Source: Candidatus Taenariivivens baikalensis
Lineage (GTDB): Bacteria > Omnitrophota > Omnitrophia > Omnitrophales > Aquincolibacteriaceae
Length of the DNA stretch: 64,000 bases
Direction of reading: 5' to 3'
Assembly: GCA_009691445.1 (NCBI GenBank)
Contig: SICL01000005.1
Coordinates: 2,446 to 66,445 of the forward strand
The notes beneath the pieces are model-generated. The model saw only the letters and a program-made list of their open reading frames with translations. It was not told where the DNA came from and searched no databases. Each line of letters opens with the position of its first letter. Position 1 is the first letter of the stretch. The translations under genes and the position numbers were made by a program. Positions 1 through 64,000 of this stretch are shown here, one piece after another.

Positions 1-724
1 TCGCCCGCTTCATGAGTGCGAAATCTTCCAAGTATTGATCAAAGACATTTTCGTGGCCGCCGATGCGCTGGTGGAGCTCAGCGCGCATTAAAATATACTG
101 GCCGTTGGCAAAAGACAGCCCGGAATCCGGAGAATTGATTTGATCCATCGGAAACCAAAGCCCCATAAATCCCATGATGCAAGGCTGCAGCACATTTTCT
201 AAAAAACCTCCGGTCAGGCATTTGGGCAGAAGAGTCAGGAAGGATAGCTTCCTGGACTCGGCGTGGGAAACCGCCGAAGAGATTGAGCTGGATTGGTGCC
301 GCGTATCCGCGTCCGTAAAAAGATACCAATCCCCTTGGGTCAGATTCATGGCGGAATGAATTGCAAAATTCTTGCCAGTCCAGCCGCTGGGTGTGGGAGA
401 GACGTTGACGTAGCGAATTCTGGCGCCAAAGGACTTCAGAATTTCTTCGGTGGTGTCTGTGGAGCTGTCATTGGCGACGATGATTTCATAATTTTGATAA
501 TCCTGGGCAAGAAGGGATGTCAGGCATTCTCTAATATTGCGTGCTTCGTTTTTAGCCGGGATGATGACTGAGACAAGGGACTGAGGGGCAGGCAGGGACC
601 GTAGGAGGGGATGGATAAAGGGGGCATTTTTAATGGTGGCCATTGCCCGATGGCTTCTCCAAGCCCAAACATAGGCGAGAAAGATAAGATACCAGATTCT
701 GATGTCGGATAAAAAAAAGGTCAT
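1..724 (-). CDS. Family 2 glycosyltransferase (partial). The C-terminus lies beyond the window start.
   Basis: Reverse-strand translation from the ATG at 724 reads MTFFLSDIRIWYLIFLAY...VSVIIPAKNEARNIRECLTSLLAQDYQNYEIIVANDSSTDTTEEIL...DWYLFTDADT...ANGQYILMRAELHQRIGGHE. Typical GT2 motifs are present (IIPAKNE, DxD-like DADT, ANGQ-ILxR). The ORF is absent from the ORF track because it has no stop inside the window. Confidence 0.6.
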   Translation of the reverse strand, partial: MTFFLSDIRIWYLIFLAYVWAWRSHRAMATIKNAPFIHPLLRSLPAPQSLVSVIIPAKNEARNIRECLTSLLAQDYQNYEIIVANDSSTDTTEEILKSFGARIRYVNVSPTPSGWTGKNFAIHSAMNLTQGDWYLFTDADTRHQSSSISSAVSHAESRKLSFLTLLPKCLTGGFLENVLQPCIMGFMGLWFPMDQINSPDSGLSFANGQYILMRAELHQRIGGHENVFDQYLEDFALMKRA

Positions 725-773
725 GAAACGGATCATAGCATGACATTTTTGAAACGGGTTTGATTTTTGGACA

Positions 774-804
774 TAAAAAAAACCCCTGTCCGTGAGGACA
801 GGGG
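774..804 (-). terminator. Rho-independent terminator downstream of csp.
   Basis: Stem CCCCTGTCC / GGACAGGGG (783-791 / 796-804) has an A-run on the plus strand at 774-782, which is the T-run on the minus strand. Confidence 0.6.
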
Positions 805-822
805 TCTTTTCAGCAAAAACAA

Positions 823-1029
823 TTAACGTGCTTTTACAACGTTAGCTGCTTGATCGCCTTTAGGTCCTTGAACGGTATCGAAGTTGACAATGTCACCTTC
901 GTTTAAGGATTTATATCCTTCGCCCGTAATTGCGGAATGATGAACAAACACATCCTTACCGCCGTTATCGGGAGCGATGAATCCAAATCCCTTTTCGTTA
1001 TTGAACCACTTAACTGTACCTTGTCCCAT
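823..1029 (-). CDS. Cold-shock protein, CspA family.
   Basis: [34 protein letters not shown]...[14 protein letters not shown] carries the RNP1/RNP2 cold-shock domain signature. The ORF-track start at 1080 adds 17 unlikely residues, so the internal Met is preferred. Confidence 0.85.
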
Positions 1030-1066
1030 AATCAGTTTATCCTTTCTCGTGAATCGACAGCCATAC

Positions 1067-1097
1067 AAAAAAAACCGCAAGCGCTTTATGCTTGCGG
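1067..1097 (-). terminator. Hairpin followed by a T-run (minus-strand sense).
   Basis: CCGCAAGC / GCTTGCGG stem with an adjacent A-run on the plus strand at 1067-1074. It lies downstream of the CarD-like gene. Confidence 0.45.
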
Positions 1098-1300
1098 TTA
1101 TCCAACTTCACTTATAAGAGCTTGGTCGTTCACATGCATTTTTAAAACTGCGAGGAGTATATAAACAATCTCTCCGGATGTCAACAACCTTTTTAGTTTT
1201 ATTTAAAGGTGAGCTTCCATGATGAGGCCAAAGTATATAACTGAAGACATTGAATCAAGCCTTCGAGGATACAATCGTCAGTGAAAAACGTTCCTAACGA

Positions 1301-1846
1301 CTAGGATTCGTGGGCGCTTTCTAAGGCTGAAAGAACGAGGGAATTGACCTTTAAAGTGCGTTCAAGACTCTTTCTTATCTTCTCTGCAGCTTCCTGAGCG
1401 GTAATCTCAAATACAAAGGCAAGCTCCCTAACCAGTCCTTTCGCGGAACGGTGCAAGGTCTGACGCTTTTTCTGCTCTTTAGCCTGCATCTCATCACGAG
1501 AACAGGAGAGGAGGGACTGAGCTAAGGCCCAAGTCTGATTTTTTTCAGCAAAGACATTGAGGGTGGTGGGTTCGGCTTTTAAAGGCGTTGCGGTGACCTG
1601 CGACCGGGTGAGGTATTCAAGGATGGCATTGGCCTCCTTCAGGGAGACGGGAGTGTGAAAACCCGAGGCATAAACATCATCAGCGCCAATGACGAAACGA
1701 AGCTTCATCTGGCTGAAGAGTTTCGGTACAAGAGCGTAACGAAGCTTCTCTTTACCGGCTTCTTTTTCTTTGATAATTTCCTTGATGCAACAGAGGCCGT
1801 GAACGGAATGATAAAGCAAATCGCCGACTGATAGGGTTTTTGTCAT
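1301..1846 (-). CDS. CarD/CdnL/TRCF-family RNAP-interacting transcription regulator.
   Basis: N-terminal KTLSVGDLLYHSVHGLCCIKEI resembles the CdnL N-terminal Tudor-like domain (xKxGDxVVYPxHGVGxI). Length is 181 aa. Confidence 0.55.
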   Translation of the reverse strand: MTKTLSVGDLLYHSVHGLCCIKEIIKEKEAGKEKLRYALVPKLFSQMKLRFVIGADDVYASGFHTPVSLKEANAILEYLTRSQVTATPLKAEPTTLNVFAEKNQTWALAQSLLSCSRDEMQAKEQKKRQTLHRSAKGLVRELAFVFEITAQEAAEKIRKSLERTLKVNSLVLSALESAHES

Positions 1847-2068
1847 GCGACAGTATATCCTATGCTGTGAGAAAAAGGGGACTTATTTAAGGGGTTAAGA
1901 AAATGATCATTCTGAGAGCTCTGCTCTGCCGTAGAGAAGCCCTGGCCGACTCATATTGCAGGCGTGCGGGACACGTGCAACCCTTTTTGGCGAAGAAGGA
2001 TCTCTCATTAATCAGATTCCTCGATTCTCTCCGCTCACTCGGGATGAGGCCTCAGTTGTCGGGATAAA

Positions 2069-3352
2069 TTAGCGAGGCCGCAGTTTTCTCAGGACGCCCT
2101 GGAGGGCTTTCTCAAATCCCGTCAGCTCCTCATTAATAGGAAGGTAGGGCATCAGGGGGAGGACCAAAAGAGAGAAAAACGCTGACATCAGAATAAGCAT
2201 TTTCAGGCCCACAAGGGGAAAAAGGAGACCGCCGAGCGCGCTTGAACCCATCAAGCCTAAATTATAAAACGACATGAGGAAGGCAAAAGTCGTGGCCCCG
2301 GCATCTTGGGGGCAAACCTTGGCGGAAAGATTGAGGAGTGCAAGGAAGATAACGGTATTGAGGACGCCAAAAACAAAATTCGAAAGAAGGGCTAATGCCT
2401 TTAAGGCATGCGGGTGCTGGAGAAGATTCGGCAGGAAATAAATACCGTTGAAAAGAATAGCCCCGATGCCTGCAAAGACTGCCCCGATCAGAAACTTTCG
2501 GATTGGAATCCGAAGAATGAATTTTCCAAAAAGAAGGCCTCCCAAAAGCGAGCCGACGCTTGTCACGGCTTGAAGAATTCCAAAAAAAGAGCCACTGAAT
2601 TTTAGTGTATCCACCGAGTAATAAAAAAAAGGGGAACCAAATGAAGGAGAAAAGTTCCAGAAGAAAAGGAAAAGTGAGATGATCCAGATTTCTTTATTGA
2701 GCAAAAGGTTTTTAACTTTAAAAGTCCGCTGAGGGATGGCGGGTTGCTTTTCTTCTTGAACCCAAAGAGTCGAGACGATGATTGTGATAAGCGGGAACAG
2801 GGCGGTGATAAGGAAAATTCGGTTGTAGGAAAGCAGCCCCTTGCGTGCCAGGTCCGAAACATAACCGCCTCCAACGGCGGTGATGATCATGGCGGCATAG
2901 ACTGAGCACCACTGGATGGATTGAAATTGTCCGGTCAGATTTGACGATTTACCCACATCGATCATGAGACCGTCGATAACGACATCTTGAAACGCATAAC
3001 CCAGATAAGCGATGGAAACGATTCCCAGCAAAATCGGAAAGGTCAAGGTGTGAATCATGGCAAGTCCGATCCAGCTAAACAGCGCTAACCCGGAGGTGAT
3101 CAGAAGATAGGGTTTTCTTTTGAATCCTCCGATAGGAAACGAGTCGGAGATGAAACCCCAGAAGGGTTTGACGACCCACGCTAAAAGAGTGAGGGCTTGA
3201 AAATAGGCTAATCCAGCGGCGCTTAAGTGCATTCGGTCTTTTAGAATAAAGTTGATCGAAAGGTTTGGCAGACCGGCTAGTCCGTTGAGGGAAAAAAAAT
3301 AAACGACGGCAAAGACGGCGGACAGACGAACGAATTTTTTATTCATGGCCAT
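2069..3352 (-). CDS. MFS transporter, folate-biopterin transporter (BT1) family.
   Basis: About 12 predicted TM helices. VVKPFWGFISDSFPIGGFKRKPYLL matches the BT1-family W-x-x-KP-x-W-G-x-x-S-D signature. Confidence 0.6.
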   Translation of the reverse strand: MAMNKKFVRLSAVFAVVYFFSLNGLAGLPNLSINFILKDRMHLSAAGLAYFQALTLLAWVVKPFWGFISDSFPIGGFKRKPYLLITSGLALFSWIGLAMIHTLTFPILLGIVSIAYLGYAFQDVVIDGLMIDVGKSSNLTGQFQSIQWCSVYAAMIITAVGGGYVSDLARKGLLSYNRIFLITALFPLITIIVSTLWVQEEKQPAIPQRTFKVKNLLLNKEIWIISLFLFFWNFSPSFGSPFFYYSVDTLKFSGSFFGILQAVTSVGSLLGGLLFGKFILRIPIRKFLIGAVFAGIGAILFNGIYFLPNLLQHPHALKALALLSNFVFGVLNTVIFLALLNLSAKVCPQDAGATTFAFLMSFYNLGLMGSSALGGLLFPLVGLKMLILMSAFFSLLVLPLMPYLPINEELTGFEKALQGVLRKLRPR

Positions 3353-3376
3353 CCGGAAAGAACAGGCGATAAGTTT

Positions 3377-3417
3377 AAAATAAAACAGGACACAGGCCGT
3401 TGATTACGGACCTGTGC
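3377..3417 (-). terminator. Imperfect hairpin plus T-run (minus-strand sense).
   Basis: CACAGGCCGT / ACGGACCTGTG stem with one bulge, followed on the minus strand by TTTTATTTT. It lies downstream of the 3444..3818 gene. Confidence 0.45.
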
Positions 3418-3443
3418 CCTATTTTGTTTTGACACGAGCTTTG

Positions 3444-3818
3444 TTAGTTAGACTTTTTTTCTGTAGATCCGCTTTCAGCAGCAACATTCGTGTTTGTCGA
3501 GGTGGTATCCAATGCTTCATCGGGCGCTTGAAGGTCAGGATCATATTCATCCGAAGGATTATACTCTTCCTGATCGTCTTGATCTTCGTCGTCCATGTCG
3601 TCATCTCCGTCCGTGATTTCGTCATCTGCGGCGGCGTATTTGTCCAGGTTCTCATCATATTCCATGTCAGACAGCTTAGGCGAGGCGTCCTTGTCTTCTG
3701 AAAGCTTTGCTCCATTATCTTTGCCCGGCTCTTCTCCGGCGTAGGAGAAAACAGGATGAATGCCCAAGGTTATCATTAAAAAAAGGATTCCGAGCAGCAG
3801 CCTCTGTAAAGTTCGCAT
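3444..3818 (-). CDS. Secreted, highly acidic low-complexity protein (hypothetical).
   Basis: Signal-peptide-like N-terminus (LLLGILFLMITLGIHPVFSYA) followed by a D/E-rich tail (DDEITDGDDDMDDEDQDDQEEY). Confidence 0.45.
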   Translation of the reverse strand: MRTLQRLLLGILFLMITLGIHPVFSYAGEEPGKDNGAKLSEDKDASPKLSDMEYDENLDKYAAADDEITDGDDDMDDEDQDDQEEYNPSDEYDPDLQAPDEALDTTSTNTNVAAESGSTEKKSN

Positions 3819-4049
3819 AAAAACACTCCTTTTAATTGGTGAGATAAGACATTTGGTAGGTCATTGTAATGGGTATGGGCTTTTGACTCAATATCGATTT
3901 TGAAGAAGACAAGTTGCGGAGAGACACCCGAACATGATTCTCTTTGACGTGTATCTCATTCGAGGTGACAATACCAAAACAATCAGGGCTGTGTTTGTTT
4001 TAATTTAAGACAGAAGAAAAATAACACCGGGGAAATAAAAATAAATTTC

Positions 4050-5057
4050 ATGCGAATTTTTTTTAAAAACTTTGCAATTATTTTCATTTCTTTGGGACTC
4101 GCAGGGCTTCCGGCCGAAGCCCTTTACCGCGCTTTCAAAGTAAATCTGTACAAGAGGGCTTGTTCCAAACCCACCACGGACGGTGATATTTACATGCTTC
4201 AGCCGGGGCAGGGATTTGTCTATTCTCTCCGACCTTTCTTGAATCGGGATCACGTCCGTGGCCGAAAGGAAACTCCGTGGTCGTTTACAACAAATTCACA
4301 CGGATTCCGTGGCCCTGAAATTGGCAGGAAACAGCAGGGTTCAGAGCGTCTTCTGATTCTGGGTGATTCCAATACTTTTGGATGGGCCGAGAGCTATAAA
4401 AAAACATTCCCCTATTTGCTTTCAAAAAAAACGGGAACGGGAGCGCTCATAGAAGTCATTAATGCCGGAATTCCGGGGTACAACACGGTGCAGGAGTTTT
4501 CTTTACTCCGTGAAATTCACGACAAGATTTTGCCGGACAAAGTGATTCTTGTTTTTTCCACGAATGATGCTGAGCCTCAGCACACAGTGCCTTCCGATCC
4601 GCATGAAATTTACCGGTTTGTCCCTTCCTGGCTTTGGGAAGACCTTAAGGAGGCTGTGAATCAAAACCTGCTTCCCGGGGACCCTTTGCCGGTCTATCAA
4701 TATCGGCATAGCGCGGATTATCTGGCCCAGTTTGAATTTAACAGACACAAGCGGGAAGAATGCCGCAAGGCGATGGATCAGATGGCTGCTTTTTGCCAAA
4801 GCCGTAAGATTCCTTTTTATGTTTTTATTCCGCCGGACTTTAATGAGACGATTGATGCTTCCTACCGTGCTGCCTCAATTCATAAACAGGTGAGCGAGTG
4901 GGGAAGGGATTCGGGATTCAAGGTGACGGATCTTTTACCGGAATTTCTGGGTCTTCAGCGCGAAGATCTCAGAGTTGCCGGCGATGGGCATCCCAATGCC
5001 AAAGCACATGAATTGATTGCGAATAGAATTCACGAGGTTTTACTCGCAGACAAGTGA
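4050..5057 (+). CDS. SGNH/GDSL-family hydrolase with a signal peptide.
   Basis: LLILGDSNTFGW is the GDS(N) block I. DGHPNAKAHELIA is the DxxH block V. An N-terminal hydrophobic leader is present. Confidence 0.7.
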   Translation: MRIFFKNFAIIFISLGLAGLPAEALYRAFKVNLYKRACSKPTTDGDIYMLQPGQGFVYSLRPFLNRDHVRGRKETPWSFTTNSHGFRGPEIGRKQQGSERLLILGDSNTFGWAESYKKTFPYLLSKKTGTGALIEVINAGIPGYNTVQEFSLLREIHDKILPDKVILVFSTNDAEPQHTVPSDPHEIYRFVPSWLWEDLKEAVNQNLLPGDPLPVYQYRHSADYLAQFEFNRHKREECRKAMDQMAAFCQSRKIPFYVFIPPDFNETIDASYRAASIHKQVSEWGRDSGFKVTDLLPEFLGLQREDLRVAGDGHPNAKAHELIANRIHEVLLADK

Positions 5058-5068
5058 TTAAAATAAAA

Positions 5069-5101
5069 ATTGCCAAGATCCGATGATCTTGGCAATTTTT
5101 A
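5069..5101 (+). terminator. Rho-independent terminator.
   Basis: Perfect 12-bp stem ATTGCCAAGATC / GATCTTGGCAAT followed by TTTTT, immediately after the SGNH stop. Confidence 0.8.
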
Positions 5102-5184
5102 TGGTCGGGGCGTCCGTTACTAAAGCTTTGGCGACCTGTCCGCCAACGAATTAATGGCGGACGATAACCAGTATGCAAAATTCA

Positions 5185-5259
5185 TCGGGGCGAAAGGATT
5201 TGAACCTTCGACCCCCTGCACCCCAAGCAGGTGCGCTAGCCAGGCTGCGCTACGCCCCG
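5185..5259 (-). tRNA. tRNA-Pro, anticodon GGG.
   Basis: Reverse complement folds as a cloverleaf. Acceptor CGGGGCG/CGCCCCG, D-stem GCGC/GCGC, anticodon stem CCTGC/GCAGG with loop TTGGGGT (anticodon GGG), T-arm GAAGG-TTCAAAT-CCTTT, discriminator A. CCA is not encoded. Confidence 0.85.
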
Positions 5260-5458
5260 ACGAATTTTGCGGACAACAACCTATCAATCAATTGATTTTA
5301 AGAGCCCAAAGTCTAACAAATTATTTTCTGATTGTCACTCCTGATTAAACACGGATCAAATTTGCTCTGTCCGCGCTTTACAAAATCCGGTGCTCCTGCT
5401 ACTCTTTCGCTTCCGAACTCACTGATATCGATTGTTAATCCTGTTGATCGAGAGTTGA

Positions 5459-5779
5459 ATGATGATGAATAAAAGCAGCCTTCTTACTGTTCTTGCGCGC
5501 CTTCAAGCTAAGCCTGGGAAAGAATCAGAGCTGAGGCAAGCCCTTTTAGGTTTAATCAATCCTACGCGTTTGGAACCGGGCTGTGTACGCTATGATCTTC
5601 ATGAGTCCAATGAGAAACCGGGACTTTTTTTCTTTTATGAAATCTGGAAAAGCTCGCAGGCTCTCGCTCAGCATTTTGAAACGCATCATCTTCGGGACAT
5701 GCAAAAAAAAGCGCCTGAACTTTTGTCGGAGCCGCTTGACCTCCAGTATCTTTCCATGATCAGCCCGGCAAAAGAATAA
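5459..5779 (+). CDS. Antibiotic-biosynthesis-monooxygenase (ABM) family protein.
   Basis: About 100 aa. The ferredoxin-like ABM pattern ...PGCVRYDLHESNEKPGLFFFYEIWKSSQALAQHFETHH... is present. Confidence 0.55.
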   Translation: MMMNKSSLLTVLARLQAKPGKESELRQALLGLINPTRLEPGCVRYDLHESNEKPGLFFFYEIWKSSQALAQHFETHHLRDMQKKAPELLSEPLDLQYLSMISPAKE

Positions 5780-5794
5780 AGGGAAAGACGGAGT

Positions 5795-5983
5795 ATGATT
5801 GAAGAAGATTATCCATTCCCGTGCCCGCATTGCGGAGTGGATCTTAGCACCCGGCTTGACAAGAGTGGCGGTTCGAAACAGAAGTTTGTCCAGGACTGCG
5901 AAGTGTGCTGCAGGCCGATTCAAATCGAGGTCTGGTTTAAAGGCGATGAGGTCATTTACTTTTCTGCCGAAGTTGGCGAATAG
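5795..5983 (+). CDS. Cysteine-rich CPXCG family small protein.
   Basis: CPHCG ... CEVCCRP motifs are characteristic of the CPXCG zinc-ribbon-like family. Confidence 0.5.
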   Translation: MIEEDYPFPCPHCGVDLSTRLDKSGGSKQKFVQDCEVCCRPIQIEVWFKGDEVIYFSAEVGE

Positions 5984-5992
5984 GATCAAATT

Positions 5993-6205
5993 ATGAACGA
6001 GATTCGTTTCACACTCACGACTGAATTCATTGAACTCTTTAAGCTTTTGAAAATCACCGGTCTTTGCGAAAGCGGCGGCTCGGCCAAATATGCGGTCTCC
6101 GAATCACTTGTCCAGGTGGACGGCAAGGTTGAGCTACGCAAAGCTTTCAAAGTGCGCACGGGCATGCGAATCGATTTTTCAGGGCAGTGCATCTTCGTGG
6201 ATTGA
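5993..6205 (+). CDS. S4-domain RNA-binding protein, YbcJ-like.
   Basis: 70 aa. GLCESGGSAKYAVSESLVQVDGKVELRKAFKVRTGMRI matches the YbcJ-type S4 fold. Confidence 0.6.
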   Translation: MNEIRFTLTTEFIELFKLLKITGLCESGGSAKYAVSESLVQVDGKVELRKAFKVRTGMRIDFSGQCIFVD

Positions 6206-6342
6206 TTTTTCTTTTTTTGACTCTTGACCCAAGATCGTTCATAATCCGGCCCGCCACTAAAGCATTGGCGGGCAGGTCCGCGTCCCTCGAATCTTCCAGG
6301 TTTGATGAAGCGTTCTAAATCATTCTATTTTAAGGAAACCAA

Positions 6343-8253
6343 ATGGCACTTATCAGTTTGCAGGATATTTCACTTGCGATGGGCGGACCGCTTCTTTTTG
6401 ATCAGATGAATCTCCAGCTGGAGCAGGGAGAGCGCGTAGCCCTGCTGGGCCGTAATGGCGTTGGCAAGACTACATTAATGAGAGTGATGTCCGGCCAGCT
6501 CAAAGTTGATTCTGGCGAAGTGGTGTATCAACGGGGAATCCGCGTCACGCATCTGGCGCAGGAAGTTCCGGCGGACATCACCGGCACGGTCTTTGATGTG
6601 GTGCTCTCGGGTCTTGGAGACCGCGTCAAACTTTTGAGCGATTATCATCACGTCAATCACCGCCTTCAAACCGAATACTCCGATCAGCTCATGCGGCAAC
6701 TGGGAGCTTTACATGAGGAAATGGATCATCACAATGCGTGGGAGACCAACAGTCAGGTTGAGGATGTGATTGCTCACATGAAGCTTGATCCGGAAAGCAA
6801 TTTCGAAGAATTGTCCGGAGGTCAAAAGAAACGTGCGCTTTTAGCCAAGGCACTGGTTCTGAAACCTGAAATCCTGCTTCTGGATGAACCGACCAATCAT
6901 CTGGATATTGATTCCATTGACTGGCTGGAAGGTTTTTTAAAGGAATATCCGGGCACGATTTTTTTTGTGACGCATGACCGCACGTTCATGACGCATCTGG
7001 CTACGAGAATCACGGAACTCGACCGCGGCAAACTTTTCAGCTGGACCTGCGATTATCCGACCTTTCTGGAACGCAAGCAGGCGGCTTTAGATGCCGAGGC
7101 TGTGGCGCGCGCGCTCTTTGATAAAAAACTGGCGCAGGAAGAAGTCTGGATCCGCCAGGGCATCAAGGCACGGCGTACGCGCAATCAGGGTCGCGTGGTG
7201 GCGCTTGAAAAACTGAGAATTCAAAAGAAAGAACAGCGCCAGTTGATGGGTAAAGTGAAGATGCAAGTCCAGGAGGCTGACCGTTCAGGCCAGCTTGTGA
7301 GCAAGGCCGAGCATCTCAGTCACGCGTACGGAGAGAAACGGCTGATCCGGAATTTCACCGGTGAGATTATGCGCGGGGACAAGATCGGCGTCATTGGGCC
7401 CAATGGAAGCGGAAAAACCACATTGCTCCGGATTCTTCTGGGAGAAATCCAGCCGCAAAAAGGAACCGTGCGTCTTGGCACCAATCTCCAGATTGCGTAT
7501 TACGATCAGCTGCGCGAACAACTGGATGAAAACAAATCCGTGATTGAAAATATCTGTGACGGTGGAGACACGGTCCTGGTTCAGGGAAAGCCGCGCAATG
7601 TCATCGGTTATCTCCAGGATTTTCTTTTTGCTCCGGAACGCGCCCGTACTCCGGTCAAGGTTTTGTCCGGCGGAGAACGTAACCGCCTTTTTCTCGCGCG
7701 GCTTTTTGCCAAGCCTTCGAATTTACTCGTAATGGATGAACCGACCAATGATCTGGATGTCGAAACACTGGAACTTCTGGAAGAACTGCTTATTGATTAT
7801 TCAGGGACACTGCTTTTGGTCAGTCATGATCGTTCGTTTCTCAATAATGTGGTGACGTCCACGATTGTTCTGGAGGGGGACGGCGCGGTCTATGAATATG
7901 CCGGCGGATATGATGATTGGCTCATGCAGCGTCGGGGAAAAAGTGAGATGATGAAGCTCCCGGAGACAACAGTGATCAAAAAAAAGCCGGAACCTCCCAA
8001 ACCTTCTTCCGCGGCAAAAACGGAAAAGTTTTCGCCTCAGGACCAGCGCGAACTAACAAAAATCCCCGGTGAGATTGAAAAACTTGAGGCAGAGCAGGTC
8101 AAACTTTACAGCGTGATGTCCGATCCCTCCTTTTATCAAAAAAACTCCACTGAAATGTCCCAAACTCAGTCCCAAGCCGATGCCCTCGCTCAAAAACTCA
8201 TGACTTTCTATCAGCGCTGGGAACACCTTGAAGCCCTGAAAAAACAGGGATGA
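6343..8253 (+). CDS. ABC-F family ATPase (two tandem ABC domains plus a C-terminal coiled-coil, Uup-like).
   Basis: Two Walker A sites (GRNGVGKTT, GPNGSGKTT), two LSGGQ/LSGGE signatures, two Walker B sites (LLLDEPTNHLD, LVMDEPTNDLD), a K/E-rich linker and a C-terminal coiled-coil. No membrane domain. Confidence 0.85.
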   Translation: MALISLQDISLAMGGPLLFDQMNLQLEQGERVALLGRNGVGKTTLMRVMSGQLKVDSGEVVYQRGIRVTHLAQEVPADITGTVFDVVLSGLGDRVKLLSDYHHVNHRLQTEYSDQLMRQLGALHEEMDHHNAWETNSQVEDVIAHMKLDPESNFEELSGGQKKRALLAKALVLKPEILLLDEPTNHLDIDSIDWLEGFLKEYPGTIFFVTHDRTFMTHLATRITELDRGKLFSWTCDYPTFLERKQAALDAEAVARALFDKKLAQEEVWIRQGIKARRTRNQGRVVALEKLRIQKKEQRQLMGKVKMQVQEADRSGQLVSKAEHLSHAYGEKRLIRNFTGEIMRGDKIGVIGPNGSGKTTLLRILLGEIQPQKGTVRLGTNLQIAYYDQLREQLDENKSVIENICDGGDTVLVQGKPRNVIGYLQDFLFAPERARTPVKVLSGGERNRLFLARLFAKPSNLLVMDEPTNDLDVETLELLEELLIDYSGTLLLVSHDRSFLNNVVTSTIVLEGDGAVYEYAGGYDDWLMQRRGKSEMMKLPETTVIKKKPEPPKPSSAAKTEKFSPQDQRELTKIPGEIEKLEAEQVKLYSVMSDPSFYQKNSTEMSQTQSQADALAQKLMTFYQRWEHLEALKKQG

Positions 8254-8301
8254 GGCGCGAGTTTGATGGGATTTAAGGTTTGAGTTTTTTAAAGTAATGG
8301 T

Positions 8302-8511
8302 TTGAAATCCTCACAGGTCATTCTCAGCACGTTTGTTGAATTCGAGATCAGAAAAGCCGCTAAGGCTTTTCCGGCCCTGATTTTGACGGGGCCGCGGCGT
8401 TCTGGGAAAACAACGCTGCTTCGCCGCGTCTTTCCCAAGGCTTCCTATTTCTTTTTTGAAGACCCTGATCTGGTTTCGCGCTTTCGCTCTGACCCGCTCG
8501 CAGTTTTTTAA
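8302..8511 (+). pseudogene. N-terminal remnant of an AAA_14/DUF4143-type ATPase.
   Basis: ALILTGPRRSGKTTLL is the P-loop at the very N-terminus of roughly 390-aa AAA_14 proteins. The ORF stops after 69 aa and no continuation is found in any frame before 8579. Confidence 0.4.
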
Positions 8512-8578
8512 AAAGGCGTTTAACTAAGAGCTTCTTTACTTTCATAAATGACAAAATGCCCTTATACTACCGCGCAAT

Positions 8579-10000
8579 ATGACTCCAACCTATTTACCGG
8601 ACCCGACTGAAGCGGAAGAAATATCTCTTGAGATGCCGAGAAGGCACAAAAAACATTTTCATGACGGGTTGCCCAAGGACACTGCCCTTGAACTCCCGAA
8701 TCCGTTTGACCTGAGCCATGAATTTCTCCGCTACTTTCAGGAGATTGAAGAAAAGGGGAATCATGTTTATGTTACGGGACGGGCGGGAACTGGGAAATCC
8801 ACATTCCTTAAATATTTCCGCCTGAACACCAAGAAAAAAATTGCGGTTGTCGCACCCACGGGCATTGCCGCCATTAATGTTTCGGGCCAGACCGTGCATT
8901 CTTTTTTCCGGCTTCCGCATCAATTCATCCAGAAGGATCAAATTAAGAAAGTTCCGGGCAGCCGCCGTATCTTTTCCGAGCTTGAGACGCTGATTATTGA
9001 TGAAGTCTCGATGATGCGTGCGGATTTGATGGACGCGGTGGATTACAGCCTGCGCCTCAACAAGGGAAAGATGAATCTGCCCTTCGGCGGCGTTCAAATT
9101 GTACTGATTGGAGATTTATTCCAGCTCCCTCCGATTATTGACAAGCTCTTGGCTCCGCACTACGGGGAGTTTTATGAAACACCGTATTTTTTCAGCGCCC
9201 ATATATTTAAGGAGGCCTCGTTTTCTCATCTCCATTTTGATAAAGTCTACCGTCAGAAGGATCCCATTTTTATGGATCTTTTGAATAAAATTCGGGATAA
9301 GACTTTCGAGCTGGAGGATCTTGCCGCCTTAAACGAGCGGGTGCTGCCGGCCTCGGAGATCGAGGACTGCGTGACATTGACGCCGACCAATGCGGCCGCT
9401 CAGACGATGAATGAGTCTCGGCTTTCTCGTCTTCGGGGATCCGAGCATTTTTATGAAGCCACCTTGACGGGTGCTTTTGACGCGGCGTCTTATCCCACGG
9501 AAACTTCCCTGCGTCTTAAAGTGGGTGCGCACGTACTGATGATCAAGAATGATCCGGAAAAAAGGTGGGTGAACGGGAGCACCGGGGAAGTTGTCTCTTT
9601 GGATGAACAGGCCATCCAGGTGAAGATTGGAGATCAGAAATACGATGTGGAGCCCGTGACCTGGGAAAAAATAAAATATAGTTTTGATGAGGAGACAGAA
9701 ACGATCCGTGAAGAAGTGGTTGGCAGTTTTGAGCAGTTCCCGATGAAACTGGCTTGGGCAATTACGATTCATAAAAGCCAGGGCCTGACCTTTGACCGTG
9801 TGGCAGTGGATCTAGGGCGAGGCGCGTTTACGCACGGCCAGGTTTATGTCGCGCTGAGCCGCTGCCGGTCGCTCGAAGGACTTATTTTAAAACGGCCGAT
9901 CCTGGCGCGGGATGTCATTTTCGATTCACGGATCAGTGATTGGCCGCTAAATGAAAAAAAAGAATCCCTCATCCTAAGGGCAGCGGAGGATCTATTCTGA
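8579..10000 (+). CDS. PIF1/RecD-family ATP-dependent DNA helicase.
   Basis: Walker A GRAGTGKST, motif II LIIDEVSM, C-terminal ITIHKSQGLTFDRVAVDL...QVYVALSRCRSLEGLIL, typical of Pif1/RecD/TraA SF1B helicases. Confidence 0.75.
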   Translation: MTPTYLPDPTEAEEISLEMPRRHKKHFHDGLPKDTALELPNPFDLSHEFLRYFQEIEEKGNHVYVTGRAGTGKSTFLKYFRLNTKKKIAVVAPTGIAAINVSGQTVHSFFRLPHQFIQKDQIKKVPGSRRIFSELETLIIDEVSMMRADLMDAVDYSLRLNKGKMNLPFGGVQIVLIGDLFQLPPIIDKLLAPHYGEFYETPYFFSAHIFKEASFSHLHFDKVYRQKDPIFMDLLNKIRDKTFELEDLAALNERVLPASEIEDCVTLTPTNAAAQTMNESRLSRLRGSEHFYEATLTGAFDAASYPTETSLRLKVGAHVLMIKNDPEKRWVNGSTGEVVSLDEQAIQVKIGDQKYDVEPVTWEKIKYSFDEETETIREEVVGSFEQFPMKLAWAITIHKSQGLTFDRVAVDLGRGAFTHGQVYVALSRCRSLEGLILKRPILARDVIFDSRISDWPLNEKKESLILRAAEDLF

Positions 10001-10068
10001 GATCATTCCCTTTGTCCAGGATGACCAGACTAGAAGTGGTTTCATAAGGCGTCACAACTCTATTATTT

Positions 10069-10150
10069 GTCATTGCGAGCAAAGCGAAGCAATCTCGGGT
10101 TACGCGCAGGGATTGCCGTATCTCCGCCAGGGCGAGGGACTCGCAATGAC
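10069..10150. repeat. Family-1 palindromic intergenic repeat unit (GTCATTGCGAG...CTCGCAATGAC).
   Basis: Termini are inverted repeats of each other. Internal modules CGAAGCAATCTCGGGTT / GGGATTGCCG / CTCCGCC are shared with at least 8 other loci in the window. Confidence 0.8.
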
Positions 10151-10200
10151 CGAAAAGGGCTTAAAAAACCGCTTCTAATGACAATTAAGATTGGAACTCT

Positions 10201-10974
10201 ATGAAAATAAAAAATGATTTGGTAGCGCTGGATATTGAAACCACAGGCGTTTGGGTGGAAAAAGATAAAATTATTGAATTAGCACTGATTAAATACCACC
10301 CCAACGGCGAGAAAGAGACCTTCCATAGAAGGATTAATCCCGGGATGCTGATTCCTGAGGTGGTGACGAAATTAACGGGAATTTCAGATCAAGATGTGAA
10401 AGACGCACCTTACTTTAAAGAGGTGACGCGGGGCATCCTTGATTTTATTGGTGATGCGGATCTGGCCGGATTTAATATTGAGCGTTTTGATCTCCCTTTG
10501 CTCGAACGAGAGTTTGCGGAGGCCGGGATTCATTTTGAATGGAAAGAGCGGAGGATTTACGACGCACAAAAAGTTTATCATCTGAATGAAAAAAGAGATT
10601 TAGCCGCTGCTTATCAATTCTACTGTCAGAAGGAACTTATCGGTGCGCATTCAGCTTTGGCGGACAGTGAAGCGGTTTATGAGATCCTGAAAAAGCAGAT
10701 CGTGAAATACGGAGAGGGAAGTGATGAGCTTTCGGTGCTGGAAAAATTTGAGTATGTGAACCACACGGATTTTTGTGATTCAGAGAAACGGTTTTGCTGG
10801 TGGAACGGCAAGGTGTATCCCGCGTTTGGCAAATACCGCCGGCAGCTTCCTCTTGATGAAATTGCAAAACGGGACGCGGGCTATCTCAAATGGCTTTTGA
10901 AATCCGACTTTAAGGATGATGCGAAGGAATTACTTCAAGCTGCTTTGGACGGAGAACTCCCTGCTCGGAAATAG
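10201..10974 (+). CDS. DEDDh 3-prime-5-prime exonuclease (DnaQ / DNA pol III epsilon-like) with a C-terminal extension.
   Basis: Exo I VALDIETTG, Exo II GFNIERFDLPLL, Exo III HSALADSEAVYEIL. About 90 additional C-terminal residues of unknown function. Confidence 0.75.
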   Translation: MKIKNDLVALDIETTGVWVEKDKIIELALIKYHPNGEKETFHRRINPGMLIPEVVTKLTGISDQDVKDAPYFKEVTRGILDFIGDADLAGFNIERFDLPLLEREFAEAGIHFEWKERRIYDAQKVYHLNEKRDLAAAYQFYCQKELIGAHSALADSEAVYEILKKQIVKYGEGSDELSVLEKFEYVNHTDFCDSEKRFCWWNGKVYPAFGKYRRQLPLDEIAKRDAGYLKWLLKSDFKDDAKELLQAALDGELPARK

Positions 10975-11023
10975 CTGATAAAGCACTTGATCCGTACCCG
11001 AATAATTCAAGGAAAATATTACC

Positions 11024-11278
11024 ATGTCGGACATCACTAAACCTATGATTAAGAAAAAAGAATTCGGTGTGCAGCCGCTTGATGAATGGATGACGCGCTT
11101 TGCGCTTTCCAATCATGACTTGGTGGGGGCTTCTACAGAACAGCTCACTCATAAAATGGTGAGTAAAGGGAGAAAAGGAAGGCGCCTGACATTGAATGCC
11201 CGCCACAAAATCTTAGCGGCGCTTAAAGTGTTAAAGCCAGATCAGCCCGTTACTCTCAAAGAATTATTTAACTATTAA
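11024..11278 (+). CDS. Hypothetical small protein.
   Basis: 84-aa ORF with a plausible start and no recognisable motif. Confidence 0.3.
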   Translation: MSDITKPMIKKKEFGVQPLDEWMTRFALSNHDLVGASTEQLTHKMVSKGRKGRRLTLNARHKILAALKVLKPDQPVTLKELFNY

Positions 11279-11301
11279 CGTGAGTTTCTCAAATATTGAC
11301 C

Positions 11302-11422
11302 GTCATTGCGGGTCCCGCGCATTGGCGGAGACGCCCCAATCTCCCAGTGAATAACCCGAGATTGCTTCCCCCTCTATCAATGAGTGCGAATGAGGGATTG
11401 CTTCACCGCGGTTCGCAATGAC
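11302..11422. repeat. Family-1 palindromic repeat unit.
   Basis: GTCATTGCGG...GTTCGCAATGAC with internal GGCGGAGACGC / CCGAGATTGCTTC modules. Confidence 0.75.
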
Positions 11423-11503
11423 GACAAAAGGTGGCGAGTTTTCTTCGCTGAGGCTTGTAAAAAAGGTTCTGTTCTGAGTTGTTAGTGACTGACTTAATGT
11501 GAA

Positions 11504-12118
11504 ATGATGAAAATAAGAACGGTTAGTTTATTTTTTTTACTGACAACTTTGATGTTGATGCAATCGGGTGAGATAAAAGCGATGAACGAATCTTATCAAA
11601 AAGCAACCTTTGCGGGTGGATGTTTCTGGGGGATGGAAAAATATTTTTCCCAATTGGGAGGCATTGTGGGGACACGAGTCGGTTACACGGGTGGGACGGT
11701 AAAAAATCCAAGCTATGAACAGGTTTGTCGGGGAACTACGGGCCATGCCGAGGCCCTGGAAGTGACGTTTAATCCACGGAAGATTCGTTACGAGGATCTG
11801 CTCGAGTTTTTCTTCCGCCATCATGACCCTACGACGTTGGATCGCCAGGGGCCGGACATGGGTACCCAATACCGCTCTGCTATTTTCACGTACTCTTCGG
11901 AGCAGGCAGCGCTGGCTGAAAAGGCCAAGAGCGCTTTGGACGCAGCGGGTATTTTTAAACATCCGATTGTGACGGAGATTCGTCCTGCCTCTGAATTTTA
12001 TTCTGCGGAAGAATATCACCAGAAATATCTTGAGAAAAATCCTCACGGCTACTGCTCTCTTCAGGTTCAGTCTAAGCGGATTGGCGAAATTCTTCACGGG
12101 TTGTGGGGCAAACCGTGA
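11504..12118 (+). CDS. msrA: Peptide-methionine (S)-S-oxide reductase MsrA with a signal peptide.
   Basis: ATFAGGCFWGMEKYF active-site motif and GYTGG...HAEALEV... are canonical MsrA. An N-terminal hydrophobic leader is present. Confidence 0.9.
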   Translation: MMKIRTVSLFFLLTTLMLMQSGEIKAMNESYQKATFAGGCFWGMEKYFSQLGGIVGTRVGYTGGTVKNPSYEQVCRGTTGHAEALEVTFNPRKIRYEDLLEFFFRHHDPTTLDRQGPDMGTQYRSAIFTYSSEQAALAEKAKSALDAAGIFKHPIVTEIRPASEFYSAEEYHQKYLEKNPHGYCSLQVQSKRIGEILHGLWGKP

Positions 12119-12882
12119 TGGGTCAAAAGCGTTCAACAGCTTTGGAAATCAAAGTCCGGGTGATCATCAGTTCCCTTGCGGTTGCGGCGATGGGGGTTGC
12201 GATTCTTCTGGCGGTGCTGTTTTCGGTGCCCTTTCCTTTGGTCCGGAAAGTATGGATTGAAGAGATGTGGGGTTACTACGGGCTCATGAACAGCATTTGT
12301 TTTTTCCTGATTGCCCGAGGGATGTGGCGGATGCATGCAAGCGCTCCTTTTGCCGGACTGGGTATTTTAATTCACGAGCAAATTCTCACCTGGCGTGGTT
12401 TTTCATATCTTCAAGCTCATTTGATGCTGAACTCCCAATCCGTTTTATTTGTGGGGTTGTCCTTTTTGATCACCGGAGGGCTTGGTTTCATTTTTATCCG
12501 GGCAATCTGCCACATTTTTGCTTACCGGCAATTTAAACATGGGCATGACAAATCCCACACAACGGGATCTCCCTCCCGTGATTTTGGCGGTGTGATTTTT
12601 TTTAGCGCCTTGCTCGTTCTCTCTTGGGTTGCGCATGATTCGGTGGGATCCATTATGCATTTTAAGGTAAACGTGGCATATTCGTGTCTTCGTATTTTGG
12701 GCGGGTTCCTTTTTTTTGCAACATTCCTGGCTATCGGTTATGAAGTGGATCTGTTCTTCAAACAGGGAAGATGGAATTCAGCCGCAACCCTTCGCCTCGT
12801 CGGATATGGATTAATGCTCGTTGTGGTTCAGTTTTTTATTTATAGTCACATGCCGATTGAGGCAGTGATTCTTACGTTTTAA
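12103..12882 (+). CDS. Hypothetical polytopic membrane protein.
   Basis: Several predicted TM helices. Overlaps the msrA stop by 16 nt. No recognisable motif. Confidence 0.4.
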   Translation: MGQTVMGQKRSTALEIKVRVIISSLAVAAMGVAILLAVLFSVPFPLVRKVWIEEMWGYYGLMNSICFFLIARGMWRMHASAPFAGLGILIHEQILTWRGFSYLQAHLMLNSQSVLFVGLSFLITGGLGFIFIRAICHIFAYRQFKHGHDKSHTTGSPSRDFGGVIFFSALLVLSWVAHDSVGSIMHFKVNVAYSCLRILGGFLFFATFLAIGYEVDLFFKQGRWNSAATLRLVGYGLMLVVVQFFIYSHMPIEAVILTF

Positions 12883-12904
12883 TTGAAAGAAGGAAGACAT
12901 TTCA

Positions 12905-13318
12905 GTGGTTTCATTTCCGCTCTCTCCTCAAAAACAAAGTGCGCTTGAAAAAGCCATGGAACGCTTAGGCGTCCGGGAATCTGATCTGGAAGAAAGTTTT
13001 GTGCGCTCGGGAGGCCCGGGCGGACAAAACGTGAACAAAGTTTCAACGTGTGTGGTCTTAAAACATCGGCCCACCGGGCTTATGGTCAAATGCCAAAAAG
13101 ACCGTTCCCAGGTTATGAATCGGTATTATGCGAGGCAGATGCTGGTTCAAAAGTTTGATGCCCAGCTGCGCGGCCGCGAGAGCGATGAGGCAAAGAGGAT
13201 TTCGAAAATCAGGCGTCAAAAACGCAAGCGGTCCAAACGTGCCAAAGATAAGATGCTCCAAGGCAAGGCGTATCGGGGCGAAAAAAAACAGCTTCGGGGA
13301 AAAATTTTCCCTGAATAA
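12905..13318 (+). CDS. arfB: Alternative ribosome-rescue factor ArfB (peptidyl-tRNA hydrolase, GGQ domain).
   Basis: [17 protein letters not shown] motif plus a basic C-terminal tail ([16 protein letters not shown]), as in ArfB/YaeJ. Confidence 0.8.
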
Positions 13319-13395
13319 ACCTGCTCGGAGTGGTAGAATGCCCCCAATGCATTCCTGTTCTCCCTCCAAGATTTAAAAAACAAGAAAGGATCGTC

Positions 13396-13677
13396 ATGGC
13401 AAAGGCAAAAGCGCGTCATATCCTCGTGAAGGATGAGAAAGCCTGTATTAATTTGAAGCAGCAGATCGAAACCGGTTCTGATTTTTCGGAACTTGCCAAG
13501 AAGCATTCGCTTTGTCCGTCCGGGCAAAAGGGCGGGGACTTAGGCGAATTCTTCCGCGGTCAAATGGTCAAAGAGTTTGACGACATTGTTTTCTCCCAGG
13601 AAGTAGGGAAGACGCACGGCCCGGTCAAAACGCAGTTTGGTTACCATTTGATTTTGATCGACAGCCGCAAAGATTAA
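13396..13677 (+). CDS. Parvulin-type peptidyl-prolyl cis-trans isomerase (PpiC-like).
   Basis: [14 protein letters not shown]...[34 protein letters not shown]...[23 protein letters not shown] lies 6 nt upstream of the ATG at 13396. The ORF-track start at 13330 is rejected. Confidence 0.75.
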
Positions 13678-13680
13678 ATG

Positions 13681-13803
13681 ACCAAGAAACAAGATACAAG
13701 AAACAAAGAATGACCAAGTGTTCAAGAGACAAGAAACAAACGTTTGGAGTTTGTTCTTTGCCTTTTGATCATTTGTTTGGACACTTGTTTCTTGTATCTT
13801 GGT
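13681..13803. repeat. Family-2 palindromic intergenic repeat (ACCAAGAAACAAG...CTTGTTTCTTGGT).
   Basis: Left half ACCAAGAAACAAGATACAAGAAACAAAG. Right half TTTGTTTGGACACTTGTTTCTTGTATCTTGGT. Three more copies at 44554, 49908 and 50979. Confidence 0.75.
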
Positions 13804-13813
13804 AATTTGATTT

Positions 13814-14386
13814 ATGATTTTGGCTTTTAACAAACCGTACGGAGTGCTCTCCCAGTTTAATCCTCAAGTGGCGGGACAGCGGACGCTGGACGAATTTAAA
13901 TTTCCAAAAAATGTTTATCCCATCGGCCGGCTGGATATGGACAGTGAAGGGCTTTTGCTTTTGAGTGATGAAGGCCAGTGGAGCGATCTGCTTCTTCATC
14001 CGCGTCATGGCCATGAGAGAACTTATCATGTCCAGGTGGAGGGGGAAATCGAAGAAGCCGCGCTTATCGAACTCAGAAAAGGCGTGGCCATTCAGGACTG
14101 GAAAACAAGACCGTGTCAGGTCAGCCGCCTTTCCAGCGTGAATTATTCGGAGCGAAATCCGCCGATCCGGTTTCGTAAGTCTATTCCGACAAGCTGGATG
14201 GAACTGAAATTAATCGAAGGCAAGAACCGTCAGGTGAGACGCATGACGGCGGCTGTGGGATTCCCGACTCTGCGCTTGATTCGTGTGGCCTCCGGTAGTT
14301 TGAAGCTGGGAGACCTTGAGCCGGGAACATGGTGTGCTTTAAGTACAGAGCAAATCCGCATGTTGCTTCAAAAACCCAGAAAGTAA
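13814..14386 (+). CDS. rluE: 23S rRNA pseudouridine synthase RluE (RsuA family).
   Basis: ILAFNKPYGVLSQF, catalytic GRLDMDSEGLLLL, C-terminal NPPIRFRKSIPTSWMELKLIEGKNRQVRRMTAAVGFPTLRLIRV matches E. coli RluE closely. Confidence 0.8.
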   Translation: MILAFNKPYGVLSQFNPQVAGQRTLDEFKFPKNVYPIGRLDMDSEGLLLLSDEGQWSDLLLHPRHGHERTYHVQVEGEIEEAALIELRKGVAIQDWKTRPCQVSRLSSVNYSERNPPIRFRKSIPTSWMELKLIEGKNRQVRRMTAAVGFPTLRLIRVASGSLKLGDLEPGTWCALSTEQIRMLLQKPRK

Positions 14387-14400
14387 ACGACCAATTATTT

Positions 14401-15429
14401 ATGAGAAATTTTGACAGCCGCGATAATCACCGTCACTCCAATCATCGTCCTGATCCTCGGCGTTCGGGCTACTCGAACCGTCCCAATTCTCAAAGACCTC
14501 CGTACGGCAGAGGATCTTCACGCCCTCCTCACGGATCCTCTCATCACGCGGGTTCACGGAATATCGATGAAACGGAATCCCGTTTTTATGAAGGGACTGT
14601 GATTGATCCTTCCCCGCGTATTCGCCTTGAGGATGGTTCCAGTGAACTTACGATGCGCGCCATGGATCTGATTTGTCCGATCGGGATGGGACAGAGAGGA
14701 CTGATTGTGGCGCCTCCGGGTTCGGGCAAGACCACATTCCTCAAACATATTTGTCAGGCCGTGGCTAAGAGTCACCCGGAAATGAAACTCTACTGTTTGC
14801 TCATTGATGAAAGACCGGAGGAAGTAACCGATTTCAAGCGCAGTGTGACCGCGGAAGTGCGCGCGTCCTCGTCCGATCAAACTTATGAGCATCATATTCA
14901 GACCGCCAATGATTTGATGCGCCAGGCCTTTCGCGAAGTTTCAGCCGGAGCCAATGTGATGGTGGTAATTGATTCCCTGACGCGTCTTTCCCGGGTTCAT
15001 AATGCGGACCGCTCCAGCGGAAGAACGATGTCTGGCGGCGTCGATGCACGTGCGCTTGAAGTGCCGCGCCGTATTTTCGGGTCAGCACGTAAGATTGAAA
15101 ACGGCGGATCACTTTCAATCCTTGCCACTATTCTCGTTGAGACGGGCAGCCGGATGGATGATGTGATCTTTGAAGAATTTAAAGGAACGGGTAATATGGA
15201 AATTTATTTGTCTCGAGAAATTTCAAGCCGCCGCATTTTTCCGGCCATTGATATTTCAAAAAGCGGGACGCGTAAAGAAGCCCTTCTTTTTGAACCTAAA
15301 GAATACCAACAGGTAAGTGTCTTGCGGCGTGCTCTTGCGGAGTGCGGCAAGGTGGAGGCGGTTACGGCTTTGATTGCCCAGCTTGAAAAGCATCCCACCA
15401 ATCAGGAGCTCCTCGCGGGTTTTGATTAG
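14401..15429 (+). CDS. rho: Transcription termination factor Rho homologue. It lacks the canonical N-terminal RNA-binding domain and has an R/S/P/H-rich 60-aa N-terminus instead.
   Basis: The C-terminal 280 aa align with Rho: [26 protein letters not shown] (P-loop), [82 protein letters not shown]. The start is fixed at 14401 because rluE occupies the upstream sequence. Confidence 0.8.
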
Positions 15430-15481
15430 CTTGTAAGCGCCTAGAAAAGAGGGCACAGGCAACCTATCCGGTTGTAAACCT

Positions 15482-15555
15482 GTCATTGCGAGTCATTCGC
15501 TTGTCATTCTGAGCGAAGCGAAGAATCTCAGGATAAACTCCGCGAAGCAATCTCT
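15482..15555. repeat. Family-1 repeat, degenerate copy.
   Basis: GTCATTGCGAGTCATTCGCTTGTCATTCTGAGCGAAGCGAAGAATCTCAGGATAAACTCCGCGAAGCAATCTC. The CTCAGGATAAACTCCGCGA module recurs at 46950. Confidence 0.7.
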
Positions 15556-15564
15556 GTCTCTTTT

Positions 15565-16821
15565 TTATTCCCGCTCAAGCGTTTCCCGATTAAACCGCAA
15601 GCGACGTAATTCAGGCGCAAGTAAAGTCGTCAAAGCCACAATACCGAGCGTTACGACTCCGCCTGCGGCGACGCAGGGAACTGTCCCGATCCAGGCCGCC
15701 ACCATCCCGCTTTCAAAGGTGCCGAGTTCATTGGAAGCGCAGATAAAGATCCAGCTCGCCGCCGCAATTCTTCCGCGTAAGTCATCGGGTGAGAGAAGCC
15801 GGACCATCGAGCGGCGGATAATCATGCTGACTCCGTCAAAAACTCCGCTAAAAAATAAAGCCGTTATTGAGAGCCAGAAATTTTTTGAAAAGGCAAACAG
15901 GAGAAAGCTGATTCCAAATCCAAACACAGTTAGAAGCAGATTGCGGCCGGCCTTGGCAATCGGAGGATGACGCGTGGCAGTGAGGGAGATGATCAGAGCA
16001 CCGAGCGAGGGTGCTGCGTTCAGCAGTCCCAGGCCTTTAGCGCCGACGTGAAGAATATCTTCTGCGTAAATGGGCAGGAGCGCGATGGCGCCTCCAAAAA
16101 GGACGGCAAATAAGTCGAGACTCAAAGCGGCCAGAAGCGGCTGGTTTTTGAAAACAAATTTCCATCCCGCGACAATGCTTTTCATCAGGGGCTCTTTTTT
16201 TTGGGGATGGGTTTGGGGTTTGGGGGTGATCAAAGCGGTGCAGATCCAGGCAAGTACAAAACAGGCGCTGATAAAAATATAGGAATTCGCCGCTCCCCAC
16301 GCATCAAAAATAAAACCGATGAGGGCCGGGCCCAGGACTGAACAGCTGATCCAGGTACTGCTGATCCACGAGGCACCGCTGACGGTCAAAGGTTTCGGGA
16401 TCACCTGGGCTTCAAACGCAGTGCTGGCAGGATCCGCAAATCCACGGGCAACTCCAGCGAGGAAAACCACGGCATAAAGTCCGAGGAGTGAGCTTTGATG
16501 AGTTTGCCAGGAGAGACAGGCCAAGGCAATGCCGCAAACACACGAGGCAGCGCGAGTGATCAAAAGAATTTTTCGGCGGTTGTAATGATCGGCGACGTAA
16601 CCGCCGAATAAAACGAGTGAAATCGCAGGAATGGCTTCTACCAATCCCAGCCAGCCGATCATCATAGGGTTGTGCGTGATTTTGTAGACCTGAAAACCAA
16701 TCACGACATTGAGCGCGCGGCTTGCAAGCGAAAAAAAACCCACCGACCCAATAAAAAAACGGACATCTGGTATTTTTAGAGCTTCGTGAAAAGGTCGTTT
16801 TCCCGGCGGAAGTGTTTCCAT
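15565..16821 (-). CDS. MFS transporter.
   Basis: 418 aa, roughly 12 TM helices, with an MFS-like loop motif between TM2 and TM3 (GGYVADHYNRRK). Confidence 0.7.
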   Translation of the reverse strand: METLPPGKRPFHEALKIPDVRFFIGSVGFFSLASRALNVVIGFQVYKITHNPMMIGWLGLVEAIPAISLVLFGGYVADHYNRRKILLITRAASCVCGIALACLSWQTHQSSLLGLYAVVFLAGVARGFADPASTAFEAQVIPKPLTVSGASWISSTWISCSVLGPALIGFIFDAWGAANSYIFISACFVLAWICTALITPKPQTHPQKKEPLMKSIVAGWKFVFKNQPLLAALSLDLFAVLFGGAIALLPIYAEDILHVGAKGLGLLNAAPSLGALIISLTATRHPPIAKAGRNLLLTVFGFGISFLLFAFSKNFWLSITALFFSGVFDGVSMIIRRSMVRLLSPDDLRGRIAAASWIFICASNELGTFESGMVAAWIGTVPCVAAGGVVTLGIVALTTLLAPELRRLRFNRETLERE

Positions 16822-16851
16822 AAGCGGCTTATCTGCTTTCTGGTGCCGTAA

Positions 16852-17178
16852 TCATGACTGTTCCGGCTTCGAGAGATCCAGAGGCGCGGTTTTTGTTGCT
16901 ACTGGTTCCTCGGTGGATTCTGAACTTTTATCCGCGGATGATTCTTCGGGAATAGCGACCGGGGAGCTTGCCTTGGTTTCTGTTCCGGTCACATAGGTCC
17001 CCGGGAAGAAGACGTCGTCGGTATCAGTCTTTTTCCCAGTTACCACGAGGGGAGTCGTGCAGTGCTTAACGCTGTTGTCCCAGGCTTGTCCATCCGGGCA
17101 AGGATGGTCATTCGCCCAGGCTTGTCCCGGCAATCCTATTGCCGTGAGGACTAAAAATACTGCCATGATTTTTTTCAC
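16852..17178 (-). CDS. Small secreted protein. It is adjacent to the copper ATPase and may bind metal.
   Basis: Signal peptide MKKIMAVFLVLTAIGLPGQAWA. Mature part has HPCPDGQAWDNSVKHC and an acidic S/T/E-rich tail. Confidence 0.4.
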   Translation of the reverse strand: MKKIMAVFLVLTAIGLPGQAWANDHPCPDGQAWDNSVKHCTTPLVVTGKKTDTDDVFFPGTYVTGTETKASSPVAIPEESSADKSSESTEEPVATKTAPLDLSKPEQS

Positions 17179-17261
17179 AAGGCCCTCCTGATTGAGTTTT
17201 ATTCACTCGGAAGTTCGAATTATAATCCCATCAACTGCTTTCTGCTACGTGAGATTACCGT

Positions 17262-19550
<2,289 letters not shown>

Positions 19551-19586
19551 ATCGATTAATCCGCGTTATGTTATAATCCGTGTCCT

Positions 19587-19805
19587 ATGGAAACCCGAGC
19601 ACGAAGTTTTGCCAAAGCATTAAGCTGGCGTTTTCTGGCTACTTTTATTACTGCATTCATTGTCTGGGGTTTGACGGGTGAAGCCAAGTTCGGGCTGACG
19701 GTCGGGCTCATTGATACCAGCGTCAAACTTTTCATCTACTTTATTCACGAACGGGTTTGGCTGCGTATTTCCTTTGGAAAAAAGAAACAGGATTTCGAGA
19801 TTTAA
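19587..19805 (+). CDS. DUF2061-family small membrane protein.
   Basis: RSFAKALSWRFLATFITAFIVWGLTGE...IYFIHERVWLRI matches the DUF2061 consensus. Confidence 0.55.
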   Translation: METRARSFAKALSWRFLATFITAFIVWGLTGEAKFGLTVGLIDTSVKLFIYFIHERVWLRISFGKKKQDFEI

Positions 19806-19826
19806 GAAGTCTGGGAAGGCTGCGAC

Positions 19827-20312
19827 TTGCTTGAAATTTATGTCGACGCAGATGCGTGTCCGGTGAAACAGGAAGTGATTCGAGTCGCGAAGCGGCATTT
19901 CTTGAACGTGACGTTTGTTTCGAATTCACCGATGCGAATTCCAGATTCGGAAGGAACGAAGCAGGTGGTGGTGGAAAGCCGTCAGCTGGATGCGGTGGAT
20001 GACTGGATTGCGGAGCATGTTTCCAAGGATGATATTGTGATTACCGCCGATATTCCATTGGCTTATCGCGGTGTCAAGGCGGGCGCTCAGGCGCTGAGTC
20101 CTTCCGGGGAAATTTTCACCGAAGATAATATTGGCCAGCTTCTGGCAGTGCGGGATCTTATGTCTTCCCTCCGTGACACAGGCACCGTAATGGGAGGCGG
20201 CCCTCCACCGTTTCAAAAACAAGATCGTTCCCGATTCCTTCACAGTCTTGACCAAATCATTCAGAATCTCAAAAGGCGTCAGCTCCTTAAGCCGGGAGAC
20301 AGTGGGCAGTAA
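19827..20312 (+). CDS. YaiI/YqgE (UPF0178, DUF188) family protein.
   Basis: N-terminal MLEIYVDADACPVKQEVIRVAKRH is the UPF0178 signature. Confidence 0.7.
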   Translation: MLEIYVDADACPVKQEVIRVAKRHFLNVTFVSNSPMRIPDSEGTKQVVVESRQLDAVDDWIAEHVSKDDIVITADIPLAYRGVKAGAQALSPSGEIFTEDNIGQLLAVRDLMSSLRDTGTVMGGGPPPFQKQDRSRFLHSLDQIIQNLKRRQLLKPGDSGQ

Positions 20313-20393
20313 AAGGAGTAAGCACAGAAGCGTTGAGACTAGCAGGTTATTTTTAATCTAGATAAAGTTGGGATTGACCGCTATCATATTCGC

Positions 20394-21638
20394 GTGAAAG
20401 CAGCCCAAACCGGTACGCACTCAGCGCTTAAAAGTTATTCCTTCTCTCTTTTCCTGATGGGATCGATTATTTTCGGCGCCGTAGCCGGACTTTTTCTTAA
20501 AGAACGCGCCGTGATTTTAAAACCGCTCGGCGATATTTTTCTTAACCTTCTATTCACTTCTGTCGTGCCGCTTGTTTTTTTCTCAATTGCTTCTTCGGTA
20601 GCTTCCATTTCCGATCTGGGAAAGCTGGGCCGGATTCTCGGCTGGATGCTTTTCTTTTTTACTCTGACCGGGCTCATTAGCTCTTCATTAATGCTTGCAG
20701 TCATTAAGGCATTTCCTCCCGCAGCCAGTCATCTCACGGGACTTGCTGTCCCCGCAGTTTCAGCAGGCCAGGACACAGGATCCAAAATTGTAAGCGCGCT
20801 CACGACTGCGGACTTTGTGGAACTCCTCAGCAAGAAAAATATGCTGGCCCTGATTATCTTTGCGCTTCTCACGGGTCTCGCTTCTTCTCTAACGGGATCT
20901 CGCGGCCGCGCCTTTTCGGAATTTCTCGCCTCGGCCAGTGAGGTGATGACGAAGTTGATCTCTTTGATTATGCTTTATGCTCCGATTGGCCTTGCCGCGT
21001 ATTTTGCGTATCTTTCCGGAGTTTTCGGTCCTCAGCTGATGGGATCTTATCTGCATGCCATCCTGATTTATTATCCGGTCGCGATCCTCTATTTTTTCGC
21101 GAGCAACAGTGCGTATTCTTTTTTCGCGGGAGGGGCGATCGGGATGAAAAAATTCTGGTCGAATATTTCATTGCCCACACTTACCGCGCTTGGAACGGGA
21201 AGCAGTCTTGCGACCATTCCCTCAAACATCAAAGCCGCAGATGAGATCGGTATCCCGCATGAGATCAGCCGTGTGGTGATTCCTATTGGTGCCACGATTC
21301 ATATGGACGGTACCTGCATCTCCGCGATTTTAAAAATCTCCGTGCTTTTCAGTTTGTACGGCATGCATTTCTCGGGGATTGGAACTTATGTTACTGCACT
21401 GGGCGTTGCTCTCCTGAGTGGGATGGTCATGACCGGGATTCCGGGCGGGGGATTTCTGGGAGAACTTTTGATCGTGACGCTTTACGGGTTTCCTCCCGAG
21501 GCGCTTCCAATTATCTCGATGATCGGGACTTTAGTGGATCCGCCGGCAACGATGGTCAATGCGGTGGGAAGCAATGTGGTGAGTATGATGGTGGCGCGGA
21601 TGAGCTCCGGACCGAAGTGGATGGAGAACTCAAAATAG
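20394..21638 (+). CDS. Dicarboxylate/amino-acid:cation symporter (DAACS, GltP family).
   Basis: About 10 TM segments and re-entrant loop motifs (GTGSSLATIPSNIKAA, IPIGATIHMDGTCI) typical of the GltP/GltT family. The start may be an internal Met. Confidence 0.75.
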   Translation: MKAAQTGTHSALKSYSFSLFLMGSIIFGAVAGLFLKERAVILKPLGDIFLNLLFTSVVPLVFFSIASSVASISDLGKLGRILGWMLFFFTLTGLISSSLMLAVIKAFPPAASHLTGLAVPAVSAGQDTGSKIVSALTTADFVELLSKKNMLALIIFALLTGLASSLTGSRGRAFSEFLASASEVMTKLISLIMLYAPIGLAAYFAYLSGVFGPQLMGSYLHAILIYYPVAILYFFASNSAYSFFAGGAIGMKKFWSNISLPTLTALGTGSSLATIPSNIKAADEIGIPHEISRVVIPIGATIHMDGTCISAILKISVLFSLYGMHFSGIGTYVTALGVALLSGMVMTGIPGGGFLGELLIVTLYGFPPEALPIISMIGTLVDPPATMVNAVGSNVVSMMVARMSSGPKWMENSK

Positions 21639-21679
21639 CATCAAAGCTTTCAGGCCTTTCTGTCGAAAACTGATTAACC

Positions 21680-22957
21680 ATGAAAAAAATCGCAGTCGTG
21701 AATGGTATCCGCACCCCTTTTATCAAGGCGTGGACACTTTTTGAAAAAATGCCCGCCCAAAAGCTGGGTGCTCTTTGTGTGACGGAGCTCCTTCAGCGTA
21801 CCGAGATTGATCCCAAAAAAATTGATGAAGTCATCATCGGATGCGTGGGCCAGCCCATTGACGCGGCCAATGTTGCGCGCGTGATCAGTCTTTATGCCGG
21901 AATTCCCAAGGATAAGCGGGCCTACACCGTGAATCGTAATTGCGCCTCCGGCTTTGAGTCCGTAACTAGTGCCATTGAAAAAATCAGCATTGGCCAGGAT
22001 GAAATCGTGATCGCGGGCGGTGCTGAGTCCATGTCGAATGCGCCGCTGGTTTATAATGCGCAAGCCACGGCCTTATTTCTCAAACTTCAGCGCGCCAAAA
22101 CTTTGGGCCAGCGCCTCCAGATCATGCTTCAATTTCGCCCCAAGCATTTTGCCCCGGTGTCTGCTCTTCAGTGTGCTCTGACCGATCCAGTTTGCGGTCT
22201 GAATATGGGACAGACCGCGGAAGTGATTGCCAAAAAATTTGCCATTCCCCGCGAAAAGCAAGATGCCTTTGCGTTGGAAAGCCACAAACGCGTGGCGGCG
22301 GCGCGTGAGCGTTTGCGCGAAGAAATGATGACGGTTTTTATTCCTCCCGATTACGAAAAATTTGTTCAGGATGACAATGGCGTTCGTGAAGGCCAGAGTA
22401 TGGAAATGCTGGCTAAACTTAAACCGGCTTTTGATCGGTTCAGCGGATCTGTGACCGCTGGAAATTCCTCCCAGCTTACAGACGGGGCCTGTGCGCTTCT
22501 ATTAATGGAGGAGGGTAAGGCTAAGTCTCTCGGTTATGAAATTCTTGGAACCATCCGTGCGTACGATTATGTGGGTCTTGAACCCAGCGAAATGGGGCTT
22601 GGTCCCGCGTATGCGATCGAAAGTGTTCTGAGGAAATCCGGGCTGGGGCTCAAGGATATCCAGCTTTTTGAAATGAATGAAGCTTTTGCGGTTCAAGTGC
22701 TTGCGTGCGTAGAAGCGCTCGGCTCTAAAAAATTTGCGGAACAAAATTTTCCGTCGCGCCAGATTGTGGGCGAGATTGATCCTGCGCTTTTGAATGTGAA
22801 CGGTGGCGGCATTGCGCTTGGGCATCCCGTAGGTGTGAGCGGTTCGCGGCTGATCCTGACTTGTCTGAAAGAAATGAAACGGCGCAATCTGCACCGCGGT
22901 CTTGTCTCGCTTTGCATCGGCGGCGGGCAGGGCGGAGCGGTAATCCTAGAAAGGTGA
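21680..22957 (+). CDS. fadI: Acetyl-CoA C-acyltransferase (3-ketoacyl-CoA thiolase, FadI/FadA-like).
   Basis: Active-site Cys region VNRNCASGFESV and C-terminal CIGGGQGGAVILER thiolase signature. Confidence 0.85.
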   Translation: MKKIAVVNGIRTPFIKAWTLFEKMPAQKLGALCVTELLQRTEIDPKKIDEVIIGCVGQPIDAANVARVISLYAGIPKDKRAYTVNRNCASGFESVTSAIEKISIGQDEIVIAGGAESMSNAPLVYNAQATALFLKLQRAKTLGQRLQIMLQFRPKHFAPVSALQCALTDPVCGLNMGQTAEVIAKKFAIPREKQDAFALESHKRVAAARERLREEMMTVFIPPDYEKFVQDDNGVREGQSMEMLAKLKPAFDRFSGSVTAGNSSQLTDGACALLLMEEGKAKSLGYEILGTIRAYDYVGLEPSEMGLGPAYAIESVLRKSGLGLKDIQLFEMNEAFAVQVLACVEALGSKKFAEQNFPSRQIVGEIDPALLNVNGGGIALGHPVGVSGSRLILTCLKEMKRRNLHRGLVSLCIGGGQGGAVILER

Positions 22958-23099
22958 CATCGAAGATGTCATCCCCGAATGATTCAGTTGGTGATCTAAA
23001 AAACAGCCTGGATTCCCGATATCCGTCGAAGGACGCATCCGCGGTGCTCTCTGGCGAAAAAGATTTCGGGAATGACAAATTGTAGTAAGAAGTTTAAAT

Positions 23100-25220
23100 A
23101 TGGAAACCCTGATGAGCACAGCCTGGCAATTAAAAATTGAAGACGGAATCGGGCAGCTGGTTTTTGACCATCCCGGTAGTGAAGTCAATATCCTCACCTC
23201 CGAGAATCTGCGAACGCTCAAAGAAGCCCTCGTTGAAATCCACAAACGAAATGATCTGAAAGCCCTGCTTTTCACCAGCGCCAAGAACCGGATCTTCATC
23301 GCCGGCGCGGACATCAACGAAATCAATAAAATTTCCACGAAGGACGAAGCCTTCCGCGCAGCCGAAGCGGGAAAAGAAGTTTTTCAGTTGATTGAAGACC
23401 TGAAAATCCCGACCGTAGCTGTGATTAACGGGGCCTGTCTTGGCGGAGGCTACGAGCTGGCTCTTTCCTGCCGCTACCGCGTGGCTGCATTTTCCGACAA
23501 GGTGAAGATCGGGCTTCCGGAAGTGAACCTTGGAATTCTTCCCGGATTTGGAGGAAGCATCCGCTTGCCGCGCTTGGTGGGACTTCTTAAAGCGCTTCCT
23601 TTGATTCTTGCCGGGCAAGTCGTTTCAGCAGAGTCTGCACTAAAAAATGGAATGGTTGACCGTTTATTTTTTGAGAAGACGCTTGTCACGGACGCAATCC
23701 GATTTATCCAGGGAATTCTATCGCGCGGGCCGGAAAAGAAACGTAAGAAAGATTTGATGACGAAGATTCTGGAAGACACTCCGTTGGGCCGTAATTTTGT
23801 GTTCACGCAGGCGCGTAAGGATGTTCTAAAAAAAACCAAGGGCGTTTATCCCGCACCACTTGAGATTATTGAACTGATCCGCAAAACTTACGGGATGAAA
23901 TCCAAAGAAGCCTTCCGGCTTGAGAGTGAACATTTTTCGCATCTGGGAACCACGGAAATTTCCAAGAATCTGATCCGGCTTTTCTTTTTAAGCGAGAAGT
24001 ACAAGAAACTGCGCTGGACGGAGGCGGACATTGCCTCCGATAGTGTGGAAAAATGCGGCGTGATCGGGGCGGGCGTGATGGGCGGAGGGATTGCCCAGCT
24101 TGTGAGTAATCGCAGCATTCCGGTTCGTGTCAAAGATCTCAACGAAAAGGCGATTTCTGGTGCGCTCAAAGAAGCGAGTAAGATCTACAAAGATGCTTTG
24201 AAACGCCGGAAAATCAAAAAACATGAAATGGAATTAAAGATGGGCCTTATTTCTGCGGGGCTGACGAGTGCGGGTCTCAAGCGCTGCAATATCATCATCG
24301 AAGCGGTGGTTGAAGATCTTGGCATCAAACAGAAAGTTTTCCGCGAACTCAGTGAGGCTGCCTCTCAAGACGTCATTCTCGCGTCCAACACGTCGTCGCT
24401 TTCCGTGACTAAAATGGCGGAAGTCTGTAAGTTTCCGGAACGTGTGGTGGGTCTCCATTTTTTTAATCCTGTAAACCGGATGCCTCTTGTGGAAGTGATT
24501 CGTGCGGCCAAGACTTCGGACGAAATCGTGGAACGTACCGTTCAATTTTCCCGTCGATTAGGGAAAACCGTGATCGTGACGGCGGATAAAGCAGGATTTT
24601 TAGTGAATCGTCTTTTGCTTCCTTATCTAAATGAAGCCGCTTATTTGATGCAGGAGGGAATGTCTCCGGAGCGGCTCGATGCGATTGCGGAAAAGTTTGG
24701 GATGCCGATGGGTCCGATTGAGCTTGTGGATCAGGTCGGAATTGATGTCGGCTATAAAGTGGCGCATGTGCTTGAAGATGCGTTCGGAGCGCGGATGAAA
24801 GTGGCGAAAATTCTGGAAGACGTGAAACAAAAGGGACTTCTCGGAAAAAAATCAGGCAAAGGATTTTATCTTTACCAAGGGAAAAAGAAAACGTTGAATC
24901 CTGAGATCAAAACTGTCGGAGGTTCGCGGGTTTCCGACGAAGATGCCCTGAAGCGGATGATCTACATTATGATCAATGAAGCCGCGCGCTGCCTCGAAGA
25001 AAAGGTGATCGATAGTGCCGCAACCGTGGATATCGGGATGGTGATGGGAACTGGGTTTCCTCCTTTCCGCGCGGGATTGCTTGCTTATGCGGATTGTGTT
25101 GGCTCGGGGAATATCCTTCGCGACCTTGAACGTTTCGCAAAAGAAGTCAATGCTGATCGTTTTGAACCCAGCGCCTACCTTCGGATTCTCGCACAAAAAA
25201 ATGGAAAGTTTTATTCCTAA
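23100..25220 (+). CDS. fadJ: Fatty-acid oxidation complex alpha subunit (enoyl-CoA hydratase / 3-hydroxyacyl-CoA dehydrogenase, FadJ/FadB-like).
   Basis: N-terminal crotonase fold (FIAGADINE, GACLGGGYELALSC). Central NAD-binding GVIGAGVMGGGIA. 3HCDH C-terminal domain. Follows the thiolase directly. Confidence 0.9.
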   Translation: METLMSTAWQLKIEDGIGQLVFDHPGSEVNILTSENLRTLKEALVEIHKRNDLKALLFTSAKNRIFIAGADINEINKISTKDEAFRAAEAGKEVFQLIEDLKIPTVAVINGACLGGGYELALSCRYRVAAFSDKVKIGLPEVNLGILPGFGGSIRLPRLVGLLKALPLILAGQVVSAESALKNGMVDRLFFEKTLVTDAIRFIQGILSRGPEKKRKKDLMTKILEDTPLGRNFVFTQARKDVLKKTKGVYPAPLEIIELIRKTYGMKSKEAFRLESEHFSHLGTTEISKNLIRLFFLSEKYKKLRWTEADIASDSVEKCGVIGAGVMGGGIAQLVSNRSIPVRVKDLNEKAISGALKEASKIYKDALKRRKIKKHEMELKMGLISAGLTSAGLKRCNIIIEAVVEDLGIKQKVFRELSEAASQDVILASNTSSLSVTKMAEVCKFPERVVGLHFFNPVNRMPLVEVIRAAKTSDEIVERTVQFSRRLGKTVIVTADKAGFLVNRLLLPYLNEAAYLMQEGMSPERLDAIAEKFGMPMGPIELVDQVGIDVGYKVAHVLEDAFGARMKVAKILEDVKQKGLLGKKSGKGFYLYQGKKKTLNPEIKTVGGSRVSDEDALKRMIYIMINEAARCLEEKVIDSAATVDIGMVMGTGFPPFRAGLLAYADCVGSGNILRDLERFAKEVNADRFEPSAYLRILAQKNGKFYS

Positions 25221-25241
25221 CTTTTGGTATTTTGTAAGATC

Positions 25242-25374
25242 AGGGACGGTTCTTAATAACTTGTTTAAGGCCAATAAGTTATGAAAGGCTCGTCCCTTTT
25301 TGGTTTAAAAATCAAAAAAGGGACGGTTCTGTCCTATCCTCATATGAATCATAGAGTTACTGAGAACCGTCCCT
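25242..25374. repeat. Family-3 hairpin repeat (AGGGACGGTTCT...AGAACCGTCCCT), compound copy.
   Basis: Nested inverted repeats of GGGACGG(TTC) between the fadJ stop and the 25381 start. Confidence 0.75.
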
Positions 25375-25380
25375 GATTTT

Positions 25381-26193
25381 ATGCTGACACTGGATCAACT
25401 GCTGCAAAAACTCTGGATGGACTACTCGTCGATGAATCAGCAGGCCGGAGCTATTCACCGCGCGCTTGAAAAACGCGGAGAGAAAGTGGTCAATGATCAT
25501 TTGGCCTTCCGAACCCTGAACCTTTCCAAGGTTGGAATCGACGTTTTGGCGGAGCCCTTTTTAAAATTCGGCTACAAGGACGCCAGTGGTAAAGGATATT
25601 TCTTCAAAGAGAAAAAACTCTTCGCTCGCCACTACGAACATTCTGATTCAAATCAACCCAAAGTCTTTATCAGCGAACTTCTCGTGGAGGAATTTTCTCC
25701 AACTCTTCAAAAAACCGTGAAAGATATGATCGACCAGGTTCCAGACAAGCTGACGCAAACCGAAGACTTCCTGATTTCAGGATTCGCGTGGAAGCCCGTG
25801 AGCTGGCAGGTCTACCAGGATCTTCTCAAAGAGAGCGAATACGCGGCTTGGGTGGCAGCCTTCGGATTTCGTGTCAATCATTTTACGGTGTCTTACAATG
25901 CGCTCACCAGTTTCAAGGATTTTCCTGATCTCAACGGGTTCGTTAAAGGTGCTGGATTTTCTTTGAATGCAGCCGGAGGGGAGATCAAAGGATCTAAAGA
26001 TGTTTATCTCGAGCAGTCGTCCACGCTCGCGCATCCGGTGGAGGTTCAGTTCTCAGACCGTAAGGCTGTCATTCCGGCCTGCTATTATGAATTTGCGCGT
26101 CGGTATCCGATGCCGAACGGAAAATTATTTCAGGCATTCCTTCCCGACTCCGCAGACAAAATTTTCGAGAGCACGAATTTTCGTACAATATAG
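25381..26193 (+). CDS. DUF1338-family protein (HglS/YdcJ-like putative 2-oxoadipate dioxygenase/decarboxylase).
   Basis: VNDHLAFRTLN and a C-terminal ACYYEFARR block resemble the DUF1338 metal-binding motifs. The assignment is tentative. Confidence 0.45.
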   Translation: MLTLDQLLQKLWMDYSSMNQQAGAIHRALEKRGEKVVNDHLAFRTLNLSKVGIDVLAEPFLKFGYKDASGKGYFFKEKKLFARHYEHSDSNQPKVFISELLVEEFSPTLQKTVKDMIDQVPDKLTQTEDFLISGFAWKPVSWQVYQDLLKESEYAAWVAAFGFRVNHFTVSYNALTSFKDFPDLNGFVKGAGFSLNAAGGEIKGSKDVYLEQSSTLAHPVEVQFSDRKAVIPACYYEFARRYPMPNGKLFQAFLPDSADKIFESTNFRTI

Positions 26194-26289
26194 GGACAGC
26201 GCTCATCGACTCATGCGTATTTGTCAAATTTTGTTAAAAGTAATCAACGAATATGATTCAATACGACGGCTTCAATGAGACCTGTCCCT
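26192..26289. repeat. Family-3 hairpin variant (GGGACAG-CGCTCAT ... ATGAGAC-CTGTCCC).
   Basis: Imperfect inverted repeat. The right arm contains the ATG of the CYTH gene. Confidence 0.55.
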
Positions 26290-26799
26290 GGCTCCTACGA
26301 AATCGAACAAAAATACCGGATCAAAAATCCAAAAGTAATTCGTGCGGCCCTCAAAAAACTGGGAGCCCGGAAAATCGCTTCCGGATTTGAGAGTAATGAG
26401 CTTCTCGACCGGAAAGGGGAGCTGCGGAGAAAAAAATCTGTGCTCCGTCTTCGCCAGTACGGAAAGTCCACGATTCTGACGTTTAAAGGCCCGCGCCTGA
26501 AGGTGAAAGGATCCTACAAGAAGCGCGTCGAGATTGAAACGGACGTGGAAGGTGTGAGCGCCAAGGGGATTCTTGAAGCGCTGGGCTACAAAACTTTTTT
26601 CCATTATTCCAAAACCCGTGAGCAATATAGCTACTCTTCGTGCTCCATCGTTCTCGATCATCTTTCCAAACTGGGATGGTTCCTTGAGATCGAAGGTTCT
26701 CCGTCTAGAATTGGCCGTATTGCCAAGCAACTTAAGTTTCAAAAATCAGACGAAGAGCCTCTCTCCTATCCGCAATTGTTGAGTGTCGAGATTAATTAG
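26275..26799 (+). CDS. CYTH-domain protein (CyaB-type class IV adenylate cyclase or triphosphate-tunnel metalloenzyme).
   Basis: N-terminal YEIEQKYRI is the CYTH ExExK signature. About 170 aa with alternating K/E strands (LRLRQYG...LTFKGP...KRVEIET). The first 5 codons (MRPVP) are encoded by a repeat arm. Confidence 0.65.
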   Translation: MRPVPGSYEIEQKYRIKNPKVIRAALKKLGARKIASGFESNELLDRKGELRRKKSVLRLRQYGKSTILTFKGPRLKVKGSYKKRVEIETDVEGVSAKGILEALGYKTFFHYSKTREQYSYSSCSIVLDHLSKLGWFLEIEGSPSRIGRIAKQLKFQKSDEEPLSYPQLLSVEIN

Positions 26800-26981
26800 A
26801 TTCTCCCCATTTTTTTTCTTCAGCCTCTTAGGTCCGCATTTCGTAGGTAGAAAGAAACAAATTTGTAGATATTTTTTATAATAACGATTAATTAATATTA
26901 AAATAGTCATATTATCGCCAAAACGGGCGAAAAATAAAAAAAAACAGGTTGGCATGTTAATTGTAGTAATAGGTTTATCTT

Positions 26982-29900
26982 ATGAGAAACCGAAGGGTAG
27001 AATTACTGACGCATTTTGGGAGCATTGGTTCAAGCCTAAAACAGGGTGCTTTTTCATGTCCGGATAATAAACGCATTAAAAAAGAATTTAAAACCAGTAC
27101 CCGCTTATCTTTTCCAAAGTTTTCTCTCCATCGGTTGACCTATGATATCTCCAAGCCCCGTCCCTCACTAAAATTCCTGTCCTTCGTCCTGCTTTTGACA
27201 TTCTCCATTCAGGCCTTCGGCTGGGCGGAGACCGGACAAGTCTTCCCGGGATCGATTCGAATGCATCCGGTGGAAAATATTTTTCCGGAAGTGACGCAAG
27301 CGCCGAGCTCTTTTTTTATCCCGCCGTCCTTCGGAGAAATAAAAAAATCATTCACAGGATCCCGGGAAGAAAAAATTATCCTGATCCAGGACGCTCATGT
27401 TCATGAAGAGGCGCAGAGGAATATCGCACAAATGCTAAATTTTCTTTCCCGGGAGAAGAGGCTTCACCAGATTTATGTTGAAGGGGCTGAAGGTGTGATC
27501 GATATGACGCCTTATTCCTTTTTCCCTGATCTGAAGATCCGCCAGGAAACGGCGGATTATTTCCTCACAAAAGGAAGGCTCACTGGGGCGGAATACGCCG
27601 CCATCGTTACCACACCGGTATTATCCCTTTATGGTATTGAAAACCGCCAGGTCTATGAAAATCACCGGAAGGTTTATTTGGAAGGAATTGAAATCCAGAA
27701 AAAAAATCAGGCAATTCTGGAACCGCTTGGGAAGGCCCTTAAAGAAATGGCCCGTTTTGCCATGTCGCCGGAAGTCATGGAGTTTTACCGCAAGACAGGG
27801 TTTTTAGAACCCCAAGAAAAGGACTGGAATCTTTACTTTGACGAATTGCTTCGACAAGCTGGATTTCTGGGAATTGCTATTGATTCGGATTCGCAGATGA
27901 AAACCATGGAACGCCTTTCGGCACTTGGAAAAGAGATTGATTTGAAAAATCCGGATGCGGATCTTAAAAAGTTTCCTGAAACTGAAAAAACCCGGCAAGG
28001 CAGGCTTCAATACCAGGAATATCTCCGGCTTTCCAAGAAAATTTCCGGGGATTTTTTTACGGAAGCCTACGGACTTGAAAAAAAAATTAAGAGGATGCTT
28101 TTAAAGACTCCGGAGGAAAAACGGCTGAATGATTTTTTGGAAGTGGTGGAAATTTACAGAAAATTTTTTGATTTTTCCCTAACGACTCAGGAAGTGGAAT
28201 GGTTTTATTCCCGTCGTTTGAAATGGGACATGAAAGCCCTGCGTGATTTCTTGACGCCTCTGCTGAAGCGTTATCACTTCACCTACGAACTTCCTTTGTC
28301 TCTGGAGTCCATGGATCAGGATCTGTTGCGGATAGAAAAATTCTACCTTTTAGCTTTGGACCGTGATCGTATTCTGATTCAAAATGCTATTGGACACATG
28401 AAGACGACGGGCCTTAAACAAAGTGCGGTTATCACCGGTGGTTTTCATACGCCCGGGATTGAAAAATTTCTCCGGGAACAGGGCTATTCTTATGTTGTGG
28501 TGAGTCCCCGCATGACTTCCATCCCAGATGTTAAAAAGCAAGAAGCTCTCTACCGGCAAGCCGTTCTAGGACGTCCTTTGCTTGTAGAGAAAATTCTTGT
28601 TTCCCTGGATCTGTCGCGCCAAGCGCCGATGAAGGATTTGCAGTATCAAATGACGCCATGGCTGATGACACCCAATCCAAAATTTTCTTATCCATTTATC
28701 TGGCTTGAGACGGTAAGAGGTATTTTTAAATCAGGAAATCCAGACGTATTGTTTCATCGCCTTAAGATTGCGGCGGACAAGCTTCCTCCTGGTTCCAGAA
28801 AAGAGGCAGATGCGGTTTATCATGAGTTAGAAGGGGGCGTTCTTCAATCTTCAGAATCCGGAATGCAATATTATTGGAGAAAGATGTCGCAAGGAATTTT
28901 TTTGCGGCTTACAGCGGGCAGTAACAAAAAAATACCGAACCGCTCAAGAGGGGGGAAAAGCGGCAAAGAAATTTTCCCCCTGATTGATTTTGGTCATGAC
29001 TGGTTGGAAGGCGATCAAGTTGATTCCGATCTGGTCTCTAATGAAGTTGTGAGGATTCTATCCTCCGATTTGCCGTCACGAATCCCGTTGTTGATGGGAC
29101 GAAGCAGTGATTCATTCCAAAAACGTTCCGAAGTGCGAAGTCCATCCGTGACTTCAGCTCTCAAGCGCGGTACGAGGACGACCGCCGATTTAAATCTCCA
29201 GTTAGACGATTTGTGGAAGCCCATGGATGCTGAATTAGAAAAAGCGACTGGTGTTTCCTTAGACCGGCGTGCTTCGGGGGAGACTTTGTCGGGAGCTGCG
29301 GTCGGTGAAGATTATCTGGATAAAGCCTATGTCGTTGCTTTTTTGTGGGGACTAGGCTGGACGACACTTTCGCTGTTCCACATTTTTCCAGTCACCTTTA
29401 TTTCAGGGGTCCTGTTTTTTTGGGCCTTTACACTTGGAAACTTTCTTTTTAAGATTTTTGCCCATGAATGGGTGCATGCTTTTTTTGCCCGAGTATTTGG
29501 CGCTAAAGAAGCCTTAACGATTAAAAATTTAACCGGAAATCTCGGATGGGATTTTCTAGGGGGAATGGTCCTGTTTCCCTTGCTTCGGTATCCCCGGGTT
29601 AATGTGCCGTCGATTCAAGGGACTCTGCGCGAAACCTTTGCACTGAAAGTGGCCTTTCCGGTCCATCTGATGGCAGTTGCAGCGCTCTACTTACACCGCG
29701 GAGAAGTTTTGGATTGGCTTACTCCCTTAGTCAGCGGCATTACTTCGGATCCTTTCCTTCTTTCCTGGCTCCTTTTTAGTTTTATCGGAGGCGGGATCTT
29801 ATCGGTCGCCGAAGGGTTTTACTCTGATTATTTAAACAAAAAACGAGAATCGGGCGAGCTTGCCTGCGGAGTCTCCTCGGTGATCACGATTCTTCGTCCG

Positions 29901-32900
29901 GACGGAGAGGCCCTGCGCATTCATTTTGATTACGGCTATGACAAAACAGATTTCGAAATCTTTATGGAAGGGGCGGAGAATCAATCGCGTCATCAAAAAG
30001 GAATTCACGACGGACGTTTGGGAGACACCATTGAGTTTCGCCGTAAGCGATTAAGAAAAATCCTGAGTGAAGTTGCTCCTGACATTGAAGTGCCCGAGCG
30101 GCTTTTTGACAATTACTTCCGGATTGTGGACAAAGTTCGCGACCGGGGAGACCAGGCGAGCGGGGAAGTCTCCATGGTCACGGCCGGAGGAGGAAGGGTT
30201 ATTTTTGAAGTCACCGGACACGGACGCTTTTTAAGCGCGGGAACCATGAGTCAAGAAAACGCTCAGCTTCATCAATGGTCTCCCACTGAAGAAATTAATT
30301 ATGTGGGCGTGAACCAGGGCAAGTATGAAGTGCTAAGGCGCAACCGGGCCCTTTATGTTCCGCATAACGGCGACGGCAATGTGTTTAAGGTTTCGGGCCG
30401 GTGGCTGGGAACAGGGCTCGTAAGAACGCTTCTCTTTAATGTTTTTCATATGAAGCATCCCGCGAGCTCGGATACTCCGATAGTTGCGGGATTTATGGAA
30501 TATTTTTTGACCCAGGGGAGTCTGAAGTTTTCCGCGCGGTTTGCGTTTGCAGAAACCATGACAGAGCTGCCCGCGTCTTCCCCGGAATCAATTAAGGGAT
30601 GGTTCAAGGACAAATGGGCGAGATTTAAAGAGCGCCGGGGTTGGTACAATTTTAGCCGTTCGATTTATCCTTCTCCCGAACAGTTGAGCGTGTGGGAAAG
30701 AGAAGCGTTTTTGCCGGCTTTCCGGAGATTTGCCTCTTCCGGCGGACAAGCCCCTTCCGGTTTTTATCTGTCGTCCATGTCTCCCGCAGATCGTCGAACC
30801 TTAGCGGATTTATTTGAGCGTGAGATCCTGAAAAAAGCGGACTTGTTTGTTCAGCCGGTTTTTTTCGATCCAGCTAAGCGAAAGTTGTTTTTAGAAACCA
30901 TGGTCAATGCTTTTTGCGACCAGGATTTTGAGCAGGCAAGTTTGATGGCGAAAAAAAGAATGAAAGGGACTTTTGGGGTGCGGCCTGTTTATTCCCTTGA
31001 GCCGGGGACGATGATCGCGATTTCGGACAGCCAGGGAATGTTTTTTGGCATTAATCCGGGTGAGACCTCACAGCAGGGTCCTGAAGTTTACGCAGCTTCC
31101 GAACCAGCGGCGTTTAAGGAACGTTTCGAGGTCAACGGACGTTTGCAGCAGCTCCCTTACCGGATTGGCCTTAATTCGACACGAGGCGATGTGGTGATCA
31201 TGAAGTTTGAAAATAATCCTCTTCGCAAACCGACGGAACCTGCCCTGGGAGTTTATGGATACGCGACCAATGAAAAGAGTGACCAGCATCCCCTGGGCCG
31301 GCCCTTAACGGACCGGGAGCTTTATGAAATGACGGCTTTGATTCCCGGCAATCCGATGCTGAGTGTTCCGGAGCCCAAAAAAGACGGCAAGGCCACAGTC
31401 GCCCATGATCTTGAGAAAATTTCGGGGGTTGTGGCCAGGATTGACGCGGATTGGCAGCAAAACGATGCGCTACCGGTTTTGGAGCAGAGTTTCAACCGTC
31501 AAAGCGGTTTTGAGTTTCTGCGTCTGCTCATGGTGCTTGAAGCGTTTAAAAGGCTCCAGGCAGCAACGGGACGTCTGCTTTCCGATCCTAAAGACCGCGC
31601 TCGGATTCAGAAAAAGTTTTTCGCCTTGATCACTCTTTTTTATTTTGGCAATACTTCGGGGCAGAGGATCACTCAGAGTGCATTTCAAACCCGGTATCTT
31701 AAAATTTTCAATTTTGAGCTTCAACAGATTTTGGGACCTTCCGCCGCACCCGCGTACAACCGGTTCGAGGATTTAAAAGGCCTGGATGATCTACTCCCAG
31801 GCACTAAAGAAGTGGACATCTTGATTCCGGCCGTCCATATCAGTCTTGTAAGCGCCGTTAAAATCAAGGCGCGTCTTGAAAAGTGTTTTCCGATTCTCAA
31901 TATCCAGCTTCCGGATGCTAATCATCTTTTGGAATCTTTGAAACAGAAAGTGATTTATCAAGGCGACCGGAAGGTCGTGGTGAAAGACAAGAATGAAGTG
32001 GAGTACATCATTACCGCGGATACGATCAGCATTCACGATTCCATTTCCGGAATGACCTTTCCAACTTATAAAACTTCAGAACCAATGGAAGTCCTTTTGA
32101 ATGCGTTAAATCAGAATCAGGGGACACCCTTTTTGGGCCAGAGAGTTTGGGGATTCGCCGGAGAGCATGACACCTTGATGGCGGAAAGTGCCTTAGGGCA
32201 GGGTTTTTATAAAAACGCTCCGTTTAAACGTCATACCTTCAGCACGTTGAGCGGACCGGGAGAAGCGGAACCTGCGACCGTGACTTCCATCTCTCAGGAT
32301 CATACGCTGACCCGCCTCAGCGAATTTTTGGTCACTCAAATGCAGCGGGCTTACGGCACGGAGGTCCGGCCTTTTGGGACGCTGGTGGATCAAGATATTT
32401 TACAAACAACCAATGAATTTATCCGTGAATCTCAGGAAAAGCATCTTCCGGAAATAACAAATAAAAACGGGTCGGTGGCCCGGCAGTTTTATCAAGTCGG
32501 AAAAGGACTGCTCTGGTATCTGCTGGAAAATCCGATCGGGACGCTTGCGGCTATTTTAATTTTTGCTGTGGCGATGAGCTTTGGAATCTCCATTGCGCCC
32601 TCGGCCACCATCATTGATCCGCTGATGCAGGTTTTTCCAGCATTGCGGGAAATCTCGTGGGTGATGAAATTGATCGGCCTTTTCTTTAATGTCACCTTTG
32701 TGCCAGGCTTGGGATATGTGATCGGACGTGTGATTGGAAAAGCGATGGGGAGATATCCGACTTCTCTGCGTTTCGGAGGAACGAAAATTTTTATCGCTTC
32801 CGATTTTCATGAAAGCTCTTCATTTCGCATTGAGCAGTTTGTCATGAAGCTTTGGTCCAAGGCCTGGGGATTTATGGATGTTAATACCTTTTTTGGAGAT

Positions 32901-35021
32901 AACACGAGCAGTTCTGCGCATAATCATACGGCCCGTGGTCCGCATAAAAATGCCTTTATTTTGATGATGGGTCCTGAAAGCGGGCTTGTGACCTACGACG
33001 GCCACGACGGAGCAAAAAATATGTCGAAAGGCCAAGCGGGAGGGAATCAGAGCAAGTCGCGGGGAGTCGGCCCCGTCTTTTTGTGGGTGGCAAGGCAGAA
33101 TGCCGAAGGAAGTCTGACGCCCGGCCTTCAAGATCCATATGCCTCGACTTATTTGCGCAAAGGTCAAACTCGCCAGCCCAAAGCGGTTTATCAGCTCGTC
33201 CTGCCGGCGTTCAGCCGTCCTGTGAACCTGCCGGAAACGACGATTCAAAAATTTACTGCTCAAATCACGGAACGGCTCGGCCTTGACGCGCCGCGGCAGG
33301 CACTATTGACGCAAAGACTTCGTGACTGGAGGACGCTTTACTTGAGTCAATATCAATACAATGTGCCGCAGATGATTCTGGATATCGCCACTGAACTTAA
33401 AATTACGCATGAAACTAAGCTTGTTTTTTTTCAGAAAACCCTGCGGACTTTTCACGGGAAGATAGAAATCCTGGAAGAGTTTTTTGAAAATAGCGTGAGC
33501 GCGATTGAGCGGGAAGTGGCGGCTTATGCGTTGATGCATCAAATAACCGAATGGGCAAGCTTGGGCGGACGACTTTGGAATTTCAATGAAACCCATTCTC
33601 GCCTCAAACGGGCCTCCACGGCCGGTCCAGTGGACGGAGAAGCGGTCACTCAGTTGATTGCCAATATCCGACGAGAATTTGAAATTTTAACGGATAATGC
33701 CCACCTTCATGTTCCGCTTACGCAAGTGGAAAAGGCGGAACTACCCTTTCATATTATTGATCCGGTTCGATTAAAAGCTCCGGTTCCGGAAGAAGTCAGT
33801 TCGATGGTCACCGTGCAAAATTCGAGAAAAAAAGCTAATCAATTACTTAGACAGCTCCATGATCAAGTCCCAACTCGTTATGACGTTTTGGTCAGCGCCG
33901 TCAAAAAATTCATTTTAACGGAAGAGGGGAACATTGAGAGAGTATTTAACCGGCTGGGAGATTCTCTGATCAATGGGGATACGATGGTGGTTGATTCACG
34001 CCTAAAAAATGATATCGCCCGTTTTCAGACAATGACTCGATTATCCAGTTATTCCCAAAACAAGCTTGTTCAAGAGTTGATGGCGGTAGTCCCGGGATAT
34101 CTCGATGCACTTTTCGTTCATTTTTCAACGCATCACCATGATGCGTTGCGTGTCTCTTTCGATCTGAAACCAGTTTTAAATCGTCCGGCTCCGGCTGATT
34201 CCGGAGAGCAACCTGCCCAAAGTTATATGGCACCGCCACCCAAAAAAATCCGCAAGACTCCCTCCTCGGGAGCTCGCCGGAAAAAGGCGGAAAGGGTTTC
34301 TGGGACAGCGAAATCCCGAACAATTCTAAAACCAGTGATTGCGGGCGGGAAAACTCACACGGAAGTAGCGAAGGGGAACGCGGATAGCCGCTCTGAACTT
34401 CGTCTGACAAGCGAGTTATCTCAAGCGGTTGACGTTCGATCGCAAATAGAGTTTGAAACCGCTCCGGTTATCCGTGAGATGCGCCTGCGCGCAAGCAAGA
34501 TCGAGCGGATGCTTCAGACCTGGGGACAAAATCCAAAAGTACTGGCGAAGCTTGGAATTTCGCGGACGGTGCCTGGCGTTGGGTATTACTTCCTGGACTT
34601 CAGCCAGCAATCAGGAATCGGGACGATTGAGAACTTGCTTCGTTTCCGCAATCCGGAAGTCAAAGCCGTGGTTTTTGCCGGTGCTGCCGAACGTTCTGAA
34701 TTAAGAAAAACATTTTCTCGTCAAGTTCAGGCCGAAGCGCTTCTTCTTCCGGAAGCCAGTATCGAAACATTTCTCGGAGAAAAAATGTCCGAGCTAGGAT
34801 TCGGCTCGGATCAAGTGATCCAGGTTCAGGGACTGCACGCGGACCGTCTTGATGAAGAGCAGATCAGGGCCTTGCGTGGAAGTCTTACGCTTGCGCTGGG
34901 GCGGATTGTGATTGACTCTGAACGTTCCGTCCACGGTGCGGGAAGAGAAGTTTCCTTCAAGAATATTCTGGATGCCGTGAATCAGGCGGCTTATCAGGCG
35001 GTCGTTCGTCAATCCGCGTAA
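26982..35021 (+). CDS. Giant 2,679-aa polytopic membrane protein of unknown function (TraB/GumN-like motif pair, HExxH-containing TM cluster, G/R-rich low-complexity segment).
   Basis: An uninterrupted 8,040-nt ORF in a roughly 50% GC background cannot arise by chance. It has an N-terminal hydrophobic segment (LKFLSFVLLLTFSIQAFGWA), a 5-helix TM cluster around 29320-29830 containing FAHEWVHAFFARVFG, and a second TM cluster around 32500-32740. No Walker, kinase or other canonical motif was found. Confidence 0.6.
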   Translation: MRNRRVELLTHFGSIGSSLKQGAFSCPDNKRIKKEFKTSTRLSFPKFSLHRLTYDISKPRPSLKFLSFVLLLTFSIQAFGWAETGQVFPGSIRMHPVENIFPEVTQAPSSFFIPPSFGEIKKSFTGSREEKIILIQDAHVHEEAQRNIAQMLNFLSREKRLHQIYVEGAEGVIDMTPYSFFPDLKIRQETADYFLTKGRLTGAEYAAIVTTPVLSLYGIENRQVYENHRKVYLEGIEIQKKNQAILEPLGKALKEMARFAMSPEVMEFYRKTGFLEPQEKDWNLYFDELLRQAGFLGIAIDSDSQMKTMERLSALGKEIDLKNPDADLKKFPETEKTRQGRLQYQEYLRLSKKISGDFFTEAYGLEKKIKRMLLKTPEEKRLNDFLEVVEIYRKFFDFSLTTQEVEWFYSRRLKWDMKALRDFLTPLLKRYHFTYELPLSLESMDQDLLRIEKFYLLALDRDRILIQNAIGHMKTTGLKQSAVITGGFHTPGIEKFLREQGYSYVVVSPRMTSIPDVKKQEALYRQAVLGRPLLVEKILVSLDLSRQAPMKDLQYQMTPWLMTPNPKFSYPFIWLETVRGIFKSGNPDVLFHRLKIAADKLPPGSRKEADAVYHELEGGVLQSSESGMQYYWRKMSQGIFLRLTAGSNKKIPNRSRGGKSGKEIFPLIDFGHDWLEGDQVDSDLVSNEVVRILSSDLPSRIPLLMGRSSDSFQKRSEVRSPSVTSALKRGTRTTADLNLQLDDLWKPMDAELEKATGVSLDRRASGETLSGAAVGEDYLDKAYVVAFLWGLGWTTLSLFHIFPVTFISGVLFFWAFTLGNFLFKIFAHEWVHAFFARVFGAKEALTIKNLTGNLGWDFLGGMVLFPLLRYPRVNVPSIQGTLRETFALKVAFPVHLMAVAALYLHRGEVLDWLTPLVSGITSDPFLLSWLLFSFIGGGILSVAEGFYSDYLNKKRESGELACGVSSVITILRPDGEALRIHFDYGYDKTDFEIFMEGAENQSRHQKGIHDGRLGDTIEFRRKRLRKILSEVAPDIEVPERLFDNYFRIVDKVRDRGDQASGEVSMVTAGGGRVIFEVTGHGRFLSAGTMSQENAQLHQWSPTEEINYVGVNQGKYEVLRRNRALYVPHNGDGNVFKVSGRWLGTGLVRTLLFNVFHMKHPASSDTPIVAGFMEYFLTQGSLKFSARFAFAETMTELPASSPESIKGWFKDKWARFKERRGWYNFSRSIYPSPEQLSVWEREAFLPAFRRFASSGGQAPSGFYLSSMSPADRRTLADLFEREILKKADLFVQPVFFDPAKRKLFLETMVNAFCDQDFEQASLMAKKRMKGTFGVRPVYSLEPGTMIAISDSQGMFFGINPGETSQQGPEVYAASEPAAFKERFEVNGRLQQLPYRIGLNSTRGDVVIMKFENNPLRKPTEPALGVYGYATNEKSDQHPLGRPLTDRELYEMTALIPGNPMLSVPEPKKDGKATVAHDLEKISGVVARIDADWQQNDALPVLEQSFNRQSGFEFLRLLMVLEAFKRLQAATGRLLSDPKDRARIQKKFFALITLFYFGNTSGQRITQSAFQTRYLKIFNFELQQILGPSAAPAYNRFEDLKGLDDLLPGTKEVDILIPAVHISLVSAVKIKARLEKCFPILNIQLPDANHLLESLKQKVIYQGDRKVVVKDKNEVEYIITADTISIHDSISGMTFPTYKTSEPMEVLLNALNQNQGTPFLGQRVWGFAGEHDTLMAESALGQGFYKNAPFKRHTFSTLSGPGEAEPATVTSISQDHTLTRLSEFLVTQMQRAYGTEVRPFGTLVDQDILQTTNEFIRESQEKHLPEITNKNGSVARQFYQVGKGLLWYLLENPIGTLAAILIFAVAMSFGISIAPSATIIDPLMQVFPALREISWVMKLIGLFFNVTFVPGLGYVIGRVIGKAMGRYPTSLRFGGTKIFIASDFHESSSFRIEQFVMKLWSKAWGFMDVNTFFGDNTSSSAHNHTARGPHKNAFILMMGPESGLVTYDGHDGAKNMSKGQAGGNQSKSRGVGPVFLWVARQNAEGSLTPGLQDPYASTYLRKGQTRQPKAVYQLVLPAFSRPVNLPETTIQKFTAQITERLGLDAPRQALLTQRLRDWRTLYLSQYQYNVPQMILDIATELKITHETKLVFFQKTLRTFHGKIEILEEFFENSVSAIEREVAAYALMHQITEWASLGGRLWNFNETHSRLKRASTAGPVDGEAVTQLIANIRREFEILTDNAHLHVPLTQVEKAELPFHIIDPVRLKAPVPEEVSSMVTVQNSRKKANQLLRQLHDQVPTRYDVLVSAVKKFILTEEGNIERVFNRLGDSLINGDTMVVDSRLKNDIARFQTMTRLSSYSQNKLVQELMAVVPGYLDALFVHFSTHHHDALRVSFDLKPVLNRPAPADSGEQPAQSYMAPPPKKIRKTPSSGARRKKAERVSGTAKSRTILKPVIAGGKTHTEVAKGNADSRSELRLTSELSQAVDVRSQIEFETAPVIREMRLRASKIERMLQTWGQNPKVLAKLGISRTVPGVGYYFLDFSQQSGIGTIENLLRFRNPEVKAVVFAGAAERSELRKTFSRQVQAEALLLPEASIETFLGEKMSELGFGSDQVIQVQGLHADRLDEEQIRALRGSLTLALGRIVIDSERSVHGAGREVSFKNILDAVNQAAYQAVVRQSA

Positions 35022-35022
35022 A

Positions 35023-35119
35023 AGCGAGGGAAGAGAGAAGAGGGAAGAAGGAAGTAAAAATTCCCGTTTCTATTTTTTTTCTCTTCCCTCTTCTCTCTTC
35101 TCTCTTCCTTCTTCCCTCT
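35023..35119 (+). repeat. Polypurine/polypyrimidine mirror repeat ((GA)-rich 35026-35054, T8, (CT)-rich 35081-35119). Candidate long hairpin terminator or H-DNA-forming tract.
   Basis: GAGGGAAGAGAGAAGAGGGAAGAAGGAAG ... TTTTTTTT CTCTTCCCTCTTCTCTCTTCTCTCTTCCTTCTTCCCTCT. The arms are largely reverse-complementary. It sits immediately after the giant ORF stop. Confidence 0.5.
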
Positions 35120-35139
35120 GACTGTAATACACTACACCG

Positions 35140-36321
35140 ATGAAAAGCAAAAAACTCCCGCCCAATATTTTTATCTTTGGGCTTGTCAGTCTCCTGTCCG
35201 ATGTCTCAAGCGATATGATGTATCCGCTTCTTCCTCTTTTTCTTGTCCATTATCTCGGTGCGAAACAAGGTTTCCTTGGCTTTATTGAAGGATCGGCTGA
35301 TTCCGCCGCTGCGTTTTTAATGCTTTTCTCCGGCATGATGTCAGACCGGATGCGGGACCGCAGCCGCCTGGTGTTTGCAGGCTACAGCCTTTCGGGATTA
35401 TCCAAATGTTTTATGTCGACGGCGGTTTATCCCTGGACGGTTTTTTTTGTTCGAGCCTTCGACCGTTTGGGAAAGGGGATTCGCAGTTCACCGCGCGATG
35501 CCTTGATTGCGGATTCGGTGGACCCTTCGATGCGCGGGAAGGCTTACGGTCTGCAGCGCTCCATGGATCATATTGGTGCCGTGGTAGGGCCGCTTACGGC
35601 GACCTTGCTCTTGACCTTTTGGACCAAAGATTTGCGTACCATTTTTGCGATTGCAGCTTTCCCCGGGATTTTTGCAGTCCTGTTGATTATCTGGAAGGTC
35701 CGCGAAGTGATCCCTGACCGTGTTTTTTCCAAACGACCTCTAAAAATTCAGCTTCCTCACGGCAGATTACGGATTTATCTCGTGATCTTGTTTCTTTTCC
35801 TTTTAAGTTGCTCGACGGACGCGTTCTTACTCTTACGTGCCAGTCATGTTGGAATACCGAATTCCTTGCTTCCGATATTGTGGATGGTGCTTAACCTCGT
35901 GAAAGCGATCTCGACCATGCCGCTTGGAATGCTTTCCGATAGGTTGGGCCGGCGGCGCATGATTTTGACAGGTTGGATTATTTACACGCTTGTTTATCTG
36001 GGGTTTGGATTTGCAAATCAGCCTTGGCAGATTTGGGTGCTTTTTATGATCTATGGACTCTTCTTTGGATTTACCGAAGGGACCGAGCGGGCAATTCTTG
36101 TCGATTATGCTGGAGAAAATGAGCGCGGCCAGGCTTTTGGCTGGTATTATTTCGTGATGGGCATGGCAGCACTTCCCGCGAGTCTGATTTTTGGAGCCCT
36201 TTGGGAAATCTTCGGATCCGCGAATGCATTTTTTATCAGTTCAGGGATTTCTGCATCCGCCGCGGTCCTCCTTTATCTTTTCTTGAAATTCGTTCCGTCA
36301 ATTAAAAGAGCTGAAATCTAA
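35140..36321 (+). CDS. MFS transporter.
   Basis: 393 aa, 12 predicted TMs, with the MFS motif-A-like GKGIRSSPRDALIADSV between TM2 and TM3. Confidence 0.7.
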   Translation: MKSKKLPPNIFIFGLVSLLSDVSSDMMYPLLPLFLVHYLGAKQGFLGFIEGSADSAAAFLMLFSGMMSDRMRDRSRLVFAGYSLSGLSKCFMSTAVYPWTVFFVRAFDRLGKGIRSSPRDALIADSVDPSMRGKAYGLQRSMDHIGAVVGPLTATLLLTFWTKDLRTIFAIAAFPGIFAVLLIIWKVREVIPDRVFSKRPLKIQLPHGRLRIYLVILFLFLLSCSTDAFLLLRASHVGIPNSLLPILWMVLNLVKAISTMPLGMLSDRLGRRRMILTGWIIYTLVYLGFGFANQPWQIWVLFMIYGLFFGFTEGTERAILVDYAGENERGQAFGWYYFVMGMAALPASLIFGALWEIFGSANAFFISSGISASAAVLLYLFLKFVPSIKRAEI

Positions 36322-36351
36322 AATCGCAAATCTAAAATCGAAACATTTCCG

Positions 36352-36573
36352 ATGGCCGCACAAAAAATCGAAGGCCGGATCCGCGAGGCCCGTGGTGGCG
36401 AACTTAATCTATCCAACTTTGGAAAGCGCTTCCAGGGCGAAGGAACCTACTGGAACCAAATCCAGTCTACCTTCGGAGTGCACCTGAAAAAACTGGGTCT
36501 GAATGAAGATCTCCCCAAACTTTCCCGCCCTCCCTTTAAACGCCCCACCGCCCAAATGGAACTCGCGCTCTGA
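36352..36573 (+). CDS. Hypothetical small protein.
   Basis: 73-aa ORF with no motif. A tandem 13-mer AAATCTAAAATCG occurs twice just upstream (36317-36345). Confidence 0.25.
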   Translation: MAAQKIEGRIREARGGELNLSNFGKRFQGEGTYWNQIQSTFGVHLKKLGLNEDLPKLSRPPFKRPTAQMELAL

Positions 36574-36659
36574 GGGTAAAGCCTATTTACTTCGTCCATT
36601 GACAGGCATGTCCAAAACGTATACACTTCTTTACAACTGTATACACTTTGGACATACCC

Positions 36660-37262
36660 ATGAAAACCAAGAAAGAAGAATTGATAGCGGAATTTAAGCG
36701 TCACAAGGGAATCCTGCGCTTCTCAGCCATGCTCAAGTCCGGATTCCACCGCCTTGAGATCAAATCGCTTATTGAGTCGGGAGAAGTCGAAAAAATTGGC
36801 CGGGGAATTTACCGCCTTAAAAACGGTCCAAGCCTTTCTAACCCTGACCTTGTTACCGTCGCACTCCAAGCCCCGAAAGGGGTGATATGCCTTATTTCCG
36901 CCCTCAGTTACCACCATGCCACGGATGAAGTGCCGCACAGCATTTATGTGGCGATACCGCGAGGAGTTCGCGCAACCAAGATTGATTACCCGCCAGTGCA
37001 ATACTTTCGCTATGACCCAACGGTTTGGAAGAATGGGATTGAAACGCATACCATAGACGGACATCCAGTTAAAATCTACAGCCTTGCAAAGACCGTTGCC
37101 GACTGTTTCAAATATCGCAACAAGATCGGCCTCGACGTGGCCCTCCAAGCCCTGAAACTTGCTGTAACCGAAAAGAAAACTAAACCAACCGAAATCATGC
37201 GCTTCGCCATAATATGCCGCGTGGATAAAGTCATCAGACCTTATGTGGAGTCTCTCCTTTGA
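36660..37262 (+). CDS. Type IV toxin-antitoxin AbiEi-family antitoxin / transcriptional regulator.
   Basis: N-terminal winged-helix GILRFSAMLKSG...IEKIGRGIYRL plus a C-terminal domain typical of AbiEi. ATG at 36660. The track start at 36648 is TTG. Direct repeat GTATACACT x2 at 36620-36649, immediately upstream. Confidence 0.7.
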   Translation: MKTKKEELIAEFKRHKGILRFSAMLKSGFHRLEIKSLIESGEVEKIGRGIYRLKNGPSLSNPDLVTVALQAPKGVICLISALSYHHATDEVPHSIYVAIPRGVRATKIDYPPVQYFRYDPTVWKNGIETHTIDGHPVKIYSLAKTVADCFKYRNKIGLDVALQALKLAVTEKKTKPTEIMRFAIICRVDKVIRPYVESLL

Positions 37263-38179
37263 AGCCCGACATTAAAAATATCGAAGCGTCCGTCAAGGGA
37301 CGCCTCCAGAACAAGGCTAAAGAAACAAACCGTCCTTACTCGGAAGTCCTCCAGTATTACGGAATGGAACGGTTTCTTTACCGTTTCTCGCAGTCCGATT
37401 ATGCCGGGCAATTCATTCTCAAAGGTGCGTTGATGTTCACCGTGTGGGACGTTCCCGCGCGAAGGACAACGGTGGATATTGATTTTCTAGGCCGTATTGA
37501 TAACAAAGTTGAAAGTATCGAAGGCGTCATTCGCGATGTCTGCAAGATAAAAGTACCGGCTGACGGACTTGTTTTTGACGCTAAGACTGTGAAGAGTAAA
37601 CGAATCAAGGAAGATGCTGATTATGAGGGCGTGCGCGTCAATTTTTTCGGCTTTCTCGAAAAATCAAAAATCCCAATCCAGATCGATGTCGGCTTCGGCG
37701 ATGTGATAACTCCCAAGGCTTCAACGATTGACTACCCAACGATTCTGAATTTTCCGGCACCGCGCCTTGAGGGTTACACTTTTGAAAGTGTTGTGGCCGA
37801 GAAATTTGAAGCCATGATCAAGTTGGGCCTCCTTAATAGCCGCATGAAAGACTTTTATGACATTTGGCTGATGACCCGGCAAATGAACTTTGAGGGAAAA
37901 AAGCTGGCCGCCGCAATCAAGGCAACCTTCAAGAATCGGGAAACACCGCTTCCTGCGAACGTTCCGCTTTTCGCCGAAGAAATTTACGACGAGAAATCAA
38001 ACAACGAAGCCATGTGGAAAGCCTTTCTGCGCAAGAAGCAAATCAAAACCGCACCCGATAGCCTTGCTGAGGTTGCCCGAGGCATCGAGGTTTTTCTTTC
38101 GGAACCCGTGAAGGCTATCACAACCGGCAAGGAATCATCAAAGACGTGGCACGCGCCGGGGCCGTGGGTTAGAACCTGA
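37259..38179 (+). CDS. AbiEii/AbiGii-family nucleotidyltransferase toxin (DUF1814).
   Basis: 306 aa. Overlaps the AbiEi stop by 4 nt. GFGD...IDVGFGDVITP NTase-like motifs and a DUF1814-type C-terminus. Confidence 0.75.
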   Translation: MKPDIKNIEASVKGRLQNKAKETNRPYSEVLQYYGMERFLYRFSQSDYAGQFILKGALMFTVWDVPARRTTVDIDFLGRIDNKVESIEGVIRDVCKIKVPADGLVFDAKTVKSKRIKEDADYEGVRVNFFGFLEKSKIPIQIDVGFGDVITPKASTIDYPTILNFPAPRLEGYTFESVVAEKFEAMIKLGLLNSRMKDFYDIWLMTRQMNFEGKKLAAAIKATFKNRETPLPANVPLFAEEIYDEKSNNEAMWKAFLRKKQIKTAPDSLAEVARGIEVFLSEPVKAITTGKESSKTWHAPGPWVRT

Positions 38180-38475
38180 TTTGGTAGACCAATTCAGTTC
38201 AACCGTTTTAGGAGACTCTTGATTCCAAGCTTTTTTGCTGATAAATGCTCCAAAAGGCTACCATGAAAATTGAAAGTTAAAGTTTCGATTTTTATCGTAT
38301 TTGGAATTGTTTGCTGAACGATTTAAAGATCGTTTTGAACAAATAAAAAAAGACTTCGGAATGTGAACGAATCACCGGACGCCGTCAGGGGAGGGTAGAA
38401 TCAGGCCCAAGGCATAAGCTCATTGAAAGCATTTCACCATTTTTTTAGATCTAATCCCGCAAAGGGAGAGCTACT

Positions 38476-38856
38476 ATGACGCTTACGAAAAATCCACCCG
38501 CACGCATAGGAACGGTACCGGCTGCAGCGAATGCGAGTTATCAAAGGCTTGTCAAAGAGATTGGCGGGCTTTATGAGAATGCGCGCAGGGCACTGGTTCA
38601 ATCTTACTGGCAAATCGAAAAACGGATTGTTGAGGTTGAGCAGGCGGGGGCGGTTAAAGCGGCTTACGGGTCCGGACTCCTCCCAAAACTTTCCCGGAAC
38701 CTTTCCCAACAATACGGTGCGGGATTTTCGATTGAGAATCTGTACAGAACCAAATGTCTTTATCGAACAAAAGGTACCAGGTCACATTATCTAATCTGGT
38801 ACCTTTTGCTTTTGGGGAAGGGTAAGACGAATGAACCTCTAATCTCTGATTCTTAA
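38476..38856 (+). pseudogene. N-terminal fragment of a DUF1016 (YhcG-like PDDEXK nuclease) gene.
   Basis: YENARRALVQSYWQIEKRIVEVEQAGAVKAAYGSGLLPKLSRNLSQQYGAGFSIENLYR matches the conserved DUF1016 N-terminal region. After about 95 aa it degenerates and stops at 126 aa. Full-length proteins are about 340 aa. Confidence 0.5.
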
Positions 38857-39002
38857 GTGGTGCACTTGACGTTTGAAGACGGGTTCCTTGTTGAACTCGG
38901 GCTTCCGAACCAACGATCTTTTTCTAGTATTAACTAGCATACTGGTTTTTTTCAAAAACTTATAGAAACCCAGGCTCATCTTTTCTATAATTTCTCCCCT
39001 AG

Positions 39003-39044
39003 ACGCGGCGGACGCGTAGTCATACGTTTCCGCCGCGTTTTTTT
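39003..39044 (+). terminator. Strong rho-independent terminator.
   Basis: Perfect 10-bp GC-rich stem ACGCGGCGGA / TCCGCCGCGT followed by TTTTTTT. A TATAAT box sits at 38986-38991 just upstream. Confidence 0.7.
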
Positions 39045-39118
39045 GTTTTAACACCCTGAAAGGATCATAGTTGAGTTTGACAATGTGTGATTTATAAACT
39101 ACACTTAGTGAGGCTGAA

Positions 39119-39454
39119 GTGGGCGAAGAAATTTATCAGCTGGTTTATTATGAAGATCCCGGTGGAAAGAAGCCCTACCGCGAATGGTTTGAAGCTTTAA
39201 GAGATGTCAAAGCTCAGGCGGTCATTGATGCGCGTTTGGGACGTCTGCGTTTAGGGAATTTCGGAAAATGCGAGCCGGTTGGCCACGGAGTTTACGAATT
39301 GAAGATTTATTACGGCCCCGGCTACCGGGTTTATTTTTCGAGAGCCGGAAATCAGATTCTTCTTCTTTTATGCGGAGGAGACAAATCACGCCAATCCGAA
39401 GATATTCATAAGGCTCAAACGCACTGGCTGCAGTATAAAGGACCGAGATCATGA
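39119..39454 (+). CDS. RelE/ParE-superfamily toxin (HigB-like addiction-module killer protein).
   Basis: 111 aa. The start is GTG. It matches the killer-protein family (YYEDPGGKKPYREWF...RLGNFGKCEPVGHGVYELKIYYGPGYRVYF). Overlaps the downstream antidote by 4 nt. Confidence 0.75.
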   Translation: MGEEIYQLVYYEDPGGKKPYREWFEALRDVKAQAVIDARLGRLRLGNFGKCEPVGHGVYELKIYYGPGYRVYFSRAGNQILLLLCGGDKSRQSEDIHKAQTHWLQYKGPRS

Positions 39455-39768
39455 AAGAAAAAAAGAATGGAAACTACAAACAAGATTTGATGAAGCGCCT
39501 GCAAAACGCAGAATTTGCTGAAACCTATTTAAACGCGGCTTTTGAAGACGAAGATAAACATGTCTTTTTACTTGCGCTCCGGGATGTGACGGAGGCTCGG
39601 GGCGGAATGGGAAGGATTGCGCGGCTTACCGACATTAGCCGCGAGCATATTTACCGGATGCTTTCAGAAAAAGGAAATCCGGAGCTGGAAACTCTCAAGA
39701 AATTGCTGAGTGCCTTGAATCTCAAGATTTCGATTTCCACAAAAGACCAGGATCGTAAAGCGGCTTAA
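39451..39768 (+). CDS. HigA-like addiction-module antidote protein (HTH).
   Basis: 105 aa. AETYLNAAFEDED...LLALRDVTEARGGMGRIARLTDISREHIYRMLSEKGNPELETLKKLLSALNL is the antidote-protein family signature. Confidence 0.75.
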   Translation: MKEKKNGNYKQDLMKRLQNAEFAETYLNAAFEDEDKHVFLLALRDVTEARGGMGRIARLTDISREHIYRMLSEKGNPELETLKKLLSALNLKISISTKDQDRKAA

Positions 39769-39801
39769 ACGAATAAATGGAACTAGCCTTTTCGAAGGGA
39801 A

Positions 39802-40017
39802 GTGTGGTTTAATAGATTTATGAAGGAATTCCTGGTTGGACTTTTAATGCTGTTCGTGTTTTCGGTCTTGTCGCTGCTTGGATTTCTGCTGGTGCCTTTA
39901 CTCCTTGTGCTGGGCCTGTTCCTGCGATTGATCTTGTCCTTTATCCTGATTCTTTTCGCGGTTTGGCTCATCGGCAAGGCCACGCTGATGTCGATCGAAA
40001 TCATGAGAAATAAATAG
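39802..40017 (+). CDS. Small hydrophobic protein (two TM helices) immediately upstream of cstA.
   Basis: 71 aa with two long hydrophobic stretches. It ends 17 nt before the cstA start. Confidence 0.3.
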   Translation: MWFNRFMKEFLVGLLMLFVFSVLSLLGFLLVPLLLVLGLFLRLILSFILILFAVWLIGKATLMSIEIMRNK

Positions 40018-40034
40018 GGCTCTAAGCCGCTTTT

Positions 40035-41837
40035 ATGCCGGCACTTCCTCTGGTTATTTTTACCCTTTGCGCGTTTGTCATCGGCTACCGCTATTACAGC
40101 GCCTTTCTTGCCGCCAAAGTCTTTGTCCTCGACGCCGGGCGCGTGACACCGGCCCACACTCACCGCGATAATCAAAACTATTATCCGATGTCAAAATGGG
40201 TCCTCTTCGGTCATCACTTTGCCGCGATTTCTGGCGCGGGTCCGCTCATTGGTCCGGTGCTTGCCGCGCAATTTGGTTATCTTCCCGGACTTCTCTGGAT
40301 TGTGATCGGCGTGGTGCTCGGGGGTGCGGTGCAGGATTTTGTGATCCTTGTTGCATCGACCCGGCGGGAAGGAAAATCCCTGGCAGAAATTGCCAAAGCC
40401 GAGATCGGTCCCGTAGCCGGAATTGCCTGCGCTATTGCGATTGTGTTCATTGTGATCGTGGCCCTTGCCGGGCTTGGGTTTGTGCTTGTGAACGCGCTGG
40501 CGGAAAGTTCCTGGGGCGTGTTTACGATTGCGGCCAGTATTCCGATTGCCATGCTGATGGGCCTCTACGTCTTTGCCTGGAATCAGGGGAGCCATAAAGC
40601 CACCAAGCAAGCCACCGTCGTGGGAGTGATCCTTCTTTTTCTGGCCGTGGTTTTGGGAAAATGGGTTCCGGAAATTCCCTGGCTGAATTCTATTTTTCTT
40701 TTAGACCGCCAGAAAATTATTATTGCGATCGCGGTTTACGGATTTTTCGCTTCGGTCCTTCCAGTCTGGCTGCTGCTTGCGCCGCGCGATTACCTCAGCT
40801 CTTATATGAAGCTCGGAACCATTTTTGTATTGATTGCAGGCATTATCTTTGTCAATCCAACGCTTCATTTTCCGGCACTGACTCCGTTTATCCACGGTGG
40901 CGGCCCGATTGTTCCCGGCAAAGTCTGGCCGTTTTGTTTTATCACGATCATGTGCGGCGCGGTTTCCGGATTTCACGCCCTCGTTTCTTCGGGAACAACT
41001 CCCAAAATGATTTCGAGTGAATGTCACGCGCGTTCAATCGGATACGGCTGTATGCTGCTTGAAGCCTTGGTGGCCGTGGTTTGTCTTGTGGCCGCGTCGT
41101 CAATGCACCCGGGAGATTATTACGCGATCAATGTTTCGCCGGAAACTTACTCGCATCTGGTTCAAACACTTGGGATTCATCCGGTCAATCTGGATTGGCT
41201 GACGAAAGAAGTGGGAGAGAAAAGTTTGGTCGGAAGAACCGGCGGTGCCGTGTCACTCGCAGTGGGAATGGCCCAGATTTTCAGTGCGCTTCCTTTTTTG
41301 AGCGGCTTTATGAAATACTGGTATCACTTCGCGATTATGTTCGAGGCGCTTTTTATTCTGACCACGATTGATGCCGGAACGCGCATTGCCCGTTTTATCC
41401 TTCAGGAACTTCTCGGAAATGTTTACGCGCCTTTTAAGCGTCCCGACTGGATACCCGGCAATCTCCTGGCCAGCTTTCTTGTGGTTTTCGGATGGGCGTA
41501 TCTGATCTGGAACGCGAGCATCAGTACGATCTGGCCGATGTTCGGAATCGCCAATCAGCTTTTGGCCGCCATTGCTCTTGCGATCGGAAGCGTGATTTTA
41601 GTTCAGATGAAGAAGGGGAGATATATCTGGGTCACGCTTGTTCCCATGATTTTCGTGACAGTCACCACGTTCGCGGCCGCTTATCAGATGATCGCTCATC
41701 ATTACTGGCCCAAAACCGCAACGCCCTTGATCATTTCCTTGAATATCGCGCTTATCATCATTATAAGCGTTTGCACCGTGATCATTTTCATCAGTGCCTT
41801 CCAAAAATGCCGGGGAGCCAGGGACAGGTCTCATTGA
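40035..41837 (+). CDS. cstA: Carbon starvation protein A (peptide/pyruvate transporter, CstA family).
   Basis: 600 aa polytopic. N-terminus [39 protein letters not shown] is diagnostic for CstA. Confidence 0.9.
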
Positions 41838-41916
41838 AGCCGTGGTATTTGATGAAGCGATTAAATCTGTTCAACAAAATTAGGTAAGTACAAATTTCTC
41901 AATGAGACCTGTCCCT
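41820..41916. repeat. Family-3 hairpin (AGGGACAGGTCTCATTG ... CAATGAGACCTGTCCCT).
   Basis: Perfect 17-nt inverted repeat. The left arm contains the cstA stop codon (TGA 41835-41837). The right arm contains the ATG of ORF 41902. Confidence 0.75.
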
Positions 41917-42150
41917 GACTGCCACTGCAAAACCACTCAAATGCTTTCTAATGAGGCAGCCGTTGAGATGGCGGAAAAACAGCTCATCAAGATCAAGGAT
42001 TTTCCAGACGCGTGGAAAATGCTGTATCAATGTTCCGCCTGTCTTCAATATTGGGAGCTTTCCTATCCCGCAGCAGGGGATGTGTGCTGCGTGGAGCCTG
42101 AGCTTTGCAAGTTAAGCCTTGAAACTGCCAAAGCGGACTACCATCTTTAA
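41902..42150 (+). CDS. Small Cys-rich hypothetical protein.
   Basis: 82 aa with CHC...CSAC...CC...C. The first codons (MRPVPD) come from the repeat arm. The real start may be the internal Met (MLSNEAAV). Confidence 0.3.
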   Translation: MRPVPDCHCKTTQMLSNEAAVEMAEKQLIKIKDFPDAWKMLYQCSACLQYWELSYPAAGDVCCVEPELCKLSLETAKADYHL

Positions 42151-42172
42151 AGTTCGTTGCACATTTATTGTT

Positions 42173-42365
42173 GTCATTGCGAGCGACCGTAGGGAGCTCC
42201 GCCGAAGGACGGATCAGTCCTCTGGCTGAGAAGCAATCTCGGGTCTATGCTCCGGGATTGCCGCGCCCGCCTGCCGGCGAGGCAGGTCTCCGCCAAGGCG
42301 CGGGACTCGTCCGCCGAAGGACGGATCCGTCCTCTGGCGGACAATGACAAACCCAACGCAATGAC
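42173..42365. repeat. Family-1 compound repeat (two units sharing a CCGCCGAAGGACGGATCCGTCCTCTGGCGG palindrome).
   Basis: GTCATTGCGAGCGACC...GAAGCAATCTCGGGT...GGGATTGCCGCGCCCGCCTGCCGGCGAGGCAGGTCTCCGCC...GGACAATGACAA...GCAATGAC. Confidence 0.8.
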
Positions 42366-42429
42366 ACACTTACTATTTTTTAAAAAATCCTCAAAATTTT
42401 GAATATTCCGTTGAAGTTGTGAATTTTTT

Positions 42430-42915
42430 TTGTCGATGACTAAACGAAAACGGAGTGACAGAGGAATGCGGCGAACGATTTCATTGATCTTGATTCTTTT
42501 CTTGGGCTGGATCGGCTATCTTTTTGCGGGCCGGGATGAAGGAATGGCTCCTGCCGATGGTTTTTTTCTCCCCAAAGGGAGTGCCGAAGACGGGCGCAAG
42601 GCCTTTAACCACTTAAAGTGCAGTGCCTGCCACTGGGCAGCCAATGATATGCAGGTTCCCGATCCTATCACCGCCAAAGCCGGTCCTATGCTGGGGCCGA
42701 AACAGGCGGCTTATGCCCCGGGCTGGATTGCCAACTCGATTGTTTCTCCCTCGCATACCATTGCCCGCAATTCCGAGCCGGGCAAGACCGAGGGGGGAGA
42801 GCTTTCGCGCATGCCTGATTTTTCTCAAACCATGACCGTCCGCGAACTGATTGACCTTATTGCTTATATTCAGTCCCTGAAACAAGCTCAGCCTGCTAAA
42901 GTCCCGCCTCAATAA
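42430..42915 (+). CDS. Membrane-anchored c-type cytochrome (class I).
   Basis: N-terminal TM anchor, haem-binding CSACH, and a distal Met region (ELSRMPDF). Confidence 0.7.
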   Translation: MSMTKRKRSDRGMRRTISLILILFLGWIGYLFAGRDEGMAPADGFFLPKGSAEDGRKAFNHLKCSACHWAANDMQVPDPITAKAGPMLGPKQAAYAPGWIANSIVSPSHTIARNSEPGKTEGGELSRMPDFSQTMTVRELIDLIAYIQSLKQAQPAKVPPQ

Positions 42916-42917
42916 CA

Positions 42918-42955
42918 CAGACCCATCACTCAACCTAAATTAAGCGATGGGTCTG
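42918..42955 (+). terminator. Hairpin after the cytochrome gene, with no T-run.
   Basis: 10-bp stem CAGACCCATC / GATGGGTCTG with an 18-nt loop. Confidence 0.3.
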
Positions 42956-43195
42956 CGTAATCAATAAGGTTGGATCAATTCAATTTCATTTTTTTATCGT
43001 CGGTTTCCCATTTTTATCGTAATTCACGGTCTGTGTGAGAATATTGTTGATGAGGGTCTCACGCGTGCTCAATTGACCACCGGGGCCACTATATTCCTCA
43101 AGCTAAGAAGACTTGACCGGCACGATTGGTTTCGATATTATTCCACGCATAAAGTCTGTTCCAATACCTCACCCCAATGAATGGAGTTCTGACTC

Positions 43196-43678
43196 ATGAA
43201 GCGTGATAGCAACCGTGCCTGCTTTGCTCTTTTTTTTGGATTTTTCCTTTTGGGCGCCGTTCGCCTTTACGCCGCTCCGCCTCCTTTTCAATCTGGGATG
43301 CCTCCGATTAAGGAATCCAGGGCTTATAAGACATTTTTAATGCGTCCTTATTCGGAACTTTCAAAAATTGTTTTTCTCACGGACCGTTTTAAGGAGGCAA
43401 AGATCAAGGTGATCTATGACGGCCTCCATTTTGAGCCGGAATTTGCCGTGCGCATTGCTAAGTGGTTTCTTTCCCAGCATTACCGGAAGGAGAGCGCTAA
43501 GGAATGGATTATGGTGTACTGTAACCAATCGCTTTTTGAACACCAGCTGATCTGGGCGATGGATAAAAAAGGAGACTTCAAGCTTTCCCGTGAGGTTTTG
43601 ATGACGGAACTTAAAGCGCTTGAAGAAACCTGTGAGCAGGACTTGAACTGCAAAGGGAAAAAGAAGCCGAGTGCCTAG
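43196..43678 (+). CDS. Secreted hypothetical protein.
   Basis: Signal peptide (ACFALFFGFFLLGAVRLYAA). 160 aa. No confident family assignment. Confidence 0.45.
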   Translation: MKRDSNRACFALFFGFFLLGAVRLYAAPPPFQSGMPPIKESRAYKTFLMRPYSELSKIVFLTDRFKEAKIKVIYDGLHFEPEFAVRIAKWFLSQHYRKESAKEWIMVYCNQSLFEHQLIWAMDKKGDFKLSREVLMTELKALEETCEQDLNCKGKKKPSA

Positions 43679-43702
43679 TACCAGTTTCATCTATCATTTT
43701 CG

Positions 43703-43784
43703 GTCATTGCGAGTCCCGCACCCTGGCGGAGACGCGGCAATCGCTGGGTGTAACCCGAGATTGATTCGCTTTGCTCACAATGAC
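43703..43784. repeat. Family-1 repeat unit.
   Basis: GTCATTGCGAGTCCCGCACCCTGGCGGAGACGCGGCAATCGCTGGGTGTAACCCGAGATTGATTCGCTTTGCTCACAATGAC. Confidence 0.75.
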
Positions 43785-43800
43785 AAATAAACGAGTTGTG

Positions 43801-44547
43801 ATGACTTATGAAACCACTTCCAGTCGGCATCGTTTTCGATTTTTTTCCTGCCTCATGACACTTGCGATAGTTACTTCTGGTTGTCAAACCAAAGTGGATC
43901 CTGCTCCGAACGCGGGATTCATCAACGGGGCGCTCCTCTCCCAAGCCTCGGATCTTCCGTTTCAAAAAGTCTGGAGAAAAAAAGGTGTCAATTTCAGGAG
44001 CTATAAAGAAATTTTCATTTCTCCCGTGAACACCGAGTTCCTCCTTAAAATGAGTTTATGGGAGGAAACCGGAAGGGGAGCAAGGATCAGGCAGGATATC
44101 GGAGAACTTGCCGAGTATGCGCATGATCGTCTTGAGAAGGCGTTCAGGGAAGATGCGAGATACCGGTTTTCAGTGGTGGATACTCCTTCTTCGAAGTCTC
44201 TGGTGCTTGAACTTGCGATTGTCGAGCTGGTTCCTTCAAAAGCCGCGTTGAATGTGGCGGGATTAATTCCTCTCACCGCGATTCCTGCCAGTATTCTGGG
44301 GCTGAGTGCGCGAAGCACGGTGGCTTTTGAGGCCCGGGTGAGGGATGGATATTCCGGAGAAATCCTTGGGCTTTTTGCGGACCGGGTGGGGGCTAAAATT
44401 TCCATTTTTAATGTGAAGAATTATTCGTGGTATAGTCACGCCGAGAGTATTCTTGCGGAGTGGGCTGCGCAATTCGTCGAGGTGCTGGGTAAGGATCGGG
44501 AGACCGTTGTGAAGGGTTCCGGATGGTTTGAGTTGAAACCTTGGTAA
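43801..44547 (+). CDS. DUF3313-type lipoprotein (hypothetical).
   Basis: Lipobox LAIVTSGC after an Arg-rich leader. The C-terminal region resembles DUF3313. The track start at 43771 lies inside the repeat, so the ATG at 43801 is preferred. Confidence 0.5.
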   Translation: MTYETTSSRHRFRFFSCLMTLAIVTSGCQTKVDPAPNAGFINGALLSQASDLPFQKVWRKKGVNFRSYKEIFISPVNTEFLLKMSLWEETGRGARIRQDIGELAEYAHDRLEKAFREDARYRFSVVDTPSSKSLVLELAIVELVPSKAALNVAGLIPLTAIPASILGLSARSTVAFEARVRDGYSGEILGLFADRVGAKISIFNVKNYSWYSHAESILAEWAAQFVEVLGKDRETVVKGSGWFELKPW

Positions 44548-44553
44548 CAAATT

Positions 44554-44659
44554 AATAACCAAGATACAAGAAACAAGTGTCCAAACGGTTTGTCGTTTGC
44601 AGTTTATTTTTTGTAGATTTGGTTATTCTTTGGTTCTTGTAACTTGTTTCTTGGTTATT
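44554..44659. repeat. Family-2 palindromic repeat.
   Basis: AATAACCAAGATACAAGAAACAAG ... CTTGTTTCTTGGTTATT. Confidence 0.75.
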
Positions 44660-44671
44660 TAGGAATTGTAT

Positions 44672-45262
44672 ATGAAAATTGTTTGTCTTGATCTTGAAGG
44701 TGTACTGGTTCCGGAAATATGGATTGAGGTTTCCAAGCGCTTCCGCCTTGAATCTCTGCGTCTGACGACCCGCGATATGCCGGACTATGACAAGCTGATG
44801 AAGTACCGCCTGAACATCCTGCGCAAAGAAAAGATCCGTCTCAAAGATATCCAGAAAGTCATTGCTGGAATCCAGCCTTTGGCCGGAGCCAAAAAATTTC
44901 TGGATGAGCTTCGGGCAAAAAGTTCGGTCATGATTCTTTCGGATACTTATTATGAGTTCGCCGGACCCTTAATGCGCAAGCTCGGCCAGCCGAGTTTGTT
45001 TTGCAACTGGCTTGAGACGGACAAGGCGGGTTATATTTCTAATTATATTTTGCGGCAAAAGGACGGTAAGACCAAGGCGGTCAAGGCGCTTCAGAGTCTG
45101 CACTTCAAGGTTTATGCGAGCGGCGATTCTTACAATGATCTTGGGATGCTTCAGGCTGCCGACCGGGGAGTTTTGTTTAATCCACCGGAATCGATTGTGA
45201 AAAAGTTCCCTAAAATTCCCGTCACGAAAAATTACCGGGACTTGCTTAAGAAGCTCTCCTAA
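44672..45262 (+). CDS. thrH: Phosphoserine phosphatase / homoserine phosphotransferase ThrH (HAD family).
   Basis: MKIVCLDLEGVLVPEIWI...TTRDMPDYDKLMKYRL...SDTYYEF...AGDSYNDLGML is near-colinear with Pseudomonas ThrH. ATG at 44672. Confidence 0.85.
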   Translation: MKIVCLDLEGVLVPEIWIEVSKRFRLESLRLTTRDMPDYDKLMKYRLNILRKEKIRLKDIQKVIAGIQPLAGAKKFLDELRAKSSVMILSDTYYEFAGPLMRKLGQPSLFCNWLETDKAGYISNYILRQKDGKTKAVKALQSLHFKVYASGDSYNDLGMLQAADRGVLFNPPESIVKKFPKIPVTKNYRDLLKKLS

Positions 45263-45267
45263 CGCTT

Positions 45268-45517
45268 GTCATTGCGGACCTTTGCTGTCATTGAGGTCCT
45301 TTGGCTGTCATTGCGAGGAGCGATTTTTGCGACGAAGCAATCTCGGTTTGTGCACCGGGATTGCCGCGTCTCCGCCCAAGCGCGGGACTCGCAATGACAA
45401 AAAAAAACTACGCTATTACGAGCCCTTTCCCTTGGTGTCATTGCGAGCGGAGCGAAGCAATCTCGGGTTATGCTCCGGTTTGCCACGTCTCCGCCAAAGC
45501 GCGGGACTCGTAATGAC
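45268..45517. repeat. Family-1 repeat, tandem array of about 3 units.
   Basis: GTCATTGCGG..GTCATTGAGG..GTCATTGCGAGGAGCG...CTCGCAATGAC...GTCATTGCGAGCGGAGCGAAGCAATCTCGGGTTATGCTCCGGTTTGCCACGTCTCCGCC...CTCGTAATGAC. Confidence 0.8.
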
Positions 45518-45521
45518 GGAT

Positions 45522-46802
45522 TTAAGCCTTCTTAAACTGCTCCGCCTCCGTCGATCCCTTCATACTAAACGTCGATGATTGCCCGCCCGTGGCGATTTGA
45601 GTCACGGCATCAAAATAGCCGGTTCCCACAAATTCCTGATGCTTCACGGCTTCATAGCCCAGCTTTTCTGCGGCAAATTCCTCTTCCTGCAGTTCGGAAT
45701 AGGCGGCCATTCCTTTGGTTTTGTAATCCTTGGCCAGCATAAACATACTGTAATTGAGCACGTGAAATCCGGATAAAGTCACGAACTGGAATTTGTATCC
45801 CATCTTTCCCAGCTGTTCCTGAAACGTTTCGATGGATTTCTCGTCCAGATTCGATTTCCAGTTAAAGGACGGCGAGCAGTTATAGGCAAGAAGTTTTCCT
45901 GGGAATTTTTTATGGATGGCTTCCGCGAAAGTTTTGGCCTGTTGCAGATTGGGTTTGGAAGTTTCAAACCAGAGCAGATCCGCGTAAGGTGCGTACGCAA
46001 GTCCGCGGCTGATGGCTTGATCCAGTCCGGCTTTGACCTGATAAAATCCTTCATGCGTCCGGGTTCCATAGATAAAGGGCTGATCATAAGGATCCACGTC
46101 GCTGGTCAGAAGGGAAGCGCTGTCCGCATCCGTACGTGCGATCAACATTGTATCGACGCCGCAGACATCCGCGGCTAAACGCGCTGCAATTAACTTGGTG
46201 ATAAATTCCTGGGTCGGAACCAAAACTTTTCCTCCAAGATGCCCGCATTTTTTCACCGAGGCTAGCTGATCTTCAAAGTGAACGCCCGAGGCTCCTTCTT
46301 CGATCATCATCTTCATGATTTCAAACGCGTGAAGCGGTCCACCGAATCCGGCTTCGGCATCGGCCACAAGCGGCGCAAGCCAGTGAATGCTGTGGTCATC
46401 CTTGAGATGATGGATCTGATCTGTGCGCATCAGGGAATTATTGATCCGCTTGATCAGATAGGGGACGCTGTCGGACGGATAAAGACTTTGATCCGGATAC
46501 ATGCGCAGGGAATTATTCATGTCGGCCGCAACCTGCCAGCCGCTGACATAAATGGCTTTGAGTCCGGCCTTGACCTGCTGAATGGCTTGATTGCCCGTGA
46601 CCGCGCTTAGAACATGAACATAGGACTCATCATTCAGGAGCTGCCAGAGACGTTTGGCGCCGGCTTTGGCAATGGAGTATTCCCGGTGAATGGTGCCGCG
46701 AAGACGAAACACGTCCTCCGGTTTATAGGTACGCGTCACGCCTTTCCAGCGCGCCGAAGTTTTCCATTCCTGTCCAAGCTTTACGGTTTCGTTTAGATCC
46801 AT
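45522..46802 (-). CDS. aceA: Isocitrate lyase.
   Basis: Active-site KKCGHLGGK, plus [11 protein letters not shown] and ARTDA. 426 aa. Confidence 0.92.
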
Positions 46803-46827
46803 AAAATCTCCTTTTGAATTTTAGGCT

Positions 46828-47049
46828 GTCATTGCCCGCCAGAGGACGGATCCGTCCTTCGGCGGACGAGTCCCGCGCTTTGGCGGAGACGCGGCAATCT
46901 GACACGAAGTGTCATCCTGAACGAAGTGAAGGATCTCAGGATAAACTCCGCGACGGATCTCATTCCGAGATTCTTCACTTCGTTCAGAATGACAAAAAAC
47001 GTCAGATTGCTTCCTGCCTACCGGCAGGCAGGCGCTCCGCTCGCAATGA
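46828..47049. repeat. Family-1 compound repeat between aceB and aceA.
   Basis: GTCATTGCCCGCCAGAGGACGGATCCGTCCTTCGGCGG...GGCGGAGACGCGGCAATCT...CTCAGGATAAACTCCGCGA...GGCAGGCAGGCGCTCCGCTCGCAATGAC. Confidence 0.8.
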
Positions 47050-47058
47050 CAATGATTG

Positions 47059-48636
47059 TTAATCCAGATAATCGTAAGCAATGAGGGTTAAAAATTCTGG
47101 AAATTCTTTTTTCGTACTCATCGTTTCAAAAAGCTGGGAAGCGCGGGGGAACTGGCCCTTGTCAAAAACTTCTGGCCCGACAAGTGTCCGGATTTTTTCC
47201 AGCTCTTCCTGAATTAATTTCTTCAGAAGTTCCGGCGTAATTTCAAGCCATTCCCGGGTGACCGATTTGTGATGAATCCATTGCCAGACCTGGGAGCGTG
47301 AAATTTCAGCGGTCGCCGCGTCTTCCATCAGATTGTAAATGGGAACGCATCCCACGCCGCGCAGCCACGCTTCCAAATAAAGAATGCCGATATTCACATT
47401 CAATCGCAACCCTTTGTCCGTGACCGAACCTTCCGGCATCCGCAGGAGATCCTTGGCCGTGATTCGCACATCTTCCCGCAGGACATTCAGCTGATTTGCG
47501 GCAGGCATATGCTCGTCAAAGATTTCTTTAGCGATCGGAATCAAACCGGGATGAGCAACCCAGGTTCCGTCGTGACCGGCTTTCACTTCGCGGAGTTTGT
47601 CCGCCCCGACTTTTTCCATAGCCGCTTTGTTGGCGGCCGGATCAGATTTGATGGGGATCTGCGCGGCCATGCCTCCCATCGCGTGAATTCCGCGGCGATG
47701 GCAGGTCTGGATCAAAAGCTCCACATAAGCTTTGAGAAACGCATTGTCCATCGTGACCTCGGCGCGGTCGGGAAGGACAAAATTTTTATGATTCCGGAAT
47801 TTTTTGATGAAGCTGAAAATATAATCCCAGCGTCCGCAATTGAGTCCGGCCGAGTGATCGCGTAGTTCGTAAAGGATCTCATCCATCTCAAAGGCCGCAA
47901 GAATTGTTTCAATCAGGACCGTGGCGCGAATCGTTCCCGTTGGAATCCCAAGTTCAGTTTGAGAAAAATTAAACACATCATTCCAGAGCCGGGCCTCAAG
48001 ATGGCTTTCCATTTTCGGGAGATAAAAGTAAGGACCTGTACCTTGACTGATCAGTGTTTTGGCATTGTGGAAAAAGAAAAGCCCAAAATCAAAAAGCGAA
48101 GCGGAGATAGGATGTCCGTCGACAAGCAGATGTTTCTCCGATAAATGCCAGCCCCGGGGCCGCACCATCAAAGTAGCGATTTTTGGATTCAGGGCGTAGT
48201 GCTTTCCTTCCGGCGAATTAAAATCAATTTTCCGGTGAACGGCATTGCGTAAATTAATCTGCCCCTCCAGATTATTTTTCCAGGTCGGGGCATTCGAGTC
48301 TTCAAAGTCAGCCATAAAGACACAGGCACCGGAATTGAGGGCATTGACGATCATTTTTCGGTCCACCGGCCCGGTGATTTCAATGCGCCGGTCTTGAAGG
48401 TCATCAGGAATGGGCGCCACTTTCCAGCTGTCCTTACGGATCTTTTGTGTTTCCGGAAGAAAATCTGGAAGCTTTCCCTGATCAAGCTCCGCTTGACGAG
48501 TCTCGCGGTTCTTGAGAAGTGTCTGCCGCGTGGGTTCGAATTGCCGGGCAAGTTTGAGGAGAAAGGCAAGCGATGAGGGCGTCAGGATTTCCTGATGTTG
48601 AAAATTTAAGGAGTCGCGGACTTCAATATCTGTCAT
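47059..48636 (-). CDS. aceB: Malate synthase A.
   Basis: 525 aa. ...[11 protein letters not shown]... and [12 protein letters not shown] are catalytic-region motifs of malate synthase A. Confidence 0.92.
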
Positions 48637-48665
48637 TTTGAAACCTTTCTTATGTATAGGGTTGA

Positions 48666-48688
48666 CCTTATTTACGATCTAAATAAGG
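48666..48688. promoter_or_regulatory. Perfect 9-5-9 palindrome (CCTTATTTA-CGATC-TAAATAAGG) in the divergent aceB / liv promoter region. Candidate operator.
   Basis: It sits 30 nt upstream of the aceB start codon and 25 nt upstream of the livJ-like ATG, next to a TTGACC hexamer at 48662. Confidence 0.35.
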
Positions 48689-48713
48689 GTTTTATTGATT
48701 TTTATTTCATATC

Positions 48714-49895
48714 ATGAAAAAATACGCCCGCCAGCCAACCAACGAAGGAGCTTTCGTGAAACGGATTCATTTTGTCCTGATCGGTTCAGTCCTCGCGCTT
48801 TCATTCACCGGATGCACTCAGAATACTTCCCAGTCCAACGTCATTAAAATCGGATGCTCGGCTCCTTTAACCGGAGACCAGGCCCAGATCGGGATTGATA
48901 CCTGCCGCGGCGCGCAACTTGCCGTGGACCAGGCCAATCAAAAGGGAGAAGTCCTTCCAGGAAAAACTCTCGAGCTTTTGGAGCTGGATGATCAGCACAA
49001 TCCTGCCCAGGCGGTGAACGTCGCCAAAAAATACGTGTCTGATCCGGATGTGATTGCGGTAGTCGGCCATTTCAACTCCAGCTGCACCAAGCCGGCCTCA
49101 GCTATCTATAATGAAGGCGGGATGGTTCAGATCACTCCGGCCTCGACGAACCCCGAACTTTCCAAGCAAGGGTTCAAGACGTTTTTTCGAGCCGCTGCTA
49201 CGGATGATGTTCAAGGACCTGCAGCCGCCAAGTATGTTGCCTCCAAGCTCGGCGTGAAGCGTCTTTTTATCATTGATGATAAGACAACCTACGGAAAAGG
49301 TCTGGCGGATGAGTTTGAAAAGGAAGCGCGAAAACAATCGATCGAGATTCTTGGCCATGAGGGCATCACGCAAGGAGATAAAGATTTCACTCCGCTTCTG
49401 ACGAAGATTAAGCCGATGGATCCCGAACTGATTTATTTTGGCGGGATTTATCCGGAAGGTTCGCTTTTGATCCGGCAGGCGCGTGGGCTGAACATCACTT
49501 CCAAGTTTATGGGAGGGGACGGACTTGCGACGCCCATTTTTATTGAACTCGCTTCCAAAGAAATTGCGGAAGGCACTTATGCGAGCATGGTTGGAGGGGA
49601 TATGAGAAAGATTCCGAGTGCGGCGCAATTTATCAAGGATTACGAAGCCAAGTATGGAAGCATGGGGCAATGGTCGGCTTATGGTTTTGATTCCGCGAAC
49701 GTGGTGATTGAAGCGATCCGCAAGGCCGGTCAAAATAATCGCGAAGCGGTGCTTAAGGCCATGCGCGAAATACCCGTATTTAAGGGAGTGACCGGGGAAA
49801 TCATCTTTGATGAAAAAGGTGATAACAAGAATCAGTTTATTGGTGTCTTTAAAGTTGAAAACGGCGAGCTTACCTACGTGGGACCCGCAGCATAA
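48714..49895 (+). CDS. livJ: Branched-chain amino-acid ABC transporter substrate-binding protein (LivJ/LivK family, lipoprotein).
   Basis: Type-I periplasmic-binding fold motifs (IKIGCSAPLTGDQAQIG, VVGHFNSS, ITPASTNPELS). Lipobox LSFTGC. Confidence 0.8.
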   Translation: MKKYARQPTNEGAFVKRIHFVLIGSVLALSFTGCTQNTSQSNVIKIGCSAPLTGDQAQIGIDTCRGAQLAVDQANQKGEVLPGKTLELLELDDQHNPAQAVNVAKKYVSDPDVIAVVGHFNSSCTKPASAIYNEGGMVQITPASTNPELSKQGFKTFFRAAATDDVQGPAAAKYVASKLGVKRLFIIDDKTTYGKGLADEFEKEARKQSIEILGHEGITQGDKDFTPLLTKIKPMDPELIYFGGIYPEGSLLIRQARGLNITSKFMGGDGLATPIFIELASKEIAEGTYASMVGGDMRKIPSAAQFIKDYEAKYGSMGQWSAYGFDSANVVIEAIRKAGQNNREAVLKAMREIPVFKGVTGEIIFDEKGDNKNQFIGVFKVENGELTYVGPAA

Positions 49896-49907
49896 GACAT
49901 TGCAGCG

Positions 49908-50034
49908 AAATAACCAAGAAACAAGATACAATCACCAAGTAATGACCAAGTGTCCAAGAAACAAGAAACAAATGTTTAGGCCGTGTTCTTTGCTTTTTAG
50001 TCATTTGTTTGGCAACTTGTACCTTGTCTCTTGG
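49908..50034. repeat. Family-2 palindromic repeat.
   Basis: AAATAACCAAGAAACAAGATACAATCACCAAG ... CTTGTACCTTGTCTCTTGG. Confidence 0.75.
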
Positions 50035-50060
50035 AATTTTGAAGAGCATTCAGGTAATCA

Positions 50061-50978
50061 ATGACGCCTCTTGATGTTTTTTTGCAGCAGATCGTCAACG
50101 GTCTTACGATTGGAATGATCTACGCGCTGATTGCCCTGGGCTACACGATTGTTTACGGCATTGCGCAGCTGATCAATTTTGCCCACGGTGAAATTTTTAT
50201 GGTGGGCGCCTACTTTGGACTTCTGGCGTATACGCTTATTCAATTGCTTCCTGTCGGGTCCGTTGGATTTTTGTTTATCCTTCCCCTGATTTTTCTTTTT
50301 GTGATGACGCTCACCGCGCTGCTTGGAGTGATCGTCGAGCGTTTTGCCTACCGGCCTTTGCGGGAGGCGCCGCGCCTTGCTCCGCTGATTACGGCCATCG
50401 GTGTTTCGTTTCTGCTTCAAAATGCCGTGATGATTCTTTTTGGCCCCGCGGATAAACGTTTCCCCAGTCTTATCGAAATCCACAAACTTTCTTTTCATCA
50501 TGTGACGATCACCAATCTTCAAATCATGATTACGGGTTTTTCTCTGATCCTGATGCTCGTGCTGCACACCTTCATTAAATACACGCGAATGGGAAAGGCG
50601 ATGCGGGCCCTGGCCGATGACCGTGAGGCGGCCTGTCTGATGGGAATTAATGTGAATCAAATTATCTCCATTGCTTTCCTGATCGGCTCAGCGCTGGCCG
50701 GAGCCGGAGGCATCATGTTCGGGATGTACTACAACACGATTAATTTTCATGACGGTTATCTCGCGGGATTGAAAGCTTTTTCCGCGGCCGTGCTGGGAGG
50801 AATCGGGAATATTCCTGGAGCGATGGTTGGCGGAGTGTTGCTCGGTATTCTCGAAGGAATGGGTGCCGGTTACATTTCTTCGGAGTGGAAAAACGTATTC
50901 GCTTTTTTCATCTTGATCCTTATTTTGCTTTTTCGTCCGCACGGGCTTTTGGGATCACGAGTGGTTAAAAAAGTTTGA
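50061..50978 (+). CDS. livH: Branched-chain amino-acid ABC transporter permease LivH.
   Basis: N-terminal LQQIVNGLTIGMIYALIALGYTIVYG and about 8 TMs typical of the LivH family. Confidence 0.85.
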   Translation: MTPLDVFLQQIVNGLTIGMIYALIALGYTIVYGIAQLINFAHGEIFMVGAYFGLLAYTLIQLLPVGSVGFLFILPLIFLFVMTLTALLGVIVERFAYRPLREAPRLAPLITAIGVSFLLQNAVMILFGPADKRFPSLIEIHKLSFHHVTITNLQIMITGFSLILMLVLHTFIKYTRMGKAMRALADDREAACLMGINVNQIISIAFLIGSALAGAGGIMFGMYYNTINFHDGYLAGLKAFSAAVLGGIGNIPGAMVGGVLLGILEGMGAGYISSEWKNVFAFFILILILLFRPHGLLGSRVVKKV

Positions 50979-51084
50979 AATAACCAAGAAACAAGATCTA
51001 AGATACAAATAATAACCAAGTGGCAATAACCAAAAAGAATTTGTTTTTTGTCTCTTGGTCATTATTTGGACACTTGTGTCTTGG
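50979..51084. repeat. Family-2 palindromic repeat.
   Basis: AATAACCAAGAAACAAGATCTAAGATACAAATAATAACCAAG ... CTTGGTCATTATTTGGACACTTGTGTCTTGG. Confidence 0.75.
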
Positions 51085-51100
51085 AACTTTAAAAAATAGT

Positions 51101-52093
51101 ATGAAAAAATTACTAACATTTTCACGATTTAAGAATCTGGCAATCCTGCTAGTTTTTTTTATTTTCCCGCTGATTGACCGAAGTCCTTATCACATTGATG
51201 TGATGGTTTCGGCGGGTGTGTTTATAATCCTCGCCCTGGGGTTGAACGTGATTGTGGGATATGCGGGCATTCTTAATCTTGGATACGCGGCTCTCTTTGC
51301 CTGCGGGGCTTATTTATATGCGATTTCAAACATTCACTTTCATATTCCGTTCTGGACCGGACTTTTCATCAGCGGTTTTGGAACCGCTCTTTTTGGAATG
51401 CTGCTCGCCTTTCCAGCGCTTCGGCTTTCCGGAGATTATCTGGCGATCGTAACTTTAGGAGCTGGAGAGATTGTCCGCATTATCCTCAACAACGTGGATC
51501 AAGTCACCGGCGGTCCGAATGGACTCTTGGGAATCGATCATCCAACCTTTTTCGGATTACGTTTTGGCGTTAAATCCGGGCCTTATTACTATTTAATTTT
51601 TGTCATGGTCATCCTGCTCGTTTTTTTTCTGAAGCGTCTTGAATCTTCACGACTCGGACGCGCCTGGACGGCCATGCGTGAAGATGAACTGGCTGCTTCC
51701 AGCATGGGCGTGAATCTGATGTGGGCAAAACTCACGGCGTTCGGCATCGGCGGATTCATTGCAGGAATCGCCGGCTGTGTGTTTGCCTCAAAACAGGGAA
51801 GTATTTCACCGGATAGTTTTGATTTCGTGGTCTCCGTGATGGTGCTTGCGATGGTGGTGCTGGGAGGTTTAGGTACGATTCGCGGCGCAATCACCGGCGC
51901 CCTCATCTTAAGTCTTCTTCCGGAATTTTTGCGCGGGTTTGAAATGTACCGGATGCTCTTTTTTGGTCTTGCCATGATTCTGATGATGCTTTTTCGTCCG
52001 CAGGGGATTTTCGGAGAAGTCCGTTACAAGACCCGGTTCTCTTCGGGAAAAAAGGGACGGTTCTCATTGACGCCAGAAGCAAGGAAACAATAA
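51101..52093 (+). CDS. livM: Branched-chain amino-acid ABC transporter permease LivM.
   Basis: Polytopic LivM-type permease. ATG at 51101 is preferred over the track start at 51020, which lies inside the repeat. The last 14 codons are encoded by the family-3 hairpin arm. Confidence 0.85.
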   Translation: MKKLLTFSRFKNLAILLVFFIFPLIDRSPYHIDVMVSAGVFIILALGLNVIVGYAGILNLGYAALFACGAYLYAISNIHFHIPFWTGLFISGFGTALFGMLLAFPALRLSGDYLAIVTLGAGEIVRIILNNVDQVTGGPNGLLGIDHPTFFGLRFGVKSGPYYYLIFVMVILLVFFLKRLESSRLGRAWTAMREDELAASSMGVNLMWAKLTAFGIGGFIAGIAGCVFASKQGSISPDSFDFVVSVMVLAMVVLGGLGTIRGAITGALILSLLPEFLRGFEMYRMLFFGLAMILMMLFRPQGIFGEVRYKTRFSSGKKGRFSLTPEARKQ

Positions 52094-52149
52094 TTTGAAT
52101 TATTTAAATCATTTGATCATCGCAACAAAATTTGCTGAGAACCGTCCCT
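52054..52149. repeat. Family-3 hairpin repeat (GGGACGGTTCTCATTGA ... TGAGAACCGTCCCTG), about 96 nt.
   Basis: About 90% identical to the copy at 52941-53036. The left arm overlaps the livM 3-prime end. Confidence 0.8.
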
Positions 52150-52156
52150 GGCGCGT

Positions 52157-52957
52157 ATGAAAATCGAACAGCTTTCTGAACTTGAAATTTTAAGCGTGGA
52201 CCGCCTGAGCAAACATTTCGGCGGCGTTTCTGCTCTCGAAGACATCAGCTTCGCGGTTCCCCAGGGAAAAATCGTGAGCGTGATCGGCCCCAATGGCGCT
52301 GGCAAGACCACGCTCTTTAATTGTATTACCGGACTTTATACACCGGACGAAGGATCGCTTTTTTTTGGCGATGCCCAGATGCTCCTGAACGGACTTCCGT
52401 GTTATGAAATCGCGTCCAAGGGAATCTCTCGCACCTTTCAGACCATCCGCTTATTCAAACAAATGACCGCGCTTGAAAATGTGATGGTGGGAGCTCATTC
52501 CAAAACACGCGGCGGAGTTTTGAGCGCTCTTTTCCGGCCGCGCTGGGTTTCGGTCGGTGAAAAAAAACTGGAACGGCAGGCACAGCGTCTGCTTTCTTTT
52601 TTCGGACTCGCCTCCAAATCGCAGGAACTTGCGCAGAATCTTTCTTACGGACATCAGCGTAAACTGGAAATTGCGCGGGCCCTGGCCTCCGAACCCAAGC
52701 TGCTGCTTTTGGATGAGCCGGCCGCGGGAATGAATCCTCGGGAAAAGGACGAGCTGCTGGGTTATATTCGTGCGATCCGTGAGCGGGGAATCACGATTAT
52801 TTTAATCGAGCATGATATGAAAGTCGTGATGCCGATCTCGGATTATATTGTGGTGCTGGATTACGGAAAAAAAATTGCGGAAGGCATTCCTAAAGAAATT
52901 CAGAATAATCCGCGCGTCATTGAAGCGTACCTCGGCAAAGGGGACGGTTCTCATTGA
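52157..52957 (+). CDS. livG: Branched-chain amino-acid ABC transporter ATP-binding protein LivG.
   Basis: Walker A GPNGAGKTT, signature LSYGHQRKLEIARAL, Walker B LLLDEPAAGMNP. The stop codon lies inside the hairpin arm (...GKGDGSH*). Confidence 0.9.
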   Translation: MKIEQLSELEILSVDRLSKHFGGVSALEDISFAVPQGKIVSVIGPNGAGKTTLFNCITGLYTPDEGSLFFGDAQMLLNGLPCYEIASKGISRTFQTIRLFKQMTALENVMVGAHSKTRGGVLSALFRPRWVSVGEKKLERQAQRLLSFFGLASKSQELAQNLSYGHQRKLEIARALASEPKLLLLDEPAAGMNPREKDELLGYIRAIRERGITIILIEHDMKVVMPISDYIVVLDYGKKIAEGIPKEIQNNPRVIEAYLGKGDGSH

Positions 52958-53036
52958 GGCTGGCGGCAAGGAAATATTAATTTGAATCATTTAAATTATT
53001 TGATCATCGCAACAAAATTCTATGAGAACCGTCCCT
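52941..53036. repeat. Family-3 hairpin repeat, about 96 nt.
   Basis: GGGACGGTTCTCATTGAGGCTGGCGGCAAGGAAATATTAATTTGAATCATTTAAATTATTTGATCATCGCAACAAAATTCTATGAGAACCGTCCCTG. Confidence 0.8.
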
Positions 53037-53047
53037 GATGAGGCTGT

Positions 53048-53755
53048 ATGCTTGAAGTTGCAAATTTACATTCGGGTTACGGAAAGATTGAAATCCTCAA
53101 GGGGCTCAAGATCCGGGTTCCTGAGGGAAAGATTGTTTCTTTAATTGGATCTAACGGCGCGGGTAAGACCACCTTGCTGATGACGATTTCGGGGATTGTT
53201 CCTGCCTGGAAAGGCTCCATTAAATTTTCAGGGAAGGCCATTGAGACGATGCCTGCGGATCAGATTGTCCGTCAAGGTGTGGTTCAAGTGCCCGAAGGCC
53301 GGAGGATTTTCTCCCGTCTTACCGTGGAAGAAAATCTGGATCTTGGCGCTTACACAAGGCCCCGTGATCCTGAAATCAAAAGAGACAAAGAGGAGATGTT
53401 TGCCCTTTTCCCGATTTTGTACGCGCGTACAAAATCTTTGGCCGGGAACCTGAGCGGCGGCGAGCAGCAGATGCTGGCTATGGCCCGTGCGCTGATGGCG
53501 CGTCCCAAGCTTCTATTGTTGGATGAACCCAGCCTTGGACTTGCTCCCAAGATGATTGAAACGATCTTTCAGCTGATCCGTAAAGTAAATCAGAAGGGAA
53601 TCACGATCCTTCTGGTGGAACAGAATGCCTGGAAGGCGCTTGGAATTGCGGACTACGGCTACGTGATCGAGAGCGGGAAAAATCAGATTGAAGGCACGGG
53701 GCAGGAACTTCTTTCAAATCCCCAGATCAAACACTCCTATCTTGGGGAATCGTAA
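53048..53755 (+). CDS. livF: Branched-chain amino-acid ABC transporter ATP-binding protein LivF.
   Basis: Walker A GSNGAGKTT, signature LSGGEQQMLAMARAL, Walker B LLLDEPSLGLAP. Confidence 0.9.
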   Translation: MLEVANLHSGYGKIEILKGLKIRVPEGKIVSLIGSNGAGKTTLLMTISGIVPAWKGSIKFSGKAIETMPADQIVRQGVVQVPEGRRIFSRLTVEENLDLGAYTRPRDPEIKRDKEEMFALFPILYARTKSLAGNLSGGEQQMLAMARALMARPKLLLLDEPSLGLAPKMIETIFQLIRKVNQKGITILLVEQNAWKALGIADYGYVIESGKNQIEGTGQELLSNPQIKHSYLGES

Positions 53756-53783
53756 CTCGAAGCGGATTCATAAGTGCTTTTCG

Positions 53784-53930
53784 GTCATTGCGAGCTGCAG
53801 CGAAGCAATCTGACGATTTAGGTCATTGCGAGGAGAGAAGCGACGAAGCAATCTCGGGTTGTGGCTTGAGATTGCCACGCCCGCCTGCCGGCGAGGCAGG
53901 TCTCCGCCAGAGCGCGGGACTCGCAATGAC
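53784..53930. repeat. Family-1 compound repeat.
   Basis: GTCATTGCGAGCTGCAGCGAAGCAATCTGACGATTTAGGTCATTGCGAGGAGAGAAGCGACGAAGCAATCTCGGGTT...CCGCCTGCCGGCGAGGCAGGTCTCCGCC...CTCGCAATGAC. Confidence 0.8.
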
Positions 53931-54085
53931 CGAAAAGTACTTCTGTAAAAAGCAGTCATTCCTCTTTTTTTTTAAGGAACTTCAGGAAATTCCCTAACCT
54001 AACGATACTCATCGTAATAATGACTTTCCAGTTTGACGATAACATACATAAAAACCCCCGCTTTTATAGAGACTAGAGGAAAATT

Positions 54086-56575
54086 ATGCATCTGCTTTCG
54101 GGTTTGTTTGTAGGGAAAGAAAGAAAAAAATTTTTAAATCAATTCCTCATTTTCGGTGCATTTTTTGTCAGTTCAGGTTCTGTTTGGGCCAATGAAGGGG
54201 CTCTGAAGATTCCTGATCTGCATGAAGGACGCTTCAATTTTTTTGGGGGACTCACCGGCTATCAGATTCTTCTTTACGGCGCCGCGGTTATCCTTGGAAC
54301 GGTGGGTCTGTCGCTTTATCAATTTATAAAGATCAAGGCGCTTCCCGCTCACCGATCCATGCTCGATGTCGCTGAAACGATCTTTCAAACCTGCAAAACC
54401 TATTTGAAGCAACAGGTGAAATTTCTTTCCATCCTGTTCGCCATTATTGCCTGTGCGATGGCCTATTATTTTGTGGGGCTCCAGCACGAATCCCTGACGA
54501 CTTTGGGTCTTGTGCTCTTTTTTTCCGTCGTCGGTATGGCGGGATCAACTTTGGTTGCCTTTTACGGTATCCGCATCAACACTTATGCGAATGCCCGGAC
54601 TGCTTTTGCATCTCTGCGCGGTGTCCCTTGGGATGTCGTCAATATTCCGCTTCGTGCGGGGATGTCGGTTGGTCTTTTCCTTATTTCTATTGAACTTGTG
54701 ATGATGGTAGGGATTTTGCTTTTTGTCCCGCGAGAAATCGTCGGCTACTGCTTCCTCGGTTTTGCGATCGGTGAATCGCTCGCGGCGAGTGCTCTTCGTA
54801 TCGCCGGAGGAATCTTTACGAAGATCGCCGATATTGGTTCCGATCTCATGAAAATTGTCTTCCAGGTCAAAGAAGATGATCCTCGCAATCCGGGCGTCAT
54901 TGCTGACTGCGCGGGGGATAATGCCGGCGACTCAGTTGGACCTACCGCTGACGGTTTTGAGACTTATGGCGTCACGGGTGTTGCGCTGATTTCGTTTATC
55001 ACACTGGCAGTGAAAGAGCCGGCGCTTCAAGCAAAACTGATCGTCTGGATTTTTGCGATGCGATTCCTGATGGATTTCATGTCGGGATGTTCCTACTTTA
55101 TCAACTCGGTCATCTCTGAACGCAAGTACAAACATTTGAAAGAGTTTGATTTTGAAGAACCGCTTACGCGCCTGATTCAAATTGCAACCGCGCTGTGCAT
55201 TACGACTTCTTTCGGCATGTCTTATTTGCTTGTCGGTGACCTTCCTGACGCATCACTCTGGTGGAAGTTAGCTTCGATCATTGCGTGCGGGACTCTCGCC
55301 GCTTTCCTCATTCCCGAGTTCACCAAAATTTTCACCTCGTCGCATTCGATGCATGTCCATGAAATTGTGACGGCTTCACGCGAGGGCGGGGCTTCGCTGA
55401 CAATCCTTTCGGGTCTTGTCGCAGGTTACTTCTCAGCATTCTGGAAAGGAATCCTGATCGCGGGTCTTATGTTCGCGGCGTATTTGCTCTCGGGACTGGG
55501 ACTTCAGGAAATTATGCCTCATGCCTCCGTTTTCGCTTTTGGACTTGTGGCTTACGGCTTTCTTTGTATGGGACCTGTGAATATTGCGGTGGATTCTTAC
55601 GGACCTGTTACAGACAATGCTCAATCGATTTTTGAATTGGCTCAGACCGAGTCGATTCCCGGAATCGAGAAAGAAATTGAAAAAGATTTTGGATTCAAGC
55701 CCGACTTCAAAAAGGGAAAGCATTATCTTGAAGCCAATGACTCAGCGGGTAATACCTTCAAGGCCACGGCCAAACCCGTATTGATCGGTACGGCTGTTGC
55801 TGGAGCAACGACGATGATTTTTTCAATCATCCTTCTCTTGCAGGGACACCTTCAGGCCGGGGCTGTTGCCGCTGCGGCAGGTGGAATCGTTCCCGGAAAT
55901 ATCGGAGAACTTCTGCTTTATGAAAAACTTTCGCTCACGGCTGCTCCGGTCTTACTGGGACTCCTTTGCGGTGGGGCAGTCATTTATTGGTTCTGCGGTG
56001 CTTCGATTCAAGCTGTGACCACGGGGGCCTATTCTGCCGTCGAATACATTAAGAAAAATATGAATCTCGCGAAGAAGGAGGCACAGCGTGAGGACTCCAT
56101 CATGGTCGTCAAGATCTGCACAGAATACGCGCAGAAGGGCATGTGGAATATCTTCCTGGGTCTTCTTGCTTTCACGCTTGCCTTTGCGCTCTTCGATCCT
56201 TATTTCTTCATTGCTTACCTGATGGCCATTGCCGTCTTCGGACTTTTTCAAGCGATGTATATGGCGAATGCAGGCGGAGCTTGGGATAATGCGAAAAAAC
56301 TCGTTGAAGTCGATCTTGGAGAAAGAAATACTCCTCTTCATGCCGCGACCGTTGTTGGCGATACAGTCGGTGATCCTTTTAAAGATACGACCTCAGTGTC
56401 TCTCAATCCGATTATCAAATTCTCCACACTCTTCGGCCTTCTCGCCGTTGAGATTGCGATCAAGATGCCTCCTTCAACCACGCGGGTCATCGGTGCTGTA
56501 CTCTTCGTAATCGCTTTATTTTTCGTCTGGAAGTCTTTTTACGGAATGCGAATTCCCATAAAGCCCAAATCTTAA
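54086..56575 (+). CDS. hppA: Membrane-bound proton- or sodium-translocating pyrophosphatase.
   Basis: GVIADCAGDNAGDSVGPTADGFETYG and DNAGGAWDNAKK / VGDTVGDPFKDT motifs are diagnostic for H+-PPase. 829 aa with about 16 TMs. The true start may be an internal Met. Confidence 0.9.
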   Translation: MHLLSGLFVGKERKKFLNQFLIFGAFFVSSGSVWANEGALKIPDLHEGRFNFFGGLTGYQILLYGAAVILGTVGLSLYQFIKIKALPAHRSMLDVAETIFQTCKTYLKQQVKFLSILFAIIACAMAYYFVGLQHESLTTLGLVLFFSVVGMAGSTLVAFYGIRINTYANARTAFASLRGVPWDVVNIPLRAGMSVGLFLISIELVMMVGILLFVPREIVGYCFLGFAIGESLAASALRIAGGIFTKIADIGSDLMKIVFQVKEDDPRNPGVIADCAGDNAGDSVGPTADGFETYGVTGVALISFITLAVKEPALQAKLIVWIFAMRFLMDFMSGCSYFINSVISERKYKHLKEFDFEEPLTRLIQIATALCITTSFGMSYLLVGDLPDASLWWKLASIIACGTLAAFLIPEFTKIFTSSHSMHVHEIVTASREGGASLTILSGLVAGYFSAFWKGILIAGLMFAAYLLSGLGLQEIMPHASVFAFGLVAYGFLCMGPVNIAVDSYGPVTDNAQSIFELAQTESIPGIEKEIEKDFGFKPDFKKGKHYLEANDSAGNTFKATAKPVLIGTAVAGATTMIFSIILLLQGHLQAGAVAAAAGGIVPGNIGELLLYEKLSLTAAPVLLGLLCGGAVIYWFCGASIQAVTTGAYSAVEYIKKNMNLAKKEAQREDSIMVVKICTEYAQKGMWNIFLGLLAFTLAFALFDPYFFIAYLMAIAVFGLFQAMYMANAGGAWDNAKKLVEVDLGERNTPLHAATVVGDTVGDPFKDTTSVSLNPIIKFSTLFGLLAVEIAIKMPPSTTRVIGAVLFVIALFFVWKSFYGMRIPIKPKS

Positions 56576-56608
56576 GAGATTTTGTAGCGCGCTTAAGAGT
56601 GATTGTCT

Positions 56609-56767
56609 GTCATTAAGAGTCCCGCACTTTGGCCAAGACGCGTGAGGTAGTCACTGCAGGAGGCCCGCAGGACGACGCGGCAATATCAAGCGCACCCCCC
56701 GAGTTTGCTACGCCCTGTGGAGCTCGTAATGACGGGTGTGGGATTGCTTTGCTTCGCTCGCAATGAC
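56609..56767. repeat. Family-1 repeat, divergent copy.
   Basis: GTCATTAAGAGTCCCGCACTTTGGCCAAGACGCG...GCTCGTAATGACGGG...GCTTTGCTTCGCTCGCAATGAC. Confidence 0.7.
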
Positions 56768-56837
56768 AGATTCAGTTAATAATTTCATTCCCATTTCGTC
56801 TCTCCAGGGTTATACTTCCGTCGTGCTGAATACAAAA

Positions 56838-57485
56838 ATGCCCACTAAAAAAAATCCGCTTCCGATCGATCCCCGAGCTTGGAAAGGCGCCGCGATTATC
56901 TTGGGTGCTGCCCTTTTGAGTACTTATTTTTTTCAGGAACTGTCATTGATTGTCTGGGTCTTGCTTTTCTGTCATCTTGCTTTTTTTCGCGAGCCATCCT
57001 TCAAACTGCCCGCAGGGGAAGTGCTTTCTTCTCCGTCTTATGGACAAGTGTCGGATATTGAAAAAGTATTTGAAGACCGATTTCTCCATGAAGAGGCCTA
57101 CAGGATCGGAATTTTTATGTCGGTGCTTGTTCCTCACATAACCCTTTCTCCTATGCGGGGAAAAATTGGTTATCTTGAGCATGTTCCCGGAAAATTTCTT
57201 CATGCGATGAGCCAGCAAGCTCCCTTAAAAAATGAATGCAATTGGATTGGGATTGAAGACGCCGGAACTCGCGTGATGGTCCGCCAGATCACGGGGGCCA
57301 TTGCCCGACGCATTTTTTGGGACGTGGAGATAGGGTCCGAGGTTGAGGCCGGTGAAAAATTGGGTGTGATTTGTTACGGATCCAGAGTAGAATGCTACCT
57401 GCCGGCGAGGCTTTTTAAGCCTGCAGTGAAGGTCGGAGATAATATTAAAGCGGGTTCAACGGTAATTGGAGATCGATTGTTGTGA
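56838..57485 (+). CDS. psd: Phosphatidylserine decarboxylase-family protein (archaeal-type short Psd proenzyme).
   Basis: About 215 aa. C-terminal GEKLGVICYGSRVECYLP resembles the Psd self-cleavage (G-S) region. Sits directly upstream of pssA. The track start at 56736 is inside the repeat, so the ATG at 56838 is preferred. Confidence 0.65.
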   Translation: MPTKKNPLPIDPRAWKGAAIILGAALLSTYFFQELSLIVWVLLFCHLAFFREPSFKLPAGEVLSSPSYGQVSDIEKVFEDRFLHEEAYRIGIFMSVLVPHITLSPMRGKIGYLEHVPGKFLHAMSQQAPLKNECNWIGIEDAGTRVMVRQITGAIARRIFWDVEIGSEVEAGEKLGVICYGSRVECYLPARLFKPAVKVGDNIKAGSTVIGDRLL

Positions 57486-58213
57486 ATCTTTCCTGTATTC
57501 CTAATGGCATTAGCATGATGAATCTCTTCATGGGTGTTTTTTCGATTATCCGAATCGGAGAAGGACGTTTTGACGAAGCTCTTTGGCTTATTGTTCTCGC
57601 ATTGATCTGTGATTCCCTGGATGGAAATGTTGCCCGGATTTTCAAGACATCGAGTGAGTTAGGTAAAGAGCTCGACTCTTTGGGTGATATCGTTTCATTT
57701 GTGGTTGCTCCCGCGCTTCTTATTCTGCGAAGCTGGCCCTATCCTTTAACGCTGTGGATGTATGCGATCGTTTTCTTTTATCTTGGCGCAGGAGCTTACC
57801 GTTTAGCGCGCTACAATATTAATACTTCGCCCACCATTCAGGGCTACTTCAGTGGGCTTCCCACTCCGGCGACAGCCATTATTATTGTGACGACAAGTAT
57901 GGGGATAGAAAAGGCGGGAATGGCAAATAATCTTCCGATGACCATCGCCTATTTTAGCTGGATTGCACTTTTGGGATTCTTGATGATCAGTCACGTTTCA
58001 TATCCTAAGATTACAGTGGTTCGGTTTCAAGAATGGAAATGGCTTTTTGTGATTGGTCTGGTATTTTTTGTCGCGGCCTACAAGACCTTAAGTCTTGAAT
58101 TTGCAGTGGCTGTTCCGTTTATCCTATTTGTTCTTTTCGGATTTTTCTCCTCCCTCGTTTCGGTTCCTGCCGCAGATGACGATGCATCGCTGAAAGTTAT
58201 CGAAGAAGTCTAA
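57482..58213 (+). CDS. pssA: CDP-diacylglycerol--serine O-phosphatidyltransferase (CDP-alcohol phosphatidyltransferase family).
   Basis: DSLDGNVARIFKTSSELGKELDSLGDIVSF carries the D-x2-DG-x2-AR...G-x3-D-x3-D motif. The start overlaps the psd stop by 4 nt. Confidence 0.8.
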   Translation: MNLSCIPNGISMMNLFMGVFSIIRIGEGRFDEALWLIVLALICDSLDGNVARIFKTSSELGKELDSLGDIVSFVVAPALLILRSWPYPLTLWMYAIVFFYLGAGAYRLARYNINTSPTIQGYFSGLPTPATAIIIVTTSMGIEKAGMANNLPMTIAYFSWIALLGFLMISHVSYPKITVVRFQEWKWLFVIGLVFFVAAYKTLSLEFAVAVPFILFVLFGFFSSLVSVPAADDDASLKVIEEV

Positions 58214-58836
58214 TGGCCGCTGAGTTTTACTGCTTCGTCATCGGAGCCTTTACTGGATTTGTCGGTTGCCTTGTGAGCTGGCAGCTGAATCTAGTTGTGA
58301 TGCACCGGGGTCTTGAGCGCGGAAGGCACGATGCCTTTTTTGTTGGGTTGGGGGCCGTATCTGCGGATATCGTTTTTCTCGGAGGCGCCTTTACAGGTCT
58401 CTATTCTTTGACAGGCCACCCGGAGTGGTGGATCCATCTTAAATGGGTCAGCATTCTCATGCTTCTGTCGGTTGCTGCGCGCACTTATTTCCGCAAAAAA
58501 ACCATTATTTCTGCCAACCCGGTTAAAAAGAAGAATCCCGCCAGAAATTTTCTGCTTGGTTTTATTCTTGTTATCTCAAATCCGCTTCTTTTTATTTTGT
58601 GGGTCGGTATTCTATCTTTTCTGGTGGCCCATTTTCCGGACGCTCAAATTTTGGACCATCAATGGATTTTTCTCACTTCATTCTACGCGGGGTCTTCTGC
58701 CTGGTTCGCGATTCTGGCCGGAGTGATTTTGCATCATGCCCGGAAATGGGATGATGAAAAGCTTCACGCCCTTTCGCGGATTTTTTCCGTGGGGCTTGTG
58801 ATCGGAGCGCTGATCCTTATTTGGGCAAAATTCTGA
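58213..58836 (+). CDS. LysE/RhtB-family amino-acid exporter.
   Basis: 207 aa with 6 TMs in LysE-type topology. ATG overlaps the pssA stop. Confidence 0.55.
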   Translation: MAAEFYCFVIGAFTGFVGCLVSWQLNLVVMHRGLERGRHDAFFVGLGAVSADIVFLGGAFTGLYSLTGHPEWWIHLKWVSILMLLSVAARTYFRKKTIISANPVKKKNPARNFLLGFILVISNPLLFILWVGILSFLVAHFPDAQILDHQWIFLTSFYAGSSAWFAILAGVILHHARKWDDEKLHALSRIFSVGLVIGALILIWAKF

Positions 58837-58910
58837 AAGCTTTCAAAAACCCCTCGACAGCCCCCCCTTCCCAAGGATACAATCCTAATAAGACTTAATC
58901 TGAACTGGAG

Positions 58911-59666
58911 TTGTTGATGCTGAATGCCTTTGTGGTGGTGCTGCGGGAAGGCTTCGAGGCTTTCCTGATTGTGGCTGTCACCATTGCTTATATCAAAAAA
59001 ATGGAGCAAAGATGGCTATTACCCGCTGTTTATTGGGGAATTGCGTTCTCGGTTGCCGCCAGTGGCTGTCTGGGCTGGGCGCTTTTACAGGGCGCTAATC
59101 AATCTTTGTGGGAAGGCGTTATCGGGATCGTTGCATCGATTTTGGTCACCTCACTTATTTTTCATATGTGGTGGCATGGTCCAAAAATGAAAAGTAACAT
59201 GGAGTCAAAGCTCAACAAAATTTCTTCTTGGAATTCGAAGGCAGCTATTCTTGCGGGTGTTTTTTTATTTACGCTTTTGATGATCAGCCGGGAAGGGATG
59301 GAAACGGCGCTGATCCTGATCCAGATTCATGAACCAAACATTGTTGCGGGAATCCTGCTTGGCATTTTAGCAGCTGGGGGATTTAGTTGGATGTGGGCTC
59401 GTTTTGGTCATCGAATCAACCTTAAAATATTTTTTCAAGTGACGGGTATTTTTCTTCTTCTTTTTGTCGGACAGATCCTCATTTACTCCCTGCATGAACT
59501 CTCGGAAGCAGGAGTCCTTCCCAACAGTCAGGCTTTTCATCTCGCGACCGAGCCGTTTTCTCCCACGGGAATCTACGGGAAGTGGTTTTCAGCGGTGACA
59601 CTTGCAGTTTGCGGCGGCTGGCTGGTGTGGGCCTGGATGAAAGAAGCGGTAAGTAGTAAGCGGTAA
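58911..59666 (+). CDS. efeU: FTR1-family high-affinity iron permease (EfeU-like).
   Basis: Two RExxE motifs in TM1 and TM4 (LREGFEA, SREGMET). 7 TMs. Confidence 0.75.
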   Translation: MLMLNAFVVVLREGFEAFLIVAVTIAYIKKMEQRWLLPAVYWGIAFSVAASGCLGWALLQGANQSLWEGVIGIVASILVTSLIFHMWWHGPKMKSNMESKLNKISSWNSKAAILAGVFLFTLLMISREGMETALILIQIHEPNIVAGILLGILAAGGFSWMWARFGHRINLKIFFQVTGIFLLLFVGQILIYSLHELSEAGVLPNSQAFHLATEPFSPTGIYGKWFSAVTLAVCGGWLVWAWMKEAVSSKR

Positions 59667-59700
59667 GCTAGGAAAACGGCTTTATTTTTTCTTACCGCTT
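59658..59700. terminator. Bidirectional hairpin terminator between the convergent efeU and osmC genes.
   Basis: 10-bp stem AAGCGGTAAG / CTTACCGCTT with TTTATTTTTT in the loop or flank. Confidence 0.55.
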
Positions 59701-59722
59701 AACGCTTGCGACTTAAAACTCT

Positions 59723-60133
59723 CTAGTCCGGATAATCAAAACTCACCGGAATCTGGATATCCGGATGAAGACTTTGATGCACAGGGCAGGTGAGGGCGGC
59801 GCGCTCCAGAAGCTTCCGCTGGCTTTCGGCAATTCCCTTCGGCATTTGAAACCTTACGGTCAGCTTCCCGATTCTTCGTACCGGCTCCTGGATCATTTCC
59901 TTGATCACTTCCACTTTGGTACCCTGCAGAGAAATCAAATGCCTCTTCGCCACAATTCCCATAATGGTCATCATGCACGATCCTAAGGCAGAGGCCACAA
60001 GGTCGGTGGGGGAAAAGGACTCGCCTTTTCCCCCATTATCCTTGGGAGCGTCTGTGACGATTCGGGTCCCGGAAGGACGATGCGTTTGGGTGCAGTGAAG
60101 GTCACCATCGTAGGTAATATCAATATGAACCAT
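59723..60133 (-). CDS. OsmC/Ohr-family peroxiredoxin-like protein.
   Basis: 136 aa. ASALGSCMMTIMG and ALTCPVHQSL carry the two conserved Cys of the OsmC family. Confidence 0.8.
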   Translation of the reverse strand: MVHIDITYDGDLHCTQTHRPSGTRIVTDAPKDNGGKGESFSPTDLVASALGSCMMTIMGIVAKRHLISLQGTKVEVIKEMIQEPVRRIGKLTVRFQMPKGIAESQRKLLERAALTCPVHQSLHPDIQIPVSFDYPD

Positions 60134-60228
60134 AAGTGCATTTTACACAAAAAGGCTCATTGAAAGTAGCCTTCTTTCAAGGTATACTTAGTATGAAAGT
60201 AGGAAATAGTAGGAAAATAGGAGGAAAT

Positions 60229-60468
60229 ATGATAACGCGAATGAGAGAAAAAGGTCAAGTGACCATCCCGGCCAATATTCGAGAATCGCTTCATTTATCG
60301 AAGGATTCGATTTTATGCGTGACACGAATTGGCAATGGGATTTTAATTACTTCTAAGCCTTCAGCGGTGGAGGCTTTTGCGAACAAGTTTTCAAAAGCGG
60401 CGGATGAAAAAGGGATCACTTTGGAAGCTCTGCTTAAAGATTTAAGAAAAATTCGTCACGAAAAATAA
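60229..60468 (+). CDS. AbrB/MazE/SpoVT-family antitoxin (VapB-like).
   Basis: MITRMREKGQVTIPANIRESLHL swapped-hairpin motif. RBS AGGAGGA lies 6 nt upstream of the ATG at 60229. Confidence 0.6.
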   Translation: MITRMREKGQVTIPANIRESLHLSKDSILCVTRIGNGILITSKPSAVEAFANKFSKAADEKGITLEALLKDLRKIRHEK

Positions 60469-60920
60469 TGAATATTCAGTATCGGATTTTTTTTGATACC
60501 AGTGTTTACATTGCAGGCGTTCATTCGCTGGGCGGCGCCGCAAGAGAACTATTAAATTTAGCCGAAGCTGAAACGATTCGTATGGTAGTTTCCGAGGAGA
60601 TTATCACAGAAATAGACAGAGTGATGGCAGGAAAGTTTCCTGAGCTGCTTCAGGAAAGCCGTAGATTGTGGAAAGATCTTAAACCGGAAGTGATTCCCAA
60701 TCCCCGAGCCGATCAGGTTAAACCCTTTCTTGAAAAACTGCCCAAAGCAGATGCTTCTATTCTTTGTTCGGCTTTTCTCGCTAAAGTATCCATGTTTGTG
60801 ACCTGGAACACACGGGATTTCATGGCTCATGGTGTTGCGCCGCTTGTCGATTTTCCCATTGTTGTGCCCGGAGACGCTCTCAAGCTTTTCAGAAAATGGA
60901 TCGAACCCTTTCTGGATTAA
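60468..60920 (+). CDS. PIN-domain toxin (VapC-like).
   Basis: N-terminal FFDTSVYIAG (first conserved Asp), an internal acidic residue (VVSEEIITE), and TWNTRDF near the C-terminus. The start overlaps the antitoxin stop. Confidence 0.65.
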   Translation: MNIQYRIFFDTSVYIAGVHSLGGAARELLNLAEAETIRMVVSEEIITEIDRVMAGKFPELLQESRRLWKDLKPEVIPNPRADQVKPFLEKLPKADASILCSAFLAKVSMFVTWNTRDFMAHGVAPLVDFPIVVPGDALKLFRKWIEPFLD

Positions 60921-61155
60921 TATCTTCCCAGGAGACCACCCGTATGAATTCCGTCAAAAAGCATTTCGCAAAATGACTCACTTCATAACATTCACTAACA
61001 ATCCCGCCTAGAAACGTGCTTAATCGAAGAAGAGCCGCCTTGCGTTTACATTAAACAGTGCGCCTGATCCATGTTAAAGAAATCCGCTTCACCTCTTGTA
61101 ATTTTCCAGAGGGAAGGGTAGAATTTTCTTCAAATTCACTCCTGGAGAAAGACGC

Positions 61156-64000
61156 ATGAACCTATCCGCATTAAAGCAAAAGACTCTTTTTAAAAAATCT
61201 GTTTTTGGATTCATGGCTTTTATTTTTGCATTCACTCAGCTTGTCGCTAGCCCAGCTGTGTTGTTCGCAGAATCAAATCCGCTCGCATCAAATATCCCAT
61301 CGACAATCCCATCGATTCCAGCTTTAAACGCAATTCCTCCATCGCCTTCAAAACCTGCGATAAAAGCCCTGGCGGAGGATTCACTTGCTTCCCTTCAGCC
61401 TCAAGTCTTAAATCGTATCCCGGAAAGAAAAAATGATGTTCGGAAATCAACCCCACCGGCCAAAACCGTTACGGCGCAGTATCAAATTAATATTGGCTCC
61501 GGAGCGACTGTGAAATTATTTAATAACGGAAGCTATGAATTTACACATGAGGGAAGAACTTATCAAAGTTCGCTAACAGGGGTGATAGATAATCGACTGA
61601 AAGTAAATTTTGATAAGGATGGCAAAATCTCATCAATCGATACCTTGACGCGGGGAGAGGTTCTTAATACCCGGGCTTTTACCGAAATGAAAGACAGAAA
61701 GGTCTTGATCACAAGTATTGAGCATTATTCGTTTGGAGTGCTTTTTGCAAGAACAGTTATTTCCAGCTCCGAGAATTCAATTCGCTGGACAACTTATCAT
61801 CTGGATCAAACGATTGATCACGATTCAAAAACAATTTTGGGTGAATCGGACCTTTCCGGATTTTCTATCGTTCTATCAACTTATGATATTTATCCTTTGA
61901 TCAATTCCTATTTTGCGAACATCGTTTATGATCCTCAAGGAAACCTTGTCGATATTTATCATCACCCCTCATCCAACCTCAATACCTACGTTATATTAAG
62001 AGCGGGGGAATTAGATTTTAAGGAAGTTGATTTACTTGCATCAAAAAATCGTACAACTTTCGGTTTGAGATCGTTGCTTAAAGACGACAAGCTCGTCTTA
62101 AGCTGGCCCTCTTCGCAGAAGCTCGTGATTCAAGATCAAGATGTCACTGCGTCGATTTCCAACGGTAGAATTATTTTTACCGGAAATAACTTTTCTTACG
62201 CGTCAGAAATCGATAACTCCGGAAATATTTTTGTCATTGTCCCTCAATCAGATGGCATGAGAAGAATCTACGATATTAAAATCGACGATGAAGGAAAGGT
62301 GAGTTTGGTGCTTCGAACCTTAGAAGCCCCTATCGCAGAGTATTCGGTTCTGAGTCTAAATCTAAAATTATATAAAGATGGAAGTTACTCATTTATTGTC
62401 GGAAATTCTATATTTCAAAGTGACAAAGATGGCTGGATTACACTGAGGGCTGGAGCAGGGGGAAGCAGTGATAAATGGAAACTCGCTTTTACTGATGGAA
62501 AGTTGATTAAAATCGAAACCCTAAAGGGAATGATCTACGGATTTGAAACGGTTGGAAGTCGGGCAAGAGCAATAAAGATTTCGGGTAACAGCTTTTATCC
62601 GGAACTGATTAATTATGACCAAAAATTTTATAAAAAAAAGGACAATGCTTCGGAGGGGTACTATCAGGTTTACTATTATTTCCCCGAAGGAATTGATTTA
62701 GAAAAATATTTTTATTTTCTTTCAGATTCTTTTACTTTGGCTTTCGATTCGACCTCAGAGTTCAAGCCTTCCGCCAAGCTTTGGTATGATGACCAAGGAT
62801 CTCCGATCCGTCATGAGATTTATGAAGAAAAAAATTCTTATGCGCTTCTTCAAGCTGGAACCATTGATATTACTGAACAGCGTTTGGCTACGATGAAAGA
62901 ACGAACCGTGAAAAACGTTCAAGCTCTTTTGAAGGATGATAAGTTTATAAAAATCGGTCAATCGGTAAAGATTGAAGGCCAGACTTTCTCCGTCAAGTCT
63001 ATCTTTCGAGGACGAATTGAATTTTTGTTGTCATACGATTTTTCCGACGGTTCCTTTAAAAGTACGATTGATTCGCAAGGTAATATTCTTTTTCCTATTC
63101 CTCAAAGCAACGGATCCAAAAATGTTTATATTGTCCATGTTGACGCGCAGGGTGAGATCACTCTTGAATTTCAGAAAAATGTGGCCCTTATTGCTGAGTA
63201 TGAGGTTCTTTCTCCAAAAAGCCGTGTGAGACTATACCAGGATGGGAGTTATGCTGATTTCTACTATAATTCGTTTGGACCTGCCGGGCGCATCGGACAT
63301 AATTCAGATAGCGATCCTCAGGGCTTTCTTGATGGCGGATGGAAGATGGAATTTGTAGATAATCAATTAAAAACTCTGACCATCCATGAACCATTTTTTA
63401 CAAAATCCATAACTACCTGTGAGTTTGAGACGATTGGATCAACTGCACGGATTACTTCTTTTAAATATGAGTCTGACCCTCATAGGGTGATCTATCAATT
63501 TGATTATGCAAAAAAGATCTGGCGAATCTCAGGTTCTGAGGGACTCGGAGTGTCGTATTATATGAATGGATATGACTTTGCCTCATTTGGTTCAATAGGA
63601 GACCGGATAGTTTTTAATGATTTTGCGGGGTTTTATCCCCATGTGGTTTTTTATTGGAACAATGATGCTGTGATTCATGCTCGTGTTAATGGCGGTAGGG
63701 ACGGACAAGACGACGATTATGATATTTTGGTTAAAGGGACACCGGACATTCGTCCTGACCAATTGGAAATGATCCCGCCGGATCAGCGTACACTTGAAAA
63801 TTTTAAAAAGCTCTTGTCGGATGATCTTCTGGTGAAAACTTATCAACCGAAATTTTTTCTCGAAGGAAAATTTATTCAAGTTTCGGGAGCCAGTAGCAAC
63901 AGTATTTTTGTTGGAAACATTGGAACTGACACGGATGCTCAAGGGAATATTACGCTGACCGTCCCTCAAGCAGATGGATCTAAACATATTTATGACGTCA
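61156..64000 (+). CDS. Large secreted repeat protein (at least 948 aa). It continues beyond the window end.
   Basis: Open frame from the ATG at 61156 (RBS GGAGAAAG) to the window edge. Signal peptide FGFMAFIFAFTQLVASPAVLFA. Three copies of a roughly 287-aa unit are marked by D-x-Q/S-GNI-x-PQSDG-x-IYD...D-x-GE/K-I/V-SL. It is absent from the ORF track because there is no stop in the window. Confidence 0.6.
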   Translation, partial: MNLSALKQKTLFKKSVFGFMAFIFAFTQLVASPAVLFAESNPLASNIPSTIPSIPALNAIPPSPSKPAIKALAEDSLASLQPQVLNRIPERKNDVRKSTPPAKTVTAQYQINIGSGATVKLFNNGSYEFTHEGRTYQSSLTGVIDNRLKVNFDKDGKISSIDTLTRGEVLNTRAFTEMKDRKVLITSIEHYSFGVLFARTVISSSENSIRWTTYHLDQTIDHDSKTILGESDLSGFSIVLSTYDIYPLINSYFANIVYDPQGNLVDIYHHPSSNLNTYVILRAGELDFKEVDLLASKNRTTFGLRSLLKDDKLVLSWPSSQKLVIQDQDVTASISNGRIIFTGNNFSYASEIDNSGNIFVIVPQSDGMRRIYDIKIDDEGKVSLVLRTLEAPIAEYSVLSLNLKLYKDGSYSFIVGNSIFQSDKDGWITLRAGAGGSSDKWKLAFTDGKLIKIETLKGMIYGFETVGSRARAIKISGNSFYPELINYDQKFYKKKDNASEGYYQVYYYFPEGIDLEKYFYFLSDSFTLAFDSTSEFKPSAKLWYDDQGSPIRHEIYEEKNSYALLQAGTIDITEQRLATMKERTVKNVQALLKDDKFIKIGQSVKIEGQTFSVKSIFRGRIEFLLSYDFSDGSFKSTIDSQGNILFPIPQSNGSKNVYIVHVDAQGEITLEFQKNVALIAEYEVLSPKSRVRLYQDGSYADFYYNSFGPAGRIGHNSDSDPQGFLDGGWKMEFVDNQLKTLTIHEPFFTKSITTCEFETIGSTARITSFKYESDPHRVIYQFDYAKKIWRISGSEGLGVSYYMNGYDFASFGSIGDRIVFNDFAGFYPHVVFYWNNDAVIHARVNGGRDGQDDDYDILVKGTPDIRPDQLEMIPPDQRTLENFKKLLSDDLLVKTYQPKFFLEGKFIQVSGASSNSIFVGNIGTDTDAQGNITLTVPQADGSKHIYDV

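What the first reader, a model, noticed from the sequence alone, without database searches (positions are those of the whole stretch)
10069..56767. Family 1: mosaic palindromic intergenic repeats bounded by GTCATTGCGAG ... CTCGCAATGAC (at least 9 loci).
Loci: 10069-10150, 11302-11422, 15482-15555, 42173-42365, 43703-43784, 45268-45517, 46828-47049, 53784-53930 and 56609-56767. The units are 80-250 nt, strictly intergenic, and built from reshuffled modules. Modules include CGAAGCAATCTCGGGTT, GGGATTGCCGCG, CCGCCTGCCGGCGAGGCAGGTCTCCGCC, GCGCGGGACTCGCAATGAC and the perfect palindrome GCCAGAGGACGGATCCGTCCTTCGGC. Termini are inverted repeats of each other. This looks like a REP/BIME- or MITE-like element family. 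There is no obvious target duplication and no cognate transposase in the window.
Basis: seen in the sequence. Interest (0 to 1): 0.55.

Follow-up and report, generated by a model that had tools for sequence, protein, structure and literature searches.

The report
Orphan palindromic intergenic repeats (REP-like)
The window, from an uncultured Omnitrophota bacterium, carries a family of small hairpin-forming "junk" repeats between its genes; they belong to a REP-like class seen in several bacterial phyla and in phages, and nobody knows what copies them.

Summary
GTCATTGCGAG (≤1 mismatch) occurs 18 times against 1.05 expected. All nine loci exist and lie wholly between genes.

They are not freely reshuffled modules. 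Each is one ~82-nt scaffold made of two inverted short palindromes: a "left" GTCATTGCGAG-[hairpin]-CGAAGCAATC and a diverged "right" copy. Extra hairpins or whole elements are inserted at three fixed spots.

The same element, with near-identical ends, is present in:
- more than 120 metagenome contigs and more than 120 IMG/VR contigs;
- replicons of Novosphingobium, Methylosinus, Methylocystis, Methylobacterium, Halomonas and the cyanobacterium Aulosira.

Features shown here:
- covarying variable hairpins;
- T and A flanking the two ends;
- no target-site duplication;
- no neighbouring transposase;
- an in-frame insertion in one phage portal gene that is absent from its orthologue.

The closest known kind is the CGTC/TGTC-tagged REP superfamily (Di Nocera 2013; it includes Neisseria dRS3/NIME and Rickettsia RPE), which also has no known transposase. 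I read it as non-autonomous REP/BIME-type DNA copied in trans, probably through single-stranded hairpins. That mechanism is inferred, not shown.

Verdict: a new member or variant of a known kind, of moderate interest.

The parts
10069..10150 (+). Complete 82-nt doublet. Left REP is GTCATTGCGAG-CAAAG-CGAAGCAATC, followed by a loop and the inverted right REP ending CTCGCAATGAC.
   Evidence: CM R1 scores 63.0 bits on + against 42.3 on -. RNA fold -35.9 kcal/mol, z -3.6.
10028..10068 (+). 40-nt flank module (GTTTCATAAG..CACAACTC..TTATTT) next to the left-REP head. It is shared with 43785-43825.
   Evidence: Self-BLAST; sequences.
11302..11422 (-). Doublet with extra DNA of about 39 nt between the left-REP head and CGAAGCAATC.
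   Evidence: Alignment A1. R1 scores 33.3 bits on - against 26.3 on +.
15482..15555 (+). Single left REP. A variant REP (GTCATTCTGAGCGAAGCGAAGAATC, starting at 15503) is nested in its variable loop.
42173..42365 (+). Doublet carrying three inserts: imperfect palindrome P at 42201-42226 in the left-REP loop, a second P at 42313-42338 inside the right head, and hairpin D at 42267-42294.
   Evidence: R1 gives 30.0 bits on the core 42208-42288.
43703..43784 (-). Complete 82-nt doublet. The flank module 43785-43825 follows it.
   Evidence: R1 scores 55.9 bits on - against 35.2 on +.
45268..45306 (+). Two truncated heads (GTCATTGCGGACC.., GTCATTGAGGTCC..).
45307..45398 (+). Complete doublet of 92 nt; its left REP is of the GAG-GA-[hairpin]-GA-CGAA type.
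   Evidence: R1 gives 76.9 bits. RNA fold -49.2 kcal/mol, z -5.3.
45437..45517 (+). Complete doublet of 81 nt.
   Evidence: R1 gives 54.6 bits; fold.
46828..47050 (-). Doublet lying between malate synthase and isocitrate lyase. A second doublet of the variant GTCATYCTGAA type (46911-46993) is nested in its central loop, and palindrome P (46838-46863) sits inside its right head.
   Evidence: The nested element gives 24.1 bits. DNA fold -71.2 kcal/mol, z -10. Relative L122 has the two genes 14 nt apart.
53784..53821 (+). Single left REP (GTCATTGCGAG-CTGCAG-CGAAGCAATC).
53822..53930 (+). Doublet with hairpin D (53881-53908) inserted before the right REP's own hairpin.
   Evidence: R1 gives 62.6 bits. 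RNA fold z -5.4. The Logan contig L121 breaks inside it.
56609..56733 (-). Degenerate doublet (heads GTCATTACGAG / GTCATTAAGAG) with a large insert in the right half.
   Evidence: R1 gives 31.8 bits on 56650-56733.
56734..56767 (-). Single left REP (GTCATTGCGAG-CGAAG-CAAAGCAATCC) abutting the doublet.

Best explanation
These are non-autonomous REP/BIME-type palindromic repeats of the CGTC/TGTC-tagged kind.

The basic unit is a 25-45-nt hairpin with these parts, in order:
- a tag, (T/C)GTC;
- a 5-bp outer stem, ATTGC/GCAAT;
- a purine internal loop, GA on one side and GAA on the other;
- a closing G-C pair;
- an interchangeable inner hairpin, most often the GCGNAGC mini-hairpin.

In this genome the usual form is a pair. 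A 'left' unit and a diverged, inverted 'right' unit (GYG in place of GAA) share a 12-bp terminal stem and a central stem. As a single strand the pair folds into a four-armed structure.

Shown here: the repeats recur, are structured and are extragenic; they differ in presence between orthologous sites; they leave no target duplication; they nest inside each other's loops; and no transposase lies beside them.

Inferred: copies are made in trans from single-stranded hairpin DNA by an enzyme encoded elsewhere. By precedent this would be a HUH/Y1 (RAYT- or IS200-like) nuclease, but it has not been identified. Copies then survive only where they do no harm, just beyond stop codons, where their transcripts may also buffer mRNA 3' ends.
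For: - Recurrence and scaffold.
- Same heterodimer elsewhere: more than 120 metagenome contigs. The half-unit is in more than 120 IMG/VR contigs.
- Named hosts in three phyla: Omnitrophota, Alpha- and Gammaproteobacteria, and Cyanobacteria.
- Structure: 88.6% of cells pair, against 27-38% when partners are slid. There are 65 double-sided changes against 20.4±3.6 in shuffles, 0 of 500 reaching the observed value.
- Variable hairpins form stems far above shuffles: 3.0 vs 1.46±0.14, and 4.07 vs 1.66±0.18.
- The commonest inner loops, CGNAG, give GCGNAGC.
- No target-site duplication in 50 of 53 copies. T at -1 in 44 of 53 and A at +1 in 46 of 55.
- Presence/absence: a phage portal gene carries an in-frame 57-nt REP pair that its 71%-identical orthologue lacks.
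- Presence/absence in relatives: the ICL-malate synthase spacer is 256 nt here and 14 nt in a relative whose ICL is 79% identical. That relative has no copy in 17 kb.
- Nested copies.
- No transposase: window, 150 element-adjacent ORFs, REP-flanked ORFs, and 150 ORFs of the REP-dense IMG/VR (mostly phage) contigs.
- Published parallel: CGTC REPs carry the same tag, AT-first stems and inverted dimers, and lack a transposase (PMC3733652).
Against: - No mobilising enzyme was found, so the single-stranded-DNA/HUH step rests only on analogy and on the DNA-type mini-hairpin.
- E. coli RayT found no homologue in 1.9 Mb of repeat-bearing DNA. The rest of the source genome could not be read.
- G·U/G·T pairs sit on one strand only. 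That would also fit an RNA role.
- The short canonical units are not predicted stable by nearest-neighbour DNA parameters.
- The orthologue comparisons are between fairly distant genomes. They show presence versus absence, not a recent jump.
Confidence: 0.6

Rival explanations
1. They are classical MITEs: internally deleted copies of a DDE-transposase insertion sequence, moved by cut-and-paste through their 11-12-bp terminal inverted repeats.
For: The terminal inverted repeats are perfect. Elements nest inside one another. Sizes are 80-250 nt.
Against: - There is no target-site duplication in 50 of 53 independent copies.
- No head-to-tail pair 300-3,500 nt apart encloses a transposase. Only two such pairs exist; both span known phage genes or non-coding DNA.
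- No transposase family is enriched next to 150 elements.
- The half-unit also occurs alone and in tandem arrays, which a TIR-defined MITE does not explain.
Confidence: 0.08
2. They are primarily functional RNA or DNA signals kept by selection, and their spread is secondary. Candidate roles are mRNA 3'-end stabilisers, attenuators, insulators between genes, or protein-binding sites like E. coli BIMEs.
For: - They lie 5-69 nt from the stop codon of the adjacent upstream gene (5-53 nt at eight of the nine loci).
- The folds are strong, with z from -3 to -10.
- G·U pairs fall on one strand only, and the model scores 7-24 bits higher on that strand.
- The REP literature proposes such roles (PMC3733652).
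Against: - The structured strand is sense to the flanking genes at about 5 loci and antisense at about 4 in the window. In unidirectional metagenome contexts the split is 4 sense to 8 antisense.
- There is no U-tract or terminator-like site on any element.
- No Rfam match appears even at E≤1.
- Outward -35-like ends are not followed by -10 boxes: 3 of 107 ends.
- A relative lacks the element at the same operon junction.
- One copy sits in frame inside a phage gene.
Confidence: 0.17
3. They are target or crossover sites for a site-specific recombinase. The model is Neisseria dRS3/NIME, which the filamentous prophage Nf1 integrase uses; IS110/IS1111 elements likewise insert into REPs. On this view the mosaic clusters are scars of recombination.
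For: - dRS3 is classed as CGTC-1.
- dRS3 is an Nf1 integration target inside mosaic arrays (PMC3898611).
- Inserts recur at exactly the same position in the right head, CTCG|CAATGAC, at 42313 and 46838.
- In the window the doublets alternate in orientation and bracket four gene blocks.
Against: - No recombinase, integrase or IS110 domain appears in the window or next to 150 elements.
- In multi-copy metagenome contigs, successive copies mostly share one orientation, so the alternation is probably chance (2/70 for four of each orientation).
- This idea explains how the sites are used, not how they multiplied.
Confidence: 0.1
4. They are an assembly or chimera artefact of the metagenome-assembled genome.
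For: Short-read contigs break at the repeat; the Logan contig starts inside 53822-53930.
Against: An independent assembly is 100% identical across locus 56609-56767. The same element is present in finished replicons of cultured bacteria.
Confidence: 0.01

Closest known systems
CGTC/TGTC-tagged REP superfamily (Di Nocera, De Gregorio & Rocco 2013, BMC Genomics 14:522; PMC3733652)
   Same: - An unpaired tag at one end: TGTC here, CGTC in Novosphingobium. The paper states that CGTC is often changed to TGTC.
- The stem starts with A-T then T-A.
- A 3-nt tail follows the stem (CCA in the proteobacterial copies).
- The units occur mostly as inverted dimers, often heterodimers.
- They are mostly intergenic, with occasional in-frame intragenic copies.
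- The family is spread over several phyla and has no dedicated transposase.
   Different: - The published families have continuous 8-9-bp stems and 4-5-nt loops. This one has a 5-bp outer stem, a GA/GAA internal loop and a swappable inner hairpin.
- The tail in the window is CTC, not CCA.
- Omnitrophota, Cyanobacteria (for CGTC types) and phage genomes are not in the published host list.
- I could not see the paper's Figure 2. I therefore cannot exclude that this exact sequence is one of its listed variants; no matching string or peptide is in its text or supplements.
E. coli/Pseudomonas REP-BIME-REPIN elements with their RAYT transposase
   Same: - They are short imperfect palindromes in high copy between genes.
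- Inverted doublets fold into long hairpins.
- Clusters are mosaic.
- There is no target-site duplication.
   Different: - Those carry a GTAG tag.
- They are lineage-specific and co-inherited with a single RAYT gene that they flank.
- Here the ends are nearly identical across phyla, and no RAYT was found.
Neisseria dRS3 repeats and intergenic mosaic elements (NIME)
   Same: - The frame is the same, GTCATT...AATC.
- They build mosaic intergenic arrays together with other small repeats.
- There are hundreds of copies per genome (PMC3898611).
   Different: dRS3 is a simple 20-bp unit (ATTCCC-N8-GGGAAT) with a known user, the Nf1 prophage integrase. No such phage or integrase is seen here.
Rickettsia palindromic elements (RPE-4, RPE-6)
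   Same: They are classed as CGTC REPs and can sit in frame inside genes. The copy in the phage portal gene of L036 does the same.
   Different: RPEs are restricted to Rickettsia and differ in sequence. In this window no copy is intragenic.

Membership tests
REP/BIME (generic definition) | Short imperfect palindromes, repeated many times, extragenic | tested here: met
   18 heads in 64 kb against 1.05 expected. There is zero overlap with genes in an 85%-coding window.
REP/BIME (generic definition) | Units arranged in inverted pairs and mosaic clusters | tested here: met
   Nine left/right doublets plus single units and nested copies.
GTAG REP / REPIN-RAYT system | GTAG tetranucleotide at the 5' end of the unit | tested here: not met
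   The ends are (T/C)GTCATTGCGAG.
GTAG REP / REPIN-RAYT system | A cognate Y1 (RAYT) transposase gene flanked by the repeats | tested here: inconclusive
   None was found in the window, among 150 adjacent ORFs or among REP-flanked ORFs. E. coli RayT gave no hit in 1.9 Mb. The rest of the source genome could not be read, and a single seed is weak.
CGTC-tagged REP superfamily | Unpaired CGTC, TGTC or CCTC motif at one end | tested here: met
   T precedes GTC in 44 of 53 metagenome copies and in 7 of 9 window copies. C precedes it in Novosphingobium.
CGTC-tagged REP superfamily | Stem beginning with complementary A-T residues at positions 1 and 2 | tested here: met
   The ATTGC...GCAAT outer stem is invariant in 45 of 45 aligned copies.
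CGTC-tagged REP superfamily | Continuous 8-9-bp stem with a 4-5-nt loop | tested here: not met
   The outer stem is 5 bp, followed by a GA/GAA internal loop and a variable inner hairpin whose insert between GAG and CGAAGC is 3-26 nt.
CGTC-tagged REP superfamily | Three-nucleotide tail, mostly CCA | tested here: inconclusive
   The tail is CCA in the Novosphingobium copies and CTC in the window and most sediment copies.
CGTC-tagged REP superfamily | Predominantly inverted dimers; no associated transposase | tested here: met
   35 of 40 adjacent head-tail pairs are 150 nt or less apart. No transposase was found.
MITE (DDE transposase-dependent) | Target-site duplication flanking the terminal inverted repeats | tested here: not met
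   50 of 53 copies have none, and the rest are no more than expected from shuffled partners.
MITE (DDE transposase-dependent) | A full-length parent IS with the same ends | tested here: inconclusive
   None in the roughly 1.1 Mb of IMG/VR loci checked for head-tail pairs, and no transposase family recurs beside elements in the metagenome loci; whole genomes were not searched.
Intrinsic terminator | GC-rich hairpin followed directly by a T/U run | tested here: not met
   None of the 14 terminator-like sites in 41800-57200 falls on an element.
Any curated RNA family (Rfam 15) | Covariance-model match | tested here: not met
   No hit on any element at gathering score or at E≤1.

The most novel reading that the evidence does not exclude
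The GTCATTGCGAG/GAAGCAATC hairpin is a single, still-active mobile element class. It crosses phylum boundaries (Omnitrophota, Proteobacteria, Cyanobacteria), colonises tailed-phage genomes and even coding sequence, and swaps its inner hairpin like a cassette. It would be copied either by an unrecognised enzyme family or by a universal host replication or repair activity acting on DNA mini-hairpins, rather than by a RAYT. Phages would be its vehicle between hosts.
Probability: 0.2. Interest if true: 0.7.

Novelty: new member of a known kind. Interest (0 to 1): 0.4.

Why it matters
REP-type repeats fill a large share of intergenic DNA in many bacteria. For the CGTC-tagged class, the enzyme that makes new copies has been an open question since 2013.

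This window adds three things:
- a candidate-phylum host (Omnitrophota) in which the family takes up about 15% of intergenic DNA;
- a precise structural definition of the unit, and a covariance model that finds it;
- evidence that near-identical copies sit in unrelated phyla and inside phage genomes.

Together these make a phyletic-profile search for the mobilising gene feasible.

There is also a practical side. These repeats break short-read assemblies and generate spurious ORFs. An 86-aa gene was called over 46828-47050, and a start codon was called inside a terminal repeat at 56763. Masking the repeats would improve MAG annotation.

Tried and rejected
1. The single genome-contig scan was wasted. 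I used the GC-rich right-half pattern CTCCGCCNNNGYGCGGGACTCG. All 92 stretches were chance matches, mostly in high-GC genomes such as Streptomyces, and none carried GTCATTGCGAG. As a result no genome-wide census or organism list came from that collection.

2. The literature has no paper containing the element's strings.

3. Relatives found through the pyrophosphatase (88% identity) are not syntenic around that gene, so only the ICL-malate synthase junction could serve as an empty site.

4. Two loci where heads lie about 600 nt apart (L059, L062) looked like a flanked small gene. They contain no ORF, only a conserved promoter-rich non-coding stretch.

5. Outward-facing promoter idea. The ends read ATGACA, 5 of 6 matches to TTGACA. 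However, -10-like hexamers at 16-18 nt occur at only 3 of 107 ends, no more than at other spacings.

6. Flank pairing (anti-SD on the left, SD on the right). The left flanks are pyrimidine-rich and the right flanks G-rich, but contiguous complementarity is only 2.15 against 1.96±0.14 in shuffled partners.

7. K-turn, sarcin-ricin and hammerhead readings of the GAG/CGAA loop were considered by inspection and dropped. The consensus positions do not fit, and Rfam gives nothing.

8. Transposase hunts all came back negative.

9. Curated phage genomes (INPHARED) gave no hit with a window copy. With the consensus they gave only half-unit hits, in nine uncultured 'Bacteriophage sp.' records.

Full report

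Yes. GTCATTGCGAG with at most one mismatch occurs 18 times on the two strands of the window. Dinucleotide-preserving shuffles gave a mean of 1.05 and never more than 5.

None of the 1,331 nt overlaps a called gene, although about 85% of the window is coding. The family therefore fills roughly 15% of the intergenic DNA.

It is not an assembly artefact. A Logan assembly of run SRR8561390 (L121) is 100% identical over 6,137 nt, including locus 56609-56767. That contig starts inside element 53822-53930, as expected if a repeat breaks the assembly graph.

Small corrections:
- One locus ends at 47050, not 47049.
- The 26-nt "perfect palindrome" differs from its reverse complement at four positions.

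**2. Where the window comes from**

The H+-pyrophosphatase gene (54086-56575) is 100% identical to a protein that NCBI names from a "Candidatus Omnitrophica bacterium" MAG. Its best relatives, at 85-89% identity, are almost all Omnitrophota.

The window is ordinary chromosome. It encodes a Pif1-type helicase, an RNase T-like exonuclease, MsrA, a P-type ATPase, FadB, thiolase, isocitrate lyase, malate synthase, a branched-chain ABC transporter, phosphatidylserine decarboxylase, several toxin-antitoxin pairs, and a 2,679-aa ORF with no Pfam match. No ORF has a transposase, integrase or HUH domain.

**3. Anatomy**

When all nine loci are aligned in one orientation they share a single ~82-nt scaffold:

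GTCATTGCGAG-[X1]-CGAAGCAATCTCGG-[loop]-GGATTGCCGCG-[X2]-CTCGCAATGAC

This is a pair of inverted short palindromes:
- The left unit is GTCATTGCGAG-X-CGAAGCAATC.
- The right unit, read on its own strand, is GTCATTGCGAG-X-CGYGGCAATC. It is the same unit with GYG in place of GAA.

The "mosaic" look comes from insertions at three fixed places.
- In the left unit's X position: loci 11302, 15482, 42173 and 46828.
- In the central loop: a complete second doublet of a variant type, GTCATYCTGAA...TTCAGRATGAC, lies at 46911-46993.
- Inside the right head between CTCG and CAATGAC: the same 33-nt imperfect palindrome sits at 42313 and 46838.

Hairpin D (CCTGCCGGCGAGGCAGG) sits before X2 in two loci. Loci 15482 and 53784, and the outer part of 56609-56767, are single left units.

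As one strand, DNA or RNA, each doublet is predicted to fold into four parts: an 11-12-bp terminal stem, a central stem (GCAATCTCGG/CCGGGATTGC) and two local hairpins. Fold z-scores run from -3 to -5, and reach -10 for the nested cluster.

**4. The family is not specific to this genome**

- A pattern specific to the window's left/right heterodimer hit more than 120 metagenome contigs, also at the limit.
- BLAST against finished plasmids and chromids found full doublets in Novosphingobium resinovorum (at least 40 places in one replicon), N. aromaticivorans, Methylosinus trichosporium, Halomonas sp. and the cyanobacterium Aulosira laxa. Methylobacterium oryzae and Methylocystis rosea gave half-element matches only.

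Named hosts therefore span Omnitrophota, Alpha- and Gammaproteobacteria and Cyanobacteria, with the 11-nt head and 9-nt tail essentially unchanged.

The distribution is also patchy. Two Omnitrophota relatives (L122, L123; 40 kb in all) have no copy by string or by covariance model.

**5. Evidence for a selected structure**

In 177 half-units from IMG/VR, the segment between GAG and CGAAGC is most often CGNAG (53 of 177). Together with its neighbours this makes GCGNAGC. Otherwise the segment is a longer hairpin of quite different sequence.

From my own knowledge, d(GCGNAGC) is the classic unusually stable DNA mini-hairpin with a GNA loop. That point is recalled, not tested here.

A second form, GAG-GA-[hairpin]-GA-CGAA, adds a tandem G·A step.

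In 55 unique metagenome doublets the X1 and X2 segments pair from their ends inward far more than shuffles do: 3.0 vs 1.46±0.14, and 4.07 vs 1.66±0.18.

I then took a 45-sequence alignment and a four-helix structure that I specified:
- 88.6% of cells form standard pairs, against 27-38% when partners are slid by 1-3 columns.
- 65 cells carry changes on both sides, against 20.4±3.6 in shuffles (0 of 500 reached the observed value).
- All 6 pairs of X2 and 4 of the 5 pairs of X1 covary.

The terminal and central stems hardly vary. Part of that is because my search pattern fixed them, so they say little either way.

G·U (or G·T) pairs occur in the central stem on one strand only. Matching this, the covariance model scores the "forward" strand 7-24 bits higher and its predicted fold is 2-6 kcal/mol better in 6 of 6 cases.

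**6. Evidence bearing on mobility**

(a) Ends and flanks. Across 53 independent copies the base before the head is T in 44. Across 55, the base after the tail is A in 46. In Novosphingobium the flanks are C and G instead. The terminal stem is therefore really 12 bp, and the tag reads TGTC or CGTC.

(b) No target-site duplication. 50 of 53 copies have none, which is what shuffled partners also give.

(c) Presence versus absence.
- Two phage portal proteins are 71% identical over their whole length and differ by a single 19-residue gap. In L036 that position holds two inverted half-units in frame (…ARNDSPFVSLRGAEHRSNL…).
- In the window, malate synthase and isocitrate lyase are 256 nt apart, and the spacer holds the 223-nt cluster. 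In relative L122, whose ICL is 79% identical, the two genes are 14 nt apart.

(d) Elements nest in each other's loops.

(e) No gene for a mobilising enzyme is linked.
- There is nothing in the window.
- The 150 ORFs nearest to elements in metagenome contigs hit 136 Pfam families. The commonest are pilin-type N_methyl (11 members) and type II secretion proteins, and no transposase is among the 25 families listed.
- Ten ORFs flanked by repeats are ordinary genes.
- 150 ORFs from the most repeat-dense IMG/VR contigs are capsid, adaptor, portal, terminase and tail proteins, so most of those contigs are real tailed phages.
- E. coli RayT found nothing in 10,520 ORF segments from 1.9 Mb.

**7. What it most likely is and does**

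The anatomy is that of REP/BIME elements. The closest described group is the CGTC-tagged REP superfamily of Di Nocera et al. (PMC3733652). According to that paper:
[quoted passage not shown] - Head-to-head dimers, often heterodimers, are the usual arrangement.
- Some copies are intragenic, as with Rickettsia RPE.
- The repeats are spread over several phyla.
- Explicitly, there is no associated transposase.

The paper counts Neisseria dRS3, the core of the Neisseria intergenic mosaic elements, as CGTC-1. dRS3 is the integration target of prophage Nf1 (PMC3898611).

The present family meets the tag, A-T-start, dimer and orphan criteria. It fails the "continuous 8-9-bp stem, 4-5-nt loop" description. 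[quoted passage not shown] I could not see its Figure 2, and neither its text nor its supplements contain this sequence or its peptides. I therefore file the family as a further member or variant of that superfamily, not as one of its four listed families.

My committed mechanism is copying in trans from a single-stranded hairpin form, without target duplication, by an enzyme encoded elsewhere. Purifying selection then leaves copies only in harmless spots just outside genes.

The grounds for the single-stranded step are indirect:
- the DNA-type mini-hairpin;
- the strand-specific wobble pairs;
- the lack of duplication;
- the RAYT/IS200 precedent.

This step is inference. A secondary role for the transcribed hairpins at mRNA 3' ends is plausible but untested.

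**8. Rivals**

- A DDE-type MITE is unlikely, because there is no duplication and no parent IS.
- A primarily RNA-level function is weakened on several counts. The structured strand has no consistent orientation relative to transcription: about 5 sense to 4 antisense in the window, and 4 to 8 in unidirectional metagenome contexts. No element carries a terminator-like site, and Rfam gives no match.
- A recombination-target role like that of dRS3 cannot be excluded, but nothing here points to a recombinase.
- In the window the doublets alternate in orientation (F,R,F,R,FF,R,F,R) and so bracket four gene blocks. For four of each orientation the chance of this is 2/70. Multi-copy metagenome contigs mostly show runs of one orientation, so I treat the alternation as chance.

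**9. Novelty and score**

The kind is known. What is new:
- the Omnitrophota host;
- the explicit hairpin-in-hairpin and left/right heterodimer architecture, with covariation support;
- the cross-phylum near-identity of the ends;
- the colonisation of tailed-phage genomes, including a coding sequence.

The open question, what copies CGTC-type REPs, remains open but becomes more tractable. Interest is 0.4.

**10. Limits**

There is therefore no genome-wide census and no broad organism list.
- The remaining 30 kb of the source contig and the rest of the MAG could not be read.
- Hosts of the metagenome and IMG/VR contigs are unnamed.
- Empty-site comparisons are between fairly distant relatives.

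Noticed in passing
window 13675-13810, 44554-44661, 49907-50042, 50977-51083: A second, unrelated family of AT-rich long palindromic intergenic repeats (AACCAAGAAACAAGATACAAG...CTTGTATCTTGGT). There are four copies, all between genes.
   Followed up: partly
window 52050-52150 and 52937-53037; partial copies at 26260-26295 and 41814-41849: A third family of ~100-nt elements with terminal inverted repeats GGGACGGTTCTCATTGA...TGAGAACCGTCCC. Two copies flank the ABC ATPase gene 52157-52957; two further places carry single ends.
   Followed up: no
window 35011-35121: A long near-perfect hairpin directly after the stop of the 2,679-aa ORF. It matches only miRNA-precursor models below threshold, which marks it as a generic long hairpin.
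   Followed up: no
window 26982-35021: A giant 2,679-aa ORF with no Pfam domain at E≤0.001.
   Followed up: no
window 777-1245 (-): A sub-threshold match to the cspA thermoregulator RNA: 60.2 bits against a gathering score of 78, E 1e-12.
   Followed up: no
window 56757-56767 and 46821-47081: The repeats mislead gene callers. The recorded start of the phosphatidylserine decarboxylase gene (window 56763) is the ATG inside the terminal repeat CTCGCAATGAC. In addition, an 86-aa 'gene' was called across the 46828-47050 cluster in the ENA record.
   Followed up: partly
L036 3846-5330 (-) versus L059 3249-4625 (-): A phage portal gene carries two inverted half-units in frame (19 extra residues) that its 71%-identical orthologue lacks. 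L036 has 13 repeat heads in 6.6 kb.
   Followed up: yes
L059 5300-5900 and L062 10230-10810: A conserved ~580-nt non-coding stretch between two repeat units in two related phage contigs. It has two strong sigma-70-like promoters (TTGACA...TATAAT) and no ORF, so it may be a phage non-coding RNA gene or control region.
   Followed up: no
L046 2695-2818: Four half-units in a perfect 33-nt tandem array in one IMG/VR contig. This is a different arrangement from the inverted pairs seen elsewhere.
   Followed up: no
window 10069-56767 (order of the doublets): The doublets strictly alternate in orientation along the window. They bracket four blocks: RNase T plus an 84-aa ORF, cytochrome c plus a 160-aa ORF, isocitrate lyase, and the pyrophosphatase. 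The chance is 2/70 for four of each orientation. The pattern is not seen in multi-copy metagenome contigs.
   Followed up: partly
window 36648-38179, 39119-39768, 60136-60920: Three toxin-antitoxin pairs: AbiEi/AbiEii, an HI1420-type antidote protein (39451-39768) with an unannotated upstream partner (39119-39454), and MazE-like/PIN.
   Followed up: no
metagenome loci L218-L337: Genes next to the elements are enriched for pilin-type N-terminal methylation motifs (11 of 150) and type II secretion E/F proteins. This suggests that most of these sediment contigs come from Omnitrophota/PVC-like hosts.
   Followed up: no

What the first reader, a model, noticed from the sequence alone, without database searches (positions are those of the whole stretch)
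14401..15429. Rho homologue missing the entire N-terminal RNA-binding (OB/CSD) domain.
Residues about 60-342 align convincingly with the Rho ATPase core (P-loop, Q-loop and R-loop regions). The N-terminus, however, is only about 60 aa of R/S/P/H/G-rich low complexity ([43 protein letters not shown]). rluE occupies the upstream DNA up to 14386, so there is no room for the canonical primary RNA-binding domain. Either primary-site RNA binding is provided in trans or by the R-rich tail, or this is a Rho paralogue with altered function.
Basis: partly seen in the sequence, partly recalled or inferred. Interest (0 to 1): 0.55.

Follow-up and report, generated by a model that had tools for sequence, protein, structure and literature searches.

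The report
Rho motor without its RNA-reading domain
This is an intact gene for a Rho termination-factor motor that lacks the whole N-terminal RNA-recognition domain and carries a short disordered basic tail instead; it belongs to a widespread, conserved but undescribed family in Omnitrophota bacteria, which raises the question of how a Rho ring loads onto RNA without its primary binding site.

Summary
Window 14401..15429 (+) encodes a 342-aa protein. Residues 58-342 are a complete Rho C-terminal motor domain, and every catalytic and RNA-contacting motif I mapped is present. Residues 1-57 are a disordered, Arg/Ser/Pro/His-rich tail. No Rho N-terminal helix bundle or OB-fold is encoded in any frame of the window.

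It is not an assembly error. The same protein is NCBI MSR77119.1 (Candidatus Omnitrophota MAG). At least 120 relatives (68-82% identical, 285-380 aa) have the same build. All 46 metagenomic short-form loci whose upstream DNA was held have an in-frame stop just upstream.

Tails vary from 4 to 95 residues. They are basic in most members and missing in about a fifth. More distant motor-only Rho proteins with basic tails occur in MAGs labelled Sericytochromatia and Hydrogenedentes, and in an unidentified circular 4.9-Mb metagenomic genome.

Canonical full-length Rho exists in other Omnitrophota MAGs. I could not determine whether both forms share a genome, so 'sole Rho' versus 'paralogue' stays open.

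Most likely it is an active ring translocase that loads on RNA without rut reading, helped by the tail and/or NusG. This is a new variant of a known kind, of moderate interest.

The parts
14401..15429 (+). Complete gene for the short Rho (342 aa plus stop); identical to NCBI MSR77119.1
14401..14571 (+). N-terminal tail, residues 1-57. It has an MRNF start motif, then an Arg/Ser/Pro/His/Asn/Gly-rich segment of net charge +6 that is predicted disordered. It ends in the conserved D-E-x-E junction.
   Evidence: AF2 pLDDT below 50 for residues 1-3, 9-16 and 20-49; composition; family-wide tail statistics
14572..15426 (+). Rho C-terminal motor domain (RecA-type ATPase core plus C-terminal helices), residues 58-342
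   Evidence: PRK09376 model positions 131-411; PDB Rho chains; pLDDT above 90; Foldseek rmsd 1.4 A over 283 columns
14710..14736 (+). P-loop / Walker [10 protein letters not shown] (K110 and T111 correspond to E. coli K184 and T185)
   Evidence: alignment; invariant in 120 sequences
14809..14814 (+). Catalytic Glu and Arg valve (E137-R138, corresponding to E. coli E211-R212)
14962..14985 (+). Walker B segment VVIDSLTR (D191 corresponds to E. coli D265)
15001..15045 (+). Q-loop of the secondary RNA-binding site, [15 protein letters not shown] (R208 corresponds to E. coli K283, S211 to T286)
   Evidence: lower pLDDT here, as expected for a loop
15139..15159 (+). R-loop of the secondary RNA-binding site, ETGSRMD (R251 corresponds to E. 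coli K326)
15271..15273 (+). Arginine finger R291 (corresponds to E. coli R366); invariant in the family
13814..14386 (+). Upstream neighbour: a complete RsuA/RluE-type pseudouridine synthase that fills the DNA where an NTD would have to be encoded
   Evidence: PF00849 6e-21; TIGR00093 162 bits above its cutoff, best named match RluE

Best explanation
The gene encodes a real, selected, minimal Rho. It has the C-terminal motor domain only, preceded by a short disordered basic tail.

Shown:
- The motor domain is complete. All residues needed for ATP binding and hydrolysis and for gripping RNA in the ring channel are conserved across the family: Walker A and B, catalytic Glu, Arg valve, Arg finger, Q-loop and R-loop.
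- The OB-fold and helix-bundle that form Rho's primary (rut-reading) site are absent from the protein and from the surrounding DNA.

Inferred:
- The protein assembles through its CTD into a hexameric ring and works as an RNA-dependent ATPase and 5'->3' translocase. The CTD is the part of Rho that holds the hexamer together.
- It cannot recognise pyrimidine-rich rut sites through YC pockets, so loading must be largely independent of sequence.
- RNA capture is helped electrostatically by six flexible Arg-rich tails around the ring entrance. This is analogous to the basic disordered insertions that raise RNA affinity in actinobacterial and Bacteroides Rho.
- Alternatively or additionally, ring closure is driven by NusG-KOW binding to the CTD, as E. 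coli NusG does on C-poor RNA.

The expected outcome is termination or surveillance of untranslated transcripts without a rut code. Whether it is the only Rho of its genome or a second copy is not settled.
For: Identity as a Rho CTD.

Catalytic and SBS residues, mapped to E. coli numbering through the alignment, are invariant or at least 90% conserved in 120 family members. The mapped residues are K110, T111, E137, R138, D191, R208, S211, R251, R278 and R291.

The family is conserved and abundant:
- 120 best hits at 68-82% identity, all 285-380 aa and carrying only PF00006.
- 46 metagenomic short-form loci, every one with an in-frame stop no more than about 130 codons upstream of the conserved Phe. 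None has a canonical NTD within 10 kb, while two canonical control loci do show it.

Basic N-termini recur:
- Tails are 19% Arg, with a median of 40 residues and typically +4 to +8 net charge.
- A marine subclade has a conserved Lys-rich MTRKxLSLKVKR start.
- Motor-only Rho proteins at 43-55% identity carry independent RGG- or R-rich tails.

Literature:
- The CTD carries hexamer cohesion, ATPase and SBS functions; NTD insertions aid RNA binding (PMC12360218).
- NusG-KOW binds the Rho CTD and promotes ring closure even on C-less RNA (PMC7819879).
Against: - No biochemical data exist for any member.
- About 23 of 120 members have tails under 18 residues with roughly zero net charge. Some are certainly genuine (P0104, P0041, L117, L099), so the tail is not obligatory.
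- Removing only the first 27 residues of E. coli Rho abolishes RNA binding (cited in PMC11347177). A PBS-less Rho would therefore have to load quite differently.
- Canonical Rho occurs in other Omnitrophota MAGs, so this protein may not be the housekeeping terminator.
- NusG-interface residues were not checked, because the primary paper was not available.
Confidence: 0.55

Rival explanations
1. Dependent paralogue. The genome also has a canonical full-length rho. The short protein works only as a second subunit type, forming mixed hexamers in which full-length subunits supply the primary RNA-binding sites. It would then tune or dampen Rho activity rather than act alone.
For: - Canonical Rho with a complete NTD is present in MAGs labelled Omnitrophota: L026 and eight partial NTD-bearing proteins.
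- Two rho genes are common in the PVC group, and hetero-hexamers have been proposed for N-terminally shortened second copies (PMC11347177).
- The short gene is not in the rho/RF-1-gene context seen for the canonical gene in L026.
- In one Omnitrophota contig the ABC-F/small-HTH locus lacks the short rho, so the gene is polymorphic in position or presence.
- In a neighbour-joining tree the nearest neighbours that retain an N-terminal domain are Rho proteins with degenerate OB domains, which I read as 'Group B'-like.
Against: - Conservation is very high (68-82% identity across groundwater, sludge, lake and marine samples), and all catalytic residues are invariant. This is more typical of a core gene.
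- No locus shows both genes within 10 kb.
- The accession blocks of 10 short and 8 canonical Omnitrophota proteins never coincide, but that sample is too small to be informative.
- The tree is unbootstrapped, and all inter-group identities are about 50%.
Confidence: 0.25
2. Primary-site function supplied in trans. A separately encoded RNA-binding protein (a cold-shock/OB protein, a stand-alone Rho NTD or another adaptor) docks on the motor ring and delivers RNA.
For: - A CspA-type cold-shock protein is encoded in the window at 823..1080.
- NTD-only Rho fragments exist on long contigs elsewhere.
- The conserved MRNF and MTRKxLSLKVKR starts could be docking motifs.
Against: - No RNA-binding gene is a conserved neighbour in about 60 loci.
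- The only recurrent small neighbour is an XRE-like HTH protein that follows ABC-F genes even where no Rho is present.
- The Omnitrophota NTD-only hits are annotated as partial genes, which I read as truncation at contig ends.
- CspA genes are ubiquitous, and this one lies 13 kb away on the other strand.
Confidence: 0.08
3. Repurposed motor. The protein is no longer a transcription terminator. It would be an RNA remodelling or translation-linked ATPase, for example acting with the ABC-F factor it is often co-transcribed with.
For: The short rho directly follows an ABC-F gene, sometimes overlapping it by 4 nt. This is seen in L082/L083, L089, L106, L108, L113, L116 and L120. The gene lacks the domain that defines terminator targeting.
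Against: - The synteny is absent in many loci, including this window, where the only ABC-F gene (a different, Uup-like one) lies 6 kb upstream.
- Every Rho-specific RNA-translocation motif is retained.
- No additional domain suggests a new activity.
Confidence: 0.1
4. Artefact or pseudogene: a truncated or frameshifted canonical rho produced by assembly error or decay.
For: None beyond the unusual length.
Against: - The identical protein was assembled independently in NCBI, ENA and Logan data.
- The upstream gene is complete and ends 14 nt before the start.
- No NTD remnant is present in any frame.
- The architecture is conserved in more than 160 sequences or loci, all with intact catalytic residues.
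Confidence: 0.01

Closest known systems
Canonical bacterial Rho (E. coli type; 'Type 1' of Moreira et al. 2024)
   Same: The C-terminal RecA-type motor is 47-49% identical and superposes at 1.4-1.6 A. Walker A/B, catalytic Glu, Arg valve, Arg finger, Q-loop and R-loop are all present.
   Different: The whole N-terminal domain is missing: the helix bundle PF07498 and the OB/CSD fold PF07497, which together form the primary rut-binding site. It is replaced by 57 disordered residues. The protein scores below the TIGR00767 cutoff (363 against 509).
'Group B' / 'Type 4' short Rho (D'Heygere 2013; Moreira 2024) and NCBIfam NF041509 'paralog_Rho2, short form'
   Same: These are N-terminally shortened Rho proteins, often second copies in PVC and actinobacterial genomes, with conserved catalytic residues.
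   Different: They lack only the helix bundle and keep an RNA-binding OB domain; here the OB domain is gone too. The protein matches only positions 76-358 of the 360-position Rho2 model and scores 325 bits against a cutoff of 628. Moreira et al. would class it as 'Rho-like' (single domain), a group they did not analyse in the main text.
Rho with basic, disordered N-terminal insertions (M. tuberculosis, M. luteus, Bacteroides; 'Type 2')
   Same: An Arg-rich, low-complexity, intrinsically disordered segment sits N-terminal to the motor. In those species such segments raise RNA affinity or drive condensation.
   Different: In those proteins the disordered region is added to an intact NTD with a primary binding site. 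Here it is all that is left.
Motor-only Rho-like proteins of other lineages found here (P0339 'Ca. Sericytochromatia', P0370/P0501 'Ca. Hydrogenedentes', P0340 on a circular 4.9-Mb genome, P0346, P0409)
   Same: A Rho CTD aligned only from model position about 130, preceded by R-, RGG- or G/Q-rich tails of 15-110 residues.
   Different: They are only 43-55% identical to the window protein. P0338 and P0339 share its D/S-E-A-E-x-x-F junction and cluster with it. The others may be independent losses of the NTD.

Membership tests
Rho transcription termination factor | RecA-type ATPase core with Walker A (GK[TS]) and Walker B Asp | tested here: met
   APPGSGKTT and VVIDSLTR; K110, T111 and D191 invariant in 120 relatives
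Rho transcription termination factor | Catalytic Glu211, Arg valve R212 and Arg finger R366 (E. coli numbering) | tested here: met
   E137, R138 and R291 are aligned and invariant
Rho transcription termination factor | Secondary RNA-binding site: Q-loop and R-loop | tested here: met
   Both loops are present at the aligned positions, with conservative K283->R208, T286->S211 and K326->R251 changes, each at least 90% conserved
Rho transcription termination factor | Curated whole-protein model cutoffs | tested here: inconclusive
   Passes NCBIfam PRK09376 (381 against 315) but fails TIGR00767 (363 against 509), because the N-terminal third of the model is unmatched
Rho transcription termination factor | OB-fold / cold-shock-like RNA-binding domain forming the primary (rut) binding site (PF07497) | tested here: not met
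   No Pfam hit. The alignment to Rho starts at model position 131. No NTD similarity in any frame of the window. The N-terminus is predicted disordered.
Rho transcription termination factor | N-terminal helix bundle (PF07498) | tested here: not met
Rho transcription termination factor | Homo-hexameric ring; RNA-dependent ATPase, helicase and termination activity | not testable with these tools
   Needs protein biochemistry or multimer modelling
NCBIfam NF041509 paralog_Rho2 (Rho, short form) | Score at or above the curated cutoff over the full 360-position model, including its roughly 75-residue N-terminal part | tested here: not met
   325 bits against a cutoff of 628; only model positions 76-358 matched. 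Related motor-only proteins also fail.
Moreira et al. 2024 'Type 4' Rho | [quoted passage not shown] | tested here: not met
   The RNA-binding domain is absent; definition taken from PMC11347177
FliI / type III secretion and F1 ATPases (other PF00006 families) | Family-specific model cutoffs | tested here: not met
   Best scores are 78 bits or less against cutoffs of 380-750

The most novel reading that the evidence does not exclude
The short protein is the only Rho of a large Omnitrophota clade and is a fully functional terminator that has dispensed with the primary RNA-binding site. Transcript capture would be done by a fuzzy, fast-evolving basic tail and/or by NusG, that is, rut-independent and essentially sequence-blind Rho termination. 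The same solution would have arisen several times, in the lineages labelled Sericytochromatia and Hydrogenedentes and in others.
Probability: 0.3. Interest if true: 0.75.

Novelty: new variant of a known kind. Interest (0 to 1): 0.58.

Why it matters
Rho's N-terminal domain is regarded as the part that chooses where termination happens. The most recent large survey defines a 'functional Rho' as one that contains the RNA-binding domain.

A strongly conserved, catalytically intact Rho motor that lacks this domain altogether is a natural minimal Rho. It is abundant in an environmentally widespread phylum of ultra-small bacteria. It makes three questions directly testable:
- Is the primary site dispensable for ring loading and termination?
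- Can a disordered basic peptide or NusG replace it?
- How is target selection achieved without a rut code?

It also matters for genome annotation and for censuses of which bacteria have Rho. Such proteins pass one curated Rho model and fail another.

Tried and rejected
- **Small conserved 77-aa neighbour as a trans RNA-binding partner (window 11045..11278): rejected.**
  - It lies directly downstream of the short rho in L002, L088, L089, L106, L108, L113, L116 and L120.
  - Its 92 homologues also occur in MAGs labelled Lentisphaerae and Elusimicrobiota, next to ABC-F genes without any Rho.
  - Its confident AF2 model (pLDDT 90) is a five-helix lambda-repressor/XRE-like HTH.
- **Membership of NCBIfam paralog_Rho2: rejected**.
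- **Co-occurrence with canonical Rho: inconclusive.**
  - I compared NCBI accession blocks of 10 short and 8 canonical Omnitrophota proteins and the lengths of the carrying contigs. No overlap appeared, but the sample is far too small.
  - The genome-collection scan was saturated by canonical Rho through one shared pattern and returned only 4 short-form species genomes.
- **Synteny with the canonical rho locus.** The canonical gene in L026 has an RF-1-domain gene just downstream. The short gene has a different context. This is weak evidence only.
- **Neighbour-joining tree of CTDs.** It places the family with P0338 and P0339 and near Rho proteins with degenerate OB domains. All inter-group identities are about 50% and no bootstrap was run, so I treat this as a lead only.
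- **Literature.** No paper in the held library links Omnitrophota and Rho. The Lawson 2018 and 2019 papers on the NusG-Rho interface were not available, so interface residues were not checked.
- **Promoter and terminator scan around the gene.** Counts were at or below the shuffled expectation (no promoter-like site; four terminator-like sites against 3.9 expected).

Full report
**The object.** Window 14401..15429 (+) is an ORF of 342 codons. A longer mechanical ORF starts at 14329, but that extension overlaps the last 58 nt of the upstream gene. Homologues start with the same M-R-N-F motif as the ATG at 14401: 69 of 120 relatives have an M-[RKNSQ]-[NDRKPS]-[FY] start. The upstream gene (13814..14386) is a complete pseudouridine synthase of the RsuA/RluB/E/F group, with RluE as its best named match. 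It ends 14 nt before the start codon.

**What the protein is.**
- Pfam sees only the generic PF00006 nucleotide-binding domain.
- NCBIfam places residues 60-339 on positions 131-411 of the 413-position Rho model PRK09376. The score is 381 bits against a cutoff of 315. TIGR00767 gives 363 bits, below its cutoff of 509, because the first 130 model positions are unmatched.
- Against solved structures the best hits are Rho chains (E = 3e-88 to 7e-82), and the alignment to E. coli Rho begins at residue 135.
- An AlphaFold2 model built on 120 relatives is confident for residues 57-342 (pLDDT mostly above 90). It has no confident structure for most of residues 1-49.
- The folded part superposes on E. 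coli, M. tuberculosis and Thermotoga Rho C-terminal domains at 1.4-1.6 A over about 283 columns, with 47-49% identity.

I numbered residues through the alignment. The functional residues, and their conservation in the 120-sequence alignment, are:

| Role | E. coli | This protein | Conservation in family |
|---|---|---|---|
| Walker A | K184, T185 | K110, T111 | invariant |
| Catalytic Glu, Arg valve | E211, R212 | E137, R138 | invariant |
| Walker B | D265 | D191 | invariant |
| Q-loop | K283, T286 | R208, S211 | at least 90% |
| R-loop | K326 | R251 | at least 90% |
| Conserved Arg (role not assigned here) | R353 | R278 | invariant |
| Arg finger | R366 | R291 | invariant |

So the motor, including the secondary RNA-binding site in the ring channel, is intact.

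**What is missing.** There is no Rho_N helix bundle and no OB/CSD RNA-binding domain.
- Residues 1-57 are R11 S10 P7 N6 H6 G5, with net charge +6.
- I took a canonical Rho N-terminal domain from a full-length Rho found in another Omnitrophota MAG (L026). tblastn with it gives only chance hits (E above 4) in the window and in four related genome loci.

**Not an artefact, but a family.**
- The protein is identical to NCBI MSR77119.1 from a 'Candidatus Omnitrophica/Omnitrophota' MAG, and was also assembled in ENA and Logan data.
- The 120 best database hits are 68-82% identical and 285-380 aa long. They carry no Rho N-terminal Pfam domain. Those with a source name are almost all labelled Omnitrophota.
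- A targeted scan of JGI/ENA metagenome contigs returned 48 loci of the short form (L099-L146), two canonical Rho loci (L147, L149) and two others. One short-form locus (L144) is cut by its contig end.
- In all 46 short-form loci whose upstream DNA was held, an in-frame stop lies no more than about 130 codons upstream of the conserved Phe. None has canonical NTD similarity within up to 10 kb. The two canonical loci served as positive controls and show the NTD immediately upstream.

**The tail.**
- Measured to the invariant Phe (F62 here), N-terminal extensions range from 4 to 95 residues, with a median of 40.
- The pooled composition is R 19%, P 12%, S 9.5%, H 7%, N 7%, and the net charge is typically +4 to +8.
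- The sequence is not alignable except for the MRNF start and the junction (R-P-x-P-x-R-R-x-x-D-E-A-E-x-R-F).
- About 23 of 120 proteins have extensions under 18 residues with roughly zero net charge. Some of these may be mis-called starts, but several are certainly real. P0104 (MRNFERHAEEPEKRF) and P0041 keep the MRNF start. L117, L099 and L118 are bounded by upstream stops.
- Tail length changes quickly: proteins 92-94% identical in the core differ by 23-27 tail residues.
- A marine subclade (L121-L146, including Tara contigs) has a different, conserved, Lys-rich N-terminus, MTRKxLSLKVKR followed by about 20 residues.
- A basic N-terminus is thus the rule but not a strict requirement. That argues against the tail being the universal replacement for the primary binding site and favours a modulatory role.

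**Beyond Omnitrophota.** An exhaustive search of 1.84 billion cluster representatives collapses the family to two representatives (P0337, P0338). It also reveals more distant motor-only Rho proteins (43-55% identical):
- P0339, NCBI-labelled 'Ca. Sericytochromatia'.
- The P0340 cluster, on a circular 4.89-Mb metagenomic genome.
- P0346, with an RGG-rich tail.
- P0370/P0501, labelled 'Ca. Hydrogenedentes'.
- P0409, with a G/Q-rich plus RGG tail.
- P0344.

Each of the four of these that were scanned (P0339, P0340, P0346, P0370), like the family's own representative P0338, aligns to the Rho models only from position about 130. None reaches the cutoff of the NCBIfam 'paralog_Rho2, short form' model. 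Other short representatives (P0439, P0448) keep an OB-like N-terminus and correspond to the published Type 4 / Group B forms. The architecture 'Rho motor plus basic low-complexity tail' is therefore recurrent.

**Sole Rho or paralogue?** This is the main open point.
- Canonical Rho exists in MAGs labelled Omnitrophota: L026 is full-length with a textbook NTD, and there are eight partial NTD-bearing proteins.
- I could not fetch whole genomes.
- Indirect tests were uninformative. The accession blocks of 10 short and 8 canonical proteins do not overlap. No contig carries both within 10 kb. The genome-collection scan was saturated by canonical Rho and returned only four short-form species.
- Three observations lean towards paralogy. 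The PVC group often has two rho genes (PMC11347177). The short gene is not in the context of the canonical gene of L026. An unbootstrapped NJ tree puts the family near Rho proteins with degenerate OB domains.
- The strong conservation and abundance of the family lean towards a core function.
- I leave this at roughly even odds.

**Neighbourhood.**
- In many loci the short rho directly follows an ABC-F ATPase gene, with 4-nt overlaps in L082/L083. It is followed, again with a 4-nt overlap in L089, by a conserved 77-85-aa gene.
- In the window these elements are dispersed. A Uup-like ABC-F gene lies at 6343..8253, the small gene at 11045..11278 and rho at 14401.
- I tested the small protein as a candidate trans-acting partner and rejected it. 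Its homologues also sit beside ABC-F genes in Lentisphaerae- and Elusimicrobiota-labelled MAGs that have no Rho nearby. Its confident model is an XRE/lambda-repressor-like helix-turn-helix.
- No RNA-binding gene is a conserved neighbour.

**Mechanism (inferred).**
- NusG-KOW binds the CTD and promotes ring closure even on C-less RNA (PMC7819879).
- Basic disordered insertions raise RNA affinity in other Rho proteins.
- The most economical reading is an autonomous ring translocase that loads without rut recognition, assisted by its basic tails and/or by NusG. It would give sequence-blind termination or surveillance of untranslated RNA.
- The alternatives are listed with their tests in the rival explanations: mixed hexamers with canonical Rho (an idea already raised for shortened second copies by Moreira et al.), an unidentified partner in trans, or a repurposed, translation-linked role suggested by the ABC-F linkage.

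**Comparison with the literature.**
- The 2024 survey of 2730 RefSeq genomes contains no Omnitrophota.
- It defines functional Rho as having both RNA-binding and ATPase domains, and it relegates single-domain 'Rho-like' proteins to its supplement.
- Its shortest functional class (Type 4) still has the OB domain.
- No paper in the held library links Omnitrophota with Rho.
- I therefore rate this as a new variant of a known kind: clearly Rho-derived, but failing the family's defining N-terminal features.

Noticed in passing
window 11045..11278 (+); also L002 8927-9157, L088 6984-7241, L089 6993-7226, L092 4001-4234: A conserved 76-85-aa protein family with no Pfam or NCBIfam match. It has 92 homologues and the motif QPLD..GLSNHDLV.ASTEQLTHK.V.KGRKGRRLT. 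The AF2 model (pLDDT 90) is an XRE/lambda-repressor-like five-helix HTH. It sits beside ABC-F ATPase genes in MAGs labelled Omnitrophota, Lentisphaerae and Elusimicrobiota, often with overlapping stop and start codons.
   Followed up: yes
L082 8184-10891, L089 4196-6996, L106, L108, L113, L116, L120; window 6343..8253: A recurrent gene order ABC-F ATPase, short rho, small HTH, with 4-nt overlaps in some loci. In one Omnitrophota contig (L092) the ABC-F and HTH genes abut directly with no rho between them. The window's own ABC-F gene is a Uup-like protein (823 bits against an NCBIfam cutoff of 900). It lies 6 kb upstream of rho.
   Followed up: partly
L121-L146 (metagenome loci, several marine or Tara): A subclade of the short Rho has a conserved Lys-rich N-terminal peptide, MTRK(T/I)LSLKVKR followed by about 20 residues, instead of the variable Arg/Pro/His tail. 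Its conservation suggests a specific binding motif.
   Followed up: partly
P0339, P0340/P0489/P0490 (L096), P0346, P0370/P0501, P0409, P0344: Motor-only Rho-like proteins with R-, RGG- or G/Q-rich tails occur in other lineages. Source labels include Ca. Sericytochromatia and Ca. Hydrogenedentes, and one sits on a circular 4.89-Mb metagenomic genome. The Sericytochromatia case is notable because the 2024 survey found no functional Rho in any of the 33 Cyanobacteriota genomes it analysed.
   Followed up: partly
P0127, P0196, P0200, P0219, P0221, P0229: Rho N-terminal-domain-only proteins of 146-258 aa are called on very long contigs (0.18-0.96 Mb). They could be contig-end fragments, frameshifted genes or genuine stand-alone NTD genes.
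   Followed up: no
window 26982..35021 (+): A giant ORF of 2679 codons with no Pfam domain at E <= 1e-5.
   Followed up: no
window 15503..15529 (+) and 46967..46993 (-): A 27-nt element, GTCATTCTGAGCGAAGCGAAGAATCTC, occurs twice (0 and 2 mismatches; none expected by chance). One copy lies just downstream of the short rho. It looks like a small dispersed repeat lying largely outside the larger ORFs.
   Followed up: partly
window 823..1080 (-) and 1301..1846 (-): A CspA-type cold-shock protein (PF00313, 3e-29) lies next to a protein with a weak CarD/TRCF RNAP-interaction-domain match (8e-4). Both are transcription or RNA-related, but they are 13 kb from rho on the opposite strand.
   Followed up: no
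window 36648..38179 (+) and 39119..39768 (+): An AbiEi/AbiEii type IV toxin-antitoxin pair, and a second two-gene module in which a protein of the 'probable addiction module antidote' family (PF21716) with an HTH_3 match follows a 111-aa ORF with no Pfam match.
   Followed up: no
window 45522..46802 (-) and 47059..48636 (-): Isocitrate lyase and malate synthase genes (the glyoxylate shunt) lie side by side in this Omnitrophota MAG. The window also encodes an H+-pyrophosphatase (54086..56575) and CstA (40035..41837).
   Followed up: no

What the first reader, a model, noticed from the sequence alone, without database searches (positions are those of the whole stretch)
25242..53036. Family 3 hairpin repeats (GGGAC[G/A]G-TTCTCATTG ... 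CAATGAGAA-C[C/T]GTCCC) that donate stop and start codons to neighbouring genes.
Copies lie at 25242-25374, 26192-26289, 41820-41916, 52054-52149 and 52941-53036. The left arm contains TCATTGA and provides the TGA stop of cstA (41835) and of livG (52955), giving the shared C-termini ...RSH* and ...GSH*. In livM the same arm is read in another frame and encodes the last 14 residues. The right arm contains ATGAGA and supplies the annotated ATG of the CYTH gene (26275) and of the Cys-rich ORF (41902), both beginning MRPVP. The two liv copies are about 96 nt and about 90% identical. So these are mobile hairpins inserted at gene boundaries that have been co-opted as terminator, stop and start sequences.
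Basis: seen in the sequence. Interest (0 to 1): 0.55.

Follow-up and report, generated by a model that had tools for sequence, protein, structure and literature searches.

The report
Small palindromic mobile repeats at gene junctions
These are about 95-base palindromic insertion elements in an uncultured Omnitrophota genome that sit exactly between neighbouring genes and now supply some stop codons and at least one start codon, which is a known kind of behaviour for bacterial palindromic repeats.

Summary
GGGACRGNNCT occurs 12 times in the window against 0.7 expected. It forms four long hairpin elements of 95-96 nt and two short ones of about 53 nt. All lie between co-directional genes.

They are insertions. 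In relatives with 75-82% identical proteins, the liv genes overlap and the cstA 3' end carries no element. In an 88-90% relative, gene spacing leaves no room for an element at livM/livG or after cstA, but does at livG/livF.

No target-site duplications are seen. The arm core, GGGACGGTTCT(CATTGA), is identical to a motif found in rumen and gut Firmicutes. There it sits in hairpins that flank, in inverted orientation, a 245-aa IS200-like Y1 (RayT/TIRYT-type) transposase gene in 7 of 7 loci.

My best reading is REPIN-like or "TIR-repeat"-like non-autonomous elements, moved in trans by such a Y1 transposase. No such gene was found in the 64 kb, so that step is inferred.

Donation of stop codons to cstA, livG and livM is confirmed. 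Donation of a start codon is well supported for CYTH and doubtful for the Cys-rich ORF. A terminator role is not supported.

This is a new member of a known kind, of modest interest.

The parts
25235..25381 (.). Composite hairpin holding two short units (25243-25295, 53 nt; 25320-25373, 54 nt). It fills the gap between the fadB-like gene (stop at 25220) and the HGLS-like gene (ATG at 25381).
   Evidence: The outer 27-nt arms are 89% complementary. Four GGGACG-type arms are present. RNA MFE is -62.8 kcal/mol, z = -9.4.
26193..26288 (-). Long copy (96 nt) of the GGGACAGG subfamily, inverted relative to the other three. Its first G is the last base of the TAG stop of the HGLS-like gene (25381-26193). 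The ATG at 26275 in its other arm starts the CYTH ORF.
   Evidence: 73% identical to the cstA copy when reverse-complemented. The CYTH Pfam domain starts at residue 8.
41813..41923 (+). Long copy of the GGGACAGG subfamily (core 41821-41915, 95 nt; arms extend to 25 nt). It holds the TGA stop of cstA (41835-41837) and the ATG at 41902 of the MRPVP reading of the Cys-rich ORF.
   Evidence: The arms are 92% complementary. RNA MFE is -49.1 kcal/mol, z = -8.0.
52054..52148 (+). Long copy (95 nt) of the GGGACGGTT subfamily at the livM/livG junction. It encodes the last 12 residues and the TAA stop (52091-52093) of LivM. The livG ATG lies 8 nt after its end.
   Evidence: The element is absent from the same junction in L131 and L132. 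By gene spacing it is also absent in the 90% relative.
52941..53035 (+). Long copy (95 nt) at the livG/livF junction. It encodes DGSH and the TGA stop (52955-52957) of LivG. The livF ATG lies 12 nt after its end.
   Evidence: L131 and L132 have overlapping livG/livF with no element. The 90% relative has a 109-nt gap there, enough for an element.
40035..41837 (+). cstA. The Pfam CstA domain covers residues 3-548. The last 5 codons and the stop lie in the element's core arm (GGGAC onward), and three more codons (GAR) lie in the extended arm.
26275..26799 (+). CYTH-domain gene. Codons 1-5 (MRPVP) lie in the element's core arm and codons 6-7 (GS) in the extended arm shared with the cstA copy.
41902..42150 (+). 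Cys-rich small ORF with a weak Imm27 match. It starts either at the element's ATG (41902) or at the in-frame ATG at 41941.
51101..52093 (+). livM (start as called in the public record), with its C-terminal tail read from the element.
52157..52957 (+). livG, flanked by an element on each side.
53048..53755 (+). livF, directly downstream of the second liv copy.

Best explanation
Family 3 is a family of small non-autonomous palindromic insertion elements in a Candidatus Omnitrophota genome. Each element has two inverted arms around an AT-rich spacer. The arms carry the core GGGAC(G/A)G(T/G)TCT, usually followed by CATTGA. The spacer is about 60 nt in the long form and about 30 nt or less in the short form.

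I propose that a Y1 (HUH) tyrosine transposase of the RayT/TIRYT type copies them in trans. The enzyme would recognise the core on single-stranded hairpin DNA, as is thought for REPINs and for the 'TIR repeats' of TIRtrons.

They are seen only at junctions between co-directional genes. The likely reason is that insertions anywhere else in this compact genome are lost. An insertion at a junction is tolerated for two reasons. Every reading frame entering the element meets a stop within 4-27 codons. An ATG lies 14 nt from nearly every end and reads outward.

As a result, cstA, livG and livM now end inside an element, and CYTH starts inside one.

- Shown: the repeat family, its hairpin form, its insertion status, the lack of target duplications, and the codon donation.
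- Inferred: the transposase, the single-strand mechanism, and any effect on expression.
For: **Repeat family**
- It occurs far above chance.
- The four long copies all measure 95-96 nt and fall into two subfamilies. The arm changes in the second subfamily are matched in both arms.

**Hairpins**
- z-scores run from -3.7 to -9.4, with similar stability on both strands.

**Insertion status**
- In L132 and L131 (LivG 75% and 78% identical), livM/livG overlap by 4 nt and livG/livF overlap by 8-35 nt, with no element.
- L133 (CstA 82%) has no element after cstA.
- In the 88-90% relative, gene coordinates give a 2-nt livM-livG gap and a 30-nt gap after cstA, but a 109-nt livG-livF gap.
- No direct repeat flanks any copy.

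**Link to a Y1 transposase**
- The same 11-17-nt core recurs in Firmicutes genomes and in rumen and gut metagenomes.
- In all 7 loci with a full-length gene for a 245-aa Y1_Tnp protein, that gene is bracketed by core-bearing hairpins, + on the left and - on the right.
- That orientation matches the two arms of the window elements.
- The protein has the HUH motif and a RYIxxNP tyrosine motif.
- It matches NCBIfam 'REP-associated tyrosine transposase' better than IS200, but below the curated cut-off.
- Published TIRtron repeats share a GGGGWSAS motif, which the arms here match at 7 of 8 positions (PMC3733652; PMC6006769).

**Other Omnitrophota**
- Mini versions between co-directional genes are found in L035 (33 nt, sharing a TAG stop) and L133 (28 nt).

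**Frame closure**
- All 24 frame-by-orientation readings of the long copies hit a stop.
- 7 of 8 ends carry an outward ATG that stays open to the end.
Against: - No Y1 transposase gene is present in the 64-kb window.
- None is on record in about 10 kb of called genes to the left of the window.
- None was found in any Omnitrophota DNA read here.
- The link to the Firmicutes system rests on a shared short motif, and that system was found by searching with this motif.
- In Firmicutes the core usually lies in the loop of a small hairpin. In the window it lies in the stem of a long one.
- The arms lack the GTAG head of classical REPs.
- The closest relative's DNA could not be read, so the recent presence/absence calls rest on gene spacing alone.
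Confidence: 0.6

Rival explanations
1. They are ordinary MITEs. That is, they are deletion derivatives of a DDE-transposase insertion sequence, moved by cut-and-paste through their terminal inverted repeats.
For: Their size (95 nt), their 14-25-nt terminal inverted repeats and their AT-rich core are typical of bacterial MITEs.
Against: No target-site duplication is visible at any of the six units, even at the liv copies, which still share 87% identity. The only protein gene found bracketed by this core is a Y1 transposase, not a DDE enzyme. No DDE insertion sequence with these ends turned up in the loci fetched.
Confidence: 0.2
2. They are kept mainly as RNA-level control elements within operons, for example as mRNA-stabilising or processing hairpins, attenuators, or devices that uncouple translation of neighbouring genes. 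On this view their spread is secondary.
For: All copies lie between co-directional genes and would be transcribed. The hairpins are strong. The liv genes, which overlap in relatives, are separated here. REPs are known to affect mRNA decay and 3' ends (PMC3733652).
Against: Folding is equally stable on both strands, and arm mismatches are not G-U type. One of four long copies is inverted. No Rfam family matches. Only one of the six units is followed by a T-run, and the scan calls no terminator at any of them. Relatives manage without them.
Confidence: 0.12
3. They are binding or recombination sites for a host protein, such as integron attC-like sites or a nucleoid or regulatory protein site, rather than mobile DNA.
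For: The core is strictly conserved across distant phyla, and in one metagenome contig (L125) the hairpins separate many small unrelated genes, much like cassettes.
Against: The arms lack the attC core sites. GTTCTCA is not GTTRRRY, and TGAGAAC is not RYYYAAC (read directly). The flanking genes in the window are housekeeping operons. The sites are absent from orthologous loci. In Firmicutes the core brackets a transposase gene.
Confidence: 0.04

Closest known systems
REPINs (REP doublets forming hairpins) with RAYT transposases (Bertels and Rainey 2011, PMC3116915; Nunvar 2010, PMC2817692)
   Same: Two inverted short repeats around a spacer form a hairpin of about 100 nt. The elements are extragenic and non-autonomous. 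The presumed partner is a Y1 HUH transposase whose own gene is flanked by the same repeats, as seen here in the Firmicutes loci. No target duplication is produced.
   Different: There is no GTAG/GGAG head. In the window the single arms are not themselves small palindromes. No RAYT was found in the sequence available.
TIRtrons, TIRYT and 'TIR repeats' (Di Nocera et al. 2013, PMC3733652), which correspond to subclass 2.1 TnpA-REP with a C-terminal HTH (Quentin et al. 2018, PMC6006769)
   Same: The Y1 transposase is larger than IS200 TnpA and has a C-terminal extension. It is flanked by inverted repeats with a G-rich motif: published GGGGWSAS against GGGGACGG and AGGGACAG here. Moderately abundant families of the same repeats are arranged as dimers.
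   Different: The core here continues as GGTTCT and misses the published consensus at one position. In Firmicutes it sits in a hairpin loop. Quentin et al. reported finding no REP-like sequences next to subclass 2.1 genes. Omnitrophota hosts are not named in the passages of those papers that I read.
Bacterial MITEs that reshape gene ends (Neisseria Correia elements, enterobacterial ERIC, Rickettsia RPE); named from my own knowledge except RPE (PMC3733652)
   Same: These are small palindromic insertions close to or inside genes that are co-transcribed, alter C-termini or insert in frame. REP termini are reported to 'often provide the stop codon' of flanking ORFs (PMC3733652).
   Different: Correia and ERIC elements have target duplications or a TA target and partners of other kinds. 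Those families are unrelated in sequence to this one.
IS200/IS605 family ends (from my own knowledge)
   Same: They use a Y1 HUH enzyme, have subterminal hairpins recognised as single-stranded DNA, and make no target duplication.
   Different: IS200/IS605 ends are asymmetric rather than a long inverted repeat, and insertion is next to a fixed tetra- or pentanucleotide. No fixed flank is evident here beyond a frequent A before GGGAC and TG after GTCCC.

Membership tests
REP/REPIN-RAYT | Each repeat unit is a 20-40-nt imperfect palindrome with a conserved GTAG/GGAG head | tested here: not met
   The window arms (GGGACGGTTCTCATTGA) have no GTAG head and no self-complementary flanks.
REP/REPIN-RAYT | Two units in inverted orientation around a spacer, folding into one long hairpin | tested here: met
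   The arms are 14-25 nt and 89-92% complementary. The spacers are about 60 nt. Fold z-scores for the four long copies are -4.2 to -8.0.
REP/REPIN-RAYT | A cognate Y1 transposase gene in the same genome, flanked by the same repeats | not testable with these tools
   None is in the 64-kb window, nor among the genes on record for about 10 kb to the left. The rest of the MAG could not be read.
TIRtron / TIRYT TIR repeats | Inverted repeats carrying the GGGGWSAS motif | tested here: inconclusive
   GGGGACGG (52941 copy) and AGGGACAG (41820 copy) each match 7 of 8 positions (consensus from PMC3733652).
TIRtron / TIRYT TIR repeats | The repeats bracket a Y1 transposase gene that has a C-terminal HTH extension | tested here: met
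   This is met only in the Firmicutes loci that share the core, in 7 of 7. It is not shown for any Omnitrophota genome.
DDE-type MITE | Target-site duplication flanking the terminal inverted repeats | tested here: not met
   The flanks of all six units share no direct repeat of 2 nt or more. Comparison with the empty sites in L131 and L132 shows none either.
DDE-type MITE | A full-length insertion sequence with the same ends | not tested
   None was noticed in the loci fetched.
Integron attC site | Core sites R'' (RYYYAAC) and R' (GTTRRRY) at the two ends | tested here: not met
   The only GTT and AAC in the arms are GTTCTCA and TGAGAAC, which do not fit.
Intrinsic terminator | G+C-rich hairpin followed directly by a run of T | tested here: not met
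   The terminator scan of 40000-54000 calls none of the three elements there. Read directly, only the short unit at 25243-25295 is followed by a T-run.
Described RNA family (Rfam) | Match to a curated covariance model | tested here: not met
   The window matches only a tRNA. Nine loci rich in the core give no match.

The most novel reading that the evidence does not exclude
GGGACGGTTCT may be a recognition signal for the HTH-bearing (TIRYT, subclass 2.1) branch of Y1 HUH transposases that is shared across phyla. That would give this branch the REP-like partner earlier surveys did not find. The Omnitrophota elements would then be a derived form whose arms have been shaped to carry a stop and an outward start, so that they can settle between translationally coupled genes without killing either one. 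In effect they would be a junction-adapted mobile element rather than a passively tolerated one.
Probability: 0.2. Interest if true: 0.55.

Novelty: new member of a known kind. Interest (0 to 1): 0.35.

Why it matters
The finding shows how small palindromic elements remodel gene ends in a compact, uncultured genome. Overlapping, translationally coupled liv genes have been pushed apart, and several proteins have acquired repeat-encoded tails or heads. This matters for annotation, because MRPVP-type starts and RSH/GSH tails recur for a trivial reason.

It also links an Omnitrophota repeat to a Y1-transposase repeat system that is abundant in rumen and gut Firmicutes and is absent from Rfam. That link gives a concrete DNA substrate for testing TIRYT-type enzymes, whose targets are poorly defined.

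Tried and rejected
- **Genome-collection scan with the 17-mer.** About a third of the hits were chance matches with no repeat structure.
- **Viral contigs.** The 19-mer found nothing, so there is no sign of a phage carrier.
- **Literature search for the core sequence.** It returned only unrelated primers.
- **Rfam.** Nothing matched, in the window or in the core-rich loci.
- **Search for a Y1 transposase in the window.** tblastn and a profile built from the seven Firmicutes proteins found nothing.
- **Profile search of the protein database.** The listed hits that carry an organism name are all Firmicutes (Butyrivibrio, Lachnospiraceae, Oscillospiraceae, Clostridia), so it gave no Omnitrophota partner.
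- **Extending the window.** To the right, the protein was not on record. To the left, there was no transposase among the genes on record.
- **DNA of the closest relative (ERZ27296333).** It was not available.
- **attC and terminator readings.** Both were considered and rejected on sequence grounds.
- **Reconstructing the exact ancestral junctions.** Removing 93, 95 or 96 nt gives different plausible C-termini. Removing 93 nt from the livG copy gives LGKG*, as in the 90% relative. The exact element boundary and any target preference therefore stay open.
- **Frame closure as evidence of design.** Stops in all frames of an AT-rich 95-mer are not in themselves surprising.


Full report

Yes. Direct reading shows the repeat at all five stated places. 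GGGACRGNNCT occurs 12 times against 0.69 expected, with no shuffle reaching 12. The 17-mer GGGACGGTTCTCATTGA, allowing up to 3 mismatches, occurs 9 times against 0.24 expected.

The units are:
- four long copies: 26193-26288, 41821-41915, 52054-52148 and 52941-53035;
- two short ones: 25243-25295 and 25320-25373, which together form a 147-nt composite hairpin at 25235-25381.

All four long copies measure 95-96 nt from GGGAC to GTCCC. They fall into two subfamilies:
- The liv pair has GGGACGGTT arms and is 87% identical.
- The cstA/CYTH pair has GGGACAGGT arms, is 73% identical, and its arm changes are mirrored in both arms.
- Identity between the subfamilies is about 52%. A shared interior block, AACAAAATT, fixes orientation. 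By that block the CYTH copy is inverted.

A profile search found no further copies in the window. A second assembly of run SRR8561390 matches window 50292-53873 exactly over 3582 nt.

**2. Relation to genes**

The window comes from a Candidatus Omnitrophica MAG. A 100% CstA match lies on a 94.7-kb NCBI contig, and the LivG and CstA relatives that carry names are Omnitrophica.

All six units sit in five short gaps between co-directional genes on the + strand.

| Gene | What the element supplies |
|---|---|
| cstA | ends ...RDRSH*, TGA in the left arm |
| livG | ends ...GDGSH*, same TGA |
| livM | its last 12 residues and its TAA, read in another frame |
| gene at 25381-26193 | the last base of its TAG stop |
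| CYTH (26275) | its start, MRPVPGS; Pfam CYTH domain starts at residue 8; no other canonical start upstream in frame |
| Cys-rich ORF | possible start at 41902, but an in-frame ATG at 41941 lies where a weak Imm27 match begins |

The CYTH start is the best-supported case of a donated start. The Cys-rich ORF does not need the element's ATG.

Genes in this window generally lack Shine-Dalgarno sequences, so the absence of one says nothing either way.

**3. Are they insertions?**

Yes, relative to other Omnitrophota.
- In L132 and L131 (LivG 75% and 78% identical), livM/livG overlap by 4 nt and livG/livF overlap by 8-35 nt, with no element.
- L133 (CstA 82%) has none after cstA.
- The closest relative (sample ERZ27296333; LivG 90%, CstA 88%) gave no DNA. 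Its gene coordinates show a 2-nt livM-livG gap and a 30-nt gap after cstA, both too short for an element. Its livG-livF gap is 109 nt, enough for one.

So the livG/livF copy may be older and shared, while the other two are recent.

The C-terminal tails replaced by the elements are not conserved among relatives. The residues after AYLGK in LivG, and after SAF(Q/K)K in CstA, vary freely.

No direct repeat flanks any unit.

**4. What moves them?**

Scans of public collections with the arm sequence brought up an abundant repeat in rumen and gut Firmicutes. Related copies also occur in a Prevotella genome.

In that repeat, the invariant core GGGGACGGTTCT lies in the loop of a small hairpin. The stem is (A/G)AGTCAnnG ... 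CnnTGACT(T/C).

I took 102 copies that do not carry the scanned 17-mer. In these, stem pairs 4-8 are 64-75% Watson-Crick, against 9-44% when the partner is slid. Several pair types occur per position.

In a few genomes the core itself forms the stem, as in GGGACGGTTCTCATTGAGAACCGTCCCC. That is the arrangement seen in the window.

Seven of the fetched loci carry a full-length gene for a protein of about 245 aa that matches Pfam Y1_Tnp. These proteins have:
- an HVH (HUH) motif and a RYIxxNP tyrosine motif;
- a conserved C-terminal extension with a weak HTH match;
- a best NCBIfam match to 'REP-associated tyrosine transposase', at 46-61 bits, below the cut-off of 80.

In all seven loci the gene is bracketed by core-bearing hairpins, + upstream and - just after the stop. 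That orientation matches the two arms of the window elements.

This is the anatomy published as REPtrons and TIRtrons. TIRYT genes are flanked by inverted repeats sharing GGGGWSAS, some of which form repeat families (PMC3733652). These proteins correspond to subclass 2.1, which has a C-terminal DnaA_C/HTH domain (PMC6006769).

The inference is that the window elements are the non-autonomous partners of such an enzyme.

The weak points are:
- no Y1 gene is in the window or in the adjoining genes on record;
- the profile search returned only Firmicutes among the hits that carry organism names;
- the Firmicutes system was found by searching with the window's own motif.

In support, other Omnitrophota contigs carry mini versions between co-directional genes. 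L035 has a 33-nt one that shares a TAG stop. L133 has a 28-nt one.

**5. What do they do to the host?**

The hairpins are strong on both strands. They show no G-U pattern and no Rfam match. Only one of the six units is followed by a T-run, and the scan calls no terminator at any of them. A dedicated RNA or terminator function is therefore not supported.

All 24 frame-by-orientation readings of the long copies meet a stop within 4-27 codons. Seven of eight ends carry an ATG 14 nt from the terminus that reads outward. This explains why insertions at junctions are survivable and why the same short peptides recur. Frame closure in an AT-rich 95-mer is not in itself remarkable.

REP termini supplying stop codons, and REPs inside genes, are already described (PMC3733652).

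**6. Verdict**

This is a real repeat family of insertion origin, probably mobilised by a Y1 transposase. It is a new member of a known kind.

The terminator and co-option claims go beyond the evidence.

The most interesting side result is the core conserved across phyla and its hairpin partner for TIRYT-type transposases.

Noticed in passing
window 13676-13810, 44546-44660, 49908-50042, 50978-51090: A second, unrelated palindromic repeat family (AAATAACCAAGAAACAAGATAC ... GTATCTTGTTTCTTGG) fills the livK-livH and livH-livM gaps. Together with Family 3, all four internal junctions of livKHMGF hold a hairpin repeat. In L132 the same genes overlap.
   Followed up: partly
window 10081-10156, 11295-11341, 42198-42344, 43689-43768, 45329-45510, 46835-47010, 53770-53945, 56602-56648: A G+C-rich repeat family (CGAAGCAATCTCGGG ... 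GGGACTCGCAATGACCGAAAA, with inner palindromes such as TCCGCCGAAGGACGGATC) lies just downstream of the Cys-rich ORF and of livF, among other places.
   Followed up: no
loci L118, L125, L046, L093, L096 and others (rumen and gut Firmicutes): Small hairpins with an invariant 11-12-nt loop, GGGGACGGTTCT, and a covarying stem. They are often followed by a T-run, are very dense (12 in 11 kb of L125), and flank a RayT/TIRYT-type gene. They have no Rfam family.
   Followed up: partly
L007 (Prevotella sp. tf2-5), 10 sites in 8 kb: The same GGGGACGGTTCT core occurs with quite different flanks (TTTG ... GAATGATCCA), in inverted pairs 140-166 nt apart. This suggests a Bacteroidota version of the element.
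   Followed up: no
L135 3989-4030 (groundwater Omnitrophota relative): Two copies of the palindrome GGGACAGTCCC, flanked by ATCA ... CCCTGAT, lie in frame inside a 2-oxoacid dehydrogenase E2 gene, just before the conserved LPDFSKWG. They encode GTVPERRGQS. This may be an intragenic mini-insertion in a linker.
   Followed up: partly
window 52067-52094: A sigma-70-like match (TTGACG, 16 nt, AATAAT; 10 of 12) lies inside the livM/livG element and faces livG. The number of such matches in the region does not exceed shuffles.
   Followed up: no
window 53022-53144: The outward ATG of the livG/livF element opens a 40-codon ORF (MRTVPDEAV...) that is out of frame with livF and overlaps its start. It is a likely source of spurious gene calls.
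   Followed up: no
window 26982-35021 and 35026-35119: A 2679-aa ORF lies directly downstream of CYTH. It is followed by a purine-rich inverted repeat, GAGGGAAGAGAGAAGAGGGAAG / CTTCCCTCTTCTCTCTTCTC.
   Followed up: no
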